Source of the DNA: a virus
Virus record (IMG/VR): IMGVR_UViG_3300022822_000017
Span: 3,839-67,838 of that record
Length of the DNA stretch: 64,000 nucleotides
Direction: 5' to 3' (one strand)
The position numbers and the translations under genes were made by a program. The notes below the pieces were generated by a model. The model did not search any database. It had not been told where the DNA came from and worked only from the letters and a program-made list of their open reading frames with translations. Shown here one piece after another: positions 1 through 64,000 of the stretch (its first letter is position 1; every line of letters begins with the position of its first letter).

Positions 1-88
1 ACACTATAGTTAAGAAAGCTATGATGATAGAGGACACTATATCATTCCATAAGGTAACAAGAAAGTAACAGTATAAAAGAAAACAAGG

Positions 89-442
89 ATGAATACATTA
101 AAGAAAAAACTAACATTACCCAAGAGTGAGTACTACACAAAGCATTTATCAATAGTGAATGTGTTTTTACCAGTTAAGATGACACCTAAAGAGATTGAGG
201 TTTTGTCTGCATTTATGTCTTTAGAGGGAGACATTGCAGAGCAAAGATTTGGTACCTCAGCCAGGAAGATTGTCATGGATGAAATGAATATTAAGCCTGG
301 AGGATTAGGTAACTATTTTAAGAGTCTTAAAGAGAAAGGCTTTTTGACAGATGACGCACAGAATAAGTTTAAGATATACACTATGTTGTATCCAGACCCA
401 ACTGTTCAAAACTATATGTTTCAATTACAAAAACAAGTATAA
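89..442 (+). CDS. small putative winged-helix DNA-binding protein
   Basis: MTPKEIEVLSAF...LGNYFKSLKEKGFL resembles a MarR-like wHTH pattern; inference from sequence pattern only. Confidence 0.5.
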   Translation: MNTLKKKLTLPKSEYYTKHLSIVNVFLPVKMTPKEIEVLSAFMSLEGDIAEQRFGTSARKIVMDEMNIKPGGLGNYFKSLKEKGFLTDDAQNKFKIYTMLYPDPTVQNYMFQLQKQV

Positions 443-844
443 GTGTCTAGAGTTATATTTACAGAAGAATTGATCTCTTCTTTTTATGAGAAGATATCCA
501 AGGAGTACCCTGACCTGCCACCTGCTACTATTGATAAGATATGCAGGGCAGAGTTTAGGATGATGAAAGATTCTATGACTTCTGGTAAGTTGGAAGATTT
601 CAGACTGCAGTATTTGTTTAAGTTGACAGTCTCTCCACAAAGAGTTATGAAGCAGTTGACTTACATGCACAAGAATAAGGATATTATAAATGAGAGGTCT
701 TTCAATCATTATCATAAGATATTGTTAGACCATATTAAAAATAACAAACTAAAGTTCAAGAAATATGAAGAAAGAATCACAAAATACACAGGGTACACAA
801 GGGGACAAATTGATAAAGGAGAATATGTTAGTGATGGACATTAA
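443..844 (+). CDS. HU/IHF-like protein (crAss-type), GTG start
   Basis: N-terminal helices, then IDKICRAEFRMMKDSM...FRLQYLFKLTV, similar to the HU/IHF helix-helix-strand layout. Confidence 0.45.
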   Translation: MSRVIFTEELISSFYEKISKEYPDLPPATIDKICRAEFRMMKDSMTSGKLEDFRLQYLFKLTVSPQRVMKQLTYMHKNKDIINERSFNHYHKILLDHIKNNKLKFKKYEERITKYTGYTRGQIDKGEYVSDGH

Positions 845-1250
845 TGCCATACCTATAGACCATGGAATGGATTCAGAACAATGGGCAAGAATAATAAGGA
901 CAGACAATATATGTTTTTATGACTCTGTTAAGGGAGATAAGCCTACCTTTATGAATGTAGATTCAAGCATAAAAGTGTTTGACGTACAAGATGAAATAGC
1001 AATGTCAGCATTAGAAGATATACTTAAAGGAAAAGATCCTGTAGAAGTAGTCACTGCTGCTAGCACTGTACTAGGTGAACAAGTACATTTTGATAATCAT
1101 TTGACTGAAAGAGAGGTTGGGCAATTAGAAATAGACAATCCTTTGAGTAGTGAGAATGTTACTAGAGTAGACACAGGCTTTACTTCAGAAGAGAATGAGT
1201 TCATGGATAGAACCATGAGTGGTATTAACTTAATAGATGACACAGAATGA
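765..1250 (+). CDS. hypothetical acidic protein (true start probably near 824-833)
   Basis: ORF in operon context; the annotated start overlaps the upstream gene by 80 nt. Confidence 0.55.
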   Translation: MKKESQNTQGTQGDKLIKENMLVMDINAIPIDHGMDSEQWARIIRTDNICFYDSVKGDKPTFMNVDSSIKVFDVQDEIAMSALEDILKGKDPVEVVTAASTVLGEQVHFDNHLTEREVGQLEIDNPLSSENVTRVDTGFTSEENEFMDRTMSGINLIDDTE

Positions 1251-1381
1251 TAGAAGTATATTATGACCCTATATTAGGGTGTACAGGTTTCAAGTTTAGC
1301 AAACCTTTAGGGGGACACAAAAGTCAAAGAGAAAAAGACAATGACCCTATTAACATTAATAAAAGGAGGAAAAATGAATAG
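1247..1381 (+). CDS. small hypothetical protein, 44 aa (MIEVYYDPILGCTGFKF...), not in ORF track
   Basis: ATGA overlap with the upstream stop; its own stop overlaps the next gene start; fills the gap. Confidence 0.45.
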   Translation: MIEVYYDPILGCTGFKFSKPLGGHKSQREKDNDPININKRRKNE

Positions 1382-1589
1382 TATATACTTATTAGGAGTA
1401 GAAGGTAGTAAGAGTTTTGACCTTATAAGACAAGAACAGTCTTACTTAATGAAACTAGAAATTTCTGAAGATGTACGTAATTGGTTACTTATGCATGATG
1501 TAGAAGTACAATCAAATGGTTCAAGAGTGTTTATCTGTAACAAAGTAAGGTATGTAGATTTAGGATTAAAAATACAAAAAGATGAATAA
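1374..1589 (+). CDS. hypothetical protein (start moved from 1341 to ATG 1374)
   Basis: AGGAGG just upstream of ATG 1374; overlaps both neighbours. Confidence 0.5.
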   Translation: MNSIYLLGVEGSKSFDLIRQEQSYLMKLEISEDVRNWLLMHDVEVQSNGSRVFICNKVRYVDLGLKIQKDE

Positions 1590-2007
1590 GTACTACAAAC
1601 CAACAGAAGAAGAATTTGTTGAAGATTTAGAGTGTGAGTTGTATGATGAGGAGTTTAACTCATGGACTCCAGTGTTATTAGACAGGAATGCTGCTAGTGC
1701 TTTTCTTCCATTGTGGCAAGCTGGGGACATTAGGGTTAAGTATTTAAACACTACTGATTTTAATAAAGTAGGATACACTTTAAAGTTAAGTAAGGTAGGT
1801 ACAGAGACTGTAATAGTTGACATTGCTCCTGATGGTAAAGAAACAAGTGAAGAGAGAGATGTGTATGACACAGAGAACTTAACTATCTTACATAAAAATG
1901 TGGAGGTAGGGTATTTCTATCCACAGAAACCTGTAGATAACATTAAAATGGATGGTAAACACTACAGTGTGAAGAACATAACAGAGTTAAGAAAATTATT
2001 AATATGA
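1582..2007 (+). CDS. hypothetical protein
   Basis: 141-aa ORF overlapping both neighbours. Confidence 0.7.
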   Translation: MNKYYKPTEEEFVEDLECELYDEEFNSWTPVLLDRNAASAFLPLWQAGDIRVKYLNTTDFNKVGYTLKLSKVGTETVIVDIAPDGKETSEERDVYDTENLTILHKNVEVGYFYPQKPVDNIKMDGKHYSVKNITELRKLLI

Positions 2008-2390
2008 AAGCAAAAATAAATTTATTAAATATAAAGTCTTACCTTGTAGGCAATTTTAGATATGCCATTTATGAGAATAGATGGAGCTTTCTTATAAGGA
2101 GACATATATTGGAGCAGATATATTGGAGAATTGAAGTTATGGACTATGTTTGTTACAAGGAAGGCAGTTGTATAATGTGTGGATGTACCACCACTGCTTT
2201 ACAAATGTCAAACAAAGCTTGTGAAAAACCTTGTTATCCTACTATGTTAAGTAAAGATAATTGGAATACATTCAGAAGTGGAGGTTTGATTAAGGATATA
2301 AGACTACAGGTAATTTGGAAGATGGTTAATAAAAAACCTGAAGTAGTGTACAGTAGTAATGAATTAATAAAAATAACTCACAGACTTTAA
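2004..2390 (+). CDS. Cys-rich putative Zn-binding protein
   Basis: CYKEGSCIMCGC...ACEKPCYP. Confidence 0.65.
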   Translation: MKAKINLLNIKSYLVGNFRYAIYENRWSFLIRRHILEQIYWRIEVMDYVCYKEGSCIMCGCTTTALQMSNKACEKPCYPTMLSKDNWNTFRSGGLIKDIRLQVIWKMVNKKPEVVYSSNELIKITHRL

Positions 2391-2393
2391 TAT

Positions 2394-2696
2394 ATGAATT
2401 GGGAAGCAACACATATTGAGATAGATAAAGTAAAAGCAGGAGAGAAACACATAATGCTATTTAAAGCTGCTGGAAAAGTCCCAGAAGATTTTAAGATAGA
2501 TAAGCTAGAAGTATCATGTGGTTGTACCACTCCTGAGTTTGATAAAGAACAAGGAACACTGTTAGTTACATTTAAAGCTGGAGCAGTGCCTAGACATTTA
2601 CAAGAAGAAGGGAAGTATATAACAACTAAAAGAGTAATTTTGTCTTCTAATTATGGAGATACTACTTTCACTTTTAGAGCAACAATTGTAAAGTAA
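2394..2696 (+). CDS. DUF1573-like Ig-fold protein
   Basis: IDKLEVSCGCTTPEF matches the SCGCT signature of Bacteroidota DUF1573 proteins. Confidence 0.7.
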   Translation: MNWEATHIEIDKVKAGEKHIMLFKAAGKVPEDFKIDKLEVSCGCTTPEFDKEQGTLLVTFKAGAVPRHLQEEGKYITTKRVILSSNYGDTTFTFRATIVK

Positions 2697-3256
2697 TGGA
2701 TTTATTCAAAGTAGAAGGGAATTTAGTAATACCAACAGAGCATGCTTTGTTAGTATCTCCTTACTCTGATATTTGGGATAGAGACCCAGATCCAAAGAAG
2801 TTAAGTGCCAAGAGACAGTTTGCATACATTGAGTTGTGTTGCAGCTATAAGAAAAGCAATCCTTATAAGGGGTTTGCTGAAGCAGTAAGAAAACAAAAGG
2901 TAATACAAGCAATATACAGGGAAGAAGCAGAGTTATTTGTAGAAGACCAACTTATTGTTGAAGGGATGGAGTTATATGAGAAGTTAAGAGTAGAAGCATC
3001 TCCAACCTTGCAGTATTATCTATCAGCAAAAGCAGGAGCTGAGAAAATGTTAAAGTGGCTTAATGATTTTGATATGGAAGACCTTAATGAAAGAACAGGT
3101 CTGCCATTGTATAAGCCAAGAGAGATAACCTCAGCATTGAAAGATAGCTATGAGGTAATGAAGACATTAAACTCTATGGAAGAGAAAGTCCAAGAGCAAT
3201 TGTTTGAGTCTACAAAGACTATAGGTAACAAGGAGATTAATCACTTTGAAAAGTAA
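2696..3256 (+). CDS. conserved crAss-like protein upstream of terminase (candidate small terminase subunit)
   Basis: Position and helical character; function inferred from synteny only. Confidence 0.5.
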   Translation: MDLFKVEGNLVIPTEHALLVSPYSDIWDRDPDPKKLSAKRQFAYIELCCSYKKSNPYKGFAEAVRKQKVIQAIYREEAELFVEDQLIVEGMELYEKLRVEASPTLQYYLSAKAGAEKMLKWLNDFDMEDLNERTGLPLYKPREITSALKDSYEVMKTLNSMEEKVQEQLFESTKTIGNKEINHFEK

Positions 3257-3259
3257 AGT

Positions 3260-3409
3260 ATGACAGTAACACAGACACTTAGCTTACACATAGAGGATAA
3301 AATTAGTTATCATGAAAAGCTTAGAATACAATTTGAAGCTAGTGAACAATTTGAGCAGTGTGCTAGGCATAGAGATGAGGTAACAAAACTTAAAAAGATG
3401 TTAGCTTAA
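3260..3409 (+). CDS. 49-aa UVR (UvrB/UvrC-motif)-like coiled-coil protein, not in ORF track
   Basis: MTVTQ...ASEQFEQCARHRDEVTKLKKMLA fits E-x-F-E-x-A-A-x-x-R-D; its TAA overlaps the terminase ATG (TAATG). Confidence 0.6.
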   Translation: MTVTQTLSLHIEDKISYHEKLRIQFEASEQFEQCARHRDEVTKLKKMLA

Positions 3410-5475
3410 TGGTTACAGAAACTAAGATTAGAGACAAAGATGGCAAGTGGCTGAAGAGTGACTTGTTCAGAGTAGAAGCTATTAAGTTCCAAAAGTATGG
3501 ATACTTCTGTTCTGATTATTGGGGAACTGCAGGATGGATAGAATATTGGGAAGAGCAGTTAAAAAGATGTAAGGATGGATTTGAGATACAAGGAGAGAGA
3601 ATAACAGGTCATCATTATATGTATCTAAATTTTTGTCAGATACAAGTAGTAAAGAAATTAGAAGGGAAGAAGGCTTCCAAGAAAACAACTACTTTTCCAG
3701 ATTTCTGGGATGGAGATTATGATTACTTTTGGTCTCTTGAGATTGCAAGAAATGGGATAGAGAAACAAGAGTTGGAGGACCTTAACCTAGGGGTGAAACC
3801 ACACCCTGACTTCCTAACAGGAGGTTTCCACATGATTGTGGGGAAGAGTAGAAGGAAAGGTTATAGTTACAAGAATGGAGCAATTTCTGCTAACTATTAT
3901 AATACTGAAAGAAAAGCACAGGTTATCATTGGTGCATCAGAAAAGAAGTTTTTGTACCCTAAAGGTACAATGGGTATGACAAGTGATTACCTAAACTTCC
4001 TTAATGAGTTTACAGGTTGGAGAAAATCCAGAGATTATGTAGACAAGCAAGACCATAGAAAAGCATCTTTTAAGAAGAAAATAAATGGGGTAGATATTGA
4101 GTCTGGTTATCAGTCAGAAGTATTTGCCCTAACCTTTAAAGATAATGCTGATGCTGCCAGGGGTAAGGATGGTATAGTTGTATTACTAGAAGAAGCAGGA
4201 GCATTTCCTAACTTAAAAGCTTCTTATGCAGCCATCAAACCTGCACTTACTGCAGGGATGTACATTACAGGACAAATCATTATATTTGGAACAGGTGGAG
4301 ATATGAAATCAGGTACAGCAGATTTTGCTGACATGTTTTATAATCCAGTAGCTTATGGCTTAATGCCATTCATTAACACTTGGGATGACAATGCCCAAGA
4401 GACTACTTGTGGATTCTTCCACCCAGTGACAAAGAACCTAGAAGGGTTCTATGATTTGCAAGGTAATTCAAACATTCCTGCAGCCTTAGAGTTTGAACAA
4501 TCAAGAAGAAAAGTCATACTTGAAAGTAGTAATAACAGTACAGCATATCAAAGACATGTTCAGGAGTTTGCACTAAAGCCATCAGAAGCTTTTTTAACAG
4601 TGTCCACAAATGATTTTCCTGTCATAGAATTAAGAGCACAACTTAACAGAGTATTAAGAGAAAAGTTGATGTTAAAGAAGGGAACACCAGTCTCCCTAAG
4701 AAGAGCAGAAGGGGGTAAAATCCTAGCTGAACCAGATCTGGTCAACAAGTTAAACCCAATAATACATTACAAAGTAAAGGAAGCAGACTTAACAGGATGC
4801 CCTGTTATCTTTGAGTTTCCATCTAATCCACCTAAAGGCTTGTATAAAATAGGGTATGACCCTTATAGGCAAGACCAAACTTCTGGTGTATCTTTGGCAG
4901 CAGTATATGTTTACAAAACAATACAGAAAGGAAACAGCACTAAAAACATTATTGTTGCTACTTATGTAGGTAGACCACAGACCTCAGATTCCTGCAATAG
5001 AATTGTAGAGCTTCTAGCAGAATTATACAATGCAGAAGTAATGTATGAGAATGAAGTACCTGATGTAAAGAAATACTTTGAAAGAAGAAAGAAGCTACAT
5101 TTACTTGCAGCACAACCTGATGGTGTAATATCTAAGAATATCAAAGCTTCAAGAGTAGCTAGAGTATATGGGTGTCACATGAATGAGAAGTTGAAAGATG
5201 CTGGTGCCAAGTACATAAAGCAGTGGCTACTAGAGGAGAGGGATTTTGATGAAAATGGAGATGTACTACTAAATTTAGATTTTATATATGATGTTGGTTT
5301 ACTAGAAGAGTTGATTCTTTACAATAAAAAGGGTAACTTTGATAGAGTTATGTCATTGATGCAAGTTATGTTTCAAGTAGAGGAAGATGAACTAGGCAAA
5401 GAGTACTCTGACACAGGGGAACAAAACCAGAATATAAAAGACTTATTGGAACTTAATTTGTTTAACAAAAACTAA
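3409..5475 (+). CDS. terL: terminase large subunit
   Basis: GKSRRKGYSYK (Walker A-like), VLLEEAG (Walker B), GTGG, nuclease motifs IGYDPY and NFDRVMSL; directly upstream of the portal. Confidence 0.95.
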   Translation: MVTETKIRDKDGKWLKSDLFRVEAIKFQKYGYFCSDYWGTAGWIEYWEEQLKRCKDGFEIQGERITGHHYMYLNFCQIQVVKKLEGKKASKKTTTFPDFWDGDYDYFWSLEIARNGIEKQELEDLNLGVKPHPDFLTGGFHMIVGKSRRKGYSYKNGAISANYYNTERKAQVIIGASEKKFLYPKGTMGMTSDYLNFLNEFTGWRKSRDYVDKQDHRKASFKKKINGVDIESGYQSEVFALTFKDNADAARGKDGIVVLLEEAGAFPNLKASYAAIKPALTAGMYITGQIIIFGTGGDMKSGTADFADMFYNPVAYGLMPFINTWDDNAQETTCGFFHPVTKNLEGFYDLQGNSNIPAALEFEQSRRKVILESSNNSTAYQRHVQEFALKPSEAFLTVSTNDFPVIELRAQLNRVLREKLMLKKGTPVSLRRAEGGKILAEPDLVNKLNPIIHYKVKEADLTGCPVIFEFPSNPPKGLYKIGYDPYRQDQTSGVSLAAVYVYKTIQKGNSTKNIIVATYVGRPQTSDSCNRIVELLAELYNAEVMYENEVPDVKKYFERRKKLHLLAAQPDGVISKNIKASRVARVYGCHMNEKLKDAGAKYIKQWLLEERDFDENGDVLLNLDFIYDVGLLEELILYNKKGNFDRVMSLMQVMFQVEEDELGKEYSDTGEQNQNIKDLLELNLFNKN

Positions 5476-5485
5476 AAATATAACA

Positions 5486-7882
5486 ATGGCAGATATTGGA
5501 AAAGGGGTTAGACTCTCACTACAGCAAAAGAACTCCAACAAAAAGCAATGGTTTAAAGACAGAGCCAATGCATTAAAAGGAGCTTCTTTTACTTCTTCTA
5601 CTCACAGTGGGGGAGTATCAGAATACAAAAGAAAGAAAGTCAACTATGACTTGTACAACAACATTATAAACCAAGAAGATTTTGCTTATGTATGTAAGCC
5701 TTTTGGTGCTGGTTCAGGAGAATTACCTGCAACCTTTACAAACAAGGATATTACTTCTCCTAGAATAAAGGCAGTGATAGGGATGGAAATGAAAAGACCA
5801 TTCTCATTTAAGACACTAGCAGTTAATGAAGAAGCTACCAACAGAAAAGAAAAGGTAAAGTTTGACATGATTAAAGAGTACACTGTATCTCAAATTATGG
5901 CTCCTATACAAGCAGAGGTAGAACAGAAGTATCAAGCACAAGCAAAAGGTAGAGAACTTACTCCTGATGAATCAAAGCAGATAGAGCAAGCAATGGCTGA
6001 AGAGATGAAAGCTATGACACCCCCTGAAGTAGGGAAGTACATGTCTAGGCAACATCAAGATCCAGCTGAAGCACTTGGACATCAACTGTTACAAGGGATT
6101 GTACAGAAGCAGGATGTAAAAAGAAAGTTTGACAAAGGTTGGAAACATGCAACATTATCTGGGGAAGAAATTTACTGGGTAGGACAGGTTAGGGGAAAAC
6201 CTAGCTTAGGAGTGACTAATCCTATTAGGTTTGATTATGACAAATCTCCTGATACAGATTTTATTGAAGATGGAGAATGGGCAGTAGCAGAATATAGAAT
6301 GACACCATCTCAGTTTGTTACCATGTTTGGAGATGAATTGACAGATGAACAAATAGACCAAGCATACACTGAAGCAAAAGGTGGAGGTCCTACAAATGCT
6401 GGAGATTGGGCATTCAATGAAACTGAAAGCCAAACAGGAAACACTTTATCAGTTTTCCATTACACATGGAAAGGACTTAGAAGAATAGGTTTCTTAGAGT
6501 ATGCTGACTTAGCAACAGGAGAAACTCAGATGACTGTAGTTGGAGAAAACTACAAAATGGACAAAGACTTAGGAGACATAAAAATGTCTTGGGAGTGGAT
6601 TCCAGAAGTATATGAAACTTATGTAGCAAGAGGAGATATGTATCTTAGGATGCAACCTGTTGAAGGGCAACACAAAGATTTAAACAATTTATTTGAATCT
6701 AAGCTACCTTATTATGGAGCAGCTTATGACAACTTAAATTCTGAGACAACATCATTGATGGACAGAATGAAAGTGTGGCAATACTACTACAACATCATTA
6801 TGTACAGGGTAGAGCTATTAATGGCTTCTGACAAGGGTAAGCTATTACTTATGAATATTAATGCCATACCTAAGTCTTCAGGTATAGACATAGAGAAGTG
6901 GTTGTACTATGCAGAAGCTTTAAAGATAGGTTGGGTTAATCCTAATGAAGAAGGTAACAAAGGTTTAGATGTGACTAACATGGCTAAACAAGTTGACATG
7001 TCTTTAATGTCTGACATACAGAAGTATATTGACTTAGCAGGATACATAGATGACCAATGTGGGAAGTCTGTAGGTATTACTGATGGGTTAATAGGACAGA
7101 TTGAGCAAAGAGATGCAGTAGCAAATACACAACAGAATATGTCTTCTGCTTCTACTATCTTAGAACCTTACTTTGACTTACATAATCATGTAAAGAGAAA
7201 TGTACTTCAGGCACTGATAGAGCAATGTAAAATATCATACTCTGATTCAGAAGATGAATTTATTACATATACTTTAGATGACTTGTCTACTGAAATGTTA
7301 AAAGTAGATGCTGGACTATTAGATTCTTCTACTTATGGAATATTTGTAACCTCATCTTCTAAAGCTTATGAAGCAGTGGAACTAGTTAAACAACTAGCAC
7401 ATGCAGCACAGCAGAACAATTCTATAAAGCTGTCTAGTGTTATTAAAGTAATTAGAGCTGAAGGAATACAAGAAGCAGAAGAATTACTTGAGACAGGAGA
7501 AAATGAAATGACTCAACAAAATCAAGCACAACAATTACAAGCTATACAAGAGCAAGGTAAAAATGAAGAAGCTGCAAGACAATGGCAAAGAGAGACAATG
7601 GATCTTACTCAAGCTAATACATTGGAGCAAATCCAAGCTAAAGGGGAAATTGACCTACAAAAGCAAGCTATGCTTTCTATGGGATTCAATGAGAACAAAG
7701 ACATGGATAATGATGGCACACCAGATATAGTAGAGCTATATAAGGATGGTGCAGATGCAGACTTAAAAATGAGGAAGCAGAATTTAGATGAAAAAAAGTT
7801 TGAAGAGGACAAGAAACAGAACAAAGAGAAAAACTCTATAGAGAAACAAAAAATAACTCAAGCAAAACAAAAGAAAGAATAA
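5486..7882 (+). CDS. portal protein (crAss-like)
   Basis: 798 aa between terL and the scaffold/MCP; crAss-type features (YYYNIIMYRVELLMASDKGK, Gln-rich C-terminal coil, DMDNDGTPD). Confidence 0.9.
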   Translation: MADIGKGVRLSLQQKNSNKKQWFKDRANALKGASFTSSTHSGGVSEYKRKKVNYDLYNNIINQEDFAYVCKPFGAGSGELPATFTNKDITSPRIKAVIGMEMKRPFSFKTLAVNEEATNRKEKVKFDMIKEYTVSQIMAPIQAEVEQKYQAQAKGRELTPDESKQIEQAMAEEMKAMTPPEVGKYMSRQHQDPAEALGHQLLQGIVQKQDVKRKFDKGWKHATLSGEEIYWVGQVRGKPSLGVTNPIRFDYDKSPDTDFIEDGEWAVAEYRMTPSQFVTMFGDELTDEQIDQAYTEAKGGGPTNAGDWAFNETESQTGNTLSVFHYTWKGLRRIGFLEYADLATGETQMTVVGENYKMDKDLGDIKMSWEWIPEVYETYVARGDMYLRMQPVEGQHKDLNNLFESKLPYYGAAYDNLNSETTSLMDRMKVWQYYYNIIMYRVELLMASDKGKLLLMNINAIPKSSGIDIEKWLYYAEALKIGWVNPNEEGNKGLDVTNMAKQVDMSLMSDIQKYIDLAGYIDDQCGKSVGITDGLIGQIEQRDAVANTQQNMSSASTILEPYFDLHNHVKRNVLQALIEQCKISYSDSEDEFITYTLDDLSTEMLKVDAGLLDSSTYGIFVTSSSKAYEAVELVKQLAHAAQQNNSIKLSSVIKVIRAEGIQEAEELLETGENEMTQQNQAQQLQAIQEQGKNEEAARQWQRETMDLTQANTLEQIQAKGEIDLQKQAMLSMGFNENKDMDNDGTPDIVELYKDGADADLKMRKQNLDEKKFEEDKKQNKEKNSIEKQKITQAKQKKE

Positions 7883-7885
7883 GGA

Positions 7886-7967
7886 ATAAGTTAAATTTGG
7901 CTATTAGGGTTAATCTCTAATAGTTAAGTTTAATACTTAACTTATCTTAATATTAATACTTAAATTT
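7886..7967 (+). promoter_or_regulatory. structured intergenic region before the head operon (inverted and direct repeats)
   Basis: CTATTAG 7901-7907 / CTAATAG 7917-7923; AGTTAAGT 7922-7929 / ACTTAACT 7935-7942; direct repeat TAATACTTAA at 7931 and 7954. Confidence 0.4.
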
Positions 7968-7974
7968 ACATTAA

Positions 7975-9159
7975 ATGCCAGGAACAGAACAAACCCAAGA
8001 CAACAAGACTGCAGAAGCACAAGCAGCAACAGACACAGCATTAGACAATTTTCAATGGGATGATACAGGAGGAGGAGACTTTTTTGGTATTGCTGAAACA
8101 GGAACCAAAGAAGATGTAAAACCTGATGTTGTTTCAGATGTTAAAAAGGAAGATGGAAAAGAACCCACTCCTAAAGCTGATACAAAGAAAGAAGGAGAAG
8201 AGGAAGATGAAGAAGAAGATAGTTTCTTTGATATTGTAGACAAGCCAGGAGAAACAAAAGAAGGAGAAGAGGACCAGGGAAGTGATGAGGATGTAGATAA
8301 AGATTACTACAAAACTTTAGCTTCTAGAATGAAAGAAGATGGTATCTTTCAAAATGTAGATATTCCTGAAGGGGAAGATTTTACAGAAGATAAGTTCATT
8401 GAATTACAGGATTTAGAGATAGATTCAAGGGTAGAGGAAGCTTTTGAGGGATTCTTTTCAGAACTAGACGCTGATGGTGCTGCATTTTTAAAGCACAAGA
8501 AAGAAGGTGGAAGTACTGAAGATTTCTTTAAAACTTATGGTCAGAGTACAGGTGCTCCACAAGGAGACTTGGATGATGAGTCCTATCAAGAACAGGTCAG
8601 CAGATATTACTATGAACAAGAAGGAGAAGATCCTGAAGACATAGATGATAAGATTGAGTGGCTTAAAGATAGTGGCAAGTTAGAAAAGTATGCACAGAAG
8701 TTTGATGGTAAGTTAAAAGAAAATGACAAGAAGACCAAAGAAGATTTAGCAAATAATACCAAAGCTGCAGAAAAGACTGCAGAAGAAGGTAGGTTAGCTT
8801 TTGCTACAAGTGTCCAAGAAGCTTTAGAAGCTATAGAAGAAGTGGACAACTTTAAATTTACTAAAGAGAGTAAGAAAACTTTACTCCCTTTTATCACTAA
8901 AGCCACTGTAAAAGTTGGGAAGAACAAGCATATAACAGGTATGCAGGATAAGTTAAGTGCTACACTTAAAGATCCTAATAAAATGTTAGTACTTGCTCAA
9001 TTATTACAGAATGATTTTGATGTTTCTAGTATCATTAACAGTGCAACCACTGCTAAGACTAAAACATTGAAGGATGACATTCAAAGAAAAAAGACTTCTG
9101 TAAGACCTACAAATTCAGGTAAAGCAGGTAGTAGAAAAAGCCTTTCAGAATTTTTCTAA
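7975..9159 (+). CDS. acidic scaffold-like protein preceding major capsid
   Basis: Highly acidic, low-complexity N-terminus and helical C-terminus; position between portal and MCP. Confidence 0.7.
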   Translation: MPGTEQTQDNKTAEAQAATDTALDNFQWDDTGGGDFFGIAETGTKEDVKPDVVSDVKKEDGKEPTPKADTKKEGEEEDEEEDSFFDIVDKPGETKEGEEDQGSDEDVDKDYYKTLASRMKEDGIFQNVDIPEGEDFTEDKFIELQDLEIDSRVEEAFEGFFSELDADGAAFLKHKKEGGSTEDFFKTYGQSTGAPQGDLDDESYQEQVSRYYYEQEGEDPEDIDDKIEWLKDSGKLEKYAQKFDGKLKENDKKTKEDLANNTKAAEKTAEEGRLAFATSVQEALEAIEEVDNFKFTKESKKTLLPFITKATVKVGKNKHITGMQDKLSATLKDPNKMLVLAQLLQNDFDVSSIINSATTAKTKTLKDDIQRKKTSVRPTNSGKAGSRKSLSEFF

Positions 9160-9201
9160 AAAAGTAATTATAAATTAAAACTAATATTAAAAAGTTAGAT
9201 T

Positions 9202-10647
9202 ATGGTAGGTAACAAATTAATTACCAAACAAATGCCTTGGCATGCTAACATGACAGAGATGAACCATTTAGGTAAAGCTCTTATTGCAAAGCCAGACAAG
9301 TTTGAGTCAAAAATTGGACAGTTGTTTACAGCTGAAAAGTATTCTGATAACCCTTTAACTGCTATGGCACTTAAAGAAGGTAGAGAGGAAAACACCAATT
9401 CTTCTATGTGGGAATGGGATATGCGTGCTGCAAGCACTAGACCTTTAGTAGTACTAGAAGATGTATCTCCTGGAGATACAACAAAAGGAAAGTTCAAAGG
9501 GACTTTCAAAATCAAATTAGATGAGAACTGGTATGAGCCAGGAGACATCATTACTCCAGGAACTACTAACAAGAAGTTCCAATGTAGAGTACAAGAAGAG
9601 CGTGTTCCTCATGGGAAAGGTTTTATCTACACTTTACGTTTGATGAGTGATAACCCACAATTGTTTATTCCTTCTATGTATTTCAAAGCAGGAACACAAT
9701 GGGGTAAATTGTATTCTCAATATGCTGAAGCTGAAACTCAATCAGGTTCTACACAATATGCTTTGCCTATCACTATGGCAAACAGAATGTCTAGATTCAG
9801 AAAGAAGTACAAGGTTACAGGAGATGCACACAATGAGGTATTGGCTGTAAAGATTCCAGACTCAATGGGTACTTACCATGATTCATGGGTTAAGTATGCA
9901 GAGGTAGAGTACTGGCAACAATGGTACAGAGAAATTGAAAGAGGATACTGGTACTCAAGAAGTACAGATTCAGTATTATCTGCCAATGGTAGACCAATCA
10001 GAACAGGACCAGGATTACAAGAGATGTTAGAAGATTCTCACACACAGCGTTATTCTCACTTAACTGCAAGGTTAATTGAAGAGTACTTAATGGGTATTTT
10101 CTACTCAAGAGTTAAGCCAGGTGCTGCAAGAAAAATCAAAGGATATTCAGGTGAATATGGAATGATTAACTTCCACAGAGCTATACAAGATTGGGCAACT
10201 AAAACTGGATTTATTCAGGTGGTACAAGATTTATTTATCCAGAAGGGTTCTTCTGAATACAATGATAATGCTGTATCTGCAGGTTACCAATTCACAAAAT
10301 ACAGAATGGCAAATGGTGCTGAATTAGAATTAATTCACAATCCACTTTATGATGATAGAGAAATCAATTTTGAAATTGACCCTGTTACAGGTTACCCTCT
10401 TGAATCTCAAAGAATCACATTCTTAGATTTCTCAGGAGAAGGTAAATCTTCTAACTGTAGAATAGTAAACAAAAACAAGTCATACAAACTTGGGTATGTT
10501 GCTGGTTTGACCAACCCTTATGGTCCTAATGATGGAAAGTTAATGAGCCATTCAGGTGACTTCTATGAAATGCATGTTGAGAAACAATCAGGTATGCACA
10601 TTGAAGACATTGGAAGATGTGGTGAATTAATCCTTTCTAGAAACTAG
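9202..10647 (+). CDS. major capsid protein (crAss-like)
   Basis: 481 aa; TGPGLQEMLE and ELIHNPLYDD motifs; synteny; followed by a strong terminator. Confidence 0.9.
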   Translation: MVGNKLITKQMPWHANMTEMNHLGKALIAKPDKFESKIGQLFTAEKYSDNPLTAMALKEGREENTNSSMWEWDMRAASTRPLVVLEDVSPGDTTKGKFKGTFKIKLDENWYEPGDIITPGTTNKKFQCRVQEERVPHGKGFIYTLRLMSDNPQLFIPSMYFKAGTQWGKLYSQYAEAETQSGSTQYALPITMANRMSRFRKKYKVTGDAHNEVLAVKIPDSMGTYHDSWVKYAEVEYWQQWYREIERGYWYSRSTDSVLSANGRPIRTGPGLQEMLEDSHTQRYSHLTARLIEEYLMGIFYSRVKPGAARKIKGYSGEYGMINFHRAIQDWATKTGFIQVVQDLFIQKGSSEYNDNAVSAGYQFTKYRMANGAELELIHNPLYDDREINFEIDPVTGYPLESQRITFLDFSGEGKSSNCRIVNKNKSYKLGYVAGLTNPYGPNDGKLMSHSGDFYEMHVEKQSGMHIEDIGRCGELILSRN

Positions 10648-10666
10648 GAACAAAAGGACAACTTAG

Positions 10667-10698
10667 AGTCAGGGATTGAGTTCCCTGACTTTATTTTA
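10667..10698 (+). terminator. intrinsic terminator after MCP
   Basis: Stem AGTCAGGGA / TCCCTGACT with 6-nt loop, then TTATTTT. Confidence 0.85.
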
Positions 10699-10794
10699 TA
10701 CCATCAGAGAAGATGATTAAAATCAAATACTAAGTTCATTAACATACAATGAAAAGAACTATATACAAGAATTAATATTTATAAGCAAAACATT

Positions 10795-11589
10795 ATGGCA
10801 AAAGTAGAAATTAGACCATTAAGTATTCCAAAATGGCATGGTAAAACAGATCAGGAATCTTTCACACAACCACATACAATAGAAGCTTTATATGACCACA
10901 ATACAGGTGGTTATGCAACTGGACTAACTGAACAAGAAGTAGAAAAGTATCAAAAAAAGTTAAAAGTAGACTTATCAAGTACTTTCAATCAAGATGAACC
11001 ACACTCTTTCTGGAACAGCAAGATGGGTTCAATTAAATTGGAGAATGCAACAATGATCTTAGATGATGCAATTGCACTTGAATTTGTCAGAGTTAAAATG
11101 CTTAAAGCAAGCAAGTATGTTGCTAACAGTATGAAAGATTGGGAGAATGGATTGTACCCTGAAGCTACACATGTAATTTTTGATGAATCTGAAGAAGAGA
11201 ACATCAAAGCAAGTAAAGCTAAGAAAAGACAGGCTGCAGTTAAATTATCCTTAGACCTCTCTAAAGATGCACAAGCTAGTATCATTCAGATATTAACTAA
11301 CAAATCTGTAAGAGGTAAAAGTGACAACTATTTGGTTGGGGAGATTGATGACCTTATTAAAGATAGATTGGATGACTTCCTAAGAGAAGCTAGTAAAGAC
11401 AAGAAAGACTTGTTTACTACAGCAGCAGTTATGGAAGCAATTCACAGAAATATCTTGACAAAAGAAGGTACAGCAGTTTTCTATCTATCAGATAAGATTG
11501 GCTATGATTTTGAATCAGCTGTTGAATGGTTCCAAGATCCACAGAACCAAAACATGAAGACTAGCATCTTAGGTAAACTAAATAGTTAG
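10795..11589 (+). CDS. conserved crAss-like protein downstream of MCP
   Basis: 264 aa; synteny. Confidence 0.65.
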   Translation: MAKVEIRPLSIPKWHGKTDQESFTQPHTIEALYDHNTGGYATGLTEQEVEKYQKKLKVDLSSTFNQDEPHSFWNSKMGSIKLENATMILDDAIALEFVRVKMLKASKYVANSMKDWENGLYPEATHVIFDESEEENIKASKAKKRQAAVKLSLDLSKDAQASIIQILTNKSVRGKSDNYLVGEIDDLIKDRLDDFLREASKDKKDLFTTAAVMEAIHRNILTKEGTAVFYLSDKIGYDFESAVEWFQDPQNQNMKTSILGKLNS

Positions 11590-11608
11590 ACTTCTAAAAC
11601 AATTAAAA

Positions 11609-12328
11609 ATGAATATAAAAGAAATGCATTATGATTTTAAGAGTAAGCTTAATAAGCTAGACTCACAACAATACAGAAACTTAAAGGTTCCTGAGATTGA
11701 TTGGAAGATTAATGAAGCAATTGAACTATTCACTAAGATTGTGGCTGAACCCAAATTTGCAACCAGATTAGGGTTTGAAATAAGTCAGAGAGTAATTGAT
11801 GATATCAGAACTATTGTTGTTAACTCAAAGTCCTTGACTAAGACTACAGAAGATGCAGACACTGCTATCTTTAGTTTACCAAGTGATTACTTTAATTATG
11901 TAAGCACAGGTAAATTAATAATGAAAAGTGGAGCATGTGAACTAGCTGCAGACAAGGTATTTGTAAGACAACATGATGATAGTTTTCAAGTAAGTTCATT
12001 TGATAAAAGCTCTTTCCTTTGGAGAGAAGTTAACATCAGATTTTTTAATGGAGGTATAAAGGTGTTCACATCTGGAGAGTTTTCTGTAAAAAGTTTTAAT
12101 ATAGATTACATCAAACAACCTGTATCTGTGAATAACAGTGAAAGTTTTGTGGGAGGTAGCTATAAAACTTTGGCAGGAGTGGTTCTATCTACTAATGTAG
12201 ATTGTGACTTACCTAGTACAGTCCACAGAGAAATTATAGATTTAGCTGTAGCTATAGCATCAGGTGATTTACAAGTTCCTGATTTAACAATTAAAAAAGA
12301 TAAGTTGAATTATAATCAACTTTCATAA
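11609..12328 (+). CDS. tail ring / head-tail connector protein (crAss-like)
   Basis: EIDWKINEA...LPSDY...DYIKQP...CDLPSTVHREIIDLAVAIA pattern typical of crAss ring proteins. Confidence 0.7.
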   Translation: MNIKEMHYDFKSKLNKLDSQQYRNLKVPEIDWKINEAIELFTKIVAEPKFATRLGFEISQRVIDDIRTIVVNSKSLTKTTEDADTAIFSLPSDYFNYVSTGKLIMKSGACELAADKVFVRQHDDSFQVSSFDKSSFLWREVNIRFFNGGIKVFTSGEFSVKSFNIDYIKQPVSVNNSESFVGGSYKTLAGVVLSTNVDCDLPSTVHREIIDLAVAIASGDLQVPDLTIKKDKLNYNQLS

Positions 12329-12352
12329 GTCAAACATTTAAAATTAAAAATT

Positions 12353-13384
12353 ATGTCAAGAAACAATGATGTTTTTACAGTATTAATTCCAACAGTTGCA
12401 ACAATTGCAGTAGCAGGAACAGGCTTAGGTGCCTTAGCAGAAGGTGCTCTTGGAGCATTTGATTATGATACAAACTTAGCAGTAGATGGACCAGTAGATA
12501 AGTTCTTCTTTGCAGTAGGTATTAAAGATTTAGATGGTGTCTCTGACATCAACAGATCAGGTGGTACACACATCCAATCAAGAAACATAGTATCTTTAAC
12601 AAGCAACTGTTATACTGCACCTGTGCAGATGGTTACAGCTAGTGAGTTGAAAGTTATGCGTTGTGGTGGAGAAGTAGGTGTAAAAGTTGAAATCAGAAAC
12701 CAAGAAGCTTACAGATTAAATGGTTACAATCAAGTTGTAAAAAACTTTATAGTACCAACATCTGAATGTGTTGATTGTGATTCTACTTGTGAGGATGAAA
12801 ATTCTGCTGCAGTTTTACAAAGCTTAGTTGATTTAATCAATGATGATGCTGATAAAGTTGTAGTTGCAAGTATTACAAGTGTAACTGCAAATTCAGTAGT
12901 AACTCAAAGTTTAGTTATGACTGTTAATCCTAAATCATTGAAGAAATTCTCTGAAATTAACTTAGGATACTTTTTCCCTAACCAAACAGAAATCATTGTG
13001 ACTTCTACAAAAGGGTTTAAGAATGCTACTATTACTACACCAATGGTGTATGAAGAAGGAGCAGGAACAGATGTTAAGCAATTAGAGTATGTTGCTAATG
13101 GATGGAAGAACAGTACTCCTTACAGAGTGTCTCCTTTAAATGGAGTTGCTTTAGAAGGTGCACAGTACTTTGCTGACCAAGATAAGAAGTATGATTTGAT
13201 ACACTTAAGTTATGACCAAGTTTCTGTTTCAGGATGGGAATCTAATGCTCATTTCATGAGAACAATCATTGCAACTTCTAATGAAGCAGGAGCTTTAAGT
13301 AAGAATGTAGGAGATTTTGTCAATGTAATGACAGCTGGTAAAGTTGATGCTATTGAAGTATGTGACAACCAACCTTCTTCTTAG
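12353..13384 (+). CDS. abundant structural protein (auxiliary capsid-like)
   Basis: 343 aa, beta-rich; last gene before a terminator; synteny with the crAss auxiliary capsid gene. Confidence 0.55.
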   Translation: MSRNNDVFTVLIPTVATIAVAGTGLGALAEGALGAFDYDTNLAVDGPVDKFFFAVGIKDLDGVSDINRSGGTHIQSRNIVSLTSNCYTAPVQMVTASELKVMRCGGEVGVKVEIRNQEAYRLNGYNQVVKNFIVPTSECVDCDSTCEDENSAAVLQSLVDLINDDADKVVVASITSVTANSVVTQSLVMTVNPKSLKKFSEINLGYFFPNQTEIIVTSTKGFKNATITTPMVYEEGAGTDVKQLEYVANGWKNSTPYRVSPLNGVALEGAQYFADQDKKYDLIHLSYDQVSVSGWESNAHFMRTIIATSNEAGALSKNVGDFVNVMTAGKVDAIEVCDNQPSS

Positions 13385-13403
13385 TATTCTTTAAATTAAT
13401 ATA

Positions 13404-13441
13404 AATAGGGGTTAAGGATAAACCTTAACCCTTATTTTTTT
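13404..13441 (+). terminator. intrinsic terminator
   Basis: Stem GGGTTAAGG / CCTTAACCC, loop ATAAA, then T-run. Confidence 0.85.
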
Positions 13442-13471
13442 AGTATCTTACAAACACTTAAAAATCTTAAG

Positions 13472-14413
13472 ATGGCAGACGTAAATCATACATTAACTAC
13501 ACTACAAGATGTTAACTACATCTTAAACAATGAGCCTACAGCCATTGGATTTACTCTCTCTGAGATAGACCCTTGTACAGCAGATAAGACCATTTTAGTA
13601 GGTACTATTGAGCCTGGGGTTAACTACAAGTTACCTATAAAAGTAGATGGCAGGTATAGTGTAAAGCTAGAACTGTTAGATACTGAATCTACTATTATAA
13701 TAAACCATTATGTAAAGTTACAATTATCAACTATAGAGAGCATATTTTCTGTTACCTGTGATTGTGGTTGTGGATGTGCAGATTGCACAGACCTAAACTT
13801 AGACATATACAAAGCACTACTAGCAACAAGAAATAAGATAGATACCTTAAAATATTTGTCTTCTCCTAAGTATGACTCTTTCTTTCAGAAAGTTCATAAG
13901 GGAATTAGTTGTTTAATAGAGCCACAAATTTATTGTGACATTACTACAGAATCTGTAACAGGTGTATCACAATACAATTCACAACTTACTAAAGATTTGA
14001 TATCTTTAGATTATTTAATAATGTACTTTGCTGACCTTAGAGATGTTTCAGATTTAGATGAGATTGCTTACATCAATGATAAGTATCAATCAGAGTCTAT
14101 ACTTTGTTGTATAAACTCTTCTGGAGTTAACATCAAAGAAATACAAGACATAGTAAATAGCACAACAACTACTACTTTATGTCCTGTATGTCCTGAGTAC
14201 ACAACAACAGCTTGTCCAACAACAACAACCACTACCACTGAAGAAGTAACAACTACTGAAGATCCAGTAACAACTACTACTACAGAGGACCCAGTTACAA
14301 CAACAACTAGTACAAGTACAACAACAACAACTAGCACCACAACAAGCACAACTACAACTACCACAGCAGCACCAGATGATTGTGAGTTAGTAGGAACTGC
14401 AGATGAGGTATAA
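13472..14413 (+). CDS. putative virion fibre-anchor protein with Cys cluster and Thr-rich linker
   Basis: CDCGCGCADC; poly-Thr tract near the C-terminus; ends in DCELVGTADEV. Confidence 0.6.
   Translation: MADVNHTLTTLQDVNYILNNEPTAIGFTLSEIDPCTADKTILVGTIEPGVNYKLPIKVDGRYSVKLELLDTESTIIINHYVKLQLSTIESIFSVTCDCGCGCADCTDLNLDIYKALLATRNKIDTLKYLSSPKYDSFFQKVHKGISCLIEPQIYCDITTESVTGVSQYNSQLTKDLISLDYLIMYFADLRDVSDLDEIAYINDKYQSESILCCINSSGVNIKEIQDIVNSTTTTTLCPVCPEYTTTACPTTTTTTTEEVTTTEDPVTTTTTEDPVTTTTSTSTTTTTSTTTSTTTTTTAAPDDCELVGTADEV
14160..14365 (+). repeat. ACN-rich low-complexity tract encoding mucin-like Thr/Ser linker
   Basis: TTTTTTTEEVTTTEDPVTTTTTEDPVTTTTSTSTTTT. Confidence 0.85.
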
Positions 14414-14428
14414 AATAATTATAGAGAT

Positions 14429-15163
14429 ATGACAATAATATTGACATTAACAACAGCAGGTATAGACACTACTGCTTTTAATCTTTATTCCAATGCAGAC
14501 AGTTATACTGCTATACAAGATACTGCCACTAGAGCAGAATTGATGGCAGGTAAAACAGTTACAATGCCAGCAGGTACTACAGCAATAAAATGTGTAGCTA
14601 CAGGTGAGTGTTCTTCTGAATTGTTTGTATCAGTAATAAACAAGTTAGCTCCATCAGGTTCTATCTCTGGAGGAGATTTATTAACATGTGTTAATACAAG
14701 TAACATCTTAACTGCAAATGTAGTTTACCAAGGTACACCTTCTTACTTGTGGTCTCCAGGAGGAGCAACTACACAAAACTTAACTGTCAATAGTCCAGGT
14801 ACATATTCAGTACAGGTTACAGATAGTTACAATAACAAGACAAGTACTATCACTAAAATAGTTTCAGAAAATGTAATAGCACCTTCAGTCAACATAGTTG
14901 AGACAGGTTCATTACCAGGTTCTGTAACACTAAGTGCAAGTGGGTCTACTGCACAAGGTAGTAAGACTTATTTGTGGAGTACAGGAGAAACTTCTGCTAA
15001 CATTATAGTAAATGGACCAGGAGTGTATGATGTTACAGTAACAGGAGGACTTAATGGATGTACAGCTAATCAGAGCATACAAGTTCTTGATTGCTCAATG
15101 ATAGGGACAATAGAAGATGTTACCCCAGAATGTGAAATGGAAGGTAATGCAGAAGAAGTATAA
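14429..15163 (+). CDS. putative virion decoration/fibre protein with two Ig-like (SprB/PKD-like) repeats
   Basis: YLWSPGGATTQNLTVNSPGTYSVQVTD and YLWSTGETSANIIVNGPGVYDVTVTG. Confidence 0.7.
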   Translation: MTIILTLTTAGIDTTAFNLYSNADSYTAIQDTATRAELMAGKTVTMPAGTTAIKCVATGECSSELFVSVINKLAPSGSISGGDLLTCVNTSNILTANVVYQGTPSYLWSPGGATTQNLTVNSPGTYSVQVTDSYNNKTSTITKIVSENVIAPSVNIVETGSLPGSVTLSASGSTAQGSKTYLWSTGETSANIIVNGPGVYDVTVTGGLNGCTANQSIQVLDCSMIGTIEDVTPECEMEGNAEEV

Positions 15164-15184
15164 ACAAGTTAACAATTATAAATT

Positions 15185-16093
15185 ATGATAACAAAAATAA
15201 CATTAACAACAGCAGGGATTGATACTACATCATTTACTTTGCATTCAGATGCAGACAATTATGCTGCAACTCTTGCAACTGTAAGTAGGTCTCAATTACT
15301 AGCAGGGTATGATGTTACAGTTCCTAGTGGCACAACAATAGTTAAAGTACAAGCTACAGGAGCTTGTTCTACTAGCATTTTGTTGTCAATAACAGCTACA
15401 ACTGCAGCACCTGCAAATTGTCAAGTATGGACAGCTACAATGGCTGGACAAGTTCAATCAGGAGAAAGCATGACAGTTAATGCTGTTCTTTGTGATGGAA
15501 ACAGTATTACTTATGTTTTATATGAAGGAGAGTCTGTAAACTTCTGTGGTACTATAACTAGTAGCACACTTAATGGAGGAACACTAACCTCTGGTTCAGC
15601 TTGTACTTCTGCTTACAGAAGTGTAGTACTTGCATCTAGTGGGAACAATGATTACAGTGCTTGTGCTTCATCAAGTTACACAAATTTCTATATGCCTAAT
15701 GGTTCAAGACTATTAACTGCAACAAACATTTTTAGTGCTGCAAGTGGTGGAACAAGACCAGGTGCACTTTTCTTTAGAGAAGCATCTACAATAGGTTGGA
15801 GACAATGGACTGGAACTGCATTTGGAGGACAAGGAGAATGTGTTTCTACAGATTGTAAAACATGGACATTGACTAGTAGTAATCATCCATCAGGAGAGTT
15901 TACTGAAATAAGATATACTCCTTGTGAAGGAGGTCCTCAGATAACAATAACTACTGGAGGTCAGACAAGTCAATCTTTCTGTGCTGATATAGACTTTATA
16001 GAGATAGTAGATATGCCAGGATGGGATGGAGTTAAAGATGACAACATGGTTGGTGGATACAGTAATTTAACAGCAACAAGTCAAAGCTGTTAA
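15185..16093 (+). CDS. Cys/Thr-rich putative fibre/adhesin protein
   Basis: N-terminal ~70 aa paralogous to 14429 ORF (TLTTAGIDTT); small Cys-paired beta modules. Confidence 0.65.
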   Translation: MITKITLTTAGIDTTSFTLHSDADNYAATLATVSRSQLLAGYDVTVPSGTTIVKVQATGACSTSILLSITATTAAPANCQVWTATMAGQVQSGESMTVNAVLCDGNSITYVLYEGESVNFCGTITSSTLNGGTLTSGSACTSAYRSVVLASSGNNDYSACASSSYTNFYMPNGSRLLTATNIFSAASGGTRPGALFFREASTIGWRQWTGTAFGGQGECVSTDCKTWTLTSSNHPSGEFTEIRYTPCEGGPQITITTGGQTSQSFCADIDFIEIVDMPGWDGVKDDNMVGGYSNLTATSQSC

Positions 16094-16536
16094 TGACTGA
16101 TGAACTAATTAAATTAATAAAACAACTTGTAAAGGTCACCCATTCAAGGGTGATCTTTGTAGGGAGTTTTGTAGACACCATAAGAGGTATATCTGGAACA
16201 CCAAGAGATATAGACATTATTGTAAGAAAAGAAGACTTAGCTGCCTTAGAAGTTCTAGGAGAAGTTATCCCTTTAAAATACAATCCTATGTTTAAAGGTA
16301 GAGAAAGATATTTCATAAAGACTGAAGTTATACCTATAGATGTATTTGTAGGAGATGGTCATTTAAGTGGTGCCACATTTGAAGATGTACTAGTAGGAGA
16401 AACACTTGTAAAGGTGTACTCTAAAGAAAGTGAAATAGAATCAGCTGCAAAGCTTGCAGAACATGTTGAATCAATTCATTTAAGTACCTCAAGAAAGTAT
16501 TTAAAAAGAGCAAACAAATTAAAAGAAAGACTATAG
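16093..16536 (+). CDS. nucleotidyltransferase-fold (Pol beta superfamily) protein
   Basis: VIFVGSF...TPRDIDIIV (hG[GS]...DxD) plus a third Asp in IPIDVF. Confidence 0.7.
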   Translation: MTDELIKLIKQLVKVTHSRVIFVGSFVDTIRGISGTPRDIDIIVRKEDLAALEVLGEVIPLKYNPMFKGRERYFIKTEVIPIDVFVGDGHLSGATFEDVLVGETLVKVYSKESEIESAAKLAEHVESIHLSTSRKYLKRANKLKERL

Positions 16537-17456
16537 TGAGATATATATGTGCACAACCTACTAACAATTACTATACTTGGCAAGTAGAGGTGTTGATACA
16601 GAACTTTAAAAAGCAAGGAGTTAATCCTAATCAGATTGATATCTTGTGTTCTACTACTACAGGGGAGATTCCTGAAGTATGGAAAAGGTTACAAGCACAT
16701 TATAACACTGTAAGGTTCTTCTTTTACAAAGACACAAGAAAGGATAAAAGTTATATACCTTCTATCTATTTTAATTTAATGAAAAATCACATGATGGCTC
16801 ACCCTGAATTAGAAAAAGAAAGGTTATTTTTACATGACAGTGATATAGTGTTTACTAGACCCCCAGAAGTTAGTTGGGTTGAAGGTAAAACCTGGTATAT
16901 GAGTGATACAAATTCATACATAAACTATGACTATATACAGAAGAAAGGAGATGACATCTATAAGATGATGTGTCAGATTATAGGGATAGACCCACTGATA
17001 CCAAAATTAATGAATAGTAACTCTGGTGGTGCACAGTATATAATCATAGGAGAGAACTGGAAGTTTTGGGAAAAGGTAGAAAGAAATAGCATTGAGTTGT
17101 ATTCTTATTTTAAAAGAGTTGAAAGCTCTTATGTTAAGAAGCATCAGAATGACTACCCCATACAGAAGTGGACTGCAGGAATGTGGTCATTGCTTTGGAA
17201 TGCTTGGAGAAATGGTCATGAAACCAAAGTAGATACAAGACTAGATTTTGGGTGGAGCACTCAAGATATTGATGTAACTAAAAAGAATTGGATTTTACAT
17301 AATGCAGGAGTGACTGACAATCAAAGTAGATTGTTTTTTAAAGGAGAGTACTTACACAAGTTGCCTTATAAAAGAATACTAGATATAGACAAAGACAAAG
17401 CTAGTTTCTATTATTGGACAGAAGTACAGGAAGCAGGTAAAAATACAATTTTATAA
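16536..17456 (+). CDS. GT-A glycosyltransferase, reminiscent of peptidyl O-glycosyltransferases (HPAT/SERGT-like)
   Basis: YYTWQ, LHDSDIVF (DxD), GGAQY, WTAGMWS, ILHNAG. Confidence 0.65.
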   Translation: MRYICAQPTNNYYTWQVEVLIQNFKKQGVNPNQIDILCSTTTGEIPEVWKRLQAHYNTVRFFFYKDTRKDKSYIPSIYFNLMKNHMMAHPELEKERLFLHDSDIVFTRPPEVSWVEGKTWYMSDTNSYINYDYIQKKGDDIYKMMCQIIGIDPLIPKLMNSNSGGAQYIIIGENWKFWEKVERNSIELYSYFKRVESSYVKKHQNDYPIQKWTAGMWSLLWNAWRNGHETKVDTRLDFGWSTQDIDVTKKNWILHNAGVTDNQSRLFFKGEYLHKLPYKRILDIDKDKASFYYWTEVQEAGKNTIL

Positions 17457-17474
17457 AACATAAACAATAAACCT

Positions 17475-17780
17475 ATGGCTAGCATCATTAAACAAATAGA
17501 TTACCTATACAGAGAGGTAAAATGCCTAAAAGCAAAACAGAGTGTACAAAGTGGTACAGGTGGTGGAGGAGCTGGAGGTAGTGGAGACAAACATCTTACA
17601 TACATTCAACCTGCTGAACTAGAAGAGTGGGTAATAGAACATAACTTAGACAAATATCCATCTACAGTAATTGTAGATGATAATGAAGTGGAAGTAGAAG
17701 CTTCAATTCAACACATTACCAGAAATAAATTAATAATAACATTCACACCTGGCTTCTCTGGAAAAGCCTACTTAAACTAA
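17475..17780 (+). CDS. small tail-fibre-associated protein
   Basis: WVIEHNLDKYPS...ITFTPGFSGKAYLN, a recurrent phage fibre module. Confidence 0.6.
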   Translation: MASIIKQIDYLYREVKCLKAKQSVQSGTGGGGAGGSGDKHLTYIQPAELEEWVIEHNLDKYPSTVIVDDNEVEVEASIQHITRNKLIITFTPGFSGKAYLN

Positions 17781-17786
17781 ACTACA

Positions 17787-18731
17787 ATGGCAGAAAGAAA
17801 ATTTCTATCAGATATTAATTTATCTGGAAATCAATTGCTGAGAGCTGTGTTTCACAATGCATCATCAGCACCAACATCACCAAAGGAAGGTCAAGCCTAC
17901 TTTAACACAGCAAGTAATACACTTTTAATCTATGCAGGAGGTTCTTGGGTAGATGCATTAGGTGCAAACTCAGCAACACAATTAGGAGATGGTACTAGAA
18001 ATGGTACTACCTATGGTATTGACTCTGATGGGTCTCAAGATGACATTATCTTACAAAGTGCAACTACCTCTTTAGCAGGTCTATTAAGTGCTGCTAAGTT
18101 CAATGAGATTGTAGCCAACAATGCTAAAGTGTCTAATGTAGATCACCCATTAGTTGAAGCACCAGTACCTTCTGATGCAGTGTTTACAGATACTGAAACA
18201 TTAACTACTTTAGGTTTGGCTGGAAACAACCTTACTTATGTAGATGAAAATGGAGATACAACTACTTTAGATTTAACTCTTTATTTAGATGATACTAATG
18301 CAGCAAGAATTGCAAGTGGAACTTTAAATGGTAGTACAGGTATTGCAACATTCACAAGAGATGATGCTAGTAGTTTTGAGATTAACATGTCTGCATTTTT
18401 AGATGCAATTACTCTAAACAATACTTTGACAAGTGATTCTACAACAGAAGGATTAACTGCAGCTCAAGGTAAGGTATTAAAAACATTAGCAGATTCAAAA
18501 GCTAAAAGATACTCAGGTACTTTTGGTAATGGTTCTTTACTTGTTTTATCAGTACCTGCTTCAACACACCAAGTAAATTCTAATGGACAATTTTCAGTTT
18601 TTACTGCACTTGTAAGTACAGGGGAACAAGTAGAATGTGAAGTTGTAATAAACTACACTAATGGAAACATTACAATTGAAACTAATGAAGCTGTTGGAAA
18701 TGCAGATTTATTAGTGACAGTAATTGGATAG
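17787..18731 (+). CDS. tail fibre-like structural protein
   Basis: APTSPKEGQAYFNT; ATTSLAGLLSAA; NTLTSDSTTEGLTAAQGKVLK fibre repeat. Confidence 0.7.
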   Translation: MAERKFLSDINLSGNQLLRAVFHNASSAPTSPKEGQAYFNTASNTLLIYAGGSWVDALGANSATQLGDGTRNGTTYGIDSDGSQDDIILQSATTSLAGLLSAAKFNEIVANNAKVSNVDHPLVEAPVPSDAVFTDTETLTTLGLAGNNLTYVDENGDTTTLDLTLYLDDTNAARIASGTLNGSTGIATFTRDDASSFEINMSAFLDAITLNNTLTSDSTTEGLTAAQGKVLKTLADSKAKRYSGTFGNGSLLVLSVPASTHQVNSNGQFSVFTALVSTGEQVECEVVINYTNGNITIETNEAVGNADLLVTVIG

Positions 18732-18761
18732 TTATCTGAGTAACATTTAAAAAACAATACA

Positions 18762-19211
18762 ATGGCAAAAAGAAAATTTATAGTTAATATAGAAGCTACC
18801 TCTTTCATAAAGAAGAATGGTACTTCCTCTCAGATTTTAAGGGCAGATGGAAGTGTGGATGGTAACATTTATACTTCTCTAAAAAGAGTGGGTAGTAACT
18901 TACCTACTACTGTTTCTAAGGTTTCAGGTAATCACACTATAGATTTTTCAGCTAACAATAACTTCCTGATAAATGCATCAGGAAGTTATAGTATTGTTGC
19001 TTCTATTTCAGCAGCAAATGTTGGTCAATCTGGCATGATTACTATAGTAAATTCTGCAGGAGTGACTCCAGGAAATTTACCTAGTAACCTTCTTACATCA
19101 AATGGACATGAACCAGCTTGGGTTACAGCAAGTGGTAAAACTTCCATATTATCTTATTATGTGATAAATGCAACACAGGCAATAGTAAATTACATTGGTG
19201 ACTTTTCTTAA
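18762..19211 (+). CDS. tail fibre-associated beta-rich protein
   Basis: SFIKKNGTSSQILRADGS fibre motif of Bacteroidota phages; C-terminal beta domain. Confidence 0.6.
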   Translation: MAKRKFIVNIEATSFIKKNGTSSQILRADGSVDGNIYTSLKRVGSNLPTTVSKVSGNHTIDFSANNNFLINASGSYSIVASISAANVGQSGMITIVNSAGVTPGNLPSNLLTSNGHEPAWVTASGKTSILSYYVINATQAIVNYIGDFS

Positions 19212-19222
19212 TATAAAGATAT

Positions 19223-20926
19223 ATGAATATAGGGTTCAGCAAAATCATAGAGTGGAACACATCTAAATCCACTACTACAAGTTTTAATACTTCTAGGAAT
19301 ACTAGTACTAGCTACATTACAACTAATGTTACAGCTACTACTTGGAGTACATCTAAGTCTACTACTACTGATTATGTTACCTCACATTCAACTCAGACTA
19401 ATGTTCCTACATCTAGGTCTACAACTACAACTTATAACACATCTAAGTCAACAACAACTACCTACATTACAACTAGGTCTACAACAACAAGCTATAATAC
19501 TAGTCACAGTACAACTACTACCTTTGATACAACTATTTCAACAGTTGTAACATGGATTACTAGTCACAGTACTAATACAGTGTACAACACTACTAAAAAC
19601 ACTAGTACTACTTATAACACATCAAGAGCTACTAATACAACTTTTAGTACTTCTAAATCTACTACCACTACTTTCAGTACTACTGTGAGTACTAGCACTA
19701 GTTATCTTACTTCTAGAGCTACTACCACATCATGGAACACAAGTAAAAGTACTACCACTGTTTATAATACAAGCAGAAATACTACTACTACTTATGAGAC
19801 TTCTAAGGCTACCACAACAACATGGTCTACAAATAGGTCTACATCAGTATCACAGTCTACATCAAGGTCTACCACAACCACATATAACACTAGTAAAAGC
19901 ACTACAACTACTTACAATACCAGTAGAGCTACTACTACAACATACAGTACCAGTAAATCAACTGTTACAACATACAATACAAATCATAGCACCACTACTA
20001 CTTTTAACACAAGTATTGCTACTACAACAACTTGGAATACACTTAGGTCTACAAGCACTACTTACAATACAAGTAAGATAACTAACAGTAGCTTTAACAC
20101 TAGTAGAACTACTACAACTAACTTTACAACTAGTAAGAGTACAACTACCACTTGGATTACTAGTAGGGCTACTACAACAACATATAACACTAGCCATAGT
20201 ACTACCACTACATGGAATACTTCTTACAATACAGTTACTACTTATAATAGTAGCACAAGTTTTACTACTACTTGGAGTACAAATAGAAGTACAGCAAAAT
20301 CTCATAGTACAAGTAAAAGTACTACAACTACCTGGAGTACATCAAAATCCACTACTACTACTTGGAATACTAGCAAGAGTACTACTACTACTTATAATAC
20401 TTCAACAAGTACTATAACAAACTACAATACTTCTCACAGTACTACAACTACTTTTAACACAAGTATAAGTACAGTGACTACATACAACACATCTAGGTCT
20501 ACAACCTGGAATACAAATGTATCTACAAATACTTCTTTTAGTACTACTAGGACAACAGGTACAACTTTTAATACAAGTAGAAGTACAAATACAACTTGGA
20601 TAACATCTAAAAGTACAACTACTACTTATTACACTAGTCACAGTACTACTAAGAGTACTAATAGTATGAGAAATACTAGTAGACTTACTAATGTAAGTAC
20701 TACTACAAGCTATAATACCCTTGTAGATACTACAACTACTTATATTACATACTATAATGTAATAACTAGTTGGAACACAACAAGGTCAACAACTACTACT
20801 TACAATACAACTACTGGTAGAAGTACTAGTTGGGTTACATCAAGAAGTACAACAACAACTTATGACACTTCTGGAGGAGGAGGAGGAAATTATGACCCAT
20901 CACCACCATTCCCATCTCCATCATAA
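19223..20926 (+). CDS. Thr/Ser decapeptide-repeat protein A (54 repeats)
   Basis: 11-aa leader + 52 decamers xT(S/T/N)(K/R/H)STTTT(Y/F/W) + 2 octamers + 20-aa Gly/Pro tail = 567 aa. Confidence 0.9.
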   Translation: MNIGFSKIIEWNTSKSTTTSFNTSRNTSTSYITTNVTATTWSTSKSTTTDYVTSHSTQTNVPTSRSTTTTYNTSKSTTTTYITTRSTTTSYNTSHSTTTTFDTTISTVVTWITSHSTNTVYNTTKNTSTTYNTSRATNTTFSTSKSTTTTFSTTVSTSTSYLTSRATTTSWNTSKSTTTVYNTSRNTTTTYETSKATTTTWSTNRSTSVSQSTSRSTTTTYNTSKSTTTTYNTSRATTTTYSTSKSTVTTYNTNHSTTTTFNTSIATTTTWNTLRSTSTTYNTSKITNSSFNTSRTTTTNFTTSKSTTTTWITSRATTTTYNTSHSTTTTWNTSYNTVTTYNSSTSFTTTWSTNRSTAKSHSTSKSTTTTWSTSKSTTTTWNTSKSTTTTYNTSTSTITNYNTSHSTTTTFNTSISTVTTYNTSRSTTWNTNVSTNTSFSTTRTTGTTFNTSRSTNTTWITSKSTTTTYYTSHSTTKSTNSMRNTSRLTNVSTTTSYNTLVDTTTTYITYYNVITSWNTTRSTTTTYNTTTGRSTSWVTSRSTTTTYDTSGGGGGNYDPSPPFPSPS

Positions 20927-20947
20927 AATTAAATTAAAAGAAACAAC

Positions 20948-21556
20948 ATGGCAATAGATCAGACATATTATAAAATGGGAGATGTTACTACTACTAATCA
21001 TCTTACTTCTCCTAATACAAAAAATATTAATGCTTGGTACAAAGAGTGGAAACCTCTTTTAGATGCAAGTGTATTTGATGCTTACATAGTAGGAAATGTG
21101 GCTGAAAAAATATTTGGTAAATCTATTATACCTACAGTAGATTTTGATGTAGCTTTGCTAGGAGACATAGCAGAGGATTATGAAAGCTTAAAAGTGTTAA
21201 TGGATGAAGCTGTAAGAATAGGTTTTGACAACAAATTTTTAGTTGATATATTTCACAATGATGCTTTGTTAGACATACAGAATTTTAAGCCTATTGTTCA
21301 GATAAGACAGTTTAATCATTTTAAAAGGTCTAATGCTGATGGCTCAAACAAAAAAGAATACAAAGTAGAAGGTAAAGACCTTGAAGAAATTTATGGTGGG
21401 ATGGTTAAAGCAACCTATACTAATACTGATATTATTCCTGTTAGTTGTTATAAAGCAAGAGCAAGGTTTAAAGATGGAGACTACATTGGAATACAAATAA
21501 ATGTAAAAGATGCATTTGATGCAGATGACAACCTTTTGGGTAAAGAATTAATTTAA
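20948..21556 (+). CDS. putative nucleotidyltransferase-fold protein
   Basis: AYIVGNVAE...PTVDFDVAL...FLVDIF (G...DxD...D spacing). Confidence 0.55.
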   Translation: MAIDQTYYKMGDVTTTNHLTSPNTKNINAWYKEWKPLLDASVFDAYIVGNVAEKIFGKSIIPTVDFDVALLGDIAEDYESLKVLMDEAVRIGFDNKFLVDIFHNDALLDIQNFKPIVQIRQFNHFKRSNADGSNKKEYKVEGKDLEEIYGGMVKATYTNTDIIPVSCYKARARFKDGDYIGIQINVKDAFDADDNLLGKELI

Positions 21557-21573
21557 GATAAAAAGAAAAGAAT

Positions 21574-23208
21574 ATGCCTAATACTTCCCATTCTACTACA
21601 ACTTCTTGGAACACTTCAAGAACTACTTATGTTGTTACTAACACAAGTCATACTACAACTACAAGTTGGAGTACAAGTAAAAGTACAGGTTATTCTAGGT
21701 CTACATCTAAAATTACTAATGAAAGTTATAGTACTTCAAAAAGCACTGTTACAACATGGTCTACAACTGTTTCAACAGCTGTACCAGTAAACACACAAAA
21801 GACAACTACATATTATACTTCTAAAAGTACTATTACAAATTATTCAACTAGTTTAACAACTACCACAACTTATGGTACATCAAGAAGTACCACTACAACT
21901 TTTGCAACTTCAAAGAGTACAGTAACTGTAAGGTCTACTTCAAGAACTACTACTTTTGCTACAACTAGAAGTACAAGTACTACCTGGTCAACCTCTAGAA
22001 GTACTACAACAACTTACATAACTACTAGGGCTACTACTACTACTTATGCCACAAGTAAGGCTACAACAACTACTTTTGCTACTAGCCAGAGTACAACAAC
22101 AACTTTTAATACCAATAAGTCAACTACAACTACTTATACCACTAATTATAATGTTATAACTAGTTTTAATACATCAAGGTCTACTACTGTAACTAATTCT
22201 ACAACAAAGAATACCTCTACTTATCATAGTACTAACAGAAGTACCACAACTACTTATAATACTGCTAGGTCAACTACAACTAGTTGGGCAACAAGTAAAT
22301 CCACTACTACTACATTCCTTACATCTAGTAGCTGGACAACTACTTTTAGTACTATAACAAATTTTACAACTACTTATAATACTTCTCATAATACTAACAC
22401 AACTGTTAGTACCTCAAGAAGTACTAATACAACCTGGTCTACTACTAGAAGCACAGTTACCACATACAATACTAATCACAGTACAGTGACAAGTTATAAC
22501 ACTAATCATAGTACTACAACAACATTTGCTACAAGTCATAGCACTACTACCACTTATGCTACTAACCATGCAACTACAACTACATGGACAACTACATACA
22601 ATAGAATAACTAGTTTTGATACAAGCAAGTCAACTACTACAACATATAATACTTCTCACACTACCTCTACTACTTTTAGTACTAATCACAGTACTACTAC
22701 TACATGGAGCACTAGTCAAAGTACTATAACTAATTACAGTACAAGTCATGCTACAAATACATCTTGGTTAACTGACAGAAGCACAACCACAACTTGGAAC
22801 ACTACTTCTTCTATTACCACTACTTATAACACTAGTCATACAACTGTAACTACTTATAATACCAATCATAGTACAGTTACTAACTATTCTACAAGTAGTT
22901 CAAGAAACACTACATGGTCTACACAGAGAAGTACTACAACTACTTACTCAACAAGCCATATTACATTAACAAACTATAATACTAACCATAGCACAACTAC
23001 CACATACAGTACATCAAAAAGTACTACAACCACATACAACACATTAAAAGCAACAACTACTAGTTATAACACAACTTACAATACCACTACTACATTTAGT
23101 ACAAGTACATCTAAGTTGACAAACTATTCTACTAGTCATAGCACAACAACAACCTGGTCTACCAGTAGATCTACAACAACTACTTTTACAACAACATGGT
23201 ATGTTTAA
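21574..23208 (+). CDS. Thr/Ser decapeptide-repeat protein B (54 repeats)
   Basis: MP + 52 decamers + 2 octamers + TTTWYV = 544 aa. Confidence 0.9.
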   Translation: MPNTSHSTTTSWNTSRTTYVVTNTSHTTTTSWSTSKSTGYSRSTSKITNESYSTSKSTVTTWSTTVSTAVPVNTQKTTTYYTSKSTITNYSTSLTTTTTYGTSRSTTTTFATSKSTVTVRSTSRTTTFATTRSTSTTWSTSRSTTTTYITTRATTTTYATSKATTTTFATSQSTTTTFNTNKSTTTTYTTNYNVITSFNTSRSTTVTNSTTKNTSTYHSTNRSTTTTYNTARSTTTSWATSKSTTTTFLTSSSWTTTFSTITNFTTTYNTSHNTNTTVSTSRSTNTTWSTTRSTVTTYNTNHSTVTSYNTNHSTTTTFATSHSTTTTYATNHATTTTWTTTYNRITSFDTSKSTTTTYNTSHTTSTTFSTNHSTTTTWSTSQSTITNYSTSHATNTSWLTDRSTTTTWNTTSSITTTYNTSHTTVTTYNTNHSTVTNYSTSSSRNTTWSTQRSTTTTYSTSHITLTNYNTNHSTTTTYSTSKSTTTTYNTLKATTTSYNTTYNTTTTFSTSTSKLTNYSTSHSTTTTWSTSRSTTTTFTTTWYV

Positions 23209-23232
23209 ATTATTTATTATCTTAGCACAGAA

Positions 23233-23805
23233 ATGGATACAATAAAAGATAGAATAACTTGGTTACAAGGAGAAGATAAAAAGTACAGTAAGCTTTATTC
23301 TTCTGGATATCCTCATGGGGGACCTATGGGATTAGTAACAGTCTTTGATATTCCCAAAGAAAAAAAGTGTATAGATTTAGGATGTGGATTAGGAGAATTG
23401 AGTAAACACTTTACAGACTACACAGGAGTGGATGTCTCTAGCTGGGTTATAGGCTCAAACAAACAAAGAAAAATTAATGGTACTTACTACCATGCTTCTT
23501 TAGATAATCTAACTTGTATAAACAAGAACCAATATGATGTAGGTATCTGTTCAGATGTAATGGAGCATATCCCTGAAGAAAAAGTAGGAGTTATTTTAAA
23601 AAGTATATCTTTGTTAAAAGTAGGAACTTTTTATTTTGACATAGCTCTTCTGCCAAGTTCTAATGTAGATGAAGAAGGAAAAAATTTACACCTTACTCTT
23701 TGGAAACAAGAAAGATGGGTAGAAGAACTAAAAAAGTATTTTAAATTAAAAGAAGGTAAAATTTGTGAAGGAAGTCTTAGAGTAAGTTGTACCTTGAAAC
23801 AATAA
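23233..23805 (+). CDS. class I SAM-dependent methyltransferase
   Basis: CIDLGCGLG (motif I), YTGVDVS, CSDVMEHIP. Confidence 0.9.
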   Translation: MDTIKDRITWLQGEDKKYSKLYSSGYPHGGPMGLVTVFDIPKEKKCIDLGCGLGELSKHFTDYTGVDVSSWVIGSNKQRKINGTYYHASLDNLTCINKNQYDVGICSDVMEHIPEEKVGVILKSISLLKVGTFYFDIALLPSSNVDEEGKNLHLTLWKQERWVEELKKYFKLKEGKICEGSLRVSCTLKQ

Positions 23806-23829
23806 TTATTAATAATTAAAAACAGAAGT

Positions 23830-24231
23830 ATGAATGCACAAACAATTATTTTAATTATCCTAGGATTAGGATTTTTTATTACAGCACTACTAGTGCTAAA
23901 GAAAAGAAAACCACAAAGTATTAATGTTACAACAACCACTAAAGCAGTAGCTACAACTACAGTAAAGCCTAGTGATGTTGATCCAAGTGATGTTAAACCA
24001 AGTGATCCAATTGCTACTACAACTACAACTACAAAGGCACCACAACCTAGTCCTAGCATTGATGCTACTAGATACAAGCCTAACCCTAGACCAAAGAAGA
24101 ATCCAGCTCCAAAAAAGAAACCAAATCCAAGACCTAAAAAAGAAGCAGTTAAAGTTGCACCTAAGAAGGTTGTTAGAAAGGTTAAAGAAGAGCCTAAAGC
24201 AAAACCAAGAAAACCTAAAGCTAAAAAATAA
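23830..24231 (+). CDS. membrane-anchored Thr-rich, Pro/Lys-rich protein
   Basis: N-terminal hydrophobic helix followed by KKRK; Thr runs; KP-rich basic tail. Confidence 0.7.
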   Translation: MNAQTIILIILGLGFFITALLVLKKRKPQSINVTTTTKAVATTTVKPSDVDPSDVKPSDPIATTTTTTKAPQPSPSIDATRYKPNPRPKKNPAPKKKPNPRPKKEAVKVAPKKVVRKVKEEPKAKPRKPKAKK

Positions 24232-24239
24232 GTTACAAT

Positions 24240-25148
24240 ATGGAAATGTTTGACCAAAAAGTTCTTAAAGAGAGGATTGGAGAACTTAAGAAAAGTAATA
24301 ACCTAAAGACATTAGAACCTGTAGAAAGGTATTTACTTGAAAAGTTAAAGAAGACTGGTGTGAAAGCCAACTATGATGTATTGTGTGAGGAGATGCCTTA
24401 CTTTGATACAATAGGTTACACAGAGTATGCAACCAACTTTATTATGTCCCCACTTAATCTAAAGATGAAAGAAGACATGATGAGGGATGCAGAGCAGGAT
24501 ACAGATGAATATGAAATATTAGATTATGCATCTCATTTTGCTGATAACATTAAGAATAATTTAGCTAATAAATACAAAGACAGATTATCTGACTTTGATG
24601 GATACAAAGAGGTTACAGCTTTAGTAGTTTTACCAGGGTCTAATAAACTAAAGTCAGCTGTTTGTATCAACAAGTTAAAAGAGATAAAGAGATTGTATGG
24701 TGATGATGTTTATTTTAAACCTCACCCACTTACAACACATGCTTTCATTGGTGAGTTGAAAGACTTATTTGGTGAGAACAGTATATTACCTAGAGAGATT
24801 GATTTGTATTATTTCCTAGCAAAAGTAGATAAGGTCTACACAACCCACATAAGTGAAAGTGCAGTTTATGCCATAGCTTTGGGTAAGAAGATTGAGCCTA
24901 TTGATGTTTACAATGAAATAAGACAAGGATCTTTTTACAGTATAAATGTAGGTCTTTTTGAAAATCAATATGAAGGCAAAGAGTGGATTAACAAAGTCTT
25001 CTCAAGTCCAAAGTCAGGAGTGATAAATCCTAATCTTGATAAAGATTGGAAAAAGAAAGTAGATTTATATTTAGAATACATTTTAGAAAAAAGGGAAATG
25101 TATAAAGATTGGTACATAGACAGTAGAGTACCAAAAGAAAAAAAGTAA
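24240..25148 (+). CDS. putative GT-B glycosyltransferase-like protein (KpsS/KpsC, sialyl/Kdo-transferase-like)
   Basis: VYFKPHP motif followed by VDKVYTTHISESAVYAIALGKKI, the layout of CMP-sugar-utilising GT-B C-terminal domains. Confidence 0.55.
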   Translation: MEMFDQKVLKERIGELKKSNNLKTLEPVERYLLEKLKKTGVKANYDVLCEEMPYFDTIGYTEYATNFIMSPLNLKMKEDMMRDAEQDTDEYEILDYASHFADNIKNNLANKYKDRLSDFDGYKEVTALVVLPGSNKLKSAVCINKLKEIKRLYGDDVYFKPHPLTTHAFIGELKDLFGENSILPREIDLYYFLAKVDKVYTTHISESAVYAIALGKKIEPIDVYNEIRQGSFYSINVGLFENQYEGKEWINKVFSSPKSGVINPNLDKDWKKKVDLYLEYILEKREMYKDWYIDSRVPKEKK

Positions 25149-25204
25149 AGAAGTAATTTAATAAAGTACCCCCTAGTGACAGCAACAAATATAAATCCCA
25201 GGGA

Positions 25205-25777
25205 ATGACAACATTTGTACACACATTAAAACAAGCAACTATGGAAGGATTCTCCTTGTACATACAGTACTTTATTAAATTGTTTCTCAGTATTAAGCTT
25301 TTTGCAACCCCAAGTGGGATGGTATCTGGGATTTCAGTAACTACTGTATTATTATTAAGTTCAGTTCAACAGTCAATACTTCTGTTATTAGGACTATTTA
25401 TGTTAGACTTTGCAACAGGTATAGCAGCTTCAATAAAAGAACAAGTAGATTACAGAAAAAAGAACCCTGACTTTCCTAAGAACAATTTTGTATCCTCTGA
25501 AAAACTAAAGCTGTCACTAGTTAAACTCTTTACATATACTACTGTAATATTATCAGTAAATGGTATAGAAACTATCTTCAAAATAAAAACATTTTCTTTT
25601 CCTAGCATTACAACACATAATTATTCTATCACTTTAATTGTGATAGGAGTGTGTACTACAATAGAATTTTACTCTATCTTCTTTGAGAACTTCAAAAGGA
25701 TGGGGTTTGACATTATTAGTGGTATTACTAAAACTGTCAAGGCTGCTAAAAAAGTTTATGATGAAGTAAAAAAATAA
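25205..25777 (+). CDS. holin-like membrane protein
   Basis: Several hydrophobic helices; LDFATGIAAS...SEKLKLSLVKLFTY...EFYSIFFENFKRMG; precedes the putative lysin. Confidence 0.7.
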   Translation: MTTFVHTLKQATMEGFSLYIQYFIKLFLSIKLFATPSGMVSGISVTTVLLLSSVQQSILLLLGLFMLDFATGIAASIKEQVDYRKKNPDFPKNNFVSSEKLKLSLVKLFTYTTVILSVNGIETIFKIKTFSFPSITTHNYSITLIVIGVCTTIEFYSIFFENFKRMGFDIISGITKTVKAAKKVYDEVKK

Positions 25778-25781
25778 AACA

Positions 25782-26387
25782 ATGGCAACAAAAGTAAAAA
25801 GTTACACAGATAAAGAACTCCTTGACAGAATGAAAAGCTTAGATAGCTTTACTCACATGCCAGAGTCACACCACATAATTGCATTAAGAAGCAAAGAAGA
25901 TGTGGCAGACAGGTATGATGATAAACTCTATCTGTTTAAAGGAGAGAAGTTTGTCTCAGTAATGAGTTGTACAACCAACAGTGGTAAGTATGGCTTATTA
26001 AACTTTATGAAGTGGAATAAGAAAGGCACTGCTGTAATTAAATTTGATGAAGTATATTATGATACTTTCATGAAATCTGATGGGGACTGTGTTAGACACC
26101 ACAATAGTAAGATGCCATGTCTAAGACAAATGGGTCCTATGAAGTATTATAGAGACAACAACAAAGACTTAAAGATAGATGAAGCTGGAGAAGTATTTGA
26201 AGCTAACAATAGTACCAATATACATGGGAACTCTTATGTAGCAAAGAAAGGAATAATTTCCTGGACAATTGGTAAATGGGGTACAGGATGCATAGTTGTA
26301 AATGACCTTACAAAATACTTTGAAGTTTTACTGTTAAGAATAAAGTTTAACAAGTTAATTACCTTCACAGGTTTAAAAGAATTTTAA
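25782..26387 (+). CDS. putative endolysin with L,D-transpeptidase-like His/Cys motif
   Basis: TNIHG...WGTGCIV; lies between two holin-like genes. Confidence 0.6.
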   Translation: MATKVKSYTDKELLDRMKSLDSFTHMPESHHIIALRSKEDVADRYDDKLYLFKGEKFVSVMSCTTNSGKYGLLNFMKWNKKGTAVIKFDEVYYDTFMKSDGDCVRHHNSKMPCLRQMGPMKYYRDNNKDLKIDEAGEVFEANNSTNIHGNSYVAKKGIISWTIGKWGTGCIVVNDLTKYFEVLLLRIKFNKLITFTGLKEF

Positions 26388-26389
26388 TT

Positions 26390-26893
26390 ATGAGTGAAAA
26401 CCCAAAGCTAAGAAAGAATGGAGGACCAGGCACCAAGACAGGAAATTTCCTAAGAGGTGTACTAGGTGCTGCTCCTAAACTTATTGACCTTGTTACAGGG
26501 GGTAAGTTCACAGATGCCATTAGTTTAATTTCAGGTTCCCCTACTAATGCAGGGTTATCTGCAGATGAAGCTGACAAGGTGTTTAACATGATACAAGAAG
26601 ATATCAAAGACATACAGAATGCTAGGCAGATGCAAACAGAGATAGCTACTTCTGCTAACTCAACTAAACTAGCTAAAAACTTTGTTTACTATTTAGCTAT
26701 TGGAGTGTTTACATTCTCAGTAGCAGTAGTAATACTTTTATTCTTTAAGGAAGTTCCTGAAAAGAACAAAGATGTAGTAAACTTTATTTTAGGAGTACTC
26801 ATAGGTACAGGTCTAACAGGAATCTTTAACTACTTTTTTGGTAGCTCTAAAGGGTCAAAAGATAAAGCAGACTTACTGTCTGCACTAAAATAA
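26390..26893 (+). CDS. holin-like (3TM-type) membrane protein
   Basis: DIQNARQMQ, two TM helices, NYFFGSSKGS. Confidence 0.7.
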   Translation: MSENPKLRKNGGPGTKTGNFLRGVLGAAPKLIDLVTGGKFTDAISLISGSPTNAGLSADEADKVFNMIQEDIKDIQNARQMQTEIATSANSTKLAKNFVYYLAIGVFTFSVAVVILLFFKEVPEKNKDVVNFILGVLIGTGLTGIFNYFFGSSKGSKDKADLLSALK

Positions 26894-27147
26894 TGGCAAC
26901 TACTACAACAGACAAAGCTATTTTCTCAATGGAATTGAGTAAGTTAATCCCCTTAATTGTGGGATTAATGTTGGCTACAAATACTGTGTCTCTTACAATA
27001 CAAAGACTATCTAACCTAGAGGAGAAAAGTGATTATGACATCAAGGCAACCAAAAGAAGAATAGACAACTCAAGAACAGAGATTAAGTATGAAACAGAGA
27101 TCAAAGATTTAAGGAGAGACTTGAAGCACTGTAAAGAGAAAAGTTAA
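26893..27147 (+). CDS. small membrane-anchored coiled-coil protein (lysis accessory candidate)
   Basis: N-terminal hydrophobic segment plus coiled coil at the end of the lysis cluster. Confidence 0.5.
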   Translation: MATTTTDKAIFSMELSKLIPLIVGLMLATNTVSLTIQRLSNLEEKSDYDIKATKRRIDNSRTEIKYETEIKDLRRDLKHCKEKS

Positions 27148-27161
27148 GATTAAACTGAAAG

Positions 27162-27201
27162 ATAATTAAGGTTCTACAAGCTAGAAGTTTAATTATTTTT
27201 T
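27162..27201 (+). terminator. imperfect hairpin plus T-run after lysis cluster
   Basis: ATAATTAAggTTCTA / TAGAAgtTTAATTAT then TTTTT. Confidence 0.45.
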
Positions 27202-27203
27202 AC

Positions 27204-27211
27204 TAACTTTG
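27204..27211 (+). promoter_or_regulatory. Bacteroidota sigma-A type -7 promoter element
   Basis: TAACTTTG is an exact TAnnTTTG match, a few nt upstream of ATG 27217 and just after a hairpin. Confidence 0.5.
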
Positions 27212-27216
27212 TGTTC

Positions 27217-27999
27217 ATGGAACACAAGGAAATTGGTAGAAAGCTTATTGAGCACTTCAAAGTAATGATATTTGATGAGCCTTCTCACACATACAAAGTA
27301 GCAGGAAAAGGGTTAACACCTGTATCAACTTTCATTAAGAAATTTGTGAAACCTTTTGATGTAGACAAGGTAGCACCTTTCTCTGCAAAGAAAGAAGGAG
27401 TTACAGTAGAAGAGATTAAAGCAAAATGGGACAAGATAAAGAATGAAGCCTGTGACAATGGTACTAAAGTACATGACTTTGGAGAAAGATTTGTAATAGA
27501 TAAATACAAAGTAGAGTCTGATTTAGAATACAGTAGTGTTTTACAACACTTAAAGAATGATGAAAAGTTACAACCTAAGTCAGAAGCCTTAGTAAAGTTT
27601 TGGAAGAAAATGCCAGAACACTACTATCCAGTAGCTTTAGAGCTTAGGATGTTTTGTTTAGAGATGGGCATTGCAGGTACAGCAGATATAATACTTGTGG
27701 ACAAAAGAGATGGTAGTTTAGTTATTGCTGATTACAAAACCAATAAGGATTTGTTTAAACAGTACAAACAACAAAAGTTATTAGGTATCTTTAAGCACAT
27801 GAATGATACTCCTTACAGTAAGTACAAAGTTCAGCTTTCTACTTATCAAATTCTACTAGAAAAGGTAGGATTTAAAGTGAGTAGAAGATTTTTAATTTGG
27901 TTAAAAGAAGATGGGGAATATGAAATATTTGACACCTCTGATATTACCAAAGATATTATAAGCTATTTTAAAGCTAAAGTAGAATATGCAAATTGGTAA
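27217..27999 (+). CDS. PD-(D/E)XK exonuclease
   Basis: GTKVH, ELRMF, IAGTADII, IADYKT, QLSTY; ATG 27217 preferred over GTG 27211. Confidence 0.85.
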   Translation: MEHKEIGRKLIEHFKVMIFDEPSHTYKVAGKGLTPVSTFIKKFVKPFDVDKVAPFSAKKEGVTVEEIKAKWDKIKNEACDNGTKVHDFGERFVIDKYKVESDLEYSSVLQHLKNDEKLQPKSEALVKFWKKMPEHYYPVALELRMFCLEMGIAGTADIILVDKRDGSLVIADYKTNKDLFKQYKQQKLLGIFKHMNDTPYSKYKVQLSTYQILLEKVGFKVSRRFLIWLKEDGEYEIFDTSDITKDIISYFKAKVEYANW

Positions 28000-28012
28000 A
28001 ACATAAAAAGTA

Positions 28013-28738
28013 ATGGCACTAACAGGAAACATTATACAAAGGGTTCAAAGTCTTTATAGTAAAGGCATAGAATCTGGGTCTTCAAGGTTAATGAGAAGAC
28101 ACATTTATTCTAAAATGGTAAGTGTCAGAGCACTCTTATTCTTTAATAAGATAAATAAAAGACAATTCATTTCTAAGTTTAATTACACTATGCTATCTTG
28201 TGTAGAGTTAATTAAGACTACAGAAGATAATTGTCCTTGCTTGCCTGCACCAGGATGCAAGATTCTAAGAACTAAACATAAATTACCTAAGCCTGTAAAC
28301 AGTATCAATGGTTATATGATTGACTCTGTGATGTCTGTAAACCATGGCACCATCTTTCATGAGGTAACTTACAAAAGTAAAATATGGAGAGCTGCAGATA
28401 AGTACTCTTCAAGTAAGCCTGACTTCTTTATAAAAGATGACTATTTATACATTACCTCTACAAGAACACTAGAATCCATAAACATCTTAGGTTTGTTTGC
28501 ACATCCTTTAGATGCTTTAAACTACCCTTCAAAATGTGAAGAGGTAACAACTTGTCCTACACATCCCACTGAAATGGAGTTTCCTTTAGATGAGGAATTG
28601 GTAGATGCTTTAGTAGAACTTACTGTACAAGAAATTGCTGCAGGATTTGCAGTAGGGTATGAAGATAAAAGGAATGATGGATCAGACCATGTAGAAGGTT
28701 CACAACAACCACAGAGAAGACAACAGAGAAGACAATAG
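28013..28738 (+). CDS. tail ring-like structural protein (crAss-like)
   Basis: CVELI...CKILRTKHKLPKP...EFPLDEELVDALVEL; synteny. Confidence 0.6.
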   Translation: MALTGNIIQRVQSLYSKGIESGSSRLMRRHIYSKMVSVRALLFFNKINKRQFISKFNYTMLSCVELIKTTEDNCPCLPAPGCKILRTKHKLPKPVNSINGYMIDSVMSVNHGTIFHEVTYKSKIWRAADKYSSSKPDFFIKDDYLYITSTRTLESINILGLFAHPLDALNYPSKCEEVTTCPTHPTEMEFPLDEELVDALVELTVQEIAAGFAVGYEDKRNDGSDHVEGSQQPQRRQQRRQ

Positions 28739-28741
28739 CCT

Positions 28742-29218
28742 ATGAATAATATATTATCCTCATATAAATATTACAGGTCAGCAGGAGGTGGCTTAGAAGT
28801 TAATAGAAAGGACTTTTGTAAAATTGTAAATGAGTTTAATAAACACATCATGCAATTTGTTTTTGATGGAGATGAAGTTAAGCTGCCTGAAAAGATGGGC
28901 ACTATCTCTGTAAAAGGTAAAAAGATTAAAACAGAGTTTGATGAAGAGCTAGGTAGAATTACTAACCAGGCTGTAGATTATCAAGAAACTAATAAGCTTT
29001 GGGCAAAGTGTCCAGAGTGTCAAAAGAAAAAGCAAATGGTTTATCATTTGAATGAACACTCTGATGGCATTAGATATAAGTTCTTTTGGAGTAAAGAAAG
29101 AATGATAGTAGAATACAAGTTGTTTTACACTATGATTTTTACAAGAACAAACAAAAGACATTTGTCTCAGTTAATACAAAAAGGACAAGAGTTCTATGTT
29201 GAACCTACTAAATTTTAA
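28742..29218 (+). CDS. IHF/HU-like protein of crAss tail cluster
   Basis: GDEVKLPEKMGTISVKGKK HU-like arm; conserved position before the tail tubular gene. Confidence 0.65.
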   Translation: MNNILSSYKYYRSAGGGLEVNRKDFCKIVNEFNKHIMQFVFDGDEVKLPEKMGTISVKGKKIKTEFDEELGRITNQAVDYQETNKLWAKCPECQKKKQMVYHLNEHSDGIRYKFFWSKERMIVEYKLFYTMIFTRTNKRHLSQLIQKGQEFYVEPTKF

Positions 29219-29221
29219 ATT

Positions 29222-29476
29222 ATGAGTGAAATAAAAATGACTAAAAGTTCTTCAGAAGGAACTGGTGTACCAAAAGGTGCAGAAATATTAAAGAAAGACA
29301 CTACTGTAAGAGTAGAGAAAATTGAAAATGGGTTTATAATCTCTAAAAATACAGAGATAAGATACAAAATAAAAGATAGGACTGACTATGCTTATGTAGA
29401 CAAAAAGTATTTTAGTGAAACAGACCCTATGGAGATTAAGCTAAATGGCAAAAGTCTTTCAGATGATTTTAAATAA
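29222..29476 (+). CDS. hypothetical protein
   Basis: 84-aa ORF in operon (VRVEKIENGFII). Confidence 0.65.
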   Translation: MSEIKMTKSSSEGTGVPKGAEILKKDTTVRVEKIENGFIISKNTEIRYKIKDRTDYAYVDKKYFSETDPMEIKLNGKSLSDDFK

Positions 29477-29491
29477 TTAAAAAATAAGTAA

Positions 29492-30457
29492 ATGAAGGAA
29501 CTAACTTACACTACTGTAAATAGGATATTCTCTAAGATAGCTAGAGACTTAGGATTAGATAACTTTTCTGAGGTTGATGCTATTGAATGGGCAGGAGAAG
29601 CTTTAGAAGCTATTGATGCTGTCACTATGCTAGAAGAATGTGTAGAATTTGTGGAAGTAAAAAACCATGCTGCACAGTTACCTTTGTTTACAAACTCAAT
29701 TATACAAGTAGCACAACACAATGGAGTAATCACTACTCCTGTTAAAGTTGAGACTGCAGAAGAAGAAGAACATGAATTTCCTGACCATACTTGTGGTATA
29801 GAAAGTGATGCTGGGTATTCTCACATACCTGTAGATGATAATGGTTATCCTTTGTTTGACTCTGATGTTTACAAATGGAAGCCAAACATCAATGTACAAA
29901 TAGAGTACAACAACTTTAAATGTTCTGATGCTTACAAAAACACTTGGACTCCAGTTAGGCTAGCAGACCATTCATTTTTTAACAGTATAGTTTGTAAAGA
30001 GCCAGACAGTGAGCAACTTTATTCTAACTCTAGGAGTGAATACACTATTGTAGGAAACAACACATTAAGATTTTCTTTTCAAGAAGGTTATGTTGCAATA
30101 GCAATTAACAGACAAAAGTTAGATGAGAATGGACACCCAATGATTCCTGACCATTATTCTTACACAACTGCAGTAACTATGTACATCACAATGAAGATGA
30201 TGGGTAGAATGTGGTACAGTGGGAGAGAAGGTTATGAAAAAAGATACTTAAAAGCTGAAGCTGATTGGCAATGGTATTGTAAACAAGCAGGTAACAGAGG
30301 ATTAATGCCTAGAGGTATTGACCAATTTCAAAACATGCTTGACCAATCTCAATACTTATTACCTAATAACTTTAGGTACAATCAATTCTTTAAAGACTTA
30401 AGTAGACCAGAGAGCAGAAAGTTCAATGACCCAGATGGAAGAAATAATGTGCAATAA
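29492..30457 (+). CDS. tail tubular / ring protein
   Basis: AIEWAGEALEAI...LDENGHPMIPD...WQWYCKQA; directly precedes the muzzle gene as in crAss-like phages. Confidence 0.75.
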   Translation: MKELTYTTVNRIFSKIARDLGLDNFSEVDAIEWAGEALEAIDAVTMLEECVEFVEVKNHAAQLPLFTNSIIQVAQHNGVITTPVKVETAEEEEHEFPDHTCGIESDAGYSHIPVDDNGYPLFDSDVYKWKPNINVQIEYNNFKCSDAYKNTWTPVRLADHSFFNSIVCKEPDSEQLYSNSRSEYTIVGNNTLRFSFQEGYVAIAINRQKLDENGHPMIPDHYSYTTAVTMYITMKMMGRMWYSGREGYEKRYLKAEADWQWYCKQAGNRGLMPRGIDQFQNMLDQSQYLLPNNFRYNQFFKDLSRPESRKFNDPDGRNNVQ

Positions 30458-30467
30458 ATAATATACT

Positions 30468-33400
30468 ATGGCTCAGAAAACACAACAAGGTCCTGTACCT
30501 AAAAGAGGTTTAATTACTGACACTTCACATCTTAATCAACCCCCAGGTGCATTAACTTTTGCACTTAATGTTGTTAATGAAAGTGAAGATGGAGACATGG
30601 GTTGGAGATCCAATGAACAAAGTAATGAGCCTTGTTATACTTTAACAAGTGGATATATCCCTTTAGGGGAAATTTACATTGACAAGAATGATAGTTTATT
30701 GCTGTCAGTATCAGAAGATGGTACTATGTCTGAAATAGGCATCATTGGTGTTAACTGTCAATATACTGTTTTAGTAAATGCAGACTTAGGATTCAAAGCT
30801 GAAAATCAAATTAGTGGTACTTATAGATTAAGAAGGGGTTGTGAAAGAACTTTTTACTTTACTACACCCACTCCTATGCTATTTAATATGGATAAACTCA
30901 ATGACTTTAAAGTTGATGAGACAGACTCTGATAGTGATTGGGACCCTGCAAAGTTTAAGTTGTTTAAAGTTTATGAAAGTATTCCAACTTTTCAGTTCAT
31001 TGAAGTAATAGAAAATGGACTACTAGCTCCAGGTTCTTACAATGCTTCTATACAATACTTAGACAATGACTTAAATCCTACAGAGTGGATTACAACTTGT
31101 GAGCCAATTAAGATTTATAATGATTCAGTAAGTAAGAAGTACAGTGCTATAGAAGGTTCAACCAATGTTGTAAATGCTGCACTTAATTTTGGATTAACTA
31201 ACAAAGCAATAAAGTTTAGCTTTACTGACTTTGATACATCTTATCCTTACTATAGAGTAGCTATCATTTCATCTAACACAGGTAGTGGTTTAGTGAATGA
31301 GGTAACTTTTTCAAGCCCTATTTCAACTAACATAAAAACATATACTCATACAGGTTCTTCATCTACTGTTACCACTGGTACAGAAAATGAGATACTGGCA
31401 TTTAACAATGTCATTGAAGAAGCAGAATTTGTAGAGCAAATAGAAAACAAATTAATACTTGGAAAGACTAAAGGTGTACAGATTAACTTCTGTGGACTAC
31501 AGAAGTATGCAAGTAAAATAAAGTCAGATGTAAGACTAGAAGAAACAACCCTTAACATCATAGGTGGCAATAACCCTAAAACAGCTACTGTAAACTTTGA
31601 TGGAGTAGGTTATATGCCAGGAGAAATATATTCTTTTGGAATAGTCTACATATTTGAAGGTAGTATTCTTTCTCCTGTGTTTCACATACCAGGAAAAGCA
31701 GAAGGACATATCTCTAGCATGTCAGACAACAACTTACTAGATTCTCCTTACCAATCTACTTCCTGTAAAGGATTCTGGGGACTAGATTCTCAAGGTGGTA
31801 CTTTGCTAGGTCAGCCTATTAGGCATCACAGATTTCCTACAAGGTCAGAAATTAATGAACCTTTATTTACTGAAGACACTAATGCTGAAAGTTTTACATT
31901 AAATAATCTTGTACTTACTTTAAGTGCTAGTGCAGTTACAGGTACAACCATATCTTATGAGGTATCTTATAAAATAGATGGTACACCTAAGACATTTAAC
32001 ACTTCTTTCTTGTCATCAGTATTTGATCCTGCAGAAGGGTTAGAAAGGACTGTTGCAACTACAAGAGGAGTTATAACAGAAATAATAATAACAGAAGACA
32101 TAGATGGTGCAGGGTACACAGAGATTACACCTGGAGTAGAATCCACATCTGGAGTAACCTATGCTCAATCCATAGTAGCAAGAGTAGTAGAAACTGAAGA
32201 TGCTGTCTACACTTCTAAAATAATGGGTATTACTTTCTCAGGAATAACTGTTCCTGAAGAAGTTTCTACCAATGGGTACAAAGTAATAGGGTATTACATA
32301 GTTAGAAATGAAAGAACTGAAGATGAGAAAACTGTTTTAGATTCTGGAGTAATGACACCTATGATGTTAGAAGAAAGAGGGTTTGTGGCTCATGGTCATA
32401 TCTTTCCTAATTTATCTGACACTAGTAGAATAGACAAAGACATCTTTGGTCTTATACATCCAGAGAATAAGTTTAATGGTCTTGAGTATAAGAACTTAAC
32501 ACAAATTACACAAGAAGGAGAATACAGAATAGTTTCTCAGGCTTTATCATCAGTGCTTACACAAGATGTAGGTGCAGGAACTTCCTATGACCCTGATGTA
32601 CACAAAGGTTTTGATGGAGATGGAATTACTTTGCATACTCTTACAAGAGATACTAAAGTTTCTTATCATCAGAAAACTAAGGAATGGATTAACCCTGAAA
32701 AAAGAGGAGAAGTTTTTTACCTTAATGCTTTAAACTATAAGACAGTTAAAGATAGTGATGACAAAAGTCAAGATGTTTATAATGTATCTGGAGATAACAA
32801 AATAGGTATAGTACAACTAGAAGAGGATATTACTGATGTAAATGACATACATAAAAAATTACCTTATGTAATGCTTAAAAGAGATCTCTCTTCTCCTTAT
32901 GGAAGTTTCAGAACTCTACAGTATTACAAGGAAAATGTAAATCCAATTTACTTTGATACTACCACAGAAGATAAAGATGATGTTACCAAGAATGGGGAAC
33001 AAGCTTATATCTTAAATGGAGATAGTTACATAGCACCTATGAAATATCATAGTGCACTGTTTAATAATTTTAGTCTTGCAGATAGAGATACCAAGTCTTC
33101 TTTTTGGACTATCCTTGCAGGAGTATTACTAGTAGTAGTAGGGGTTGCAGGAGCATTAATATCTGGAGGTAGTTCTTTGGCACTTGCTGCAACAGGACTT
33201 GCTGCTTTGTCAGCTACAGCTGCAGTAGTAGTTACAGCTGTATCAATTGCAGCAATAGGTTATGGTCTATCTACTTTGTCAAGTGGTATAGAAATGGCTA
33301 ATGTAATTGAAGTGTATCAGAAAATGTATGAAGCAGGTCTTAGGGACACTATACAAGATGATGACACTAAGACTATATTTGATGACAGAAACCAAGCTGA

Positions 33401-36119
33401 TGATGAATTTCAATGGCTTGGAGATGTAGTATCAAACTTATGGTTTGAGAGTGGAGTAAATATAGCACTTAGAAATGGTGTTACTTCTATACACTCTGCT
33501 TACATAGATGCTCCTACTGCTATGACTGACTACTATCCAGAGACTGAAAACTTGACTACCAATTCAATAGAAGGGTATTTAAGATACATGACAGGTGCTG
33601 GAAGTGCTCCTCAGAACTATTTAGATTCTTACATGTTAGAGAAGCTGACTGTAGTAGATGCAGAAAATTCTGATGGTAGATTATACAGAGGGTATGCAGG
33701 TGCAGAGATATATGCATTGAACAGAGATTACCAAAGAACTAACAAGCAAAAAATATTCTATGCTTTAGGTTTAGAGTATGACTGTTGTTCAAACTGTACA
33801 GAAGACTTTCCTCACAGAACATATTACTCAGAGCAATCTTTTCAAGAAGAGCTTATTGATAATTATAGAGTTTTCTTACCTAACAATTATAGAGACCTTG
33901 AGGGTGAGAAAGGGGTGATAACTGATTTGTTCAGAATACAGAACAATTTATACATCCAAACTGAAGGAGCTTTATGGCATTTGCCACAAACTATACAAGA
34001 AAGAGTAACAGGGGATGTTGTGTCCTTCATTGGTACAGGAGAGTTTTTTGCTATCCCACCAAGAAAGATCACTGACACTGATAAAGAGAGTGCAGGTACT
34101 CTGCACAATTGGGCAAGAATGAAGACACCAAGTGGTGTATTCTTTGTATCTGCTACAGAGGGGAAAGTATATTTATTTGATGGGAACAGTTTACAGCCAA
34201 TAGTTGGAGGTAATGAAACCTGGTTCAAGAATAACTTACCAGTAAAAGCAGATTTAGACTATTTAATTTCATCAGGAGTGAATTATCCTTTGGCAAATAA
34301 TCCCTCAAGCAAATTTGGTACAGGGTTTATTTCAACTTATGATACACAAAAAGAAAGATTTATATTAACTAAAAAAGATTATGTTCTTTCTAGTGGAATT
34401 TTAGATAGCACAGATTACATTACTTGTTCAAAAGATGGGCAGATAATAATCTTTGAGCCAGTAAGTGAAATAATAGCAGCAAGGCTAGCAGATGGTTGGA
34501 ACTATGAAGGTTTAGAAGATTGCAAAATGAAGTTTTCTTCAGAAGTAGTCACACAAACAACTGAAATAATACAAACAGAAACTATCATTGCTAACAAGGC
34601 TGATATCCATGTGTTCTTTGATACATCAGGTTCATTTGATGTAACAGCTTTAGGACAGATAGACAATACTATAGATGCTTGGTTAATTAACTTTAGAGCT
34701 TCAAACCCAAGTTGGACAGGAGATGTGTTTAAATACAATGACCAAACAGAGAGATGGGTAACTTATGCAGACATAATTGCAACTGATAACAGAAACAATT
34801 ATAATGGTATCACTTCAGATAAAGATGTAGTAGTAATTTCATTTTGTAATGAAGCTTCTCCTTCTTATCACAGTAGTGCTAATACTTTGCAAGCTACAAC
34901 TACAGCATTCCTAGATGACTATGATAAGTTTACAGGTACTAACTTGAATGGAAACAATCCAGCACAAGATAGTCTGTACTCTAGCTTTAAGTCTTTTAAA
35001 GGAATACATTATCCTATAGTATTTCCTAATGACCATTGGACAGCACCTTCACAAGCTTTTGTGTTAAACTCTCTAGCTGCACTGAGAGGTACAAGATATA
35101 CTTTTTCAGAAGTAAATGCTTTGACAGAAAACTTAGGTTTTGCATCAGGTGCATGGGATATTTTAAAAGCTTCTTTACAAGAGCCTAATTCTTATCCTAA
35201 CAATGGACTAGAAAACTTTGGTTGGTTAATTAAACATGATAGGTTTAAAGATGCACAAGGAAGTGTTATAGATACTACAGAGTTTACTAATGACATTACT
35301 TTACTTTTAGAAGGTAGTAATACCACAGTAGAAGAGCAAGTGTTAGTAAATGTAATAGACACTGTAGTAGACTATACATCAGGTAGAGTAGAGTCTGACC
35401 CTATACAATATGACTTGTCTTGGACTATGAGTTATTCTTTAAAAGATAAAGAATGGGTATCATGGCATTCATACACTCCTAACTTTTATTTCTATAGACT
35501 ACAAGAACATTATTCTTGGAGAAGTGGAGATAGCCAATTATGGAAACATAACAAAGCTAACCACTATCAAACTTTCTATGGTGTAAGACATCCTCATATC
35601 ATTGAGTATGTAGACAACAAGAAACCTAGGGAAACTAAAATTTGGGACTACTTGAATATACAATCTCATGCACAAGAGTTTAATCCTACTTACCAGGACT
35701 ATGTTGATAAGGACATTACTTTCAACAAGCTTATTGCTTACACTTCTAAACAGTCAACAGGGTTAGTAAACCTGGTTGTCAAAGATGAAGAGTTGGACTA
35801 CTTAGACAACCAAGTAGTAAACAATGTAGACAGTATCTTAGTTGACAGAACAGAAAGAGACTGGCACTTAAATGATTTAAGAGATGTAGTAGTTGATTAC
35901 ACTCTTCCATTATTCAGAAGAGACAATCTTTCATTACAATCTGAACATTATACAGATAAGGTGCTTAACACTATTGTATTAGATTACAATAAGGAATGGA
36001 ATGAACTACAAAGTTTTAGAGATAAATATTTGGTACTAAGACTTATTTTTGATAATTTTGATAACATAAAATTAATTACTAACTTTACAGAGGAGATTGA
36101 ACACAAGTCTTTTAGTTAA
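30468..36119 (+). CDS. tail stabilisation / muzzle protein (P22 gp10-like) with inserted domains
   Basis: 1883 aa; GYMPGEIYSFGIVY, IRHHRFP, WTMSYS...WVSWHSYTP, FRDKYLVLRL; internal hydrophobic segment and DTSGS motif. Confidence 0.8.
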   Translation: MAQKTQQGPVPKRGLITDTSHLNQPPGALTFALNVVNESEDGDMGWRSNEQSNEPCYTLTSGYIPLGEIYIDKNDSLLLSVSEDGTMSEIGIIGVNCQYTVLVNADLGFKAENQISGTYRLRRGCERTFYFTTPTPMLFNMDKLNDFKVDETDSDSDWDPAKFKLFKVYESIPTFQFIEVIENGLLAPGSYNASIQYLDNDLNPTEWITTCEPIKIYNDSVSKKYSAIEGSTNVVNAALNFGLTNKAIKFSFTDFDTSYPYYRVAIISSNTGSGLVNEVTFSSPISTNIKTYTHTGSSSTVTTGTENEILAFNNVIEEAEFVEQIENKLILGKTKGVQINFCGLQKYASKIKSDVRLEETTLNIIGGNNPKTATVNFDGVGYMPGEIYSFGIVYIFEGSILSPVFHIPGKAEGHISSMSDNNLLDSPYQSTSCKGFWGLDSQGGTLLGQPIRHHRFPTRSEINEPLFTEDTNAESFTLNNLVLTLSASAVTGTTISYEVSYKIDGTPKTFNTSFLSSVFDPAEGLERTVATTRGVITEIIITEDIDGAGYTEITPGVESTSGVTYAQSIVARVVETEDAVYTSKIMGITFSGITVPEEVSTNGYKVIGYYIVRNERTEDEKTVLDSGVMTPMMLEERGFVAHGHIFPNLSDTSRIDKDIFGLIHPENKFNGLEYKNLTQITQEGEYRIVSQALSSVLTQDVGAGTSYDPDVHKGFDGDGITLHTLTRDTKVSYHQKTKEWINPEKRGEVFYLNALNYKTVKDSDDKSQDVYNVSGDNKIGIVQLEEDITDVNDIHKKLPYVMLKRDLSSPYGSFRTLQYYKENVNPIYFDTTTEDKDDVTKNGEQAYILNGDSYIAPMKYHSALFNNFSLADRDTKSSFWTILAGVLLVVVGVAGALISGGSSLALAATGLAALSATAAVVVTAVSIAAIGYGLSTLSSGIEMANVIEVYQKMYEAGLRDTIQDDDTKTIFDDRNQADDEFQWLGDVVSNLWFESGVNIALRNGVTSIHSAYIDAPTAMTDYYPETENLTTNSIEGYLRYMTGAGSAPQNYLDSYMLEKLTVVDAENSDGRLYRGYAGAEIYALNRDYQRTNKQKIFYALGLEYDCCSNCTEDFPHRTYYSEQSFQEELIDNYRVFLPNNYRDLEGEKGVITDLFRIQNNLYIQTEGALWHLPQTIQERVTGDVVSFIGTGEFFAIPPRKITDTDKESAGTLHNWARMKTPSGVFFVSATEGKVYLFDGNSLQPIVGGNETWFKNNLPVKADLDYLISSGVNYPLANNPSSKFGTGFISTYDTQKERFILTKKDYVLSSGILDSTDYITCSKDGQIIIFEPVSEIIAARLADGWNYEGLEDCKMKFSSEVVTQTTEIIQTETIIANKADIHVFFDTSGSFDVTALGQIDNTIDAWLINFRASNPSWTGDVFKYNDQTERWVTYADIIATDNRNNYNGITSDKDVVVISFCNEASPSYHSSANTLQATTTAFLDDYDKFTGTNLNGNNPAQDSLYSSFKSFKGIHYPIVFPNDHWTAPSQAFVLNSLAALRGTRYTFSEVNALTENLGFASGAWDILKASLQEPNSYPNNGLENFGWLIKHDRFKDAQGSVIDTTEFTNDITLLLEGSNTTVEEQVLVNVIDTVVDYTSGRVESDPIQYDLSWTMSYSLKDKEWVSWHSYTPNFYFYRLQEHYSWRSGDSQLWKHNKANHYQTFYGVRHPHIIEYVDNKKPRETKIWDYLNIQSHAQEFNPTYQDYVDKDITFNKLIAYTSKQSTGLVNLVVKDEELDYLDNQVVNNVDSILVDRTERDWHLNDLRDVVVDYTLPLFRRDNLSLQSEHYTDKVLNTIVLDYNKEWNELQSFRDKYLVLRLIFDNFDNIKLITNFTEEIEHKSFS

Positions 36120-36148
36120 GATTAATCTTAATAAACATTCATCTACAA

Positions 36149-37594
36149 ATGAAGAAAACTAGAAAAACTAAAAGAACTATTGGCAAATATGCCATGGGTT
36201 CAGGGAACACAGGAGTAATCAAAGGTTACATGCCTGACCCTTCTGAAGTCTTAAGACAGAATGAGATTAATTTAGACATAGCTAAAGCTGAAGCTGCTGA
36301 CAATCCTTTTGTAAAAGGTCTTGACATGATAGGTCAATTAGCCACACAAACAGGTTTAAACATGTTAGGTGGTGCTATGAAAAAAGGCAAACCTAATGTT
36401 GACAAAGTACAAAAAGGAATAAACAAAGACATGGATGATGGTCTTATGGTGTTAGCAAAAGGTAGTGGAGTAGAAGGTGTACAAGGTAAAGGAGAACAAG
36501 TTCCTGTCAGAGTAGAAAAAGGAGAACTTCTTGAAACTCCAGATGGGGTAGTTACTAAAGAAGGTGGAGAGAGACATGGTAAAGATGGAGAAGGTGGTAA
36601 CACTAAATTTGTTGAAGAAGGCACTATTGTAACTTCTGATAATGAAGATATTAAGATTGCTGGAAAGACCATGGCAGAAAGAAAAGAAATTAGAATAGCT
36701 AGACTAAGTAAAATATCTAAGTCTTTAGAGACAGACCCTACTGATGCTCTAGCTAAAGAAACTTATAAAAGGACTTCAGAAAAAAATGAGTATGAAGAGC
36801 AAGCTGACTTACAAGTTCAAGAGTTTGCAAGAATGATGGCAGGAGAAAGTGAAAAGATGTTTGCAACAGGTACAGGCAAAGAAGGAGTTAAAAGTTATAG
36901 TAAAGGTACAGATGGTAAAGGTGTTAAATCTTTTGGTGGGAAACTGCTAGATGGTTTTAAAGACTTTGCAGGAGGATTTACACCAGGAGATGTTATGGGT
37001 ATAGCTGGTAATATCTTTCAAGGAAACTCTGCCCTTAGTCAAGCAAGAAACAATGCAGCTGGCAGTACCCCTAATGAAAATCAATTTGCTAACTATGGAG
37101 ATGATGCAATGGCAACTTTAGGAGAAGCTGATGCTCAAATAATAGGTATGCAAGGTCAAGCTGAAAAGAAGTTAGACCAAGAAAGAACTGGTGCTATCAA
37201 TAGAGTTAGAAAATCCTCTAGGAGTGCCAATGTAGTTAATGCAATGCAATTGGGAATAGATGCTCAAGCTAATGCATCAATGGCAGATATATATAGTAAG
37301 TTTGCACAAACAACTTTAAACAATATTTACAAAAAAGCTGGATTACAAACTGATATTGACCAAAAGAAAATGACAGGAGCAGGTGTAGCTGATATTGCTA
37401 ACAGAATGGATGCTGATAATGCAGACACTCAATTGGGGGTTGCCAAAGAAACTTATGCAAGAAGCTTACAACAAACAGGTAAAGACTTAAATCAAAATAA
37501 AAAGTCTAATGTTTTAGCTAATCTTACAGCACAGTTATCTAAGTATGGTTTAATTGCACAAGATGATGGAACTATTACTACTAAAAAAGTATAA
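36149..37594 (+). CDS. internal virion (cargo/ejection) protein
   Basis: VEKGELLETPDG...GERHG motif; Gly/Ala/Gln-rich helices; position after the muzzle gene. Confidence 0.65.
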   Translation: MKKTRKTKRTIGKYAMGSGNTGVIKGYMPDPSEVLRQNEINLDIAKAEAADNPFVKGLDMIGQLATQTGLNMLGGAMKKGKPNVDKVQKGINKDMDDGLMVLAKGSGVEGVQGKGEQVPVRVEKGELLETPDGVVTKEGGERHGKDGEGGNTKFVEEGTIVTSDNEDIKIAGKTMAERKEIRIARLSKISKSLETDPTDALAKETYKRTSEKNEYEEQADLQVQEFARMMAGESEKMFATGTGKEGVKSYSKGTDGKGVKSFGGKLLDGFKDFAGGFTPGDVMGIAGNIFQGNSALSQARNNAAGSTPNENQFANYGDDAMATLGEADAQIIGMQGQAEKKLDQERTGAINRVRKSSRSANVVNAMQLGIDAQANASMADIYSKFAQTTLNNIYKKAGLQTDIDQKKMTGAGVADIANRMDADNADTQLGVAKETYARSLQQTGKDLNQNKKSNVLANLTAQLSKYGLIAQDDGTITTKKV

Positions 37595-37596
37595 GC

Positions 37597-39564
37597 ATGG
37601 GAAGATTTTATAAAGCAACACCTGGGAATTTCATAGATAATAAGATGTATGAAACACCTTTTGAAGAGATTGCAGGCACTATAGGTCAAATAGACAAAAA
37701 CATTACTGAAACTTATGATGAAGGAAGAAACATTTTAGATGCTTCTGAATCTCAAAAATTAGAATCAGATGATCCAGCAGTTACTGCAAGGTTTGGTAAG
37801 TATAGTGACATAGTAGAACAAAGTACTATAGCTATGGATAAGAACCCACTTGACTTTGTAAAGCACAATGGTAAGCTAAGGAAAGCTTCTAGGGACTTGT
37901 CAACTGATATGAAGACAGGTATCATTGGTAGAGCACAAGAACAGTTTGAAACTTACAATAAGGAAACAGCTGAACTAGATGCAAGAACAGATTTAACTCA
38001 AACTACTAAAGACCTTAAAAAGTCTCACATACTTGCTCAATATAAAAAAGCTGGCTCTTTGAACTACAATCAAGAAACAGGTGCTTTCAATAAAATAAGT
38101 ACTTTTAACTCTGACTTAGTTGGAGAGATTGTAGATGAAGATGCTTACTTAACTAAAGTAGACAAAGGTTTCCAATTCCAATCAGAAGGAGGAGGTAGCA
38201 GTAGGGTAGGTAAAGTTGCAGGAAGTAATGATGACATGCTAATCACTAGTTCTAGTAATAGAACTACTAGGAGTGCTGCTAGAGTTCAATCATATTTAGA
38301 AAAAGATTTAGACTCTAAAGACTATGTAAAAAGTAGGAGACAAATACATCAAATGGAAATGGACATGAATGGTCCCTCTAAAAAGTTAAATAAAGATGGT
38401 ACTCCTATGACACCTCAACAATTAGCTGAACAAGACAAAAGAGACCTTGTTGCTAAAGGTGTAGAGAAACTTACAGGAAGTAGAGGAGCTTACAAAACAT
38501 CAGCTTCTGGATTACCTGGAGCAGGCACTAACAAGAAAAAATCTACAGGAAGAGTAGATACAGGTACTGACATTGATGATACTTCTTCTACAGTAATGCC
38601 AGCAGAAACAATTGTTAAAACTAAATCAAAAGATACAAAACTTCAAAGAATATTTGACTTTGATTCAAATGACATTCCTATTACTAATGACATGACAGAT
38701 GCTGAAAAATTACCTTTACAAAACATGGCAGCATCTAAAGAAAAACTTACTAAAGCAGGATTTAAAAATGCAGAGAGTTTGTATTCTAATACTGTAGATG
38801 GATTTACTTTAGACAAACTTGATGTATTAAGTACTGCTTTAGTAGATTCAGGTCTTTTAGATATAAATTTACCAGCTTTTGAAAAAAGAAAAGCTTCTAT
38901 TGATTACTTAAATACCAAGGCAGCTCAAAAGACTAGAACAACTCTTATAATTCCTGAGTTTAATGATGGAGTTGAAGCAACAGAAGGAGACATATTAGAA
39001 GCAACAGAAGTTGTTAGAGGCATGGTTAACTCTACAGATCAAACTCAAGCAGTTGGAGAAATTTATATAACTGAAGGAGGTAAAACTAAAAAATTACCCT
39101 CTGGAATGAGTTTTAATGACTTGGCAACTAAATCAGGAGCTGTATATATTCAACCAACAGGCAAAGGTCCATCTAGTGTACAAGAAATAGGTAGTGACAA
39201 AAATGGTTGGAAAGACAAAGCAGGTAATTTAATAAAAGCACAAGAAGCTAATAAAGAAAAAGGTATTAGGAAAGGACAGACACTAAGTAGAGCTTACATA
39301 GCTGAGAACCTTCCTGACACAAAAATAATGACTCAGAAAGTAGCTGGAAAAAATATTTACAACAATACAAAGAACCTTATCCATATAGTTCCTGGGGACA
39401 TGAAGCAAGAAATTTTTACTGTCTATGACATAAATGGTAAAATGAAAGAAGTTAAAAGGTATGTAGCAATAGCTAAACTTCTTAGAACTAACCCAGATGG
39501 AACTCCAGGAGAAACTGTAAGTGTTAAAATAGTGCTTGACCCAGAAGATTACAAAACAAACTAA
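37597..39564 (+). CDS. internal virion (cargo) protein
   Basis: MGRFY...YETPFEEI N-terminus; position before the giant RNAP ORF. Confidence 0.6.
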   Translation: MGRFYKATPGNFIDNKMYETPFEEIAGTIGQIDKNITETYDEGRNILDASESQKLESDDPAVTARFGKYSDIVEQSTIAMDKNPLDFVKHNGKLRKASRDLSTDMKTGIIGRAQEQFETYNKETAELDARTDLTQTTKDLKKSHILAQYKKAGSLNYNQETGAFNKISTFNSDLVGEIVDEDAYLTKVDKGFQFQSEGGGSSRVGKVAGSNDDMLITSSSNRTTRSAARVQSYLEKDLDSKDYVKSRRQIHQMEMDMNGPSKKLNKDGTPMTPQQLAEQDKRDLVAKGVEKLTGSRGAYKTSASGLPGAGTNKKKSTGRVDTGTDIDDTSSTVMPAETIVKTKSKDTKLQRIFDFDSNDIPITNDMTDAEKLPLQNMAASKEKLTKAGFKNAESLYSNTVDGFTLDKLDVLSTALVDSGLLDINLPAFEKRKASIDYLNTKAAQKTRTTLIIPEFNDGVEATEGDILEATEVVRGMVNSTDQTQAVGEIYITEGGKTKKLPSGMSFNDLATKSGAVYIQPTGKGPSSVQEIGSDKNGWKDKAGNLIKAQEANKEKGIRKGQTLSRAYIAENLPDTKIMTQKVAGKNIYNNTKNLIHIVPGDMKQEIFTVYDINGKMKEVKRYVAIAKLLRTNPDGTPGETVSVKIVLDPEDYKTN

Positions 39565-39581
39565 AATAAAATATCATTAGT

Positions 39582-42500
39582 ATGAATGAAGAAGAGTTTT
39601 TATTAAAGTATAACTTGAAGTACAATGAGATTGGTGCACTTACTACATTAAATGATGTCTATGTAAGTGAGTTTTCTAATGAAGAGGGTAGTGTTAAAAG
39701 TCATGTTTCAAAAGCAGATTTTGACCTTAACAACAAACAACAAGGAGAGGTTATTAAATCAGGCTATGAGTTTGATGAAACTAGTGACTATGGAGAGTAT
39801 GACCAAAAGAAACAATCTGTAGCTAAAGCTAAACTAAATACTTATCTTCAAGACCCTAGTTTTACTACTTTAAGTGAGTTGCCTGAAAATGGTTCTAAAG
39901 ACCCTAACTATCAAGTAGCTTTTGATGGAATAATGAAAGAGAAGCAGAAAAAGGGAGAGGACTATTTTTCTTCTTTTGAAGCTATGGAACAAAACATTAG
40001 CAGAACTAGACAACAAGATATAGAAGATAATGTAGTTCTTTCTTCTTTGGAAACAGATGAAGAAAGAAAAAGTTACATAGCTAACCAAGCAAACCTTAAA
40101 AAGTTAGAAAAGGAACATGGTAAAGATGATAAAACTTTAATTAAAGAAGCAGCAGAGATAGAGGACTTAGCTATAGGACCAAATGGTATTCCTATGATGA
40201 GACCAGATGAAGATGCTAACATTATAGAAAAAGGTATGTTTTCTGTGATGAAAGGTTTTTCTGATGCAAAGTCTTGGGCACTAGCAGGTATGACAAGTGC
40301 AGGAGAAGGAATAGAAGATGAGAAAGCAAAAGCAGAATACTTAAGACTAAAAGATGAAGAGCATGTTTTAATTGCACCTATTGCAACTAAAAAGAAGATG
40401 GAGCTTCAGGCTAAAATGGATCTTTTAGAGAAACAAGCAGAAGATGTAGGCTACTGGTCTAGGGACTATGCTATGCTTAATAGGCAACACCAACAAATGG
40501 GTAAGAAAATAATGGAGTTAGATAACTTTGTTAATAAGGCTCAATTTGATTGGAGTATATTTTCTTCTAAAACTATTACTGATATAGCATCTTTAGGTTT
40601 TACAGATGTACATGAACAACTACTTATTGATTTAGCTATCAGTAAGAAAATGGAAAACAAAGAAGAATTAAGTGACTTAGAAAAAGGATACTTAGAAACT
40701 CAACATACATTAAAAGATATTGATGGTTTACCATTAGAGCAATCTTTTATGCATCAAGTTACAGGAGGTACAGTACAATCCTTTTCTTTTCTTTTAGGAG
40801 GTATAGGAGGTAGAGCAGCAGGTAAAGTTATCTCAAGAGGTATCACTACTAAACTTGCTAAATTGTCTACTCCTTTAGTAAAAACTCTAGCAGTGTCTGC
40901 AAATGTGGGAACACAAACTTTGTTACACTCAAACACTTATAATGAATCTCTAAAACAATATGTAGGAGATGTAGAGATTACAGAAGATGCAGAAGGACAA
41001 CCTGTATTTTTAGCTAGACATGATTTGTACAATTCTATAAAAGAAGAGAACAGATTAAAACTTGTAGGACTTGATAGAGCTATTTTCCAAAATGAAGGAA
41101 ATGCAAAAGTAGTTGCTGAACTAGAGGCATCAAAGAAAAGTTTAACAGCTTATGACAATAGTGTTAAGATGCCTATGTCAGGTGCAAAGTCTTTATTGTA
41201 TGGAGGATTTGAAACACTTAAAGAAGTAGGGTCTGAACAATTTGGTGGTGCTATCTTAGGTAAACTAGGTTCTGGAGCAAAAGGTTCTATTGCTTGGATG
41301 GGTAAAAAAGCTAACATTGGTCCTAACAAATTAAGTATAGGATTAGAAAAAGCAAGAAGAAAATTCTCTAGCCTTGACAGTAATGCTTTAAATGATTTTA
41401 ACAGAATGGCAACTGCTGTACCTGGTAAAAAATTAATTGGAGGGCAAGGAGAAGAAATGTTTGAAGAGGTACTAGTGCAAGTTATACCTACTGTAGGTAG
41501 TGATTGGCAAGATTACAAGAATCAATTAAGTGAATTAACTAAAGCTGATTTCTATGTAAAAATTGCAGCACAAACTTTTTTGATGAGGTCTGGTATGAAA
41601 GGAGTTTCAAGTGCCAAACAAAAGTATGACACTTTTACTAAACTGTCTTCTAAAGACAGAGCCACAGCTAAGAAAGCACAAGAAGAGATGGAAGTTCTTT
41701 TTAAAACAATGGGTAAAAAAGGTGGAACCCAGGCAGATTTTAACAAGGCATTCATGCAAATAGGAGAAGGTAAATTCTCTATAACTGATTACAACAATGC
41801 TATACAAGGCTTACAAGAGTCAGGAAATTTTGAAGAGGTTTCTACTCAAGAAGAAATGAAAAGAGACTTTGCTCAAAAGCAAATTCAAGCAGTACAAGCA
41901 CAAGGAAAGTTAAAAGAATTTAAGAAAGCTCTTAACAAAGCTAAGTACAATAAGAATTTAGATGCAGGAACTAAAGGTCACATGGCTTTCTTATCACAAG
42001 AAATAAATGAAATTGAAGGAGATGATGCTACCTATGTAAACAGTACTCAAGTAATAAACTTAAAGTCTAAAAAGAAATATACTGATAGAGCACTTGCTAA
42101 GTTAGAAACTTCTGCTCTTAATCAAGATATTAATGAAAGTGAAGCTTTAGATGAGATTAATAAAAAGCTGAACACTAAAGATAAAACTGTTAAAGAAATT
42201 TTCAAAGGAGACTTAAAGTTTTCTCTTGGGAACATTGCAGGTATGTCTAATAATGCACAAGAATATTTAGCATTAGAGCAACAAAGACACTCTATGACTG
42301 AAGCTTCTAATGAGTTACAAAAAGAAATTGAGAGAGTTACTGACTTCAAACATCAAAATGTATTGATGAATGAACAAGATTACAGTGCTTACATTGCTAG
42401 AGTAAACAAGAAAGTTTTTAAAGGAGAAATCACTGCTGACCAATTTCAAAAGTATATAGCTGACCAACCTAGGTCTGACTTTAAAAAGAATTTAACTCCT

Positions 42501-45500
42501 GAGAGTTTAAGTAAAATTAACAGTGCTATACATGAAGAGTTAGTTAGCAATGAAACTGCTGTAAGAAAGTATTCTGCATTCCAAAAGCAAATGGAAGCAA
42601 GAGCTAAAGAAAAAGCAGCAGCAGAGAAGGCAGCTGCTTCCTTTAAAAAAGGAGGAGATGATGTAACTAAACCTGATGCAGAAACAATCAAAGCACAAGG
42701 ACAAGAAACTGTTGCAGAAACAGCTACACCTTTGACAGAAGAAGTAGTGGCAAAAAGTGTAGAAACTCCTAAAGCCAAGACTACTGCTGAACAACAAGAA
42801 TATCATCAAGTTAATTCTGATAATATCTTTGGTGCATTAAATGCAGTAGCAGAAGCAACATCTGTTTTACCAGAAACAAATGTAACTTCTGAAACAAGAA
42901 AAGATAAACTTGTTCAAAGCAAACAAGGAGCAATAGAACAAGCTAAACTAGAACAAGTTGTTACAGACTTAAAAGCAGAAAAAGTTGCTTTAAGAGATAA
43001 AGATGGAACAATTTCTGATGAAAACATGAAAAGGTTTAAGTCTATACAAAAACTTATTTCAAAAGCAACTAAAAAAGCTACTAGGGCAGATACTTCAAAT
43101 GGTGTATTTCATGCAATTAAAACTAAAAGTCCTGTAGATGGAGATCCAGTTGTTTTAACACAATCAGATGCAATAAAAGCAGAACAAGATATACAAGAAA
43201 TAATAACTAATGGTCTTAAAAATAAAAAAGACAGCAATGATATTTTATCAGAAATAACATCAAAATATAGTTTTGACATTTCTACTGTAAGTAGTATTCT
43301 TAATTATATTGAGGACCAAGATTCAAGTGTACCAGAAGTAGGTAACAACAAACAATCATTTGCAGCATGGAGAAAAGCTTCTTATGACAATAAGAGAGTA
43401 GAGGAAGACACAGATGATACAGAAGACCTTGATGAAGATGGTTACATAGAAATGATGTTACCAGGAGGTACATACTTAAATGATAAAACTACTGCAACCC
43501 TTAAAGCTTATTATGAAGATAAGATTAAATGGGAAGGAGTTTCTCCCACCTTTCAAGACTTTTGGCTTGAAGCAATTCAAGAAGGTTTTATTGCTAAGAA
43601 TGATTTAAGCAAAGAACAAATTAAAATGCTTGGTTTAAATTGGCAACAAGCTGGTAATGGTAAGAGTAATTGGGAATCTATTTGGGACAAGAATTATGTT
43701 AAGCCTAATAGTTTTTTATCACAAGTCTTTGAAGAGAATGGTTCTTTAGTTAAAACAGAGGAAGAGGTTATTGCAGAAATAGAAGAAGCATCTGAAGCTG
43801 CTGTAATTAAAGCAGAGCCACAACAAGTAATAAACCCTACAACAGGAGCAGTAGTTCCAGTAACTTCTGTAGCAGGTAAAACTTCAGTAGTTACTGCTAA
43901 AGCTAATTTTAAAGCAATAGCTTATCAGAATGAAACATCAGATGTACAAACAGTAAATGGTAAAAAAGTAATACAAGTATCAAAACAAGATACTAATCAA
44001 GGTGTACCAATGCTTGCTGAAAGTAAAACTATAAACATTGTGGCTACTTTAAATAGTAACCCAGGAGATATATGGTCAGTAGCAATGGCAACAGAAGCTG
44101 AATGGGATATACCAGTAGAAGTTACAAATACTGCTAATTGGACAACAGAGTTTATGCCTTTTTCTACATGGGTAAAAAGAAATATCAAAGGAAGAAGCAT
44201 TGAAGACTTTCAAAATTCTCCAGAGTACATTAACAAAGTGCCTATGTTGTATAGAAACAACAAACAGCAAGTTGTTGGTGTAGTAGCTGACTCTGATTGG
44301 TACAGTCCTTTGACAATAAAAGATTCAAGTAAAAAGAATGGAGAATTTGTAGAGCTTAATAACCCTACTGCTGCACATGCTAAGTCTATAAAGGAAGGTA
44401 AAGACAACACTATAGCACTTAGACAAAAGATAGCTAGTGGAGAGGTTACAAACATGGAAGTTGAAACTAGAGATGGAAGTCCTTATGCTAAAGTCCCTAG
44501 AAATCTGCCTGCAGTTTCACTAGAGAAAGCTTCTCCTACTTCTGAAATTGTATTCTTTAAGACAGGTAATTTCTATGGCTTAAACAATGAAAAAATAAAT
44601 GAAGACAAGACTAAGGCTATTACTAATCCAGGTCTTATTAAAAAGTTAAATCAACAGAATAATTCAGGAAACAATAGTGCTTATTATATGAGTCCTGTTT
44701 ATATCAAAGATGGTGTACAGTTTTATGAAGTGATAGCTGTTCTTAGAAAAAATGAGAACAATGAAAATAGTGCTTTTGATGCAGACATACAAACTTCTAA
44801 GTATATCTTAGGTGCACAAAAAGTTTTAAAGTTTCCTGATGCAAACCAACAAGAGTTAGGTATTACTAAAACAGAAGCTTTAGCTCTTCAAGCATTAGTG
44901 AAAGCTCAAACAGGTTTAGATATTCAAGACTATGGTGTAGCTAAAGAACTAGTTCATGGATTAATTGCAATACAAGGTTTAAACAGTGATGCTAAAGACA
45001 GTAAGTTTACTGTATCTTCTAAGAATGTACCAATAATGTACCAAGATAAAAATGGTAACCTTGATACAAAAGAAGTAAGTTTTACAGATGCATTGTTCTT
45101 AGGACAAAGTACAGTAGTGCAAAACACTTATGTAAACAGTAATAATTCAAAAGGTATTACAATCTCTAAAAATTCAGAGGGATCTTTTGATGTAAATGTA
45201 GCTGAAACTTATGAAAAGTTTTTAAGGAAGAGATTGTTTACAGATGTTGTGAGTTATGATATAGGTACTGAAGGTAATCCAAAATTTACCCATTCAGTTC
45301 AGCCTATCATTAAGCTAAAAACTACCACAGCAGTGTCTGTAACTGTTGCACCTCAAGTAAAGAATGAAGTAAAGCCTACAATAGCTGTAGCAAAAGAGAC
45401 ATTAACTGAAGAGCAAAATGAACAAGTCTTAGCTGCACAAAATGCTTTAAGACTGTTAAATGCTTTAAATGAAGGCTCTATTTCTGAAGACTACATAGGA

Positions 45501-48500
45501 GATTTAAAAAACATAAGTAATGTAAAGAAAGCATTAAACTTAGTTTCAACTTTCTTACCTAAACAACAAAGAGAGTTAGGTGGTTACATGTTTTCTTTAA
45601 TAGCAAACAACAGTACAGAAGCAAACAACTTAAATAACACTGAGTTTAAACAGTTAATTGAAAGACTTTATAAAGATAACTTTAGAGCAAAGAAAGCTGA
45701 GATTACAGCACAGTACAATATCATAAAAAGTATTGCAGATAGTGGCAACAGTTCAGAAGCTATACAAGAGCTTTTAAAGAACTTAGTTGCTACTGTAGAC
45801 AATTTAGATATGGTCATTAATAACTTTGACCAAATCTATTTAAAAAAGATAAGGGAAGCAGGTAAGAAGAAATTTATAGATACTAATGTTAAGTCTGCAA
45901 AAGACTTAGAAAAAGAACTAGACAAAGAAGCTTCACAAGCTGAACAAGGGTATGTAAAAGATTACAATCAATCTTCTAATGAAGTAGTACATAAAGATAA
46001 GATTAGCAAGAAGCTAAAGAAAATATTTTCTGAGGTGAGTACAGGTGAGACTGGTTTTATGGGTATAGATTTATACCAAAACTATGACAAGGTGTACAAC
46101 AAGATAGCTAGCTTTATGTCTAACCCTTTACCATTGTCTCCAAACTTTGATACAATGATAGCTAAACTGGAGACAATTCCAGAGTTTGCTTCTATTGTAG
46201 CAAGTTTAAAAGAGTCTGATGTTGATGTTCAAAATGGGTTTGTATCTAACATGTATAAGTATGCAGCTAATGCAAAGTTTATAGCCTTTACTACTAATGG
46301 ACAAACTGGTTTAGAAGGAGAAGTTTGGTTTAGTAACAGAAACAATTTAAAGCAAAAGATAAGAGAAACTTGGGACAACAACTTTAAAAGGAGTGATGTT
46401 GTTACACAAGATTCACTTAACCAAGAAAAGTTACAAAAGTTAGCTGACCAATATGATAGTTGGAAAGGAGAAGGCTTTAACCAGGACCCAGAAGTACTTA
46501 AAGAATGGTTAAGAAGTTTTGGTCTTGATATTTCTGAAGGTACTTGGGATGAACTTGTTGAAGGTAATCTTATGATTAACAGAACAGGTCTTAGTAATGA
46601 GAAGCTATCTTTTGAAGACTTGTTTTATGATGAAGGCAAAAGAAGAGACAGATTGTTTTCTAGTTTAGCAAACTATGCTAAGACTTATGCTAAAACTAGT
46701 TCTGCAATAGACTTTACTAAAAATGATAAGTTAGTTCCTTTTGAAGATATGAATAATATCATGAAAGGGTTAATTGAAATTGAGTCTCATCACAATGCAT
46801 CTCTTGCAAACATTACAAGAAGAGATGGTGGTAAGACTGTAAGTGAGATAGTTTTTCCTAGTCATTTCCTAGACACTTTTAATGCTCTATCTAATAGTGC
46901 TGGTACAGATAAAGCTGGCATCAAAGCACTACAAGAAACTGCTTATGCAGAGAACTCTTATTGGTTAGACTTATTAATGAATGAACCTGCTATGGCTGAT
47001 GTATTCAGTTATGGAGAAACAGGGTTGATGTCTATGAGAAACATGGACAAGCCAATGAATGATTACAGTAAAATAGAAAACTTAAGTTCTCTGGATTACA
47101 TGTATCATCAAAGAGCAATGTTCCAATTCATGAGAACAGAACCTTTCCCAAGATATAAAGGTTTTAAAATGAGAGTAGCAACAATGTCAATACCTACATC
47201 TTCTGATAAAGGTAGAATGATGTTACTTAAAGTTCCTGTATTTGACTTACTTGCAATGGAGAATACTCTTACTGCAAATGACAATGGAACAGTAAACTTT
47301 AGTCAAGACTTAAATGACTTACTTTTTGAGCAGTTAGTGAAGCCTGAACTTAACAGAATAGTAGAACATAAACTACTTGAAACTGAGCCAGACATAAAGA
47401 ACTACAACAAAGGTGCAGTAAGATTTAATGCAATGGCTGGGTTGAATACTCTTAAAAACTCTGAAGGAGTGTCTGCTGTAAAATTCTTAGAGCAAGGTGG
47501 GTCAATAAAAGATTTCACATCTCAATATAAAGATGCTGCAGTTGCTCACATTAAAGAGTTAATGGAGAATGATGTAGTGCAAAACTTAAGTGTTATTGGA
47601 GACACAAATCAAAACTCTGATAACTTTAACAAAAAAGAGTACATAAGTAGAAACACTGCTACTACAAATCAAAAGAAGAAATTAGCTGAATTTGACTATG
47701 TAATAAATAGTTACTTTAACAACACAAACATAATGCAAACTATGGCAGGAGACCCTGCTATATACTTCAACTCAAAAGGAAGTGATTCTACTATAGATGA
47801 CAAAGCTTTACAAGCACAGTACTCAAAAGAATTAGGAGTAAACATGGGTAAAAGACTTGCCTTAATGATTGCACCTGGTATTGTTACAGCTAACTCTGAT
47901 ACTCAAAAACACATTCAGCTGTTCTTGAAAGACCAAAGTGAAGTTGCTAGTATGGCAGAAAACATTGTAGAGTTTCATTATGGAAAGGATGCTTTAAAAG
48001 AAGAGTTCATGGGTAAAACCTATGACCAACACATTAAAGATTTAAGAGATAAGAAGTCTACTGATGTAGTTAAGGAACAATTAAATTTAAAGTTTGCTAA
48101 AGTAGCTAAATTCTTTGATATTGAATCTACTGATGCACAAGAGTACACTACACTTAGAGAACATTTAAGATTGTTAGTAGGAGAAGGTAAAATTACTCAA
48201 GACAAGGCTGATGAAATTCATGACCATGTGTTTGTAAAAAAGTTACCTTTAGATAGAAATGATAAAGATGTTCAATTGGTTTTACAACCTATGAAGCCTG
48301 TTTACACAGGGTCTGTTATCAAAGATGGTATCAATAGAATAATGTATATCAAATCTTCTTCTTTCCCATTAATTCCAGACCTAATTACTGGAACAGGTTT
48401 AGAGCCACTAATGAATAAGATGAATGAGATTCAAGAACTTTCAGGAGGTAAAACTGTAAGAGCTTCATATCAATCTGCTAATAAAGTAGGTGCTATGGCA

Positions 48501-49370
48501 ACTGAAATAGATCCTTTTAGTCAAAATGATTTAGATGGATTAACTACTAATTGGAACAGTACAGATTTACACCCTACTGATAGTATGGTTCTTAATGGTA
48601 TGGGTCTTAAAATACAACAAGACATACCATTTAAGTCTGCTGTAAAAGGAGATGATAAGGTATCTATGGGTACACAAATTTTCAAACTATTATTTGGAGA
48701 TGGAGTTGCAGATATTAACACAGATGACTTTGATGGTGCTTCATTACAAGAAGAGTTCTTTGAAGCTTTTTCTGTAATGATAGACATTAGCAAGCAAAAC
48801 TTGTTAGACAAATTAGGGTTAGATGAAAACTACAAGCCTATTGATAAAGCTGAATCTTTTGAAAAACTTAGTGAGTTATTAAAAGAATCTGCAGAAGAAA
48901 GAGACTTCTCTGATAATGATTTAAAATTATTAGATGTAAATGAATCAACAAAAAGGGATGGCTCTAAGGTAAATCACTTTACCTTGCCACTATGGTTTTC
49001 TGGGAACAGTAACAAGTTTGAATCTATGCTTACTGCTATTGTAAACAATAAGATATTTAAACAAAAATTACCAGGAAACTCTTTTGTAGTAGGGTCTGAA
49101 GCAGGTCTTACAATAAGAACACAAGAAGATTTGTTCCAAGAAACAGAAGAAGTTGTAGAAGAAGTAGTAGTGCCACAAAAAGCACAACCTGTTGCAACTG
49201 ACTTGACTGCTGAACAAAAAGCAGAAGCTAAACCTGAGTTATCAATGTCTTTTGTAAGTAGGTCTGAACTTACTAACTCTGAAGATATAGATAAAACTCT
49301 TGAAGATAACAATAGAATAAAAGATGAGTACACAGAACTTGAAGACTTAATGGGTTGTTTATGGCAGTAG
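39582..49370 (+). CDS. giant virion protein; C-terminal part is the first (beta-like) half of the virion RNA polymerase
   Basis: 3262 aa; C-terminal motifs KRLALMIAPG, TDAQEYTT, KSSSFPL, SANKVG, KQKLPGNSFV as in crAss-type RNAPs. Confidence 0.75.
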   Translation: MNEEEFLLKYNLKYNEIGALTTLNDVYVSEFSNEEGSVKSHVSKADFDLNNKQQGEVIKSGYEFDETSDYGEYDQKKQSVAKAKLNTYLQDPSFTTLSELPENGSKDPNYQVAFDGIMKEKQKKGEDYFSSFEAMEQNISRTRQQDIEDNVVLSSLETDEERKSYIANQANLKKLEKEHGKDDKTLIKEAAEIEDLAIGPNGIPMMRPDEDANIIEKGMFSVMKGFSDAKSWALAGMTSAGEGIEDEKAKAEYLRLKDEEHVLIAPIATKKKMELQAKMDLLEKQAEDVGYWSRDYAMLNRQHQQMGKKIMELDNFVNKAQFDWSIFSSKTITDIASLGFTDVHEQLLIDLAISKKMENKEELSDLEKGYLETQHTLKDIDGLPLEQSFMHQVTGGTVQSFSFLLGGIGGRAAGKVISRGITTKLAKLSTPLVKTLAVSANVGTQTLLHSNTYNESLKQYVGDVEITEDAEGQPVFLARHDLYNSIKEENRLKLVGLDRAIFQNEGNAKVVAELEASKKSLTAYDNSVKMPMSGAKSLLYGGFETLKEVGSEQFGGAILGKLGSGAKGSIAWMGKKANIGPNKLSIGLEKARRKFSSLDSNALNDFNRMATAVPGKKLIGGQGEEMFEEVLVQVIPTVGSDWQDYKNQLSELTKADFYVKIAAQTFLMRSGMKGVSSAKQKYDTFTKLSSKDRATAKKAQEEMEVLFKTMGKKGGTQADFNKAFMQIGEGKFSITDYNNAIQGLQESGNFEEVSTQEEMKRDFAQKQIQAVQAQGKLKEFKKALNKAKYNKNLDAGTKGHMAFLSQEINEIEGDDATYVNSTQVINLKSKKKYTDRALAKLETSALNQDINESEALDEINKKLNTKDKTVKEIFKGDLKFSLGNIAGMSNNAQEYLALEQQRHSMTEASNELQKEIERVTDFKHQNVLMNEQDYSAYIARVNKKVFKGEITADQFQKYIADQPRSDFKKNLTPESLSKINSAIHEELVSNETAVRKYSAFQKQMEARAKEKAAAEKAAASFKKGGDDVTKPDAETIKAQGQETVAETATPLTEEVVAKSVETPKAKTTAEQQEYHQVNSDNIFGALNAVAEATSVLPETNVTSETRKDKLVQSKQGAIEQAKLEQVVTDLKAEKVALRDKDGTISDENMKRFKSIQKLISKATKKATRADTSNGVFHAIKTKSPVDGDPVVLTQSDAIKAEQDIQEIITNGLKNKKDSNDILSEITSKYSFDISTVSSILNYIEDQDSSVPEVGNNKQSFAAWRKASYDNKRVEEDTDDTEDLDEDGYIEMMLPGGTYLNDKTTATLKAYYEDKIKWEGVSPTFQDFWLEAIQEGFIAKNDLSKEQIKMLGLNWQQAGNGKSNWESIWDKNYVKPNSFLSQVFEENGSLVKTEEEVIAEIEEASEAAVIKAEPQQVINPTTGAVVPVTSVAGKTSVVTAKANFKAIAYQNETSDVQTVNGKKVIQVSKQDTNQGVPMLAESKTINIVATLNSNPGDIWSVAMATEAEWDIPVEVTNTANWTTEFMPFSTWVKRNIKGRSIEDFQNSPEYINKVPMLYRNNKQQVVGVVADSDWYSPLTIKDSSKKNGEFVELNNPTAAHAKSIKEGKDNTIALRQKIASGEVTNMEVETRDGSPYAKVPRNLPAVSLEKASPTSEIVFFKTGNFYGLNNEKINEDKTKAITNPGLIKKLNQQNNSGNNSAYYMSPVYIKDGVQFYEVIAVLRKNENNENSAFDADIQTSKYILGAQKVLKFPDANQQELGITKTEALALQALVKAQTGLDIQDYGVAKELVHGLIAIQGLNSDAKDSKFTVSSKNVPIMYQDKNGNLDTKEVSFTDALFLGQSTVVQNTYVNSNNSKGITISKNSEGSFDVNVAETYEKFLRKRLFTDVVSYDIGTEGNPKFTHSVQPIIKLKTTTAVSVTVAPQVKNEVKPTIAVAKETLTEEQNEQVLAAQNALRLLNALNEGSISEDYIGDLKNISNVKKALNLVSTFLPKQQRELGGYMFSLIANNSTEANNLNNTEFKQLIERLYKDNFRAKKAEITAQYNIIKSIADSGNSSEAIQELLKNLVATVDNLDMVINNFDQIYLKKIREAGKKKFIDTNVKSAKDLEKELDKEASQAEQGYVKDYNQSSNEVVHKDKISKKLKKIFSEVSTGETGFMGIDLYQNYDKVYNKIASFMSNPLPLSPNFDTMIAKLETIPEFASIVASLKESDVDVQNGFVSNMYKYAANAKFIAFTTNGQTGLEGEVWFSNRNNLKQKIRETWDNNFKRSDVVTQDSLNQEKLQKLADQYDSWKGEGFNQDPEVLKEWLRSFGLDISEGTWDELVEGNLMINRTGLSNEKLSFEDLFYDEGKRRDRLFSSLANYAKTYAKTSSAIDFTKNDKLVPFEDMNNIMKGLIEIESHHNASLANITRRDGGKTVSEIVFPSHFLDTFNALSNSAGTDKAGIKALQETAYAENSYWLDLLMNEPAMADVFSYGETGLMSMRNMDKPMNDYSKIENLSSLDYMYHQRAMFQFMRTEPFPRYKGFKMRVATMSIPTSSDKGRMMLLKVPVFDLLAMENTLTANDNGTVNFSQDLNDLLFEQLVKPELNRIVEHKLLETEPDIKNYNKGAVRFNAMAGLNTLKNSEGVSAVKFLEQGGSIKDFTSQYKDAAVAHIKELMENDVVQNLSVIGDTNQNSDNFNKKEYISRNTATTNQKKKLAEFDYVINSYFNNTNIMQTMAGDPAIYFNSKGSDSTIDDKALQAQYSKELGVNMGKRLALMIAPGIVTANSDTQKHIQLFLKDQSEVASMAENIVEFHYGKDALKEEFMGKTYDQHIKDLRDKKSTDVVKEQLNLKFAKVAKFFDIESTDAQEYTTLREHLRLLVGEGKITQDKADEIHDHVFVKKLPLDRNDKDVQLVLQPMKPVYTGSVIKDGINRIMYIKSSSFPLIPDLITGTGLEPLMNKMNEIQELSGGKTVRASYQSANKVGAMATEIDPFSQNDLDGLTTNWNSTDLHPTDSMVLNGMGLKIQQDIPFKSAVKGDDKVSMGTQIFKLLFGDGVADINTDDFDGASLQEEFFEAFSVMIDISKQNLLDKLGLDENYKPIDKAESFEKLSELLKESAEERDFSDNDLKLLDVNESTKRDGSKVNHFTLPLWFSGNSNKFESMLTAIVNNKIFKQKLPGNSFVVGSEAGLTIRTQEDLFQETEEVVEEVVVPQKAQPVATDLTAEQKAEAKPELSMSFVSRSELTNSEDIDKTLEDNNRIKDEYTELEDLMGCLWQ

Positions 49371-49735
49371 ATAAAAAGAACAAAGATTTTATAGAAGAAT
49401 TTGCAATAAGTGAGAAGAGACACAGGGAACTTATTCTCACTATCAAAGGCATAGTTAATGAAATGCCTAAGACTGAAATAGACCTTTCTTCTTTAGAGAC
49501 AGTAAAGGATTCTATTAACAAACTCATTAGTACTCAAAAGTTTGCAAACACTACTCCTGACAATAAAGTAGAACTATTGGACAGTATTAAGAATTTAAGT
49601 GCTAACTTTGTAGAAAGCATGGTTGAGTTAAGAGCTGCAGTTGAGCTATCTAACAGACCCAAAGAGTATGTTTTTCATGTTGAAAGAGACAATGAAGATA
49701 ATAAGATTACTAAAGTAATAGCTAAAACTAAATAA
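49361..49735 (+). CDS. hypothetical coiled-coil protein, first gene of the RNAP-interrupting cassette
   Basis: ATG 49361 overlaps the upstream gene end by 10 nt; ends KEYVFHVERDNEDNKITKVIAKTK. Confidence 0.65.
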   Translation: MAVDKKNKDFIEEFAISEKRHRELILTIKGIVNEMPKTEIDLSSLETVKDSINKLISTQKFANTTPDNKVELLDSIKNLSANFVESMVELRAAVELSNRPKEYVFHVERDNEDNKITKVIAKTK

Positions 49736-49902
49736 TGAAAGCATTTGCAATTGTACAAGATACACAGAACACTGGAGACCAGGACTTATCTGCATATCAA
49801 ACAATTGAAAATGCAGATTATAAACTATCACTAAAATCAGATACAGACCATGAACATGAAATAGGTAACATGAAATTGTTATTTGAAAACTCTTTATTAT
49901 AA
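49735..49902 (+). CDS. 55-aa fibre-associated protein, not in ORF track
   Basis: TAATG overlap; MKAFAIVQDTQNTGDQDLS...LLFENSLL shares NTGDQD with the 50597 ORF and a C-terminus like the 49946 ORF (AFESALL). Confidence 0.65.
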   Translation: MKAFAIVQDTQNTGDQDLSAYQTIENADYKLSLKSDTDHEHEIGNMKLLFENSLL

Positions 49903-49945
49903 ACACAATTACTATTAATATATACAACCATTAACAACAAACACA

Positions 49946-50593
49946 ATGAGCTTAATCCAAAGAATTTCAGACTTAACCATCAGGGTTGGTACTGAATTTA
50001 AAACAGTAAAAACGTTAATAGCAGGAACTGCATCTGGTAGTTTAACAGCATTAACAACAACAGTAAAGACAAGTATTCTTGCAGCAATCAACTCACTTAA
50101 AACTGAAGTAGATGGCAAGCAAGCAAATTTAGGTTACACACCTGAAGATGAAAACAACAAAGGTCAAGCAAATGGATATGCTCCATTAGATGCTAATGCC
50201 AAAGTACCTGCTGCACATTTACCTGCTTATGTAGATGATGTATTAGAATCAGCTGATTTTGCTAGTTTACCAGCTTCTGGTGAAACAAGTATTATCTATG
50301 TAACATTAGATGATAACATCACTTACAGATGGACAGGTTCAGGGTATGTAGAGATTTCTAAATCTTTAGCTTTAGGAGAAACTTCTTCTTCTGCATATAG
50401 AGGAGATAGAGGTAAGATTGCTTATGACCATTCACAGATTACAGATGCTAACCCACACCAAACTACATTTGAGCAATTATTAGCAAAACCTACAACAATT
50501 GCTGGGTTTGGAATTACAGATGCATTTACTAAAGATGAAATTGGAGATGTAACCACAAACTATGTGTCTGCATTTGAATCAGCTTTGCTATAA
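49946..50593 (+). CDS. fibre/whisker-like structural protein
   Basis: NKGQANGYAPLD, LPAYVDDVLE, LGETSSSAYRGDRGKIAYDHSQ, KPTTIAGFGITDA are common phage fibre modules. Confidence 0.75.
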   Translation: MSLIQRISDLTIRVGTEFKTVKTLIAGTASGSLTALTTTVKTSILAAINSLKTEVDGKQANLGYTPEDENNKGQANGYAPLDANAKVPAAHLPAYVDDVLESADFASLPASGETSIIYVTLDDNITYRWTGSGYVEISKSLALGETSSSAYRGDRGKIAYDHSQITDANPHQTTFEQLLAKPTTIAGFGITDAFTKDEIGDVTTNYVSAFESALL

Positions 50594-50596
50594 TAC

Positions 50597-50872
50597 ATGA
50601 GTCTAGTATCTAAAATATATGACTTAGCTGCAAGAATTGCACTAGAAATTAAATCACTTAGGGAGTCAAGGTTGAAAAATACCTCTGACACCCTAGATGG
50701 TGATTTAGATATTACAGGTTATGTTAAAGCAAATGGAACTGTTGAGGGATCTAATTTATCAGGTAACAACACAGGAGACCAAGACACTATATACCCAATG
50801 GTACATAGTGCAAATATGATGATGAAGCAACAAACTGAATTTATTAAATCTATAAACAACAATTGGATATGA
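50597..50872 (+). CDS. small fibre-associated protein, N-terminus paralogous to 49946 ORF
   Basis: MSLVSKIYDLAARIALEIK vs MSLIQRISDLTIRVGTEFK; GSNLSGNNTGDQD. Confidence 0.65.
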   Translation: MSLVSKIYDLAARIALEIKSLRESRLKNTSDTLDGDLDITGYVKANGTVEGSNLSGNNTGDQDTIYPMVHSANMMMKQQTEFIKSINNNWI

Positions 50873-51075
50873 CATCAGAAGAAATAGCTATTATGGCTTT
50901 GCAACAAACTAATTCTGAATTAGTAGCTGCTGTTAATACAACCAAAGCAAATATAGAATCATCAATAAATGATGCAGTTGTCTTAGCTGGAGATACAGTA
51001 GTAGCAGGGTTAATATCAGTTACTAGTAATTCCATAGCTTCTAAGACTATGTTTCTTAGATACTTAAATAAATAA
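50863..51075 (+). CDS. small coiled-coil protein
   Basis: 70-aa ORF (alternative ATG 50869). Confidence 0.55.
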   Translation: MDMTSEEIAIMALQQTNSELVAAVNTTKANIESSINDAVVLAGDTVVAGLISVTSNSIASKTMFLRYLNK

Positions 51076-51078
51076 ATT

Positions 51079-51690
51079 ATGCCAACAAATCAAGACATAG
51101 TAGACAACATAGTTGTTTTAGATGACTCAGTTCAAGAACTATTAATAGAAGCAGGAGTGACTAAAGATGCTGCTGATGCTTTAATAGCTGCTTTTCAAGC
51201 AACAAAAGACAGAGTAGATAATGAACTAAGTGAAGTAGATAATACTACAGATGCTAATAAGCCTTTGAGTTTGTCTATCATAGAAGCACTACTACTTAAA
51301 GTAAATATAAATACTGTAAGTACTGTAAATGGGGTTTCCTTATTAACAGGTGTACCTTTAGTTATAGAAAGGGGTGCAGTATCAAGAAGAACATTATCTT
51401 ATGAATTAAGAGGGACATTAAGAAGTCCTGCAGCACCATTACCAGTTGCTGATGATTCAGTAGTAATAGAATCTATAGGAGAATTTATCTATGTAGAAAG
51501 CACAGGAGAACCTGATGAAGATGAAACATGTTTTACATCAGTACACCCAGATACAGGAGTAGCTATAGGACAATGGTTATTAGAAATACCACATCCAGAC
51601 TACTTAAATGCAGCAGACTTATTTAAAGATGCTATCTTAGATGAATGGATGGAAGATGAAGAAATTAGAATAGCAGGTTACAACAACTAA
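51079..51690 (+). CDS. acidic fibre-associated protein
   Basis: LSEVDNTTDANKPLS fibre motif; EPDEDETCF. Confidence 0.6.
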   Translation: MPTNQDIVDNIVVLDDSVQELLIEAGVTKDAADALIAAFQATKDRVDNELSEVDNTTDANKPLSLSIIEALLLKVNINTVSTVNGVSLLTGVPLVIERGAVSRRTLSYELRGTLRSPAAPLPVADDSVVIESIGEFIYVESTGEPDEDETCFTSVHPDTGVAIGQWLLEIPHPDYLNAADLFKDAILDEWMEDEEIRIAGYNN

Positions 51691-51702
51691 AAAACAATTC
51701 AA

Positions 51703-53127
51703 ATGATAACATTAAAAGCACGTAGAACTCTGAATGCTATTGAGACAGGGACTTTAGATAGTTCAGGTTTAGAAGCTAGATTAGCAGACCCTGGACATTT
51801 AGCAGAATTTTACAGTCTGTTAGCAACTAAAAGCCAAACTAGAAGAATGGCTTCAAGTGAATTAACAATGGAAGCAATTGCTTTTAGTGAAAAAGCTCAC
51901 AAAGCTATTTTTCAATCTTCTACAAATTACAATACAACAGCTGCTCAAGCAGTTGCAGATAGTCCTGTAGCTATGGCTAAAATGGCTGTGTCATTAGATG
52001 CTTTAACAGTAGCTATTGAGAACCCAGTATCATGGGCATTATTTACAAACAGTCCTTACTATGAAGTAAACATTAAAACTATTGTAGCATTATTTGCTGG
52101 ATTAGATGCAAGTCTGTATGAGTCTATTCAAGAAATGATAGAAGACCCTGCAGCAACTTATGAAATTGCAGCAAATGATAATGCAATGACTGCACTTGTA
52201 AATAGTACAATAGCTATGACTAAGGCAGTAGACACAATTACAGCAATGGATGACATTGTAGCTGATACCTCAGCATTTACAATTTTAGCTAATCATGGTC
52301 CTAGTTTAAACTTAGTTGCACAAAGTGCAATAGCTATGTCTGCAACTACTGATGAAGCTAGAGCAATTGTAGTAGGTATTCCTTCTGGACTTAGAATCTT
52401 TGCTTCTTACCCAGTTCTTTGGAAATCTCTAATGGAGACTTCAGAAACTTTAGCCACTAATATGTATAGTTTAATTATTGTACTTACAGAAATAGACCCT
52501 ACTGTCTTTACAACAGTAGAACAAATATTTGGTAATGAAATATCAATGGACAAAGTTGCAAGTAACAGTCCTACTATGGTAGCAATAATGCATGAAGAAG
52601 GTACATTAAATGCAATGATTGCTAGTGCTCAATTAGATGTTGTATTAGCTAATCCTGTGTCAATGGGATTATTTGCAGCAGACACAACAATTATGAGTGA
52701 CCTTATTGGGTCATCAGCATTCACTGCTTTACTAGGAAGTCCTTTAGCTAAAGAAGCAATTTTTGCTTCTCCTTCTTTGATAACAACAATGACAGAAGCA
52801 GGTTCAGATTCTCTTGCAACACTAGAAGGGTTGTCTGTTAACTTAACAGGACCCACACCAGACACTAAGATTGGACAATTTCAAAGCTTAGGTCTTACAG
52901 GTAACATTATTTTGTTAACTGCTAGGATAGGTTCTATTACTGCTGCTAAAGTTGACAACTACTTTAAAGGAGATGGTCAATCAACTGCAACATTTGCTTG
53001 TCCAGGTACTCATGCAGCAAGTGAGTATCCAATAATCAATTTACCATTTACTAATATCCAATGGGATATTAACTCTATTGCAGCAACTGCAGCTGCTAAG
53101 ATTACAGTAACTTATGTTTCATTTTAA
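51703..53127 (+). CDS. Ala-rich alpha-solenoid-like repeat protein, paralog 1
   Basis: Short repeated amphipathic helices (~12-aa period); colinear with the next ORF. Confidence 0.7.
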   Translation: MITLKARRTLNAIETGTLDSSGLEARLADPGHLAEFYSLLATKSQTRRMASSELTMEAIAFSEKAHKAIFQSSTNYNTTAAQAVADSPVAMAKMAVSLDALTVAIENPVSWALFTNSPYYEVNIKTIVALFAGLDASLYESIQEMIEDPAATYEIAANDNAMTALVNSTIAMTKAVDTITAMDDIVADTSAFTILANHGPSLNLVAQSAIAMSATTDEARAIVVGIPSGLRIFASYPVLWKSLMETSETLATNMYSLIIVLTEIDPTVFTTVEQIFGNEISMDKVASNSPTMVAIMHEEGTLNAMIASAQLDVVLANPVSMGLFAADTTIMSDLIGSSAFTALLGSPLAKEAIFASPSLITTMTEAGSDSLATLEGLSVNLTGPTPDTKIGQFQSLGLTGNIILLTARIGSITAAKVDNYFKGDGQSTATFACPGTHAASEYPIINLPFTNIQWDINSIAATAAAKITVTYVSF

Positions 53128-53146
53128 CAACTAATAAGATAACATT

Positions 53147-54589
53147 ATGCCAACACTAAGAGCACTAAAAACATTAAATGAAGTAGAGTCAGGAGCATTG
53201 GATGGTGCAGGTCTTGAACTAAGACTAGTAAATCCAGGGCACTTGGCTGAGTTTTATAGTTTGTTATCTACTAGAAGTCAAACAAGAAGAGTAGCATCTA
53301 ACACATTAACTATGACAGCAATGTCAGTAAGTGAGTTAGCACACAGAGCTATTTTAGCATCTGCAAGACATGATAATACTTCTGCTGCAACTGCAGTATC
53401 AGGTAGTTTAGTAGCTATGAATAAAATATCTATATCATTAGATGCTTTAAACATAGCTATTGAAAACAGAGTTTCATGGGGGTTATTTATAACTAGTGCA
53501 CATTATGAAAACAACATTAAGAGTATTGTATGTTTGTTTGCAGGATTAGATCCTGATGACTATTTTAGTTTAACAGACATGATTGAAGACCCATCTGCAA
53601 CATATCAAATAGCTTTAAGTGACAAAGCAATGGAAGCTTTAGTAAACAGTACAACAGCAATGGCTATAGTTGTAGAAACAGAGACAGCTATGCAAGACAT
53701 AGTTGCCAAAGAATCTGCATTTACTATTCTTGCAAATAATGTTCATAGTGTTAATGAACTAGCAGGAAGTACAATAGGTATAACTGCTGTTACAGATGCA
53801 GCAAGAGCAATAATTGTTAGCATACCAGCAGCATTAAAAGACTTTGCATCACATAATTCTGTATGGGAAGATTGGATGTCAACATCAGAAACTTTGTCTG
53901 ATACTATCTATGATATTCTACTTATTTTAACAGAAGTGGATGGAGCTGAATTTGAAACTACAGAGCAAATATTTGCTAATCCTGTTCCAATGAATAAAAT
54001 TGCAAGTAGTACTTCTGCTATGATAGCAATATTAAATGAAGCAACTACTTTAGGTATTTTTATTAATAGTCCTGAAATAAGTATTGCACTTACTAACCCA
54101 ATATCAATGGGATTACTTGCAGGAGATACTTCAGTAATGGTTGGACTTGTTGAGAATGAAGCAACATTTCCTATCTTATTAAACAGTACTTTATCTAAGT
54201 CAGTTATGTTTGAGTCTAATGATATAGTAAATGCAATAGCAGGTAATGCCTTTGCAATAGCTACTTTAGAAGCTATAGCAGTGGAAGTATTAGCTCCTAC
54301 TTTACCAGATGGAGTAGTTGGAACTTATCAATCATTTGGATTCCCTGGTAAGATGCTTATGTTAGCAGCAAGAATGAACTCTATTGTAGCAACTACAACA
54401 GATGTTGCATTTAGAGGAGACCCAATGTTTGGCTCTGAAGCTGGAACAACTAATGCTTATGCAGGTAAGTCAGCATCTACTGATTATAGAAACCACATTG
54501 CAGCTTATACTGACATGGAATGGGACCCTAAAGTAATCACAGCTACTGCAGCAGCACAAGTATATGTAAGATATGTAGATTTTAACTAA
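53147..54589 (+). CDS. Ala-rich alpha-solenoid-like repeat protein, paralog 2
   Basis: Shares PGHLAEFYSLL, SQTRR, MIEDP, ATAAA with the 51703 ORF. Confidence 0.7.
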   Translation: MPTLRALKTLNEVESGALDGAGLELRLVNPGHLAEFYSLLSTRSQTRRVASNTLTMTAMSVSELAHRAILASARHDNTSAATAVSGSLVAMNKISISLDALNIAIENRVSWGLFITSAHYENNIKSIVCLFAGLDPDDYFSLTDMIEDPSATYQIALSDKAMEALVNSTTAMAIVVETETAMQDIVAKESAFTILANNVHSVNELAGSTIGITAVTDAARAIIVSIPAALKDFASHNSVWEDWMSTSETLSDTIYDILLILTEVDGAEFETTEQIFANPVPMNKIASSTSAMIAILNEATTLGIFINSPEISIALTNPISMGLLAGDTSVMVGLVENEATFPILLNSTLSKSVMFESNDIVNAIAGNAFAIATLEAIAVEVLAPTLPDGVVGTYQSFGFPGKMLMLAARMNSIVATTTDVAFRGDPMFGSEAGTTNAYAGKSASTDYRNHIAAYTDMEWDPKVITATAAAQVYVRYVDFN

Positions 54590-54597
54590 AACATCCT

Positions 54598-55002
54598 ATG
54601 GCACAAGAGCTAAATTATTATGGAAAGATAGCAGAGACAGGTTTAACTGTCATTGCTAAAATATATAACAGTCAAGGAGTGCAAGTGGGTGGAGACATTC
54701 CTTGCACTGAAGCTGGTACTCTTTCTATTTATATTGGAAGTATGCCTACTGCTCCTATTGGAGAATATGGTGTCAGGTTTTTCAATGGCTTAATTCTTTT
54801 AGGTCAGGGTCCAATCTATTGGAGTGGTACTGCTGAACTTAACTTTGATGCTTACAATAAAGTATCTGACACACATAAAATACAAGGATTAGACAGAGAC
54901 CATCCACTAACTGCTACAAGAGATTCTATGAAAGCTGGAGATGTTGACATTGACATAGCAGGAAATGGAGAAACCTTATCAATATTTACTAGAAAAGAAT
55001 GA
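54598..55002 (+). CDS. hypothetical structural-like protein
   Basis: 134-aa beta-rich ORF in cassette. Confidence 0.6.
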   Translation: MAQELNYYGKIAETGLTVIAKIYNSQGVQVGGDIPCTEAGTLSIYIGSMPTAPIGEYGVRFFNGLILLGQGPIYWSGTAELNFDAYNKVSDTHKIQGLDRDHPLTATRDSMKAGDVDIDIAGNGETLSIFTRKE

Positions 55003-55292
55003 GAAGTTCCTTAACTTTGGGCACTAGAGGTAAGTTGTCTAGTAGAGTAAAAAGAACCCTAGTAATAGCTTCTTTTGGTTTTATACAAGTTATAAATACT
55101 GCAGCAGTAGCAGAGAATGCACAAAGAGCACAGATAAATGATGCTAATTTTGTACATTACACTGTTGAAGCACCTGAAGTAAGAGACACTAAACAAGTCA
55201 GTGATTACAATGCAGAGGTAGATAAAAAGAATATCATTGATGATGATAAAGAAGTCCTTTTAATAATTAAAATGTTTACACAATGGCTATAA
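54999..55292 (+). CDS. hypothetical protein, last gene of cassette
   Basis: Ends DDDKEVLLIIKMFTQWL; overlaps the next ATG by 10 nt. Confidence 0.6.
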   Translation: MRSSLTLGTRGKLSSRVKRTLVIASFGFIQVINTAAVAENAQRAQINDANFVHYTVEAPEVRDTKQVSDYNAEVDKKNIIDDDKEVLLIIKMFTQWL

Positions 55293-58200
55293 AATGTCTT
55301 AAAACCACTAAGATTATTCCTTTAAAAGAAGCTTACCTTAAAGCTGTCAAAGATGACATGTCTGATAAAGAAGTAAGAGATTTAAGTACTAAACTTGTAG
55401 TAGATTATTTTAATACTCTTGACAAAGAAATGTCAGAGTTAAAGAAAGGACTAGGAAACACAAAAATACAACCTAAATCTGTTACTTATGAAGCAAAATC
55501 TTTAGAGGAACTTAATCCTTTAGTTGCTCAAGAAGTGGTTACAGAGAAAAGAACTGTAACAAGAAATAAAAAGAAACCAAGAATAAGTGCCATAGTTCCT
55601 GGTAATCAAGTAGTGTATTTAGGAGATTATTCAGGTGCAGAATTAAAAGGAAATGAAGTATTAGCTCCTTCTAAGGTTAAGTTGAATGGTACTTTAATTG
55701 ATTTGTTTGAATCAGATAAGTCTGGGTACAAATACATTATTGAAAATGCAGATGGTAGTTTTCAAATCAATGAAGATAAGATAGACCCAACACTTTTTGA
55801 AAACTTTGGTTTCAGAACTCCAACCTCTTCTCATGGTTCAGGTTCTTTTATCAAAATAGTAGGATTTATTCCTGCAATAATGGGTGACTTAATGATTACC
55901 CCTAAGAATTTTGTTACCCAAATGGGACAAGATTTTGATATTGATAAACTTACTGCTTATCAATACCACCATGCACTAAATAGTGAAGGTAAGATTGTAA
56001 AGTTAAATGAAAGTTTTAAAGAAAACTCTCTTGAAAGCTTAAAGAAAGATTTAGTAGAGCTAAGTAAACAAGGTTCAATAGCAGGTAACACTGGTATTGC
56101 AGTTGCCTTTTTAGACAAAGCAATTACAGAAGCTAAATATGGTCTTACTGAACAAGAATTAACTGACATTATACTTTCAGAAGATGCTGAGGTTGAAGCT
56201 AAAATCAAAAAAGCAAGTAATGCTTTTGATATGAAGATGGCTCAAAACAAGTTTATTGAAATACACAATATTGTTTACAATAATCAAAGTCCTGAAATCC
56301 AAAGAAGAATAAATAAAGTTCTTTCTATGGATGTGGCAACAAGTCAAGCTGAAGGAATTGAAGCAGCTACTACCTCTGGTAATTCAGCTATAAACATTCT
56401 TTCTCCTAACTACCAGATGAACAAGTTAATATCTGGTTCAACAGGTTCTACTGCTATTGGAATTTATGCCAAAGGAGTAACATTTAACTCTTTAGTACAA
56501 CAATCTAAAACCTCTTTAGGTCTTATAGCACTTAATGATAAAGGAGAAGATATAGCTAAAGAAATTAGAATAGGTAACATAACCTCTGATGGTACATTTG
56601 GTAGAAGTAAAACTATAAGTAGAAAAAATGCTAGTGAAGTAGAGTTGTTTTTAGCTAGGACTACTACTGAAGTAATGGATGAAAAAGTAAACACTGCAAC
56701 AGATAATGAGAAAGCACAAATTCTAGGTAGAGTTGGTATTACTCATATTGACTCTGTGGCAGTAGATAACCTTTTATCTTTACTAGGAGTGGATTTAGAA
56801 ATAAAAACTATATTAGAATCTGAATACAATGTGGAAAATAAGTTTCACAAAAAAGCAATTGTAGATGGTAAACCTGTGTTTTATGAGCAGTACTCAATAC
56901 CATATTTACTACATTCTCAGCCTATAATACAAGAGTATTTTGATAGATTAAAAAATGCAAAATCTATTGTAGGAGATTCTCAACCTAACATTGAAGATGT
57001 AATCTTTGAAGAATTAACTAGAGGACACAAGTTTACTGCAAAAAGTGCAGAAACTGCTCAATCAGATATGACAGGTAAAGCCTTAGTTGCTAACTTAGGT
57101 GCATCTGCAAACACTACTAGTCAAAAAGAAATACTTAATATTTACAGAAATTTAATAGCTGATGCTAAACAAGTAAAAGAGCTAAACCAGGTAGTTGATT
57201 TATCAAATGTTGGTAAATCTATGTGGGAATTGAAAGATAAGATTGAAACTTTTGAAGAGTTAAAAAATCCTGATGGCAAGTTTAATAAACTCTTTGACAA
57301 CCCTTTGTCTCTTATGGGAGAGATACAAGATGGAGAGTTTGTAGCTACAACTAATCAAGGTAAAATGGTTAGTACTGCTTTAGAGATGGGTAGAAAATTA
57401 TTCTATGACTTGTACCCTTATTATGACTCTTATATTGAAGAGAAAATACATAACATTGAAACAAGTGCTAATTACACAGGTTCTAAAACTGCACTACAAG
57501 AAGTAATTTTTCAAGAGATTAAAAAATATGTAACTTCTGACCCTAAAAATGGTGTGTTTACTGCATCTCCTACACTATCAAGAGAGAAAATCTTCTTTAA
57601 TAAAGATGGTAATCAATCTCTTAGTAGATACATGGGAGACCTTAGAAGTAAAAACTCTATCATTAAAGACAATGTATTATTAAATGCATTATCTCACACT
57701 GTAGGTATAAATGGTAAACCAGATATCATCAAATTTGATAACACTGAAGGAGCCAACATAACAGAAGAAGATTTCCATATAGCATTCAAAGAATTATTAG
57801 TTAGTGATGTAGCTCTTCCAGATAGAAATGGTCAACCATATTCTACTAGAAAAATGGCACAAGAATTAGTAGCTTATTCACACTTATCAGGTGGAATTAT
57901 AAGTGAAGTTATTGAATTTCACAAGTACATACCTCTTGAGTACTATGAAGACTTAGTTGCTATAAACACTACAAGTACAGGTAAAAAGCAAAAGACCAAG
58001 AGTATCAGAATGATGCAAAGGTATGACACTAAGATAAACAAATGGGGAGACTCAGATTTGTTAAGAAATTTTGAGACACAGTTCTTTCAAAACAATCCTA
58101 ATTATGCACCTATACTAACTAAAAAACAAAAGGAACAAAATGCTACTATTGATGGAGATAGAATGCATCTTACTATAGAAGAAGGAGCAACTCACAAAAA

Positions 58201-61200
58201 GTTTGTTGCATTTAAAAATCCTAGTGAAAACCTTAAAACTGAAAAGTGGACCCTTTACAGGTTAATGGACAACTCAGGGCACTATCAAAAGATAGAAGTT
58301 GTGGGTGACTTTGGTTTATCAGAGTATGATACTACTAAATCTGTTGCTTCCACAAATGTTGTAAAAGAATTAAGTCCTGCTCAGAAAGCTAAAAATAATG
58401 CATTTGTCCCTGCACCTGCTAAGACTAACTTGTCTGCTGTAAAAAGACAGCCACAAGAATTTACTATAGAACCAACTGACAATGTTTTGGATGTTCTTAA
58501 AAAGATTAGTTTAGACAATACTTTTGAAAACCCAGGACTTTCTAGTGTTGCTAAAACAATGGTAGATTTATTTCAAGATAAAGTACTTACAACTAAGATC
58601 CAAATTATCAATGATGCTAATGCACCTATTGGAGGGTCATACACTAAAGATACTCTTACAATTAACCTAGCAGTGCCTAATGTAGCTGAAGTATTTGTAC
58701 ATGAATTTGTACACTCTGTTACTGCTGACTATATTAATGTACATTTAAACAAAGATGGTAGTTTAAAAGAAGGTGCTCCAACTGATGTAAAAGAGCTCAA
58801 TGAAGTATTTAAAGAATACTCCAGAGAACTACTTAAAAAACATCCTAAAGAAAGTGCAATATTTGCTGAGAAATGGGCAACTTATAAAGCTAACAAAACT
58901 TTATTACCAGAACAAAGAACATCAGTAGAGTTTACAGACAGAGAAAAGTCTGTATTCTATGCAGCATTAAACTTGAAAGAATTTTTAGCTATTCCTTTAT
59001 CTAATAACAAAGAGTTTTTAGAGGAAACAGGTAAAATGAAATACAAGTCTTCTGCTACACTTAGTATAGGACAAAAGTTTGCAAAAGTATTCCAAAGATT
59101 ATTGAACACTATTGCAAGTAAAGATAATACTGTAGGAAAAGATTTAATTGAATCTACTTTAAGTTTTGTAGCACAAAGAGCAAGTAAAACAAAAGCTATT
59201 CAACAAAGTATTTCTAATTCAGAGTTACAAAGACTTAAAGCATTATATGGAGATGAGTTTGAAACTGACCATTTACCAAATAATCCTCAAGAAAAGGTAG
59301 GAGATGTCATAAATAGGAGTATTGTAGAGGTAGAAAATATTTTTGAGGCAGAGGGAGGCACTTTAGAAGGAGGTATAGTAACTTTTGATAAAGGTAGTTA
59401 CAAAAGTAATTATGATGCAATGATAGGCTCTGTACAAGGTCTAAAAAATTATAATAGAGCTAATTTTAATGTTAGCTATACAAATGATTGGTATGAGACA
59501 AGAAGAGTTGGAGATAAGATACAAATTAGATTAAGTTTCCCAACTAACCTACAAAATGATTTAATTAAAAATAATGGTGTACTTAAAAAAGCAGATGTTG
59601 AACAAGAATACAGAGACATAGAATACTCTTTAACTTCAGAGACAAATGAACAAAGTTCACAAAATGCTGAACACTATTTAGAAGATAAAAAAGAGTTTTT
59701 AAAACAAATCTATAGAAGGATTAATGTCTTGAAGCAAACTTATGAAAAAGATGCTTCACAGTTAAACCAACTAAAGAAATTACAGTTAATAAGAACTCAA
59801 CTTCACAGAGACATTGAATTTTTATCTACTGAAGATGCAACAAATGAAATAATACCTATTTTCAATAGGACTTTCATTACTCTTAAAAGAGATTTAGATA
59901 TTATAAAAAATGACTTCTTAAAAGGAGAACCTATTTTAGAAAACCTTTTATTAGGTAGAAAGTATTTAGATGATTTAAGTAAGATATATAGTTCTACAGG
60001 AGAAAAGAGATTTTCTAAAGAATACTTTGGTAACATGGAAGAGGGTCCAATGAAAAAGAAGTTTGAAGACTTCCAATCAGAGTACTCTAATGTTAGTGAA
60101 CTATTAAGTCTTGCAGAAGATACTTATGTTACAGAAAATATAACTAAAGAAGATGCAACAGTAGAGAAAGAAGCTAAAAAACTAAGCCTTACAGCTAGAA
60201 CAATGGCTAAAGGATTGAGTACAGTAGAGTACTTGTTCCAAGCTATTGATGGAGACAAGAACTCTCCTATACATAATTATGCAAGAAAAGTGTATGATGA
60301 TGGTATGAGTAAAAGGGAAACTGCAGGGATGAAAAGAAGGCTTCAAGCTAGAAGAATTGCTACTGAGAAAAGACTTAAAGAACTAGGTTATGGTAGTAAA
60401 GATACTTTCTTTAGTAAGAGTGTATCTTCTGTGAGTTTTGAATTGTTTTTTAGAGAAGATGCAAATGGTGCTAACAGATTAATTAGCAGATATTCTAATA
60501 ATTGGTCAGAGTTACAAAGAAAAACTCAAAAGCTTTTATTTGCAGCTAAGAAAAACAATGTACATACTAACAAAGACCAATTAAACAGAGAAGCTTTTAA
60601 CAACTTAGAAAAAGAGCAAGTAAAGTTTGTTGATGTTACAAAATTAGCTGAAATAAACCCTGATGTAGACCCAGCTGTTGCTGAACAATATAAAAAAGAA
60701 CTTCTTTCTATTATTAAAGGTAGTAGTGACAATGTAAATAGTAACAAATCTGCAGAAAAAGAGTACAATAGATTAGTATCTGAACAAATAGACAACAGTA
60801 ATAACTTTGAATTTGATTCAGAGAGTTTATTAAGAGAGTTAATGAACATTGAAGGAGTTTCTTTAATTGAAGGGGAAACTAATGATGAGATTTTAGCTAA
60901 GTTATCTGAAGGAGCTAGAGAAAGACATGCAAACTTTATAAAATCAAATTCTCCTGTAGCTTTTATAGAAAGCTATAACAAAAACAAAACATCTGAAGTT
61001 GATGTACCAAGAAGGAACAACACTACTGGAGAAACAATTAACCAAACTAGTCCTTCAACTTTGAGATATACTTCTTTCATACCTACTACATCTGAATATA
61101 AGAGTGAAACTTTTGAAACTAAATTAGAACAGGATGAGGTTTTATATGCAGCTTGGGAAGAGTTTAGTGAAACTATTGCTTGGAACAACAGAAACAGAAA

Positions 61201-63988
61201 GTATGAAGATAATACTGATGCAAGTTCTTTCAATGACAATCAAGAGTATGAAGACAGTTTAGCTCATGAGTATGAAAGAGCAACTAAAAACCTTATGGGT
61301 ATTAAGGGTCTTAGCAAGTATATTGGAAAAGACATAGTAGAAGGTCTTCAAAATGCAGTTTCAACTTCTAGGTTTAAAGAAGTTAAAGCTAACATGAGAA
61401 TTAGTGGAGAAATTAAAAGTATAGATGAAGTTGTAAGTCAAAACATGAAAGACATGTTGCAAATACTTAAAGCTTCAAACATAAATGTAAACACTAAAAT
61501 AGAAATTAATAAATTATCTAAAGACATAGTTCAAAACTTAGAAAAGAGGTATGGTAAAGAGTTACCTACTAATGGTACTTACAAGCAGTTAGTAAAAAAG
61601 ATAGCAAGAAGAGAAGTTCTTTTATCTCAAAAAGTAAATTTATTTGATAGTTTAGATTCACAGTTAACAATGGTGGAGACTTTCAAGAATAAGAAAGAAG
61701 TAGAAATGGAATTATTGTTTGCTAAAAACATGTTCTTAAAACTAAAAGGCAATGAGGAACAAGATACTAATGCAATCAATCAAATATCTAACTTTATAAA
61801 CTACAATTTATATGGTGTAAACAACAGAGCCAATTGGAATCTAAAGAAAAGAGGAAATGTAGGTATGGTTGTTACATCTTTAAAAGACAAACAATTAAGT
61901 AAGTCAGTACAAGATTCTGTTGAACTATTAAACAGAATAAAAAACAATGTAAATGAAGAAGACCTTACAGCAGCTGAAAAACTTAAAAAAGTCTTAGAAA
62001 TAAACAAGGCTATAAAAGACTTGACCACATTTAATGAATCAGGAGGTAGAGTTATAACTACAGGATCTGTTTTTGAAGCTTTATTCTTAAAACTAGGATT
62101 AGTTTCAGGGTTAGGATTTAACCTTAAATCTCAGTTCCACAATGTTATGATAGGTAACACAGCAGGAATGCAAAATGATGGTTTAGAGTATTCTTTTGGT
62201 CACTATTACAGAGCTAAATCTTATTGTAGAAAATGGAAAATTGCAGCCAGAGAAATGAGTCCAAAGCAAAAAGAAAATCACTTGCTTACTAACACTTTAT
62301 TAAATGATTTAGGTATTTTCCAAAATTCAGCCAATGAAATTAACAATGTTAGAGAAGACAACATAGGTTCTGACTTTCAAAATTACTTTAACCCACTATA
62401 TTTAGTTGGAGAAGTAGAAAAAACTATACAAAGACCACAAATATTAGCCAAGTTAGGGGATGTTATGGTACATAAGTATGATGACAATGGAAACATACTT
62501 GAAGGTCAATCTGTACCTGTTTTTAACATCAATAATCTTGACAATCCACACCCAGCTTTTGAGTTAGACAGTGATGGAGTATTACAGATGAAGAAAGAGT
62601 TCAGACAAGATGCAGGTAACTTAAACCAAAAAACTTGGATAGATAAAACTTCTCAAGATAAAGATTTCAAACAAGAAAGTGTAGACAAAAATGGAAACAT
62701 TGTAGCTCAAAGTTATGCAGGTCTATTTGGAGAATCAGGAGTGTTACCTAGTATGATTGCCAGAATGAATGGAGATTATAGAAGCACTTCTATGCCAGGT
62801 ATAAAGAATACCTCTGCAGGTGCATTAGCAATGATGTTTAAGACTTGGATGACATCTTACTTTATGAGGAGATTCCATCCTGAGTATGGTGTGTACAGTA
62901 ATTTAGCAAAAAACAACAGAAATGTAGAACTAGGTACTGCAGTAATAGCTTCTAGGGCAGCAGCTACAATGGGAAATGCATTACTTCTTAACTCTCCTTT
63001 AGCTTTAGTAGTGACTGCAGTAGGAGCATTTGGTGGGTACCATTTCTATAAGAGCATGAAAAATGATTCTATAAAAGGTAAAGCTATCTTGAAAGAGATA
63101 AACCTTTTAAGTGGGGTAATAAAAGCAAGTAGAACATTAGGTGCAGCTGGGTTAAAAACTGGTCAAATAGCTCTTAGAACTTTAAATGTAGCTGGTAGTG
63201 GAGAGTACATTACTGATGCCAGAATAAATAGGGCTTTAGGTATGAAGCAAGGAGAGCAGTCAAATGAAGACTATGCTAAAGATCAAGCTAGAATGAGTTT
63301 CTTACTTACAGAATTAGCTGCAAGTATCAACACTTTAGTTTTAAAAGGTCTGGCTCAAGCAATATATCACATGGCTACTGATGGGGATGAAGAAGAAAGT
63401 AAAACAGCCTTAGCTATACATTATGCAGTAGAAAACTTACTAGCTAGATACTTAGATGAAATCAATTTAATGACTTCTTTTGAAGAGCTATTATCTACAG
63501 CTTTAGATGGAAATTCAAGTTCTTCAAATGATAAGCTTGAACAAATATTTGATGCTGTTACTATGACACTTCAAGGTAAGGGTACAATCAAAGAAGGAGA
63601 TAATAAAGGAGATAATAGAATCCTTAACAAACTTGGTAATGCAGCTATGCCTAAAGGTTTACAAGAACTTTTAAATGGTGGTGTTCCTACTCTTGGTTTT
63701 GGGTCTTCTACTGAAAAAGATTATGAGCCTGATGACCAGTTTAATCAACTACAACACAGTGATAAAAAAGTTTACACTGATGCTAGAGCAATACAAGTAG
63801 AAAAAGCAAAAGAGATTAAAGAAGAGGAAATCAAAAAAGCTCATCCTGGTTGGAATGATGAATATGTAACAAAGCAAGTTAATAAGTTTATCAAGTCTTA
63901 TTATCCTTCTATAACAGAGAAGCATTTTGATTGGAAAGGAGAAGTAAACTCTTACTACAAGAAGAGGTACAAAAGATACTTTAAGTAA
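55283..63988 (+). CDS. giant virion protein; N-terminal part is the catalytic (beta-prime-like) half of the virion RNA polymerase, followed by a zincin-like domain
   Basis: FRTPTSSHGS and GQDFDIDK (DxDxD at 55931-55945); HEFVH at 58700-58714 with downstream LKEFLA. Confidence 0.85.
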   Translation: MAIKCLKTTKIIPLKEAYLKAVKDDMSDKEVRDLSTKLVVDYFNTLDKEMSELKKGLGNTKIQPKSVTYEAKSLEELNPLVAQEVVTEKRTVTRNKKKPRISAIVPGNQVVYLGDYSGAELKGNEVLAPSKVKLNGTLIDLFESDKSGYKYIIENADGSFQINEDKIDPTLFENFGFRTPTSSHGSGSFIKIVGFIPAIMGDLMITPKNFVTQMGQDFDIDKLTAYQYHHALNSEGKIVKLNESFKENSLESLKKDLVELSKQGSIAGNTGIAVAFLDKAITEAKYGLTEQELTDIILSEDAEVEAKIKKASNAFDMKMAQNKFIEIHNIVYNNQSPEIQRRINKVLSMDVATSQAEGIEAATTSGNSAINILSPNYQMNKLISGSTGSTAIGIYAKGVTFNSLVQQSKTSLGLIALNDKGEDIAKEIRIGNITSDGTFGRSKTISRKNASEVELFLARTTTEVMDEKVNTATDNEKAQILGRVGITHIDSVAVDNLLSLLGVDLEIKTILESEYNVENKFHKKAIVDGKPVFYEQYSIPYLLHSQPIIQEYFDRLKNAKSIVGDSQPNIEDVIFEELTRGHKFTAKSAETAQSDMTGKALVANLGASANTTSQKEILNIYRNLIADAKQVKELNQVVDLSNVGKSMWELKDKIETFEELKNPDGKFNKLFDNPLSLMGEIQDGEFVATTNQGKMVSTALEMGRKLFYDLYPYYDSYIEEKIHNIETSANYTGSKTALQEVIFQEIKKYVTSDPKNGVFTASPTLSREKIFFNKDGNQSLSRYMGDLRSKNSIIKDNVLLNALSHTVGINGKPDIIKFDNTEGANITEEDFHIAFKELLVSDVALPDRNGQPYSTRKMAQELVAYSHLSGGIISEVIEFHKYIPLEYYEDLVAINTTSTGKKQKTKSIRMMQRYDTKINKWGDSDLLRNFETQFFQNNPNYAPILTKKQKEQNATIDGDRMHLTIEEGATHKKFVAFKNPSENLKTEKWTLYRLMDNSGHYQKIEVVGDFGLSEYDTTKSVASTNVVKELSPAQKAKNNAFVPAPAKTNLSAVKRQPQEFTIEPTDNVLDVLKKISLDNTFENPGLSSVAKTMVDLFQDKVLTTKIQIINDANAPIGGSYTKDTLTINLAVPNVAEVFVHEFVHSVTADYINVHLNKDGSLKEGAPTDVKELNEVFKEYSRELLKKHPKESAIFAEKWATYKANKTLLPEQRTSVEFTDREKSVFYAALNLKEFLAIPLSNNKEFLEETGKMKYKSSATLSIGQKFAKVFQRLLNTIASKDNTVGKDLIESTLSFVAQRASKTKAIQQSISNSELQRLKALYGDEFETDHLPNNPQEKVGDVINRSIVEVENIFEAEGGTLEGGIVTFDKGSYKSNYDAMIGSVQGLKNYNRANFNVSYTNDWYETRRVGDKIQIRLSFPTNLQNDLIKNNGVLKKADVEQEYRDIEYSLTSETNEQSSQNAEHYLEDKKEFLKQIYRRINVLKQTYEKDASQLNQLKKLQLIRTQLHRDIEFLSTEDATNEIIPIFNRTFITLKRDLDIIKNDFLKGEPILENLLLGRKYLDDLSKIYSSTGEKRFSKEYFGNMEEGPMKKKFEDFQSEYSNVSELLSLAEDTYVTENITKEDATVEKEAKKLSLTARTMAKGLSTVEYLFQAIDGDKNSPIHNYARKVYDDGMSKRETAGMKRRLQARRIATEKRLKELGYGSKDTFFSKSVSSVSFELFFREDANGANRLISRYSNNWSELQRKTQKLLFAAKKNNVHTNKDQLNREAFNNLEKEQVKFVDVTKLAEINPDVDPAVAEQYKKELLSIIKGSSDNVNSNKSAEKEYNRLVSEQIDNSNNFEFDSESLLRELMNIEGVSLIEGETNDEILAKLSEGARERHANFIKSNSPVAFIESYNKNKTSEVDVPRRNNTTGETINQTSPSTLRYTSFIPTTSEYKSETFETKLEQDEVLYAAWEEFSETIAWNNRNRKYEDNTDASSFNDNQEYEDSLAHEYERATKNLMGIKGLSKYIGKDIVEGLQNAVSTSRFKEVKANMRISGEIKSIDEVVSQNMKDMLQILKASNINVNTKIEINKLSKDIVQNLEKRYGKELPTNGTYKQLVKKIARREVLLSQKVNLFDSLDSQLTMVETFKNKKEVEMELLFAKNMFLKLKGNEEQDTNAINQISNFINYNLYGVNNRANWNLKKRGNVGMVVTSLKDKQLSKSVQDSVELLNRIKNNVNEEDLTAAEKLKKVLEINKAIKDLTTFNESGGRVITTGSVFEALFLKLGLVSGLGFNLKSQFHNVMIGNTAGMQNDGLEYSFGHYYRAKSYCRKWKIAAREMSPKQKENHLLTNTLLNDLGIFQNSANEINNVREDNIGSDFQNYFNPLYLVGEVEKTIQRPQILAKLGDVMVHKYDDNGNILEGQSVPVFNINNLDNPHPAFELDSDGVLQMKKEFRQDAGNLNQKTWIDKTSQDKDFKQESVDKNGNIVAQSYAGLFGESGVLPSMIARMNGDYRSTSMPGIKNTSAGALAMMFKTWMTSYFMRRFHPEYGVYSNLAKNNRNVELGTAVIASRAAATMGNALLLNSPLALVVTAVGAFGGYHFYKSMKNDSIKGKAILKEINLLSGVIKASRTLGAAGLKTGQIALRTLNVAGSGEYITDARINRALGMKQGEQSNEDYAKDQARMSFLLTELAASINTLVLKGLAQAIYHMATDGDEEESKTALAIHYAVENLLARYLDEINLMTSFEELLSTALDGNSSSSNDKLEQIFDAVTMTLQGKGTIKEGDNKGDNRILNKLGNAAMPKGLQELLNGGVPTLGFGSSTEKDYEPDDQFNQLQHSDKKVYTDARAIQVEKAKEIKEEEIKKAHPGWNDEYVTKQVNKFIKSYYPSITEKHFDWKGEVNSYYKKRYKRYFK

Positions 63989-64000
63989 AAAGAAAAAAAA

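Follow-up and report, generated by a model that had tools for sequence, protein, structure and literature searches.

The DNA analyzed here, called the window throughout, is a stretch of 64,000 b with 33.7% G+C that belongs to a 67,838-b (67.8-kb) record of a crAss-like phage. The large genes all lie on one strand, and 97% of the window is coding. It carries open reading frames (ORFs) of 1883, 3262, and 2901 aa, the first of which represents a family common to the window, FpV4, and the relatives G001, G002, and G003. The crAss-like affiliation, a guess in the first-pass annotation, is supported by matches to the crAss-like PHROGs phrog_6681 and phrog_6547 (E values in the list below) and phrog_11589 (E = 1.8e-168), and by tblastn matches of the window proteins to FpV4, crAss001, p-crAssphage, and Cellulophaga phage phi14:2. 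The terminase, portal, and major capsid proteins all place the phage in this group. The features that matter for the analysis, including every CG dinucleotide, are as follows.

355 to 356, plus strand: surviving CG at the codon junction GAC-GCA, context ACGC
983 to 984, plus strand: surviving CG at the codon junction GAC-GTA, context ACGT
1476 to 1477, plus strand: surviving CG in a CGT Arg codon of the small ORF 1341-1589, context ACGT
3409 to 5475, plus strand: large terminase (TerL) gene, 688 aa, CG-free (phrog_6681, E = 3.7e-162)
5486 to 7882, plus strand: portal protein gene, 798 aa, CG-free (phrog_6547, E = 1.8e-175)
8469 to 8470, plus strand: surviving CG at the codon junction GAC-GCT, ORF 7975-9159, context ACGC
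9202 to 10647, plus strand: major capsid protein (MCP) gene, with 4 of the 12 CG, every one in a CGT Arg codon
9424, 9601, 9637, and 10048, plus strand: the CG of the capsid gene, at Arg aa 75, 134, 146, and 283
12659 to 12660, plus strand: surviving CG in a CGT Arg codon, ORF 12353-13384, context GCGT
13480 to 13481, plus strand: surviving CG at the codon junction GAC-GTA, start of ORF 13472-14413, context ACGT
13482 to 50012, plus strand: CG-free stretch of about 36.5 kb, with Thr/Ser-repeat genes, lysis and nuclease genes, and giant virion proteins (1883 aa, 3262 aa)
50013 to 50014, plus strand: surviving CG in the sole ACG Thr codon of the window, ORF 49946-50593, context ACGT
51721 to 51722, plus strand: surviving CG in a CGT Arg codon, ORF 51703-53127, context ACGT

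TerL was the query used to gather relatives. In a TerL tree of 58 rows obtained with FastTree, a quick method, and with long branches flagged elsewhere in the tree, the window sits in a 36-row clade that contains FpV4 (local support, 97). FpV4 (genus Fipvunavirus; NC_041872) is the nearest cultured relative, with 61.5% identity in MCP, about 50% in TerL, and a shared gene order of TerL, portal, scaffold-like gene, and MCP. It is a phage of a fish pathogen, whereas the only habitat label of the runs of the window's phage is “salt lake metagenome.” A TerL scan of bacterial genomes gave a sole match, to a contig in a Saccharibacteria MAG.

CG depletion in the window

The window holds 12 CG dinucleotides versus 1788.4 expected from base composition (observed/expected ratio, O/E, of 0.007), and the full record (O/E, 0.006) holds the same 12. 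The computed positions are identical to those given in the first-pass annotation, and its estimate of well over a thousand expected sites was sound. GC dinucleotides are common, as had been noted (1859 observed versus 1788 expected; ratio, 1.04), and a check for TG and CA excess proposed at that stage gave 1.16 and 1.23. The reported avoidance of ACG and TCG is equally clear, with ACG in 1 of 1912 Thr codons and TCG in none of 1649 Ser codons. The region described as free of CG from about 13.5 to 50 kb is the largest such stretch (36533 b, 13.5 to 50.0 kb). An assembly artefact or the miscalling of modified bases was rejected as the source of the deficit: the long ORFs are intact, AGA codes for the conserved Arg residues, and positions 1-20000 of the window match Logan contigs from two runs (X1 and X3) with 0 differences. 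Both runs possibly represent the source sample, and the match is a check on the assembly rather than an independent sample.

All of the survivors have the form RCGY (ACGT six times, GCGT four times, and ACGC twice), and CCG, TCG, CGA, and CGG are absent, as first observed. By composition, the probability of RCGY is 0.245 per site, which gives P = 4.7e-8 for 12 of 12; when the codon structure in which the survivors lie is taken into account, P is 6.7e-5. The RCGY-only rule is real in this genome and private to it. It fails in relatives, where RCGY accounts for 1 of 9 survivors in G007 and 7 of 106 in FpV4, and for 0 of 3, 3 of 22, and 0 of 5 in the nearest relatives L002, L004, and L005. The survivors are enriched in the major capsid protein gene (P = 1.1e-4), and among close relatives AGA and CGT are recurrently swapped at conserved Arg positions of this gene.

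Codon usage falls far short of explaining the depletion. Shuffles of synonymous codons that kept each protein and its codon counts contained 609.7 ± 18.8 CG (minimum, 554; n = 200), against the 12 observed. Across codon junctions, C-G was found 4 times versus 690 expected; this deficit of 686 stands next to a joint excess of +686 in C-A, C-T, and C-C and of +181 in T-G. The Arg codons comprise 7 CGT, no CGC, CGA, or CGG, 519 AGA, and 113 AGG (CGN, 7 of 639). The non-coding DNA of the window contains 0 CG versus 37 expected. Taken together, the shuffle, junction, and Arg-codon deficits indicate selection on DNA, acting across codon junctions, rather than decay by deamination.

Relatives and phages of the same hosts

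Comparison with crAss-like relatives, suggested in the first-pass annotation, showed that CG loss is common to the FpV4-like clade. CG O/E is ≤0.2 in 31 of the 36 rows of this TerL clade versus 3 of the 22 rows outside it, and <0.2 in 57 of 81 further loci of the clade. The relative G007 has an O/E of 0.006, with 9 CG. FpV4 itself contains 106 CG in 88308 b (O/E, 0.065), with no GATC and 2 GGCC; the window's phage is ten times more CG-depleted, and 87 of the 106 FpV4 survivors lie in TCG/CGA contexts. On a distant branch, separate from the FpV4-like clade, the crAss-like Bacteroides phage crAss001 (Steigviridae; MH675552) has 87 CG in 102679 b (O/E, 0.028), no GGCC, and 1 GATC. Twenty of its 87 CG are in tRNA genes, and CG-bearing tRNA genes are likewise kept by G002, G003, and G008 (20 to 35 CG across the four phages). 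Other crAss-like phages have O/E values of 0.39 to 0.60. Cellulophaga phage phi14:2, the TerL sister of crAss001 in the tree, stands at 0.46, which means that the trait arose separately in crAss001 or was lost in phi14:2. The contexts of the survivors differ by lineage, being mostly TCG/CGA in G007, without GCG/CGC in G005, and without CCG/CGG in G006. We take these flank patterns to be traces of specificities that currently act in particular hosts.

Unrelated phages of the same hosts, together with the temperate phage 6H, were taken as proxies for host DNA. On F. psychrophilum 950106-1/1, FpV4 contrasts with the siphovirus Fpv5, which has an O/E of 1.556 (1682 CG), and phage 6H of F. psychrophilum has 0.972. 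Among Bacteroides phages, crAss001 contrasts with B40-8 (1.194). These values of 0.97 to 1.56 show that the CG loss is not a matter of host composition, and no deficit common to genomes sharing a cell was found. As a separate observation, B40-8 is annotated with two DNA methyltransferases.

Candidate causes of the CG loss

The shared CG loss, including that of FpV4 and crAss001, suggests that something in the bacterial hosts penalizes CG in phage DNA. We infer a pressure centered on CG whose candidate agent is host-side and acts as a defense, a reading to which we give about an even chance. Long-acting purifying selection would have stripped CG from the double-stranded DNA of the phage, and the same purge would have taken place in most of the FpV4-like crAss clade and, on its separate branch, in crAss001. 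The route would have been synonymous, from CGN Arg codons to AGR, from NCG codons to NCH, and from NNC-G junctions to NNT-G or to a reordered sequence, so that the proteins would have borne no cost. The agent would most likely lie outside the phage, in Bacteroidota hosts. It may be a nuclease or another defense that reads CG or NCG, or host CG methylation, which would leave the DNA open to methyl-dependent restriction once it enters its next host. Each site apparently carries a small, additive cost, and CG may stay or return where another force opposes it, as in the CGT Arg and GAC Asp codons associated with the capsid gene and in the tRNA genes of relatives.

Of the causes put forward in the first-pass annotation, CG restriction or another host defense fares best, as a candidate agent. 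Some observations speak against cutting by the host. A host that cut at CG would need to protect its own CG, yet 6H, the proxy for F. psychrophilum DNA, has a normal CG content (0.97), and Fpv5, despite its 1682 CG, grows on the strain of FpV4. The uniformity of the loss across the clade is also compatible with a cause that lies in the phage lineage itself.

Such an intrinsic cause, which we consider unlikely, could be a CG nuclease or nickase directed at host or rival DNA, of the kind exemplified by Chlorella viruses, which use nucleases with 2- to 4-bp sites against host DNA. It could also be a replication, transcription, or packaging machinery of the lineage that is poor on CG. In its favor, the loss varies far less across the clade and between habitats (salt lake, fish pathogen, gut) than does the avoidance of GGCC and GATC, and three adjacent families of the replication module (ThiF-like E1, JAB-like, and one of unknown type) are shared by crAss001 and the FpV4 clade. 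All 5 of the complete depleted crAss-like genomes carry this cluster, versus 0 of 5 non-depleted ones. It was rejected as the determinant because 12 of 81 loci with a ThiF-like gene have a CG O/E of at least 0.3, one of them 1.32; two of these ThiF-carrying loci, L143 and L127, belong to G005 and G006, which are non-depleted members of the clade. Among the ORF families detectable by blastp, none was present in at least 5 of 6 depleted clade genomes and absent from both of the two non-depleted ones, and 30 were common to all eight. Tests of family against trait over the 81 loci gave weak associations that followed sequence distance, and the one family confined to non-depleted loci, where it occurs in 4 of 12, matches nothing in Pfam. 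In these comparisons no phage gene tracks the trait, which disfavors the earlier suggestion of a phage CG nuclease that spares its own genome. A self-directed nuclease would, furthermore, cut the CG-bearing tRNA genes that are kept.

Two other gene candidates were set aside. The 190-aa methyltransferase of the window (23233-23805) matches generic small-molecule SAM methyltransferase families only and is not among the families common to three or more depleted genomes; we judge it irrelevant to DNA. Hypermodification of cytosine in non-depleted relatives was rejected because their ThyA-like proteins carry a PFN motif, which we take to be that of an ordinary dUMP-specific thymidylate synthase and not of a dCMP hydroxymethylase, and because G007 has the same genes, yet a CG O/E of 0.006.

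Ordinary avoidance of many 4- to 6-bp sites that contain CG, met across host strains while CG itself goes unread, is a quite improbable account, even though this genome plainly avoids sites. GGCC, noted at first as absent, occurs 0 times versus 50 expected from composition and 16 from a Markov model. GATC, noted as sparse, occurs 37 times versus 192 (composition) and 152 (Markov model), i.e., fivefold low. GAATTC, CATATG, GTATAC, TGATCA, and GGATCC are each absent, with expectations of 5 to 21. Short palindromic words are thus far under expectation in the window, as in restriction-site avoidance, and the avoidance of GGCC and GATC varies between relatives, as would be the case for host-specific restriction. 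In keeping with this, strains of F. psychrophilum have restriction-modification genes in genomic islands, according to excerpts of a genome study (PMC4829187). The CG loss does not follow this pattern. The purged word is the dinucleotide itself rather than a typical 4- to 8-bp recognition site, and all ten NCGN context classes are depleted 10- to 100-fold. Palindromic and non-palindromic NCGN have O/E values of 0.032 and 0.055 in G001, 0.082 and 0.075 in G002, 0.037 and 0.077 in FpV4, and 0.044 and 0.022 in crAss001. Since both kinds are depleted alike, the target is CG itself and not particular 4-mers. Four palindromic 4-mers without CG (AGCT, TGCA, GTAC, and CTAG) stand at 1.2 to 2.0 in the window, and many loci of the clade, for example, L144-L160, have a CG O/E of 0.02 to 0.06 yet GGCC at or near expectation.

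A slim chance is left for selection at the RNA level, in which a host ribonuclease, a toxin, or an effect on translation would act on CG in transcripts, much as ZAP acts on CpG in vertebrate RNA viruses. With the large genes on one strand and 97% coding, nearly every CG would be transcribed, and the gene with the highest expression is where the survivors cluster, as preferred codons. Since CG is self-complementary, its depletion alone cannot tell DNA from RNA. YCG and its complement CGR are both absent from the window although the genes are all on one strand, a symmetry which, seen at 12 sites only, fits recognition of duplex DNA. None of the 12 survivors is RCGR (P of about 4e-5 by composition), and a palindromic flank rule fits duplex recognition better than a single-strand motif. 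This evidence points weakly to the duplex as what is recognized. We know of no CG-specific bacterial RNase.

Mutational decay is very unlikely. Here, C5 methylation by the host or the phage would turn CG into TG and CA through the change of 5-methylcytosine to T, as in vertebrates and some Mollicutes; the first-pass annotation had put forward CpG methylation with deamination as a cause. TG and CA are indeed in excess, virion DNA receives no repair outside the cell, and FpV4 is annotated with a uracil-DNA glycosylase, an enzyme that would not repair T:G mismatches. The loss did not follow a C>T or G>A route that spares CGN Arg codons; these codons are nearly gone, and their synonymous replacement needs C>A at the first codon position. 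At codon junctions, the C-G deficit is offset by C-A, C-T, and C-C more than by T-G. The C5 methyltransferase family PF00145, for which a check had been proposed, was absent from 15 of 15 phage records searched (L159 left out), with matches in 9 of 14 known genomes as the control. The co-resident phages Fpv5, 6H, and B40-8 are undepleted, and an O/E of 0.006 is far under the value of roughly 0.2 for vertebrate genomes. The salt-lake origin of the phage speaks against TLR9 or animal immunity as a cause.

The reading of a host-side pressure on CG can be extended, more tentatively. It is possible, though we would not count on it, that Bacteroidota hosts carry one or more widespread anti-phage systems of shifting NCG specificity that treat CG in duplex DNA as non-self. 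If true, bacteria would have an analogue, in logic, of the CpG sensing of vertebrates. Whole crAss-like lineages, including crAss001 and FpV4, would then escape by CG-free rewriting, and unrelated phages of the same hosts would need other means of escape.

Significance and comparison with known systems

The loss of short words from phage genomes is a reliable pointer to attacking host enzymes. Here the lost word is 2 bases long and has been purged 15- to 150-fold from genomes of 68 to 103 kb, and crAss001, which serves as a laboratory model for crAss-like phages, is among those affected. If a host factor is the cause, it would be a not-yet-described defense or DNA-marking system of Bacteroidota. 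FpV4 and crAss001 are culturable, so CG-rich recoded phages or plasmids could directly probe for such a system. A CG-free design may be required for DNA delivered to these hosts and for engineered crAss-like phages, and CG content could help to spot members of the clade in metagenomes. The crAss-like phages are the most abundant phage family in the human gut, as the title of PMC6235969 puts it, and F. psychrophilum, the host of FpV4, is a pathogen of fish against which the use of phages has been suggested, according to excerpts of PMC4829187.

A literature search, with coverage that did not extend to subscription journals, yielded no publication that describes CG loss in crAss-like phages. The term “crAss” is not present in the available text of a CpG survey of 7,011 phage genomes (bioRxiv 10.1101/2025.05.15.652987), the supplementary tables of which may list such genomes. 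The text of the crAss001 description (PMC6235969) makes no mention of restriction, methylation, or digestion.

The depletion resembles classical restriction-site avoidance in the synonymous loss of short words from unmodified phage DNA, and GGCC, GATC, and 6-mer palindromes are avoided in the same genome. Classical avoidance in phages, reportedly described by Sharp in 1986 and by Rusinov et al. in 2018, as cited in PMC8410138, concerns 4- to 6-bp sites of known enzymes, whereas here a 2-bp word is lost in every flank and the agent is a candidate.

Enzymes with very short motifs, such as M.SssI, which reads CG, and those of Chlorella viruses, offer another parallel, since the lineage NCG patterns (GCG, CCG, YCG) are of that size. 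To our knowledge, no such CG enzyme is known from the Bacteroidota hosts of crAss-like phages. Methyltransferases for CG, TCG, and CNG exist, as stated in parts of a preprint (bioRxiv 10.1101/2022.06.10.495194). The phages differ from this class in that none of the 15 records searched has a match to the C5 methyltransferase family.

In vertebrate genomes and RNA viruses, CpG suppression reaches O/E values of about 0.2 to 0.5. The likeness to the suppression in vertebrate genomes and in vertebrate and plant RNA viruses is that CG is low, codon junctions included, and the difference is that the suppression there comes from 5-methylcytosine decay or from RNA sensing by ZAP, both according to excerpts of PMC8410138. 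The group described here, in contrast, consists of DNA phages of bacteria, with O/E values of 0.006 to 0.07 and with evidence against decay.

CG content of the window

A recount of the window (64,000 bases, 33.7% G+C) gave 12 CG dinucleotides against 1,788 expected from base composition, an observed/expected ratio (O/E) of 0.007. The count and positions are exactly those of the first-pass annotation, and the entire 67,838-base record holds the same 12 and no others. Logan contigs from two runs matched the first 20 kb with 0 differences, which serves as an assembly check only, as these runs are possibly the source sample; "goes back" joints in the contigs at 19766-20000 are caused by Thr/Ser repeats. 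The CG deficit is confirmed and highly nonrandom. As the annotation had argued, A+T richness does not account for it, because the GC dinucleotide is normal (O/E 1.04), and the TG and CA excess that it had proposed looking for is present (1.16 and 1.23). All 12 survivors are RCGY (ACGT six times, GCGT four, ACGC two), with a probability of 4.7e-8 by composition and 6.7e-5 conditioned on the codons bearing survivors. This rule, also pointed out in the annotation, is private to this genome and is not followed by its nearest relatives. GGCC is indeed absent (against 50 predicted from base composition and 16 under a Markov model) and GATC sparse (37 versus 192 expected); GAATTC, CATATG, GTATAC, TGATCA, and GGATCC stand at zero, and AGCT, TGCA, GTAC, and CTAG at 1.2-2.0.

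Plus-strand coding occupies 97% of the window. Arginine is encoded by AGA (519), AGG (113), and CGT (7), and never by CGC, CGA, or CGG; TCG, CCG, and GCG codons are absent, and ACG occurs once. Codons ending in C are frequent, but the next base is A, T, or C; only 4 CGs span codon junctions versus 690 expected from the margins. Noncoding DNA has none, versus 37 expected. When synonymous codons were permuted within each gene, with proteins and codon counts held (n = 200), the shuffled windows contained 610±19 CGs (minimum, 554) against the real 12, which shows that codon order as well as codon choice is arranged against CG. Such ordering is a feature of the nucleic acid itself.

The survivors comprise seven CGT arginine codons, four GAC|G junctions, and one ACG. 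The capsid gene, 2.3% of the window, carries four of the seven CGT codons (P = 1.1e-4). A capsid codon alignment with 35 relatives revealed recurrent exchange of AGA and CGT at conserved arginines, and only amino acid 146 among the four capsid CGT sites is common to the relative G001, which indicates that CG sites are young and turning over. They are commonest where a translational preference for CGT and GAC is expected to oppose loss, and this points to a cost per site that is small rather than lethal. The RCGY rule would explain why CGT lingers here, since its sole synonymous route to AGA runs via CGA, a forbidden CGR word.

The phage and its relatives

The terminase, portal, and major capsid genes matched crAss-like PHROG families (E values of 1e-162 to 1e-175), and among cultured phages those of Flavobacterium psychrophilum are closest (FpV4, Fpv1-3, and FPSV; 61.5% major capsid identity). 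IMG/VR rates the record 72% complete, and all four public runs containing it are labeled "salt lake metagenome." The large terminase (TerL) ORF (3409-5475 in the window) varies among relatives (FpV4, L014, L016-L020, and others) from 683 to 765 aa, with longer frames in L035 (1092 aa) and L064 (1019 aa), a spread suggestive of insertions (inteins or introns, for instance) in some lineages.

Other features of the window
27211-27999, PD-(D/E)XK (Cas4-like) nuclease gene, within the structural and lysis block
19223-20926 and 21574-23208, 567-aa and 544-aa repeat genes, with degenerate Thr/Ser-rich repeats of ~9-10 residues over nearly the whole length
13472-14413 and 23830-24231, further Thr/Ser-repeat entries (same observation)

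By annotation, FpV4 has an exonuclease at a comparable place (20789-21499) and p-crAssphage a PD-(D/E)XK nuclease close to the lysis genes. The repeats of the 567- and 544-aa proteins are of the type T-T-T-[YWF]-N-T-S-[KR]-S, and these two proteins may be decorated virion fibers. Their genes are surrounded by ORFs without an assigned function, among them one for a phrog_4417 protein (16536-17456) and one for a generic SAM methyltransferase (23233-23805).

Across 60 IMG/VR loci gathered with TerL, CG O/E ranged from 0.00 to 0.93. The window and FpV4 fall in a 36-row clade of the TerL tree (FastTree only), of which 31 rows are at or below 0.2 and 5 at 0.32-0.49; outside it, 3 of 22 rows are at or below 0.2. 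The comparison with related phages that the annotation had suggested finds the deficit common in the clade: CG loss is a trait of a large phage group, not a peculiarity of the window. The loss in Bacteroides phage crAss001 lies on a separate branch.

CG in whole genomes (G001 to G008, relatives)
FpV4: 106 CG in 88 kb, O/E 0.065
G001: O/E 0.048
G002: O/E 0.077
G003: O/E 0.137
G008: O/E 0.053
G007: 9 CG in 89 kb, O/E 0.006
crAss001: 87 CG in 103 kb, O/E 0.028
Not depleted: phi14:2, 0.46; cr60_1, 0.60; p-crAssphage, 0.55; ProJPt-Bp1, 0.58; G004, 0.39; clade members G005, 0.47, and G006, 0.39

A further 81 clade loci, gathered with a ThiF-like replication-module gene, had a median of 0.09, with 57 below 0.2 and 12 at or above 0.3. 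The sharpest contrast within the group is L159 (20.6 kb, 43% G+C; O/E 1.32), an IMG/VR locus whose ThiF-like gene is 57% identical to that of G001. tRNA genes retain 20-35 CGs in crAss001, G002, G003, and G008; the exception is G007 (L213-L217), whose eight tRNA genes (array 67539-68261) have none.

The ThiF/JAB cluster of the replication module
G001, L119:5656-9585
FpV4, 63878-67889
crAss001, 81394-85804

This conserved cluster, present in crAss001-like gut phages as well as in the FpV4 clade and absent from phi14:2, cr60_1, p-crAssphage, ProJPt-Bp1, and G004, encodes a ThiF-family E1-like protein (PF00899, 1e-14), a protein weakly matching prokaryotic JAB, and one or two uncharacterized proteins. 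It looks like a phage-borne ubiquitin-like conjugation module.

Candidate causes of CG loss

The four NCG classes are lowered about equally in most depleted genomes, and the reduction of NCGN words is no stronger for palindromic than for nonpalindromic ones (arithmetic on the whole-genome table). This even loss indicates that the shared target is CG itself, not specific restriction sites. What remains differs by lineage: RCGY alone in the window, and TCG/CGA for 8 of 9 survivors in G007 and 87 of 106 in FpV4. G005 (L203-L207; 98.5 kb, 44.7% G+C) has GCG/CGC at 0.10 and GCGC once; G006 (L208-L212) has CCG/CGG at 0.19 and one GGCC versus 71 expected. Both combine moderate overall CG loss with sharp trinucleotide gaps. 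CG loss is independent of GGCC/GATC avoidance, many of the 81 loci having CG at 0.02-0.06 with GGCC as expected.

The best reading, to which we give an even chance, is that a putative pressure from the host acts against CG in the duplex DNA of the phage. This reading retains the CG-recognizing restriction or host defense proposed in the first-pass annotation, although a search for the agent in phage genomes found none. Either a host reader would recognize CG or NCG in duplex phage DNA, or CG would be methylated and methyl-dependent restriction would then act in the next host. Readers of such size are plausible, since methyltransferases specific for CG and TCG exist, according to bioRxiv 10.1101/2022.06.10.495194. 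However, a simple CG restriction system accounts neither for the growth on FpV4's F. psychrophilum isolation strain of the unrelated, CG-rich Fpv5 (O/E 1.56) nor for the normal level of temperate phage 6H (0.97). The Bacteroides fragilis phage B40-8 stands at 1.19; like Fpv5 and 6H, it belongs to another family on shared hosts and is not depleted. In Fpv5 (L065, KU599880; 32% G+C) CG is over-represented, the opposite of FpV4, with CCGG at 139 versus 27 expected and CCG/CGG at 2.7.

That the trait is so uniform from one habitat to another also counts against host-side pressure and favors an intrinsic cause. A phage-encoded determinant, such as the CG nuclease or modifier of the annotation, is nevertheless unlikely: the ThiF/JAB cluster, which crAss001 has in common with the FpV4 clade, seemed a promising lead but is present in nondepleted relatives too, and no ORF family splits six depleted from two nondepleted clade genomes. 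The cluster is not tied to CG loss, being ruled out as its determinant by the 12 ThiF-like loci at or above 0.3. Thymidylate-synthase homologues of nondepleted relatives look ordinary, with a motif that is presumably of the ordinary type. Avoidance of 4- to 6-bp sites alone is less likely still, as it leaves the equal loss of all contexts unexplained. Selection on RNA is given the same low probability; it keeps some weight because CG is self-complementary and nearly all of the window is transcribed, but the flank rule, being palindromic, speaks for recognition of the duplex, and selection on DNA is the better reading. Methylation followed by deamination, also raised in the annotation, is the least likely, given that none of 15 phage records has a C5 methyltransferase domain (PF00145), that the near absence of CGN arginine codons requires transversions, and that co-resident phages are CG normal.

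Comparison with known systems

No published account of such a CG purge was found in the non-subscription literature searched in full text. The description of crAss001 (PMC6235969) does not contain the words restriction, methyl, or digest, and the main text of a 7,011-genome CpG survey (bioRxiv 10.1101/2025.05.15.652987) has no mention of crAss phages. The cultured phages make the trait open to experiment. That unmodified phages avoid restriction sites, and that CpG is suppressed in vertebrates and their viruses, is well known (PMC8410138); here a dinucleotide has been purged 15- to 150-fold from large DNA phages.

What the first reader, a model, noticed from the sequence alone, without database searches (positions are those of the whole stretch)
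19223..23208. Two mirror-image repeat proteins that appear to pair like a duplex: a sequence-complementary antiparallel protein zipper
Seen (parsed by hand from the translations; totals reproduce 567 and 544 aa): protein A (19223-20926) and protein B (21574-23208) each have exactly 54 repeats of xTS(K/R/H)STTTT(Y/F/W). Each has two 8-residue repeats, at units 42 and 47 in A and units 13 and 8 in B, so unit i of A matches unit 55-i of B. In antiparallel register, A residue n faces B residue 553-n over the whole length, placing the basic residue (pos 4) opposite the partner's aromatic (pos 10). Deviations compensate. Tyr replaces the basic residue 5 times, and in 4 of these the facing residue has lost its aromatic (A-Y335/B-H218, A-Y511/B-R42, A-H361/B-Y192, A-Q211/B-Y342). 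Of 9 non-Thr residues at pos 8, 8 face one of only 11 non-Thr residues at pos 6 (V109/R444, V209/R344, R483/V70, R533/V20, K359/V194, F347/V206, V513/Y40, S289/F264), and the R:V pair recurs four times. The ends also match: B's terminal WYV faces A's IEW leader, and B's Met1 faces the start of A's Gly linker. Inference: A and B form a ~540-residue two-stranded antiparallel beta-ribbon (at most ~180 nm at ~0.33 nm/residue) with a cation-pi ladder, and the irregularities act as a register code against slippage, like covarying base pairs. It is probably a long virion filament. I know of no described phage fibre built this way.
Basis: partly seen in the sequence, partly recalled or inferred. Interest (0 to 1): 0.95.

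Follow-up and report, generated by a model that had tools for sequence, protein, structure and literature searches.

The report
Two-gene mirror-coded phage fibre duplex
Two neighbouring threonine-rich phage proteins match each other residue by residue when one is read backwards, and dozens of related phages keep the same rule, so the two chains very probably zip into one long fibre held in register by a pairing code that I found in no paper, family library or solved structure.

Summary
Observation confirmed; interpretation supported in its core. A (19223-20926) and B (21574-23208) each parse into 54 units with 8-residue units at mirror positions. Non-consensus residues co-occur at one antiparallel register only: sum 553 gives 17, against at most 14 in any register of 20,000 shuffles. 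At 553 the conserved face reads 148 Thr:Thr, 82 aromatic:basic and 9 Val:basic pairs; Thr faces non-Thr in only 9 of 268 pairs.

All 36 sequence-distinct gene pairs found in 80 syntenic loci of uncultured phages have one dominant mirror register (z 7.6-13.3), although their units are irregular. Fused single-chain hairpins of 230-1701 aa occupy the same gene slot. No DNA palindrome explains this.

Not shown: the fold itself, the number of duplexes per fibre, and presence in the virion. Two relatives carry a Peptidase_S74 trimer-chaperone domain, which hints at three duplexes per fibre. Structure predictions were uninformative. No Pfam, PHROG, PDB or GenBank-phage match and no paper was found.

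This scan has already noted the same design on other DNA (single-chain and two-gene forms, in at least 7 other genomes). Those are AI notes that I did not re-test.

The parts
19223..20926 (+). Gene A, 567 aa: the outgoing strand of the duplex
   Evidence: ORF; 54-unit parse; unique antiparallel register with B
19223..19255 (+). A leader, residues 1-11, ending IEW; the base end of the duplex, facing B's C-terminal WYV
   Evidence: duplex print. A-like proteins of relatives start with similar leaders ending in W
19256..20863 (+). A repeat region, residues 12-547 (536 aa, 54 units)
20486..20509 (+). A unit 42, 8 residues; mirror partner of B unit 13
20630..20653 (+). A unit 47, 8 residues; mirror partner of B unit 8
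20864..20923 (+). A tail, residues 548-567: Gly5 linker plus a Pro-rich 12-mer. It overhangs the duplex at the inferred distal tip, where relatives carry tip domains
   Evidence: Tip modules at this place in relatives. Two in-frame TAA stops follow, so there is no read-through
21574..23208 (+). Gene B, 544 aa: the returning strand, which starts Met-Pro directly at the tip
   Evidence: ORF; parse. B-like proteins of relatives mostly start MPNT../MANT..
21580..23187 (+). B repeat region, residues 3-538 (536 aa, 54 units)
21790..21813 (+). B unit 8, 8 residues
21934..21957 (+). B unit 13, 8 residues
23188..23205 (+). B C-terminal TTTWYV, at the base end, facing A's leader
   Evidence: B-like proteins of relatives end in ..W/Y-Y.. 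plus a 5-30 residue tail that overhangs A's N-terminus

Best explanation
A and B are the two strands of a split fold-back fibre. A starts at the base (leader ending IEW) and runs outward as one long extended strand. B starts with Met-Pro at the far end and runs back antiparallel, so that residue n of A lies opposite residue 553-n of B over about 540 positions.

Every second residue forms one face of the ribbon, and that face carries a pairing code: Thr opposite Thr, aromatic opposite Lys/Arg/His, and occasionally Val opposite Arg/Lys. Two shortened units and about 17 paired exceptions make only one register fit, so the chains cannot slip by one repeat.

The other face is small, polar and variable, and carries no sharp code.

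The fibre belongs to the tail-fibre end of the phage's structural module. The A C-terminus/B N-terminus end is the distal tip: relatives carry tip domains there, while here there is only a Gly5 linker and a Pro-rich 12-mer.

Shown: the mirror complementarity and its conservation across relatives. Inferred: the beta conformation, direct contact between the chains, and the location on the virion. Open: one duplex per fibre or three.
For: - Unique register 553: 17 co-deviations, against at most 14 in any register of 20,000 shuffles.
- At 553 there are 148 T:T, 82 aromatic:basic and 9 Val:basic pairs. Thr faces non-Thr in only 9 of 268 pairs.
- Like-with-like pairs are almost absent at the best register (0-2), and the best aromatic:aromatic or basic:basic registers reach only 12-43, against 59-84 for aromatic:basic.
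- Six related gene pairs and then all 36 sequence-distinct pairs from 80 syntenic loci each have one dominant antiparallel register: z 7.6-13.3, best count 38-185 against next 15-111, parallel maximum 19-61. This holds although their units are irregular (4-16 residues).
- In all 32 pairs with both genes whole, B's end overhangs A's N-terminus by only 5-30 residues.
- Single-chain forms: 11 aligned hairpin proteins show insertions in arm 1 matched by insertions in arm 2. P0004 differs from P0001 by an 8-residue unit in both arms at mirror places. Giant hairpins have unique self-registers: L039 (1354 aa) 72 vs 33, L017 (1536 aa) 88 vs 37, L062 58 vs 40, L087 64 vs 41.
- L062 (one ORF) has the start of L061's A-like gene and the end of its B-like gene.
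- The hairpin gene and the A/B pair both lie just upstream of a phrog_26179 gene and downstream of tail or virion structural genes.
- Beta character: period-2 conservation; 43% Thr, with 1 Pro and 2 Gly per 536 residues; the code lies on one face only, with non-T:non-T ratio 1.88 at offset 0 and 0.35-0.44 at +/-2, pooled over 32 pairs.
- The DNA repeats are degenerate (61-80% matches), so the pattern is kept at protein level.
Against: - There is no structural evidence. AlphaFold2 of a 238-aa hairpin relative gave pLDDT 42.7.
- No proteomic or EM evidence places A or B in a virion, and no cultured relative was found in GenBank phages.
- The variable face shows no clean cross-strand covariation, which a simple isolated ribbon might be expected to show.
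- Relatives with arms of 1,400 to over 1,850 residues would be 0.45-0.6 micrometres long if fully extended. That is unusually long and may mean the ribbon is coiled or bundled.
- In L020 part of the duplex sits one residue out of register (835: 59, 836: 38).
- In L071/L072 the A-like protein carries about 95 further repeat residues beyond B's Met1, with no visible partner.
Confidence: 0.8

Rival explanations
1. The A:B pairing is the same, but the fibre is a bundle of three A:B duplexes (six strands) around a three-fold axis. It would be an enormously extended, two-gene version of the fold-back needle of the T4 long-tail-fibre tip, not a free two-stranded ribbon.
For: The A-like proteins of two relatives end in a Peptidase_S74 intramolecular-chaperone domain above Pfam's cut-off (L020: 30.0 bits; L117: 26.7 bits; cut-off 22). 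By my knowledge, and per the passage read in PMC10579305, this domain trimerises phage fibres. Other census relatives end in the same ..VEFK(Q/K)I motif. Phage fibres are typically trimers (abstract of PMC12143355). A strongly conserved face would suit a buried core or interface.
Against: Window A and B have no S74 or other trimerisation domain. Only one register shows covariation; the secondary peak at 551 can be explained by neighbouring deviants. A core lined with Lys/Arg and aromatics would be unusual, and there are no HxH metal motifs (0 in A, 0 in B). Many relatives have Hint-like or short Cys-motif tips instead of S74.
Confidence: 0.4
2. A and B do not touch. Each lies, in opposite polarity, along a common third partner (another fibre protein or a polysaccharide) whose features impose the mirrored irregularities.
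For: The anchoring of the base is unexplained. One face is strongly conserved.
Against: The rule is complementarity, not likeness: aromatic faces basic and Val faces Arg, with 0-2 like:like pairs. Arm lengths range from about 100 to over 1,400 residues with no candidate scaffold of matching length in the loci. Single-chain forms with tight turns such as a Gly-rich 8-mer fit direct hairpin pairing.
Confidence: 0.05
3. The mirror relation is chance or a by-product of DNA history (an inverted or mirror duplication). A and B would be independent repeat proteins: separate beta-solenoid fibres or mucin-like O-glycosylated decoration proteins.
For: Both are low-complexity and share the same repeat (B matches A at 57-59% identity).
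Against: Shuffling never reached the observed count in 20,000 trials, and the pattern is repeated in 36 of 36 related pairs. Both genes are on the + strand with the same negative GC skew and positive AT skew. The longest inverted DNA repeat in 19223-23208 is 38 nt at 74%. ACN Thr codons cannot read as Thr on the complementary strand (reasoning from the genetic code). Deviants inside A or B show no stacking periodicity (at most 5-6 at lags 10, 20 and 30, against 17 for A:B). Pro is almost absent and conservation has a strict period of 2, unlike mucins.
Confidence: 0.03

Closest known systems
Needle domain of the phage T4 long-tail-fibre tip protein gp37 (Bartual et al. 2010, as described in the passage of PMC9659904 read; iron sites in the passage of PMC6957217)
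   Same: A thin fibre made of antiparallel beta strands that run out to a distal head and come back. It lies at the receptor-binding end of a phage fibre.
   Different: gp37 is one gene, a homotrimer, with a needle about 15 nm long (150 by 25 A, passage of PMC3004832) held by seven iron ions on His residues. Here the out and back strands are two different genes of about 540 residues, with no HxH motif, no sequence match to any PDB chain and a residue-pair code that fixes the register. Trimer state is unknown.
Trimeric phage fibres and tailspikes matured by a C-terminal Peptidase_S74 intramolecular chaperone (K1F endosialidase, T5 fibre; passage of PMC10579305)
   Same: Two relatives' A-like proteins end in this domain. 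The gene position is at the fibre end of the structural module.
   Different: Window A has no such domain. Known S74 fibres are homotrimeric triple beta-helices of one gene (recalled), not two complementary genes.
Long antiparallel coiled-coil arms (SMC/Rad50-type) and heterodimeric coiled coils with a pairing code (recalled from general knowledge; no call)
   Same: Two long segments, fused or separate, pair antiparallel over hundreds of residues, and sequence positions decide partner and register. Arms lengthen and shorten together in evolution.
   Different: Those are alpha-helical heptad structures. Here the periodicity is 2 and 10 with 43% Thr, which points to beta strands.
Thr-rich beta-solenoid ice-binding proteins with TxT arrays (recalled)
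   Same: Flat arrays of Thr on one face of beta strands; short regular repeats.
   Different: Solenoids stack turns of one chain in parallel. No such stacking signal is seen inside A or B, and the partner here is a second chain in antiparallel.

Membership tests
T4 gp37-type fold-back needle | Sequence or profile similarity to gp37 or another solved fibre | tested here: not met
   phmmer of A against all PDB chains: 0 hits at E<=1. No Pfam family for A or B.
T4 gp37-type fold-back needle | Out-and-back antiparallel strands | tested here: met
   Inferred from covariation only: register 553 and single-chain hairpin relatives. Here the two strands are separate genes.
T4 gp37-type fold-back needle | Metal-binding His-x-His motifs along the core | tested here: not met
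   0 H.H motifs in either repeat region.
T4 gp37-type fold-back needle | Homotrimer | not testable with these tools
   Only indirect evidence: an S74 domain in relatives L020 and L117.
Peptidase_S74-capped trimeric fibre | C-terminal PF13884 domain | tested here: not met
   None in window A or B. Present in relatives L020 (30.0 bits) and L117 (26.7 bits).
Single-chain beta-solenoid repeat fibre | Deviant units stack at a fixed lag within one chain | tested here: not met
   Parallel autocorrelation of deviants is at most 5-6 at lags 10, 20 and 30. The Atlas model of A has pLDDT 0.61 and its only neighbours are extended repeat proteins.
Mucin-like disordered Ser/Thr-rich protein | Pro-rich, with no fixed periodic conservation | tested here: not met
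   1 Pro per 536 residues. Positions 2, 6 and 8 are Thr in 45-52 of 52 units.
Mirror-coded Thr-rich fold-back fibre family (undescribed; defined here and in earlier notes of this scan) | One dominant antiparallel aromatic:basic register between two adjacent genes or two halves of one gene; leader ending in W facing a C-terminal W/Y; a slot upstream of a phrog_26179 gene | tested here: met
   Window. Relatives.

The most novel reading that the evidence does not exclude
A and B form a free-standing two-chain protein duplex. It would be a single-layer antiparallel beta ribbon about 540 residue pairs long, and over 1,400 in relatives. Its partner choice and register would be set purely by a residue-pairing code on one face: Thr:Thr, aromatic:basic, Val:basic. 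Such fibres would evolve like nucleic-acid stems, with compensatory substitutions, mirrored indels, and interconversion of hairpin and duplex forms by gene fusion and fission.
Probability: 0.35. Interest if true: 0.95.

Novelty: categorically new. Interest (0 to 1): 0.88.

Why it matters
If the inference holds, this is a building principle for protein fibres that the sources I searched do not describe. Two different chains, or two halves of one chain, would be zipped antiparallel over hundreds to more than a thousand residues, with a simple readable code that fixes the register.

It would explain a widespread set of unannotated giant Thr-rich genes in uncultured marine phages. The 1.84-billion-protein search gave 55 hits at E<=0.001, mixed with compositional false positives; 202 viral contigs carry the syntenic marker gene.

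It would also give structural biology a natural model of long single-register beta pairing. For protein design it would offer a possible rule set for programmable beta-strand heterodimers and nanofibres of set length.

The tip of the duplex carries exchangeable modules in relatives (Hint-like, S74 plus a putative binding domain, Cys motifs), which suggests a modular host-recognition device.

Tried and rejected
- Complex prediction of A residues 400-552 with B residues 1-153: verdict 'no answer', score 0.00, controls not run. I do not use it either way.
- AlphaFold2 of the 238-aa hairpin relative with an 11-sequence alignment: pLDDT 42.7, unusable, so no fold search was made.
- AlphaFold2 of the 202-aa ORF without an alignment: pLDDT 32.2, unusable.
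- blastn of 14000-19200 against GenBank phages: no match. tblastn of B and of the L041 hairpin against the same collection: no match. BLAST's low-complexity filter may hide repeats. The phrog_26179 protein found only relatives below 27% identity in Vibrio and Caulobacter phages.
- The search for related loci with the 202-aa ORF alone and with the 302-aa ORF alone found nothing. An alignment of the 302-aa family did work.
- PHROGs for A, B and seven relatives: no family.
- HMMER of B against 1.84 billion representatives: 55 hits at E<=0.001. The top long ones (P0021, P0036, P0023) are unrelated Ser- or Thr-rich proteins on inspection.
- I considered read-through from A into the 202-aa ORF, which is in the same frame. 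I rejected it because two TAA stops lie between them.
- I considered an inverted or mirror DNA duplication and rejected it.
- I considered a second edge pairing shifted by one repeat (sums 543 and 563). There is no deviant peak there.
- L020 and L021 differ by only 3+1 residues, so they gave no test of compensatory change.
- Literature searches found no description of such a fibre. Tentaclins (PMC10743442) and the Alteromonas chaperone 'tentacles' (PMC10579305) are unrelated, judging from the passages read. Supplementary files were not consulted.


Full report
**What is there.** ORF A (19223-20926, 567 aa) and ORF B (21574-23208, 544 aa) lie on the + strand, separated by a 202-aa ORF. The order of genes is: a tail-fibre-like gene (17787-18731; phrog_22284, PF22337), a 149-aa gene, A, the 202-aa ORF, B, a class I methyltransferase, a small Lys/Pro-rich membrane protein, a phrog_26179 gene, then holin and an endolysin-like gene. 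The record is an IMG/VR virus contig of 67,838 bp, estimated 72% complete, and only A and B carry the repeat.

**Check of the observation.**
- A has an 11-residue leader, 54 units and a 20-residue tail. B has Met-Pro, 54 units and TTTWYV.
- The only 8-residue units are A42 and A47, B8 and B13, so i matches 55-i. The chance of this is 1/1431.
- Both repeat regions are 536 aa.
- Even positions are nearly invariant (T2, K/R/H4, T6, T8, Y/W/F10) and odd positions vary.
- I marked every non-consensus residue on the even face (28 in A, 31 in B) and counted co-occurrences at every parallel and antiparallel register. Sum 553 gives 17, 551 gives 10, and nothing else exceeds 8.
- In 20,000 shuffles of B's unit order the count at 553 was 3.7 +/- 1.9, and no register in any shuffle exceeded 14.
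- At 553 the 268 even-face pairs are 148 T:T, 82 aromatic:basic, 9 Val:basic and 5 Val:aromatic. Thr faces a non-Thr residue only 9 times. The next best register has 31 mismatches of 264.
- A-A and B-B scans show no peak, and the odd face shows no unique register.

**Ruling out a DNA artefact.**
- Both genes share the same strand and the same negative GC skew and positive AT skew.
- The longest inverted repeat in the region is 38 nt at 74%.
- The 30-nt DNA repeats are only 61-80% alike, in short arrays.
- By the genetic code, ACN Thr codons cannot read as Thr on the opposite strand.

The mirror relation therefore exists at the protein level.

**Relatives.** A word-seeded search with A returned metagenomic proteins of two kinds. 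The first kind has a base domain, repeat arm, globular tip, repeat arm and base domain in one chain. The second has a leader ending in W, repeats and a C-terminal domain.

Fetching loci with two of them and scanning all ORFs for the repeat revealed loci with two large repeat genes in tandem. For six such pairs a scan of 'aromatic opposite basic' over all registers gave one dominant antiparallel sum each (59-84 against 24-41 for the next; parallel maxima 22-28). Their units are irregular: 4, 6, 8, 10, 14 and 16 residues. Sixteen-residue units with two basic residues and one aromatic face a 10+6 arrangement with one basic and two aromatics. So the arms are complementary, not alike. Like:like pairs number 0-2 at the best register.

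**Census.** Using an alignment of the conserved downstream gene (phrog_26179), 202 viral contigs matched and the best 80 loci were fetched.
- 39 loci hold two repeat ORFs, 31 hold one (mostly cut by a contig end) and 10 hold none.
- All 36 sequence-distinct pairs have one dominant register (z 7.6-13.3). Some pairs are nearly identical to each other, and four or five re-find the first six.
- In all 32 pairs with both genes whole, the B-like C-terminus overhangs the A-like N-terminus by 5-30 residues.
- In 28 of these 32, B's first residue faces the end of A's repeats.
- In the other 4, the B-like ORF as I called it has extra N-terminal residues (L080 177; L090 and L093 20) or the A-like gene is frameshifted (L086, which is L036).
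- Duplex lengths range from about 405 to about 1,415 residues, and a cut pair exceeds 1,850.
- One exception needs telling. In L071/L072 the A-like protein has a small domain and about 95 further repeat residues beyond B's start.
- In L020 part of the duplex is shifted by one residue.

**Single-chain forms.**
- Eleven aligned hairpin proteins share an N-terminal and a C-terminal base segment and a short Gly-rich turn. Insertions in arm 1 (columns 72-86 and 122-143) coincide with insertions in arm 2 (columns 273-286 and 223-242).
- P0004 differs from P0001 by an 8-residue unit in each arm at mirror places.
- Giant hairpins have unique self-registers: L039, 1354 aa, 72 vs 33; L017, 1536 aa, 88 vs 37; L062, 1297 aa, 58 vs 40; L087, 860 aa, 64 vs 41; L063, 1701 aa, 110 vs 95.
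- Eleven B-like ORFs whose partner lies beyond the contig end show no self-register (z 3.1-5.7). This serves as a negative control.
- L062 begins like L061's A-like gene and ends like its B-like gene, so fused and split forms occur among close relatives.
- The L041 hairpin gene sits after tail or virion structural genes and just before a phrog_26179 gene, the same slot as the A/B pair.

**How it most likely works.** Period-2 conservation, 43% Thr, almost no Pro or Gly and a code confined to one face all point to two extended beta strands paired antiparallel. Pooled over 32 pairs, non-T:non-T enrichment is 1.88 at offset 0 and 0.35-0.44 at +/-2, while the other face shows only weak, non-unique signals.

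From general knowledge of antiparallel sheets, directly opposite residues share a face, and Thr:Thr and aromatic:Lys/Arg cross-strand pairs are favourable. That the contact here is cation-pi is an inference.

By analogy with the single-chain forms, the base is the end where A's leader meets B's C-terminus. The distal tip is where A's C-terminus meets B's Met-Pro. In relatives the A-like chain continues at the tip into exchangeable modules:
- a Hint/intein-like domain (sub-threshold Pfam hits in L065: 18.6 and 18.5 bits);
- a short Gly-rich tail ending in a Cys-x-Arg-Gly/Asn-Cys motif;
- small Cys-rich or beta domains;
- a domain followed by Peptidase_S74 (L020 30.0 bits, L117 26.7 bits, cut-off 22).

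In this window the tip is only Gly5 plus a Pro-rich 12-mer. The repeat regions are strongly basic: 46 and 48 K/R/H against 4 and 3 D/E.

At about 0.33 nm per residue (general knowledge), 540 pairs give at most about 180 nm.

**What remains open.** The S74 domains suggest that at least some family members are trimers, that is, three duplexes and six strands, like a stretched T4 gp37 needle (passage in PMC9659904). Window A and B have no such domain and no HxH motif. The extreme lengths of some relatives may mean coiling or bundling. Presence in the virion rests on gene neighbourhood alone. Structure predictions were uninformative.

**Comparison with what is known.**
- No Pfam or PHROG family matches A, B or the relatives tested.
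- No PDB chain matches at E<=1.
- Atlas neighbours are viral 'hypothetical proteins'.
- GenBank phages give no match.
- Six literature searches found no description.

The nearest known object is the gp37 needle. It shares the out-and-back antiparallel idea, but it is one gene, trimeric, short and iron-stapled.

**Earlier notes of this scan.** Notes on at least 7 other genomes report the same design, in both single-chain and two-gene forms. I did not re-test them. They agree with what I found independently in the IMG/VR relatives.

**Verdict.** The antiparallel, sequence-coded pairing of A and B is strongly supported by comparative evidence (confidence about 0.8-0.85). The precise architecture and the location on the virion are unproven.

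Noticed in passing
window 20948-21556: The 202-aa ORF between A and B has no homologue by word-seeded search and no Pfam or PHROG hit. Structural neighbours of its Atlas model are nucleotidyltransferase-fold proteins at weak TM 0.35-0.56. In relatives the gene or genes in this slot are instead weakly methyltransferase-like, sometimes with a Hint-like C-terminal half by eye. A modifying enzyme between the two strand genes seems to be a theme. Its role is unknown.
   Followed up: partly
L061, L065, L066, L083 (A-like C-termini); P0009, P0013, P0014: Many relatives carry a Hint/intein-like domain directly after the last repeat. It starts with Cys and ends in ..THN. Pfam hits are only sub-threshold, and one Atlas cluster has Intein_splicing 48% and Hint 27%. 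In these loci the B-like gene follows within 7-78 nt. A thioester-forming domain at the exact point where the two chains meet raises the untested idea that it cleaves or ligates at the tip.
   Followed up: partly
L070, L073, L078, L082, L096, L022, L032, L036 (A-like C-termini): A recurring short tail of a Gly run followed by Cys-x-Arg-Gly/Asn-Cys-(Ile/Gln) ends the A-like chain just past the duplex. In these loci the intervening gene is about 350 aa, methyltransferase-like, with a Hint-like half.
   Followed up: no
window 18762-19211; L020 3284-3784; L036 1430-2893: The gene just upstream of A ends in a motif like ..YYV.A...IVNYIGDF. The genes upstream of the A-like genes in L020 and L036 end the same way (seen by eye). 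It is a candidate adaptor that anchors the base of the duplex. No PHROG family matches.
   Followed up: no
A and B contain 39 and 29 N-x-S/T sequons and more than 330 Ser+Thr each. Modification of the fibre is possible but untested.
   Followed up: no
L036 (= L086) 2906-5163: The A-like gene of this relative is interrupted by a frameshift. The repeat continues in another frame as a 136-aa ORF that ends in the usual Cys-motif tail, and the B-like partner still has matching length for the whole. This could be a sequencing error or a real or programmed shift.
   Followed up: no
window 30468-36119, 39582-49370, 55283-63988: Giant ORFs of 1883, 3262 and 2901 aa, all on the + strand. Earlier notes of this scan read them as crAss-like muzzle and virion RNA polymerase genes. 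I did not test this.
   Followed up: no

What the first reader, a model, noticed from the sequence alone, without database searches (positions are those of the whole stretch)
47700..56800. Virion RNA polymerase split across two giant ORFs by a 5.9-kb, 10-gene structural cassette
Seen: beta-like motifs (TDAQEY, SANKVG, KQKLPGNSFV) end the 3262-aa ORF, while RTP and the catalytic DFDID lie ~170-220 aa into the 2901-aa ORF. Ten unrelated genes (49361-55292) lie between. Knowledge: in phi14:2 gp66 both double-psi barrels are in one chain, and split RNAP genes occur in other crAss-like phages, usually as adjacent ORFs or interrupted by introns/inteins. Here I see no homing endonuclease, intron-encoded protein, intein or recombinase; the interruption is a fibre-like gene cluster, and the break seems to fall within the catalytic core region. 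The enzyme must be reassembled from two ~3000-aa ejected proteins.
Basis: partly seen in the sequence, partly recalled or inferred. Interest (0 to 1): 0.72.

Follow-up and report, generated by a model that had tools for sequence, protein, structure and literature searches.

The report
Phage RNA polymerase split by gene cassette
In this crAss-like phage the giant RNA polymerase carried in the virion, one chain in nearly all relatives, is cut between its two catalytic barrels by ten inserted genes, and the two new chain ends each carry a lone cysteine, as natural protein borders in this gene block do.

Summary
ORF 39582-49370 (3262 aa) and ORF 55283-63988 (2901 aa) are the two parts of a protein that is one chain in relatives. 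They match adjoining parts of one PHROG profile and of FpV4 gp32, and the closest relative found is a single 5901-aa protein.

The break maps to about residue 1250 of phi14:2 gp66. That is just after the Connector (1095-1238) and before the barrel with DFDID, so the enzyme is divided much as cellular beta/beta' are.

About 6.5 kb is inserted (49122-55603): an 82-aa tail, ten co-directional genes and a 107-aa head. Seven of the genes (c2-c8, four fibre-like) recur as a block in an unrelated large phage.

All 29 related loci read at DNA level, and 140 of 151 proteins in the first set, run through the junction. The linker there varies from 8 to 920 aa, and at least one other lineage is split at the same place.

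No intron, intein, endonuclease or recombinase was found. Independent contigs from three runs bridge both junctions.

The 3262-aa half has one cysteine, fourth from its end. The other half starts MAIKC. The same terminal cysteine pair marks 28 of 32 natural borders in this gene block, which suggests the halves are tethered end to end.

The parts
39582..49370 (+). Upstream half P0001 (3262 aa): gp67-like N-terminal part, then the gp66-like part up to the end of the Connector, then the tail
   Evidence: ORF. PHROG 16227 profile positions 1287-3088. Residues 1433-3184 align to FpV4 gp32 1243-2985, and 2846-3231 to gp66 957-1296. It is 56-66% identical to P0009 residues 1-3051.
48117..49121 (+). 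Stretch homologous to gp66 about 957-1250: the region before the Connector (first barrel, inferred) plus the Connector
   Evidence: tblastn and local profile search. Connector limits 1095-1238 are from the preprint passages.
49122..49367 (+). 82-aa tail with no homologue. It ends GCLWQ, and the only Cys of the 3262-aa protein is at residue 3259 (codon 49356-49358)
   Evidence: Homology to relatives stops at residue about 3180. Cys count. No match to other proteins.
49361..49735 (+). c1, 124 aa, unknown function
   Evidence: No PHROG or Pfam family. Only unnamed viral clusters in the Atlas.
49735..49902 (+). c2, 55 aa; has a homologue in L011
   Evidence: 56% identity over 41 aa.
49946..50593 (+). 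c3, 215 aa, fibre-like
   Evidence: PHROG hits include phrog_38707 (3.9e-24) and tail fibre and minor tail families. 84% identical to L011.
50597..50872 (+). c4, 91 aa
   Evidence: 51% identical to L011.
50863..51075 (+). c5, 70 aa
   Evidence: 71% identical to L011.
51079..51690 (+). c6, 203 aa, fibre-like
   Evidence: phrog_35419 tail fiber protein, 1.2e-6. 67% identical to L011.
51703..53127 (+). c7, 474 aa, fibre-like, paralogue of c8
   Evidence: phrog_7809 tail fiber protein, 2.2e-8. 49.6% identical to c8. 79% identical to L011.
53147..54589 (+). c8, 480 aa, fibre-like
   Evidence: phrog_7809, 4.7e-7. 75% identical to L011.
54598..55002 (+). c9, 134 aa, unknown function
   Evidence: No family. 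Unnamed viral clusters only.
54999..55292 (+). c10, 97 aa, unknown function; overlaps the start of the downstream half
55283..55603 (+). 107-aa head with no homologue. It starts MAIKC (Cys5, codon 55295-55297)
   Evidence: Relatives match only from residue 77-108 onward. Apart from the self row, hits cover 22-77% of a 330-aa query, which fits matches that begin after the head; one row at 100% comes from a chance extension. Cys positions.
55604..59170 (+). gp66-like C-terminal part: the barrel with DFDID (55931-55945), the bridge-helix region and the rest of the gp32-like protein
   Evidence: Residues 105-1296 align to FpV4 gp32 2988-4217, and 167-343 to gp66 1311-1480. Profile positions 69-301 align to gp66 1308-1553. 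A model of residues 108-527 (pLDDT 74.5) has 6vr4_A as its only PDB match at E<=0.001.
59171..63988 (+). gp33/gp65-like part, fused in frame to the preceding part with no Cys pair at the old border
   Evidence: Residues 2207-2594 align to FpV4 gp33 935-1293. Residues 1602-2899 match the separate downstream ORF of G002. P0002 has only Cys5 and Cys2315.
49367..49380 (+). 14-nt word GTAGATAAAAAGAA at the left cassette edge
   Evidence: the word occurs exactly twice in the window.
55218..55231 (+). Second copy of the 14-nt word, 52 nt before the ATG of the downstream half
   Evidence: 30 of 5000 random pairs of 300-nt windows share a word of 14 nt or more.

Best explanation
[quoted passage not shown] An ancestor encoded the whole RNAP block as one chain of about 5.9 thousand residues. 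About 6.5 kb of foreign DNA landed in the short, insertion-tolerant linker that follows the Connector between the two double-psi barrels. The insert supplied a stop preceded by an 82-aa tail, ten co-directional genes (seven of them a horizontally shared module, four of those fibre-like), and a new start with a 107-aa head. The enzyme is now made as two proteins. P0001 carries the first barrel and the Connector. P0002 carries the DFDID barrel, the bridge-helix region and the fused gp65-like part. I infer that both are packaged and ejected, and that they rebuild the active centre across a large non-covalent interface, as beta and beta' do. I also infer that the lone Cys near the end of P0001 and the Cys at position 5 of P0002 tether the two halves end to end, most simply by a disulfide in the virion, as at natural borders between consecutive proteins of this block. 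Shown here: the split, its position, its derived state, the foreign origin of c2-c8, and the Cys pattern. Inferred: packaging, reassembly, and the chemistry and purpose of the Cys link.
For: One gene in relatives. Both halves hit consecutive ranges of PHROG 16227. In 29 of 29 Flavobacterium phage records the two matches lie 6 nt apart on one strand, and in FpV4 they lie in one annotated CDS, gp32. All 29 of 29 loci read at DNA level have one open frame across the junction. Of 151 proteins in the first set, 140 are contiguous, and 111 of 122 further proteins have both parts. The closest relative, P0009 (5901 aa), covers P0001 1-3183 at 56-66% and P0002 108-2901 at 59% in one chain.

Position. 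The junction maps to gp66 about residue 1250. The Connector is 1095-1238 and DFDID is at 1361.

Not an assembly artefact. In each of three runs, one long Logan contig bridges the left junction (60.7, 50.3 and 62.5 kb) and an 11.5-kb one bridges the right junction. No contig skips the cassette. The runs may include the source sample.

Foreign module. c2-c8 recur as a block at 51-84% identity in L011, whose 109.6-kb record has no RNAP homologue and which carries SSB, primase and helicase genes upstream of the block.

Functional ends. P0001 has one Cys in 3262 residues, at 3259. P0002 has Cys5. In 149 representatives, 134 end with a Cys in the last 7 residues while the internal Cys frequency is 0.018%. 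By my tally, 28 of 32 borders in 23 loci have both Cys, 3 have neither and 1 has one. Fused forms of about 5.8-6.1 thousand aa lack the terminal Cys.

Independent replicates. In L022 a GIY-YIG gene splits a chain that is continuous and Cys-free at that site in P0086, and the new ends read ..KIDCN and MACKY. P0216 ends 57 aa after the same junction with ..PDCI, its only Cys, and P0017 starts MGC.

Binding model. ipSAE is 0.68 against a best control of 0.25. That mark was reached by 58 of 80 solved complexes and 2 of 110 mismatched pairs. The runs share at least 52% of contacts and the partner pLDDT is at least 60. The interface list includes tail and head residues, among them 810-812 of chain 1 and 4-6 of chain 2. 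The pass may reflect the model's memory of the solved gp66 structure.
Against: There is no expression or protein evidence. This split form is a singleton at 90% identity, so conservation of the split-with-cassette state cannot be tested. Tail and head have no detectable homologues, so their origin is unknown. The Cys rule has exceptions. Three borders have neither Cys and one has only one. P0086, another protein starting at this junction, has no N-terminal Cys. A single Cys on each side fits a disulfide but does not show one, and the gp66 preprint passages I searched do not mention Cys. The three runs may not be independent of the assembly. The borders tallied are related by descent, so the counts are not independent events.
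Confidence: 0.7

Rival explanations
1. The split is real and functional, but the terminal cysteines do not link the halves to each other. They serve another purpose, for example binding a metal, a capsid or portal partner, or regulating the zincin-like protease domain reported in this block. The halves are held together only by their non-covalent interface.
For: There is only one Cys per terminus. No direct evidence for a disulfide exists. A zincin-like domain in gp65 orthologues is mentioned in the preprint. The tally includes one one-sided border and P0086 lacks an N-terminal Cys.
Against: The two Cys are gained together at new breaks (the window, L022, and P0216/P0017). They are absent together in fused forms and in 3 borders. 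This co-occurrence points to a pair.
Confidence: 0.2
2. The polymerase gene is dead: the insertion destroyed it and the contig represents a defective or decaying phage.
For: The split form is a singleton. There are no RNA data.
Against: Two frames of 3262 and 2901 codons remain open. The window keeps every column that is invariant in its relatives, DFDID included. The new ends carry the Cys signature, which random decay would not produce. Word depth is about 25-90 in three runs.
Confidence: 0.05
3. The cassette is removed or bypassed so that one chain is made, by an intron, intein, trans-splicing or DNA excision.
For: Introns, inteins and unexplained disruptions are reported in crAss-like RNAP genes (PMC7886860, passages seen). 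A 14-nt direct repeat lies at both cassette edges.
Against: No Rfam family matches 48500-56200 beyond one chance-level hit at E 0.74. The giants have no Hint, intein or LAGLIDADG hit, and the cassette genes have no endonuclease or recombinase hit. No contig joins across the cassette. Recombination between the 14-mers would keep the stop codon of P0001, as read. The cassette genes are ordinary ORFs with homologues in another phage.
Confidence: 0.03
4. Metagenome misassembly placed the fibre module inside the gene.
For: The middle of the cassette (51471-52533) breaks into short variant unitigs.
Against: Long contigs cross both junctions in three runs. Genes overlap at both edges. The tail and head extensions with their Cys pair cannot come from a chimeric join.
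Confidence: 0.02

Closest known systems
[quoted passage not shown]
   Same: Sequence is homologous on both sides of the break. It has the same DFDID motif. 6vr4_A is the only significant fold match. The gene sits in the same place, after the structural and cargo genes. gp67, gp66 and gp65 have the same terminal Cys pattern.
   Different: gp66 holds both barrels and the Connector in one 2180-aa chain. Here the chain ends about 12 residues after the Connector equivalent and restarts 5.9 kb downstream.
Flavobacterium phage FpV4 gp32/gp33 and the fully fused form P0009
   Same: These are the closest relatives, with the same block order. The junction is colinear to within a few residues.
   Different: The barrels are in one chain (4287 aa or 5901 aa), with no cassette and no Cys at the linker.
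Cellular multisubunit RNA polymerases (beta and beta'), and their natural splits such as cyanobacterial rpoC1/rpoC2 and archaeal A'/A'' (the split examples are recalled, not from a call)
   Same: The two barrels lie on separate polypeptides that assemble into one active centre. The preprint states this arrangement for cellular enzymes.
   Different: The border is not of common descent. There are no alpha or omega assembly subunits. The genes here are separated by ten unrelated genes, and the proteins are virion cargo.
Disrupted RNAP genes of crAss-like phages (PMC7886860, passages seen; supplements not seen)
   Same: Protein borders in the transcription block vary between close relatives. Interruptions by introns and by a LAGLIDADG element are described.
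   Different: Those cases involve introns, inteins, in-frame stops or recoding. Here there is an ordinary stop, ten ordinary genes and an ordinary start, with no mobile-element gene.
L022 (an IMG/VR crAss-like contig): a block protein split by a free-standing GIY-YIG gene
   Same: An inserted gene cuts a chain that is continuous in relatives, and both new ends gain a short extension with a terminal Cys.
   Different: It has one homing-endonuclease gene, a different site in the block, and a 241-aa insert gene rather than a 10-gene cassette.

Membership tests
crAss-like virion two-barrel RNA polymerase (gp66 family) | DxDxD catalytic motif (DFDID) in the second barrel | tested here: met
   P0002 residues 217-221. 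The motif aligns with gp66 DFDID in the profile alignment. The three Asp columns are invariant in 22 sequences.
crAss-like virion two-barrel RNA polymerase (gp66 family) | Sequence homology to gp66 on both sides of the Connector | tested here: met
   blastp E 3.7e-13 (P0001) and 2.5e-9 (P0002). Profile E 1.4e-19 and 2.9e-13.
crAss-like virion two-barrel RNA polymerase (gp66 family) | Fold like 6VR4 | tested here: met
   For the downstream half only: the model has pLDDT 74.5, and 6vr4_A is the sole hit at E<=0.001 (7.3e-5, probability 1.00), though TM is only 0.22. The upstream half was not modelled.
crAss-like virion two-barrel RNA polymerase (gp66 family) | Both barrels in a single polypeptide, as in gp66 and QDE-1 | tested here: not met
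   A stop at 49368-49370 and a new start at 55283, with ten genes between.
crAss-like virion two-barrel RNA polymerase (gp66 family) | Packaged in the virion and ejected into the host | not testable with these tools
   Only the gene position supports it: it follows terminase, portal, major head protein, a 1883-aa virion protein and two Cys-free proteins.
Intron-, intein- or homing-endonuclease-interrupted gene | A self-splicing RNA, a Hint/intein domain or an endonuclease gene in the insert | tested here: not met
   Rfam e-value scan of 48500-56200 gave one chance-level hit. Pfam and PHROGs on both giants and all ten genes gave no such family.
Horizontally mobile tail-fibre module | Fibre-like proteins that recur as a colinear block in an unrelated phage genome | tested here: met
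   c3, c6, c7 and c8 hit fibre or tail PHROGs. c2-c8 are colinear in L011 at 51-84% identity. That record has no RNAP homologue. Receptor binding itself was not testable.
Multisubunit beta/beta' RNA polymerase | Barrels on separate chains, plus the conserved assembly subunits and a homologous subunit border | tested here: inconclusive
   Separate chains: met. No alpha- or omega-like partner was looked for beyond the family scans. The border is derived within a single-chain family. It works like this family but is not a member.

The most novel reading that the evidence does not exclude
Every break in the polypeptide of the crAss-like RNAP/cargo block is bridged by a link between a Cys at the extreme C-terminus of one protein and a Cys at positions 3-6 of the next. 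The link is probably a disulfide formed in the virion and reduced in the host. The ejected proteins would then leave the capsid as one continuous thread, whatever the number of genes. This window shows that the need lies at protein level, because the two partner genes are 5.9 kb apart and the pair was created anew at an insertion-made break.
Probability: 0.4. Interest if true: 0.85.

Novelty: new variant of a known kind. Interest (0 to 1): 0.72.

Why it matters
A single-chain two-barrel polymerase has here been turned into a two-subunit enzyme at the inter-barrel linker, by a plain insertion event and with a datable one-chain relative. It is a natural replay of the step that separates single-chain from beta/beta'-type polymerases.

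It also marks that linker as a site that tolerates cuts and insertions of up to 920 residues, which is useful for engineering and for annotating these very divergent genes.

The terminal cysteine pair gives a simple, testable hypothesis for how crAss-like phages keep their huge ejected proteins in order. The pair is gained at new breaks and absent from fused forms. I found no mention of it in the paper text I searched; supplements were not visible.

Tried and rejected
PDB sequence searches. Searches with either giant or with profiles A1 and A2 did not return gp66. The mapping therefore rests on the phage record and on the fold search.

Structure models.

Origin of the tail and head. A BLAST extension suggested that the head copies the end of the Connector. 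I rejected this: z 0.01, with 237 of 500 shuffles reaching the score. Tail against the start of the second-barrel region gave z 1.8 (33 of 500). Head against tail gave z 1.0 (85 of 500). Apart from the M-x-C start, head N-termini show no significant similarity to the N-termini of gp33/gp65-like proteins.

Signals in the DNA. Promoter-like and terminator-like sites show no excess over shuffles. The repeat finder found no long repeat flanking the cassette.

Cassette genes elsewhere. They were not found in the rest of the window, in the flanks of relatives or in G002. c7 has no tblastn match in the 50,697 phage records. The Atlas gave only unnamed viral clusters for c1 and c9.

Contexts of the other split forms. 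The contigs of P0017, P0086 and P0099 were not found in viral, metagenome or genome contigs, so whether they hold a cassette is open.

Expression. No RNA holder was listed.

Earlier findings.


Full report
**What is there.** The window is the right-hand 64 kb of a 67.8-kb linear IMG/VR virus record, estimated 72% complete. Its gene order is that of a crAss-like phage:
- large terminase at 3409, portal at 5486 and major head protein at 9202;
- a fibre-like gene at 17787;
- a 1883-aa virion protein at 30468;
- two proteins of 481 and 655 aa;
- then the two giants, 39582-49370 (P0001, 3262 aa) and 55283-63988 (P0002, 2901 aa).

Ten co-directional ORFs fill the 5.9 kb between the giants. The first overlaps the stop of P0001 and the last overlaps the ATG of P0002.

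**The two giants are pieces of one gene.**
- Both hit PHROG 16227 in consecutive ranges: profile positions 1287-3088 and 3404-4332 of 4401.
- The nearest cultured relatives are Flavobacterium psychrophilum phages. In 29 of 29 records the match to the end of P0001 and the match to the start of P0002 lie 6 nt apart on one strand. In FpV4 both lie in one annotated 4287-aa CDS, gp32.
- By blastp, P0001 1433-3184 aligns to gp32 1243-2985 and P0002 105-1296 to gp32 2988-4217. P0002 2207-2594 aligns to the next protein, gp33. P0002 is therefore the distal part of gp32 fused to a gp33/gp65-like protein.
- The closest relative in a library of 1.84 billion representatives is P0009, a single 5901-aa chain. 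It matches P0001 1-3183 at 56-66% and P0002 108-2901 at 59%, with a 77-aa in-frame linker between them.

**Where the break falls.** Against the best DNA-level relative (L004, 56-62% identity) the homology of P0001 stops at about residue 3180 and that of P0002 starts at residue 108. L004 has only about six residues between these points. The inserted DNA is therefore about 49122-55603. It comprises an 82-aa tail, the ten genes and a 107-aa head.

On phi14:2 gp66 the junction maps to about residue 1250 by tblastn, or 1240-1262 by profiles. Passages of the gp66 preprint give the Connector between the two barrels as residues 1095-1238, DFDID as 1361-1365, the bridge helix as 1529-1559 and the trigger loop as 1598-1636. 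P0001 therefore keeps the first barrel and the Connector. P0002 keeps the catalytic barrel; its alignment to gp66 reaches 1553 and so covers the bridge helix, and by colinearity it should also hold the trigger loop. This is the arrangement of beta and beta' in cellular enzymes.

A model of P0002 108-527 from a 22-row alignment (pLDDT 74.5) has 6vr4_A as its only PDB match at E<=0.001 (E 7.3e-5, TM 0.22).

**How unusual the split is.**
- At DNA level, 29 of 29 related loci have one open frame through the junction. At least three pairs of these loci look like the same phage.
- At protein level, I classed 151 proteins with two profiles. 140 are contiguous. Five are fragments that begin inside the distal part, and one is a fragment that begins 39 aa before the junction. 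One is P0001. Four start with their own non-homologous head just before the junction: P0002, P0017, P0086 and P0099.
- Of 122 further proteins, 111 hit both profiles. In four more, the DFDxD barrel sequence follows the proximal match in the printed sequence.
- One protein, P0216 (3204 aa), ends 57 aa after the junction. P0216 and P0017 come from contigs of the same length and source, so they are probably one split pair.
- That pair is only 32-35% identical to the window's halves, whereas contiguous forms reach 59-66%. The same linker has therefore been cut at least twice.
- In contiguous forms the linker is mostly 8-20 aa but reaches 920 aa. L024 has a gap of about 583 aa between the two profile matches. 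The site is an insertion hot spot.
- I could not fetch the contigs of the other split forms. Whether any of them holds a cassette is open.

**The cassette.** c3, c6, c7 and c8 hit fibre or tail PHROGs, and c7 and c8 are paralogues. The other six genes have no family. No endonuclease, recombinase, intein or intron RNA was found.

c2-c8 recur colinearly at 51-84% identity in L011. L011 is part of a 109.6-kb virus record that has no homologue of either half. There the block follows SSB, primase and helicase genes. The module therefore moves between unrelated phages and lands in odd places. The window also has a fibre-like gene in the usual structural region, so this module is an addition.

A 14-nt word occurs only twice in the window, once at each cassette edge. 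Of 5000 random pairs of 300-nt windows, 30 share a word that long. I found this after the fact, so it is only suggestive.

**Is it an artefact?** In three runs labelled salt lake metagenome, Logan contigs of 50-62 kb cross the left junction and contigs of 11.5 kb cross the right one. No contig joins across the cassette. The runs may include the source sample, so this is not fully independent support. The gene overlaps at both edges and the features of the new ends argue the same way.

**The new ends look like natural borders.** P0001 has one cysteine in 3262 residues, at 3259, four from the end. P0002 has Cys5 and Cys2315. This matches a general pattern:
- In 149 representatives (570,142 residues), 134 have a Cys in the last seven residues while internal Cys frequency is 0.018%.
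- In 122 further proteins the figures are 117 and 0.0044%.
- The ORF that follows starts M-x(1-5)-C.
- My tally of the tables covers 32 borders inside the block, in 23 loci. 28 have both Cys, 3 have neither and 1 has one.
- In phi14:2 the pattern runs gp67 ..TIC | gp66 MAC....ECK | gp65 MSC.
- Forms in which the border is fused (P0009, P0093, P0134, P0135, and P0002 at its internal fusion) lack the pair.

Two further natural experiments agree. In L022 a GIY-YIG gene (PF01541, 30.9 bits) splits a chain that is continuous and Cys-free at that site in P0086. The new ends read ..KIDCN and MACKY. P0216 ends ..PDCI with its only Cys, and P0017 starts MGC.

In the window the two partner genes are 5.9 kb apart. 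A signal in the DNA near a shared stop and start therefore cannot explain the pair.

Exceptions and limits are as follows. P0086 has no N-terminal Cys. The borders I counted share descent. I saw no direct evidence for a disulfide. The passages I searched in the gp66 preprint and in the crAss001 structure paper do not mention terminal cysteines of these proteins, although the latter reports disulfides elsewhere in the virion. Two library searches found nothing on the point. Supplements were closed.

**Reassembly.** A complex model of P0001 2780-3262 with P0002 1-500 scored ipSAE 0.68 against a best control of 0.25. That mark was reached by 58 of 80 solved complexes and 2 of 110 mismatched pairs. 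The runs share at least 52% of contacts and the partner pLDDT is at least 60. The best-defined contacts pair residues 610-620 of chain 1 with 316-327 of chain 2. They also pair the LPGNSF stretch of P0001 with residues 223-226 of P0002, next to DFDID. The interface list also includes most of the tail and head, among them both cysteines' neighbourhoods. Because gp66 is solved, the pass may be the model's memory of that fold. It shows likeness, not binding.

**Verdict.** The finding stands. It is a derived, probably functional fission of a single-chain two-barrel virion polymerase at the inter-barrel linker. The cause is the insertion of a horizontally acquired gene module, with no parallel for the cassette among about 300 relatives. 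The most interesting by-product is the terminal cysteine pair, which suggests that the proteins of this block are linked end to end.

Noticed in passing
window 49356-49358 and 55295-55297; loci L001, L002, L004-L009, L017-L029, L044-L051: Proteins of the crAss-like RNAP block are almost free of cysteine, yet they end with a Cys in the last 7 residues and the next protein starts M-x(1-5)-C. By my tally, 28 of 32 borders have both, 3 have neither and 1 has one. Fully fused forms lack the pair.
   Followed up: yes
L022 14981-20024: A free-standing GIY-YIG endonuclease gene (18373-19098) sits between two ORFs that align to adjoining parts of one chain in P0086 and P0135. The new ends read ..KIDCN and MACKY, although the continuous homologue P0086 has no Cys there.
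   Followed up: partly
proteins P0216 and P0017 (ENA, contig length 64,103 for both): This is probably a second split pair at the same inter-barrel linker. It is only 32-35% identical to the window's halves, so the cut is independent. What lies between the two genes could not be read.
   Followed up: partly
junction equivalent in P0080, P0083, P0045, P0147, P0087 and L024 8179-9929: The linker after the Connector carries in-frame insertions of 200-920 aa in several lineages, against 8-20 aa in most. The nature of these inserts was not examined.
   Followed up: no
window 49367-49380 and 55218-55231: The same 14-nt word lies at both edges of the cassette and nowhere else in the window. It falls in the same codon phase in c1 and c10 (the codons for VDKKN).
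   Followed up: partly
L011 7900-12900: The c2-c8 module sits directly after SSB, primase and helicase genes in a 109.6-kb virus record that CheckV rates 35% complete. This is an unusual place for fibre-like genes.
   Followed up: partly
window 49166 and 55846: In all three runs another contig follows the window up to these points and then diverges. A co-occurring relative therefore shares the first 15 residues of the tail. Extra depth in these bins is about 4-22.
   Followed up: no
window 51471-52533: The end of c6 and the first part of c7 break into short alternative unitigs with clustered base differences in the three runs. This indicates strain-level variation in a fibre-like gene.
   Followed up: no
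window 59171-63988: The gp33/gp65-like protein is fused in frame to the polymerase part. G002 has three ORFs over the same stretch (2859, 254 and 1089 aa).
   Followed up: partly
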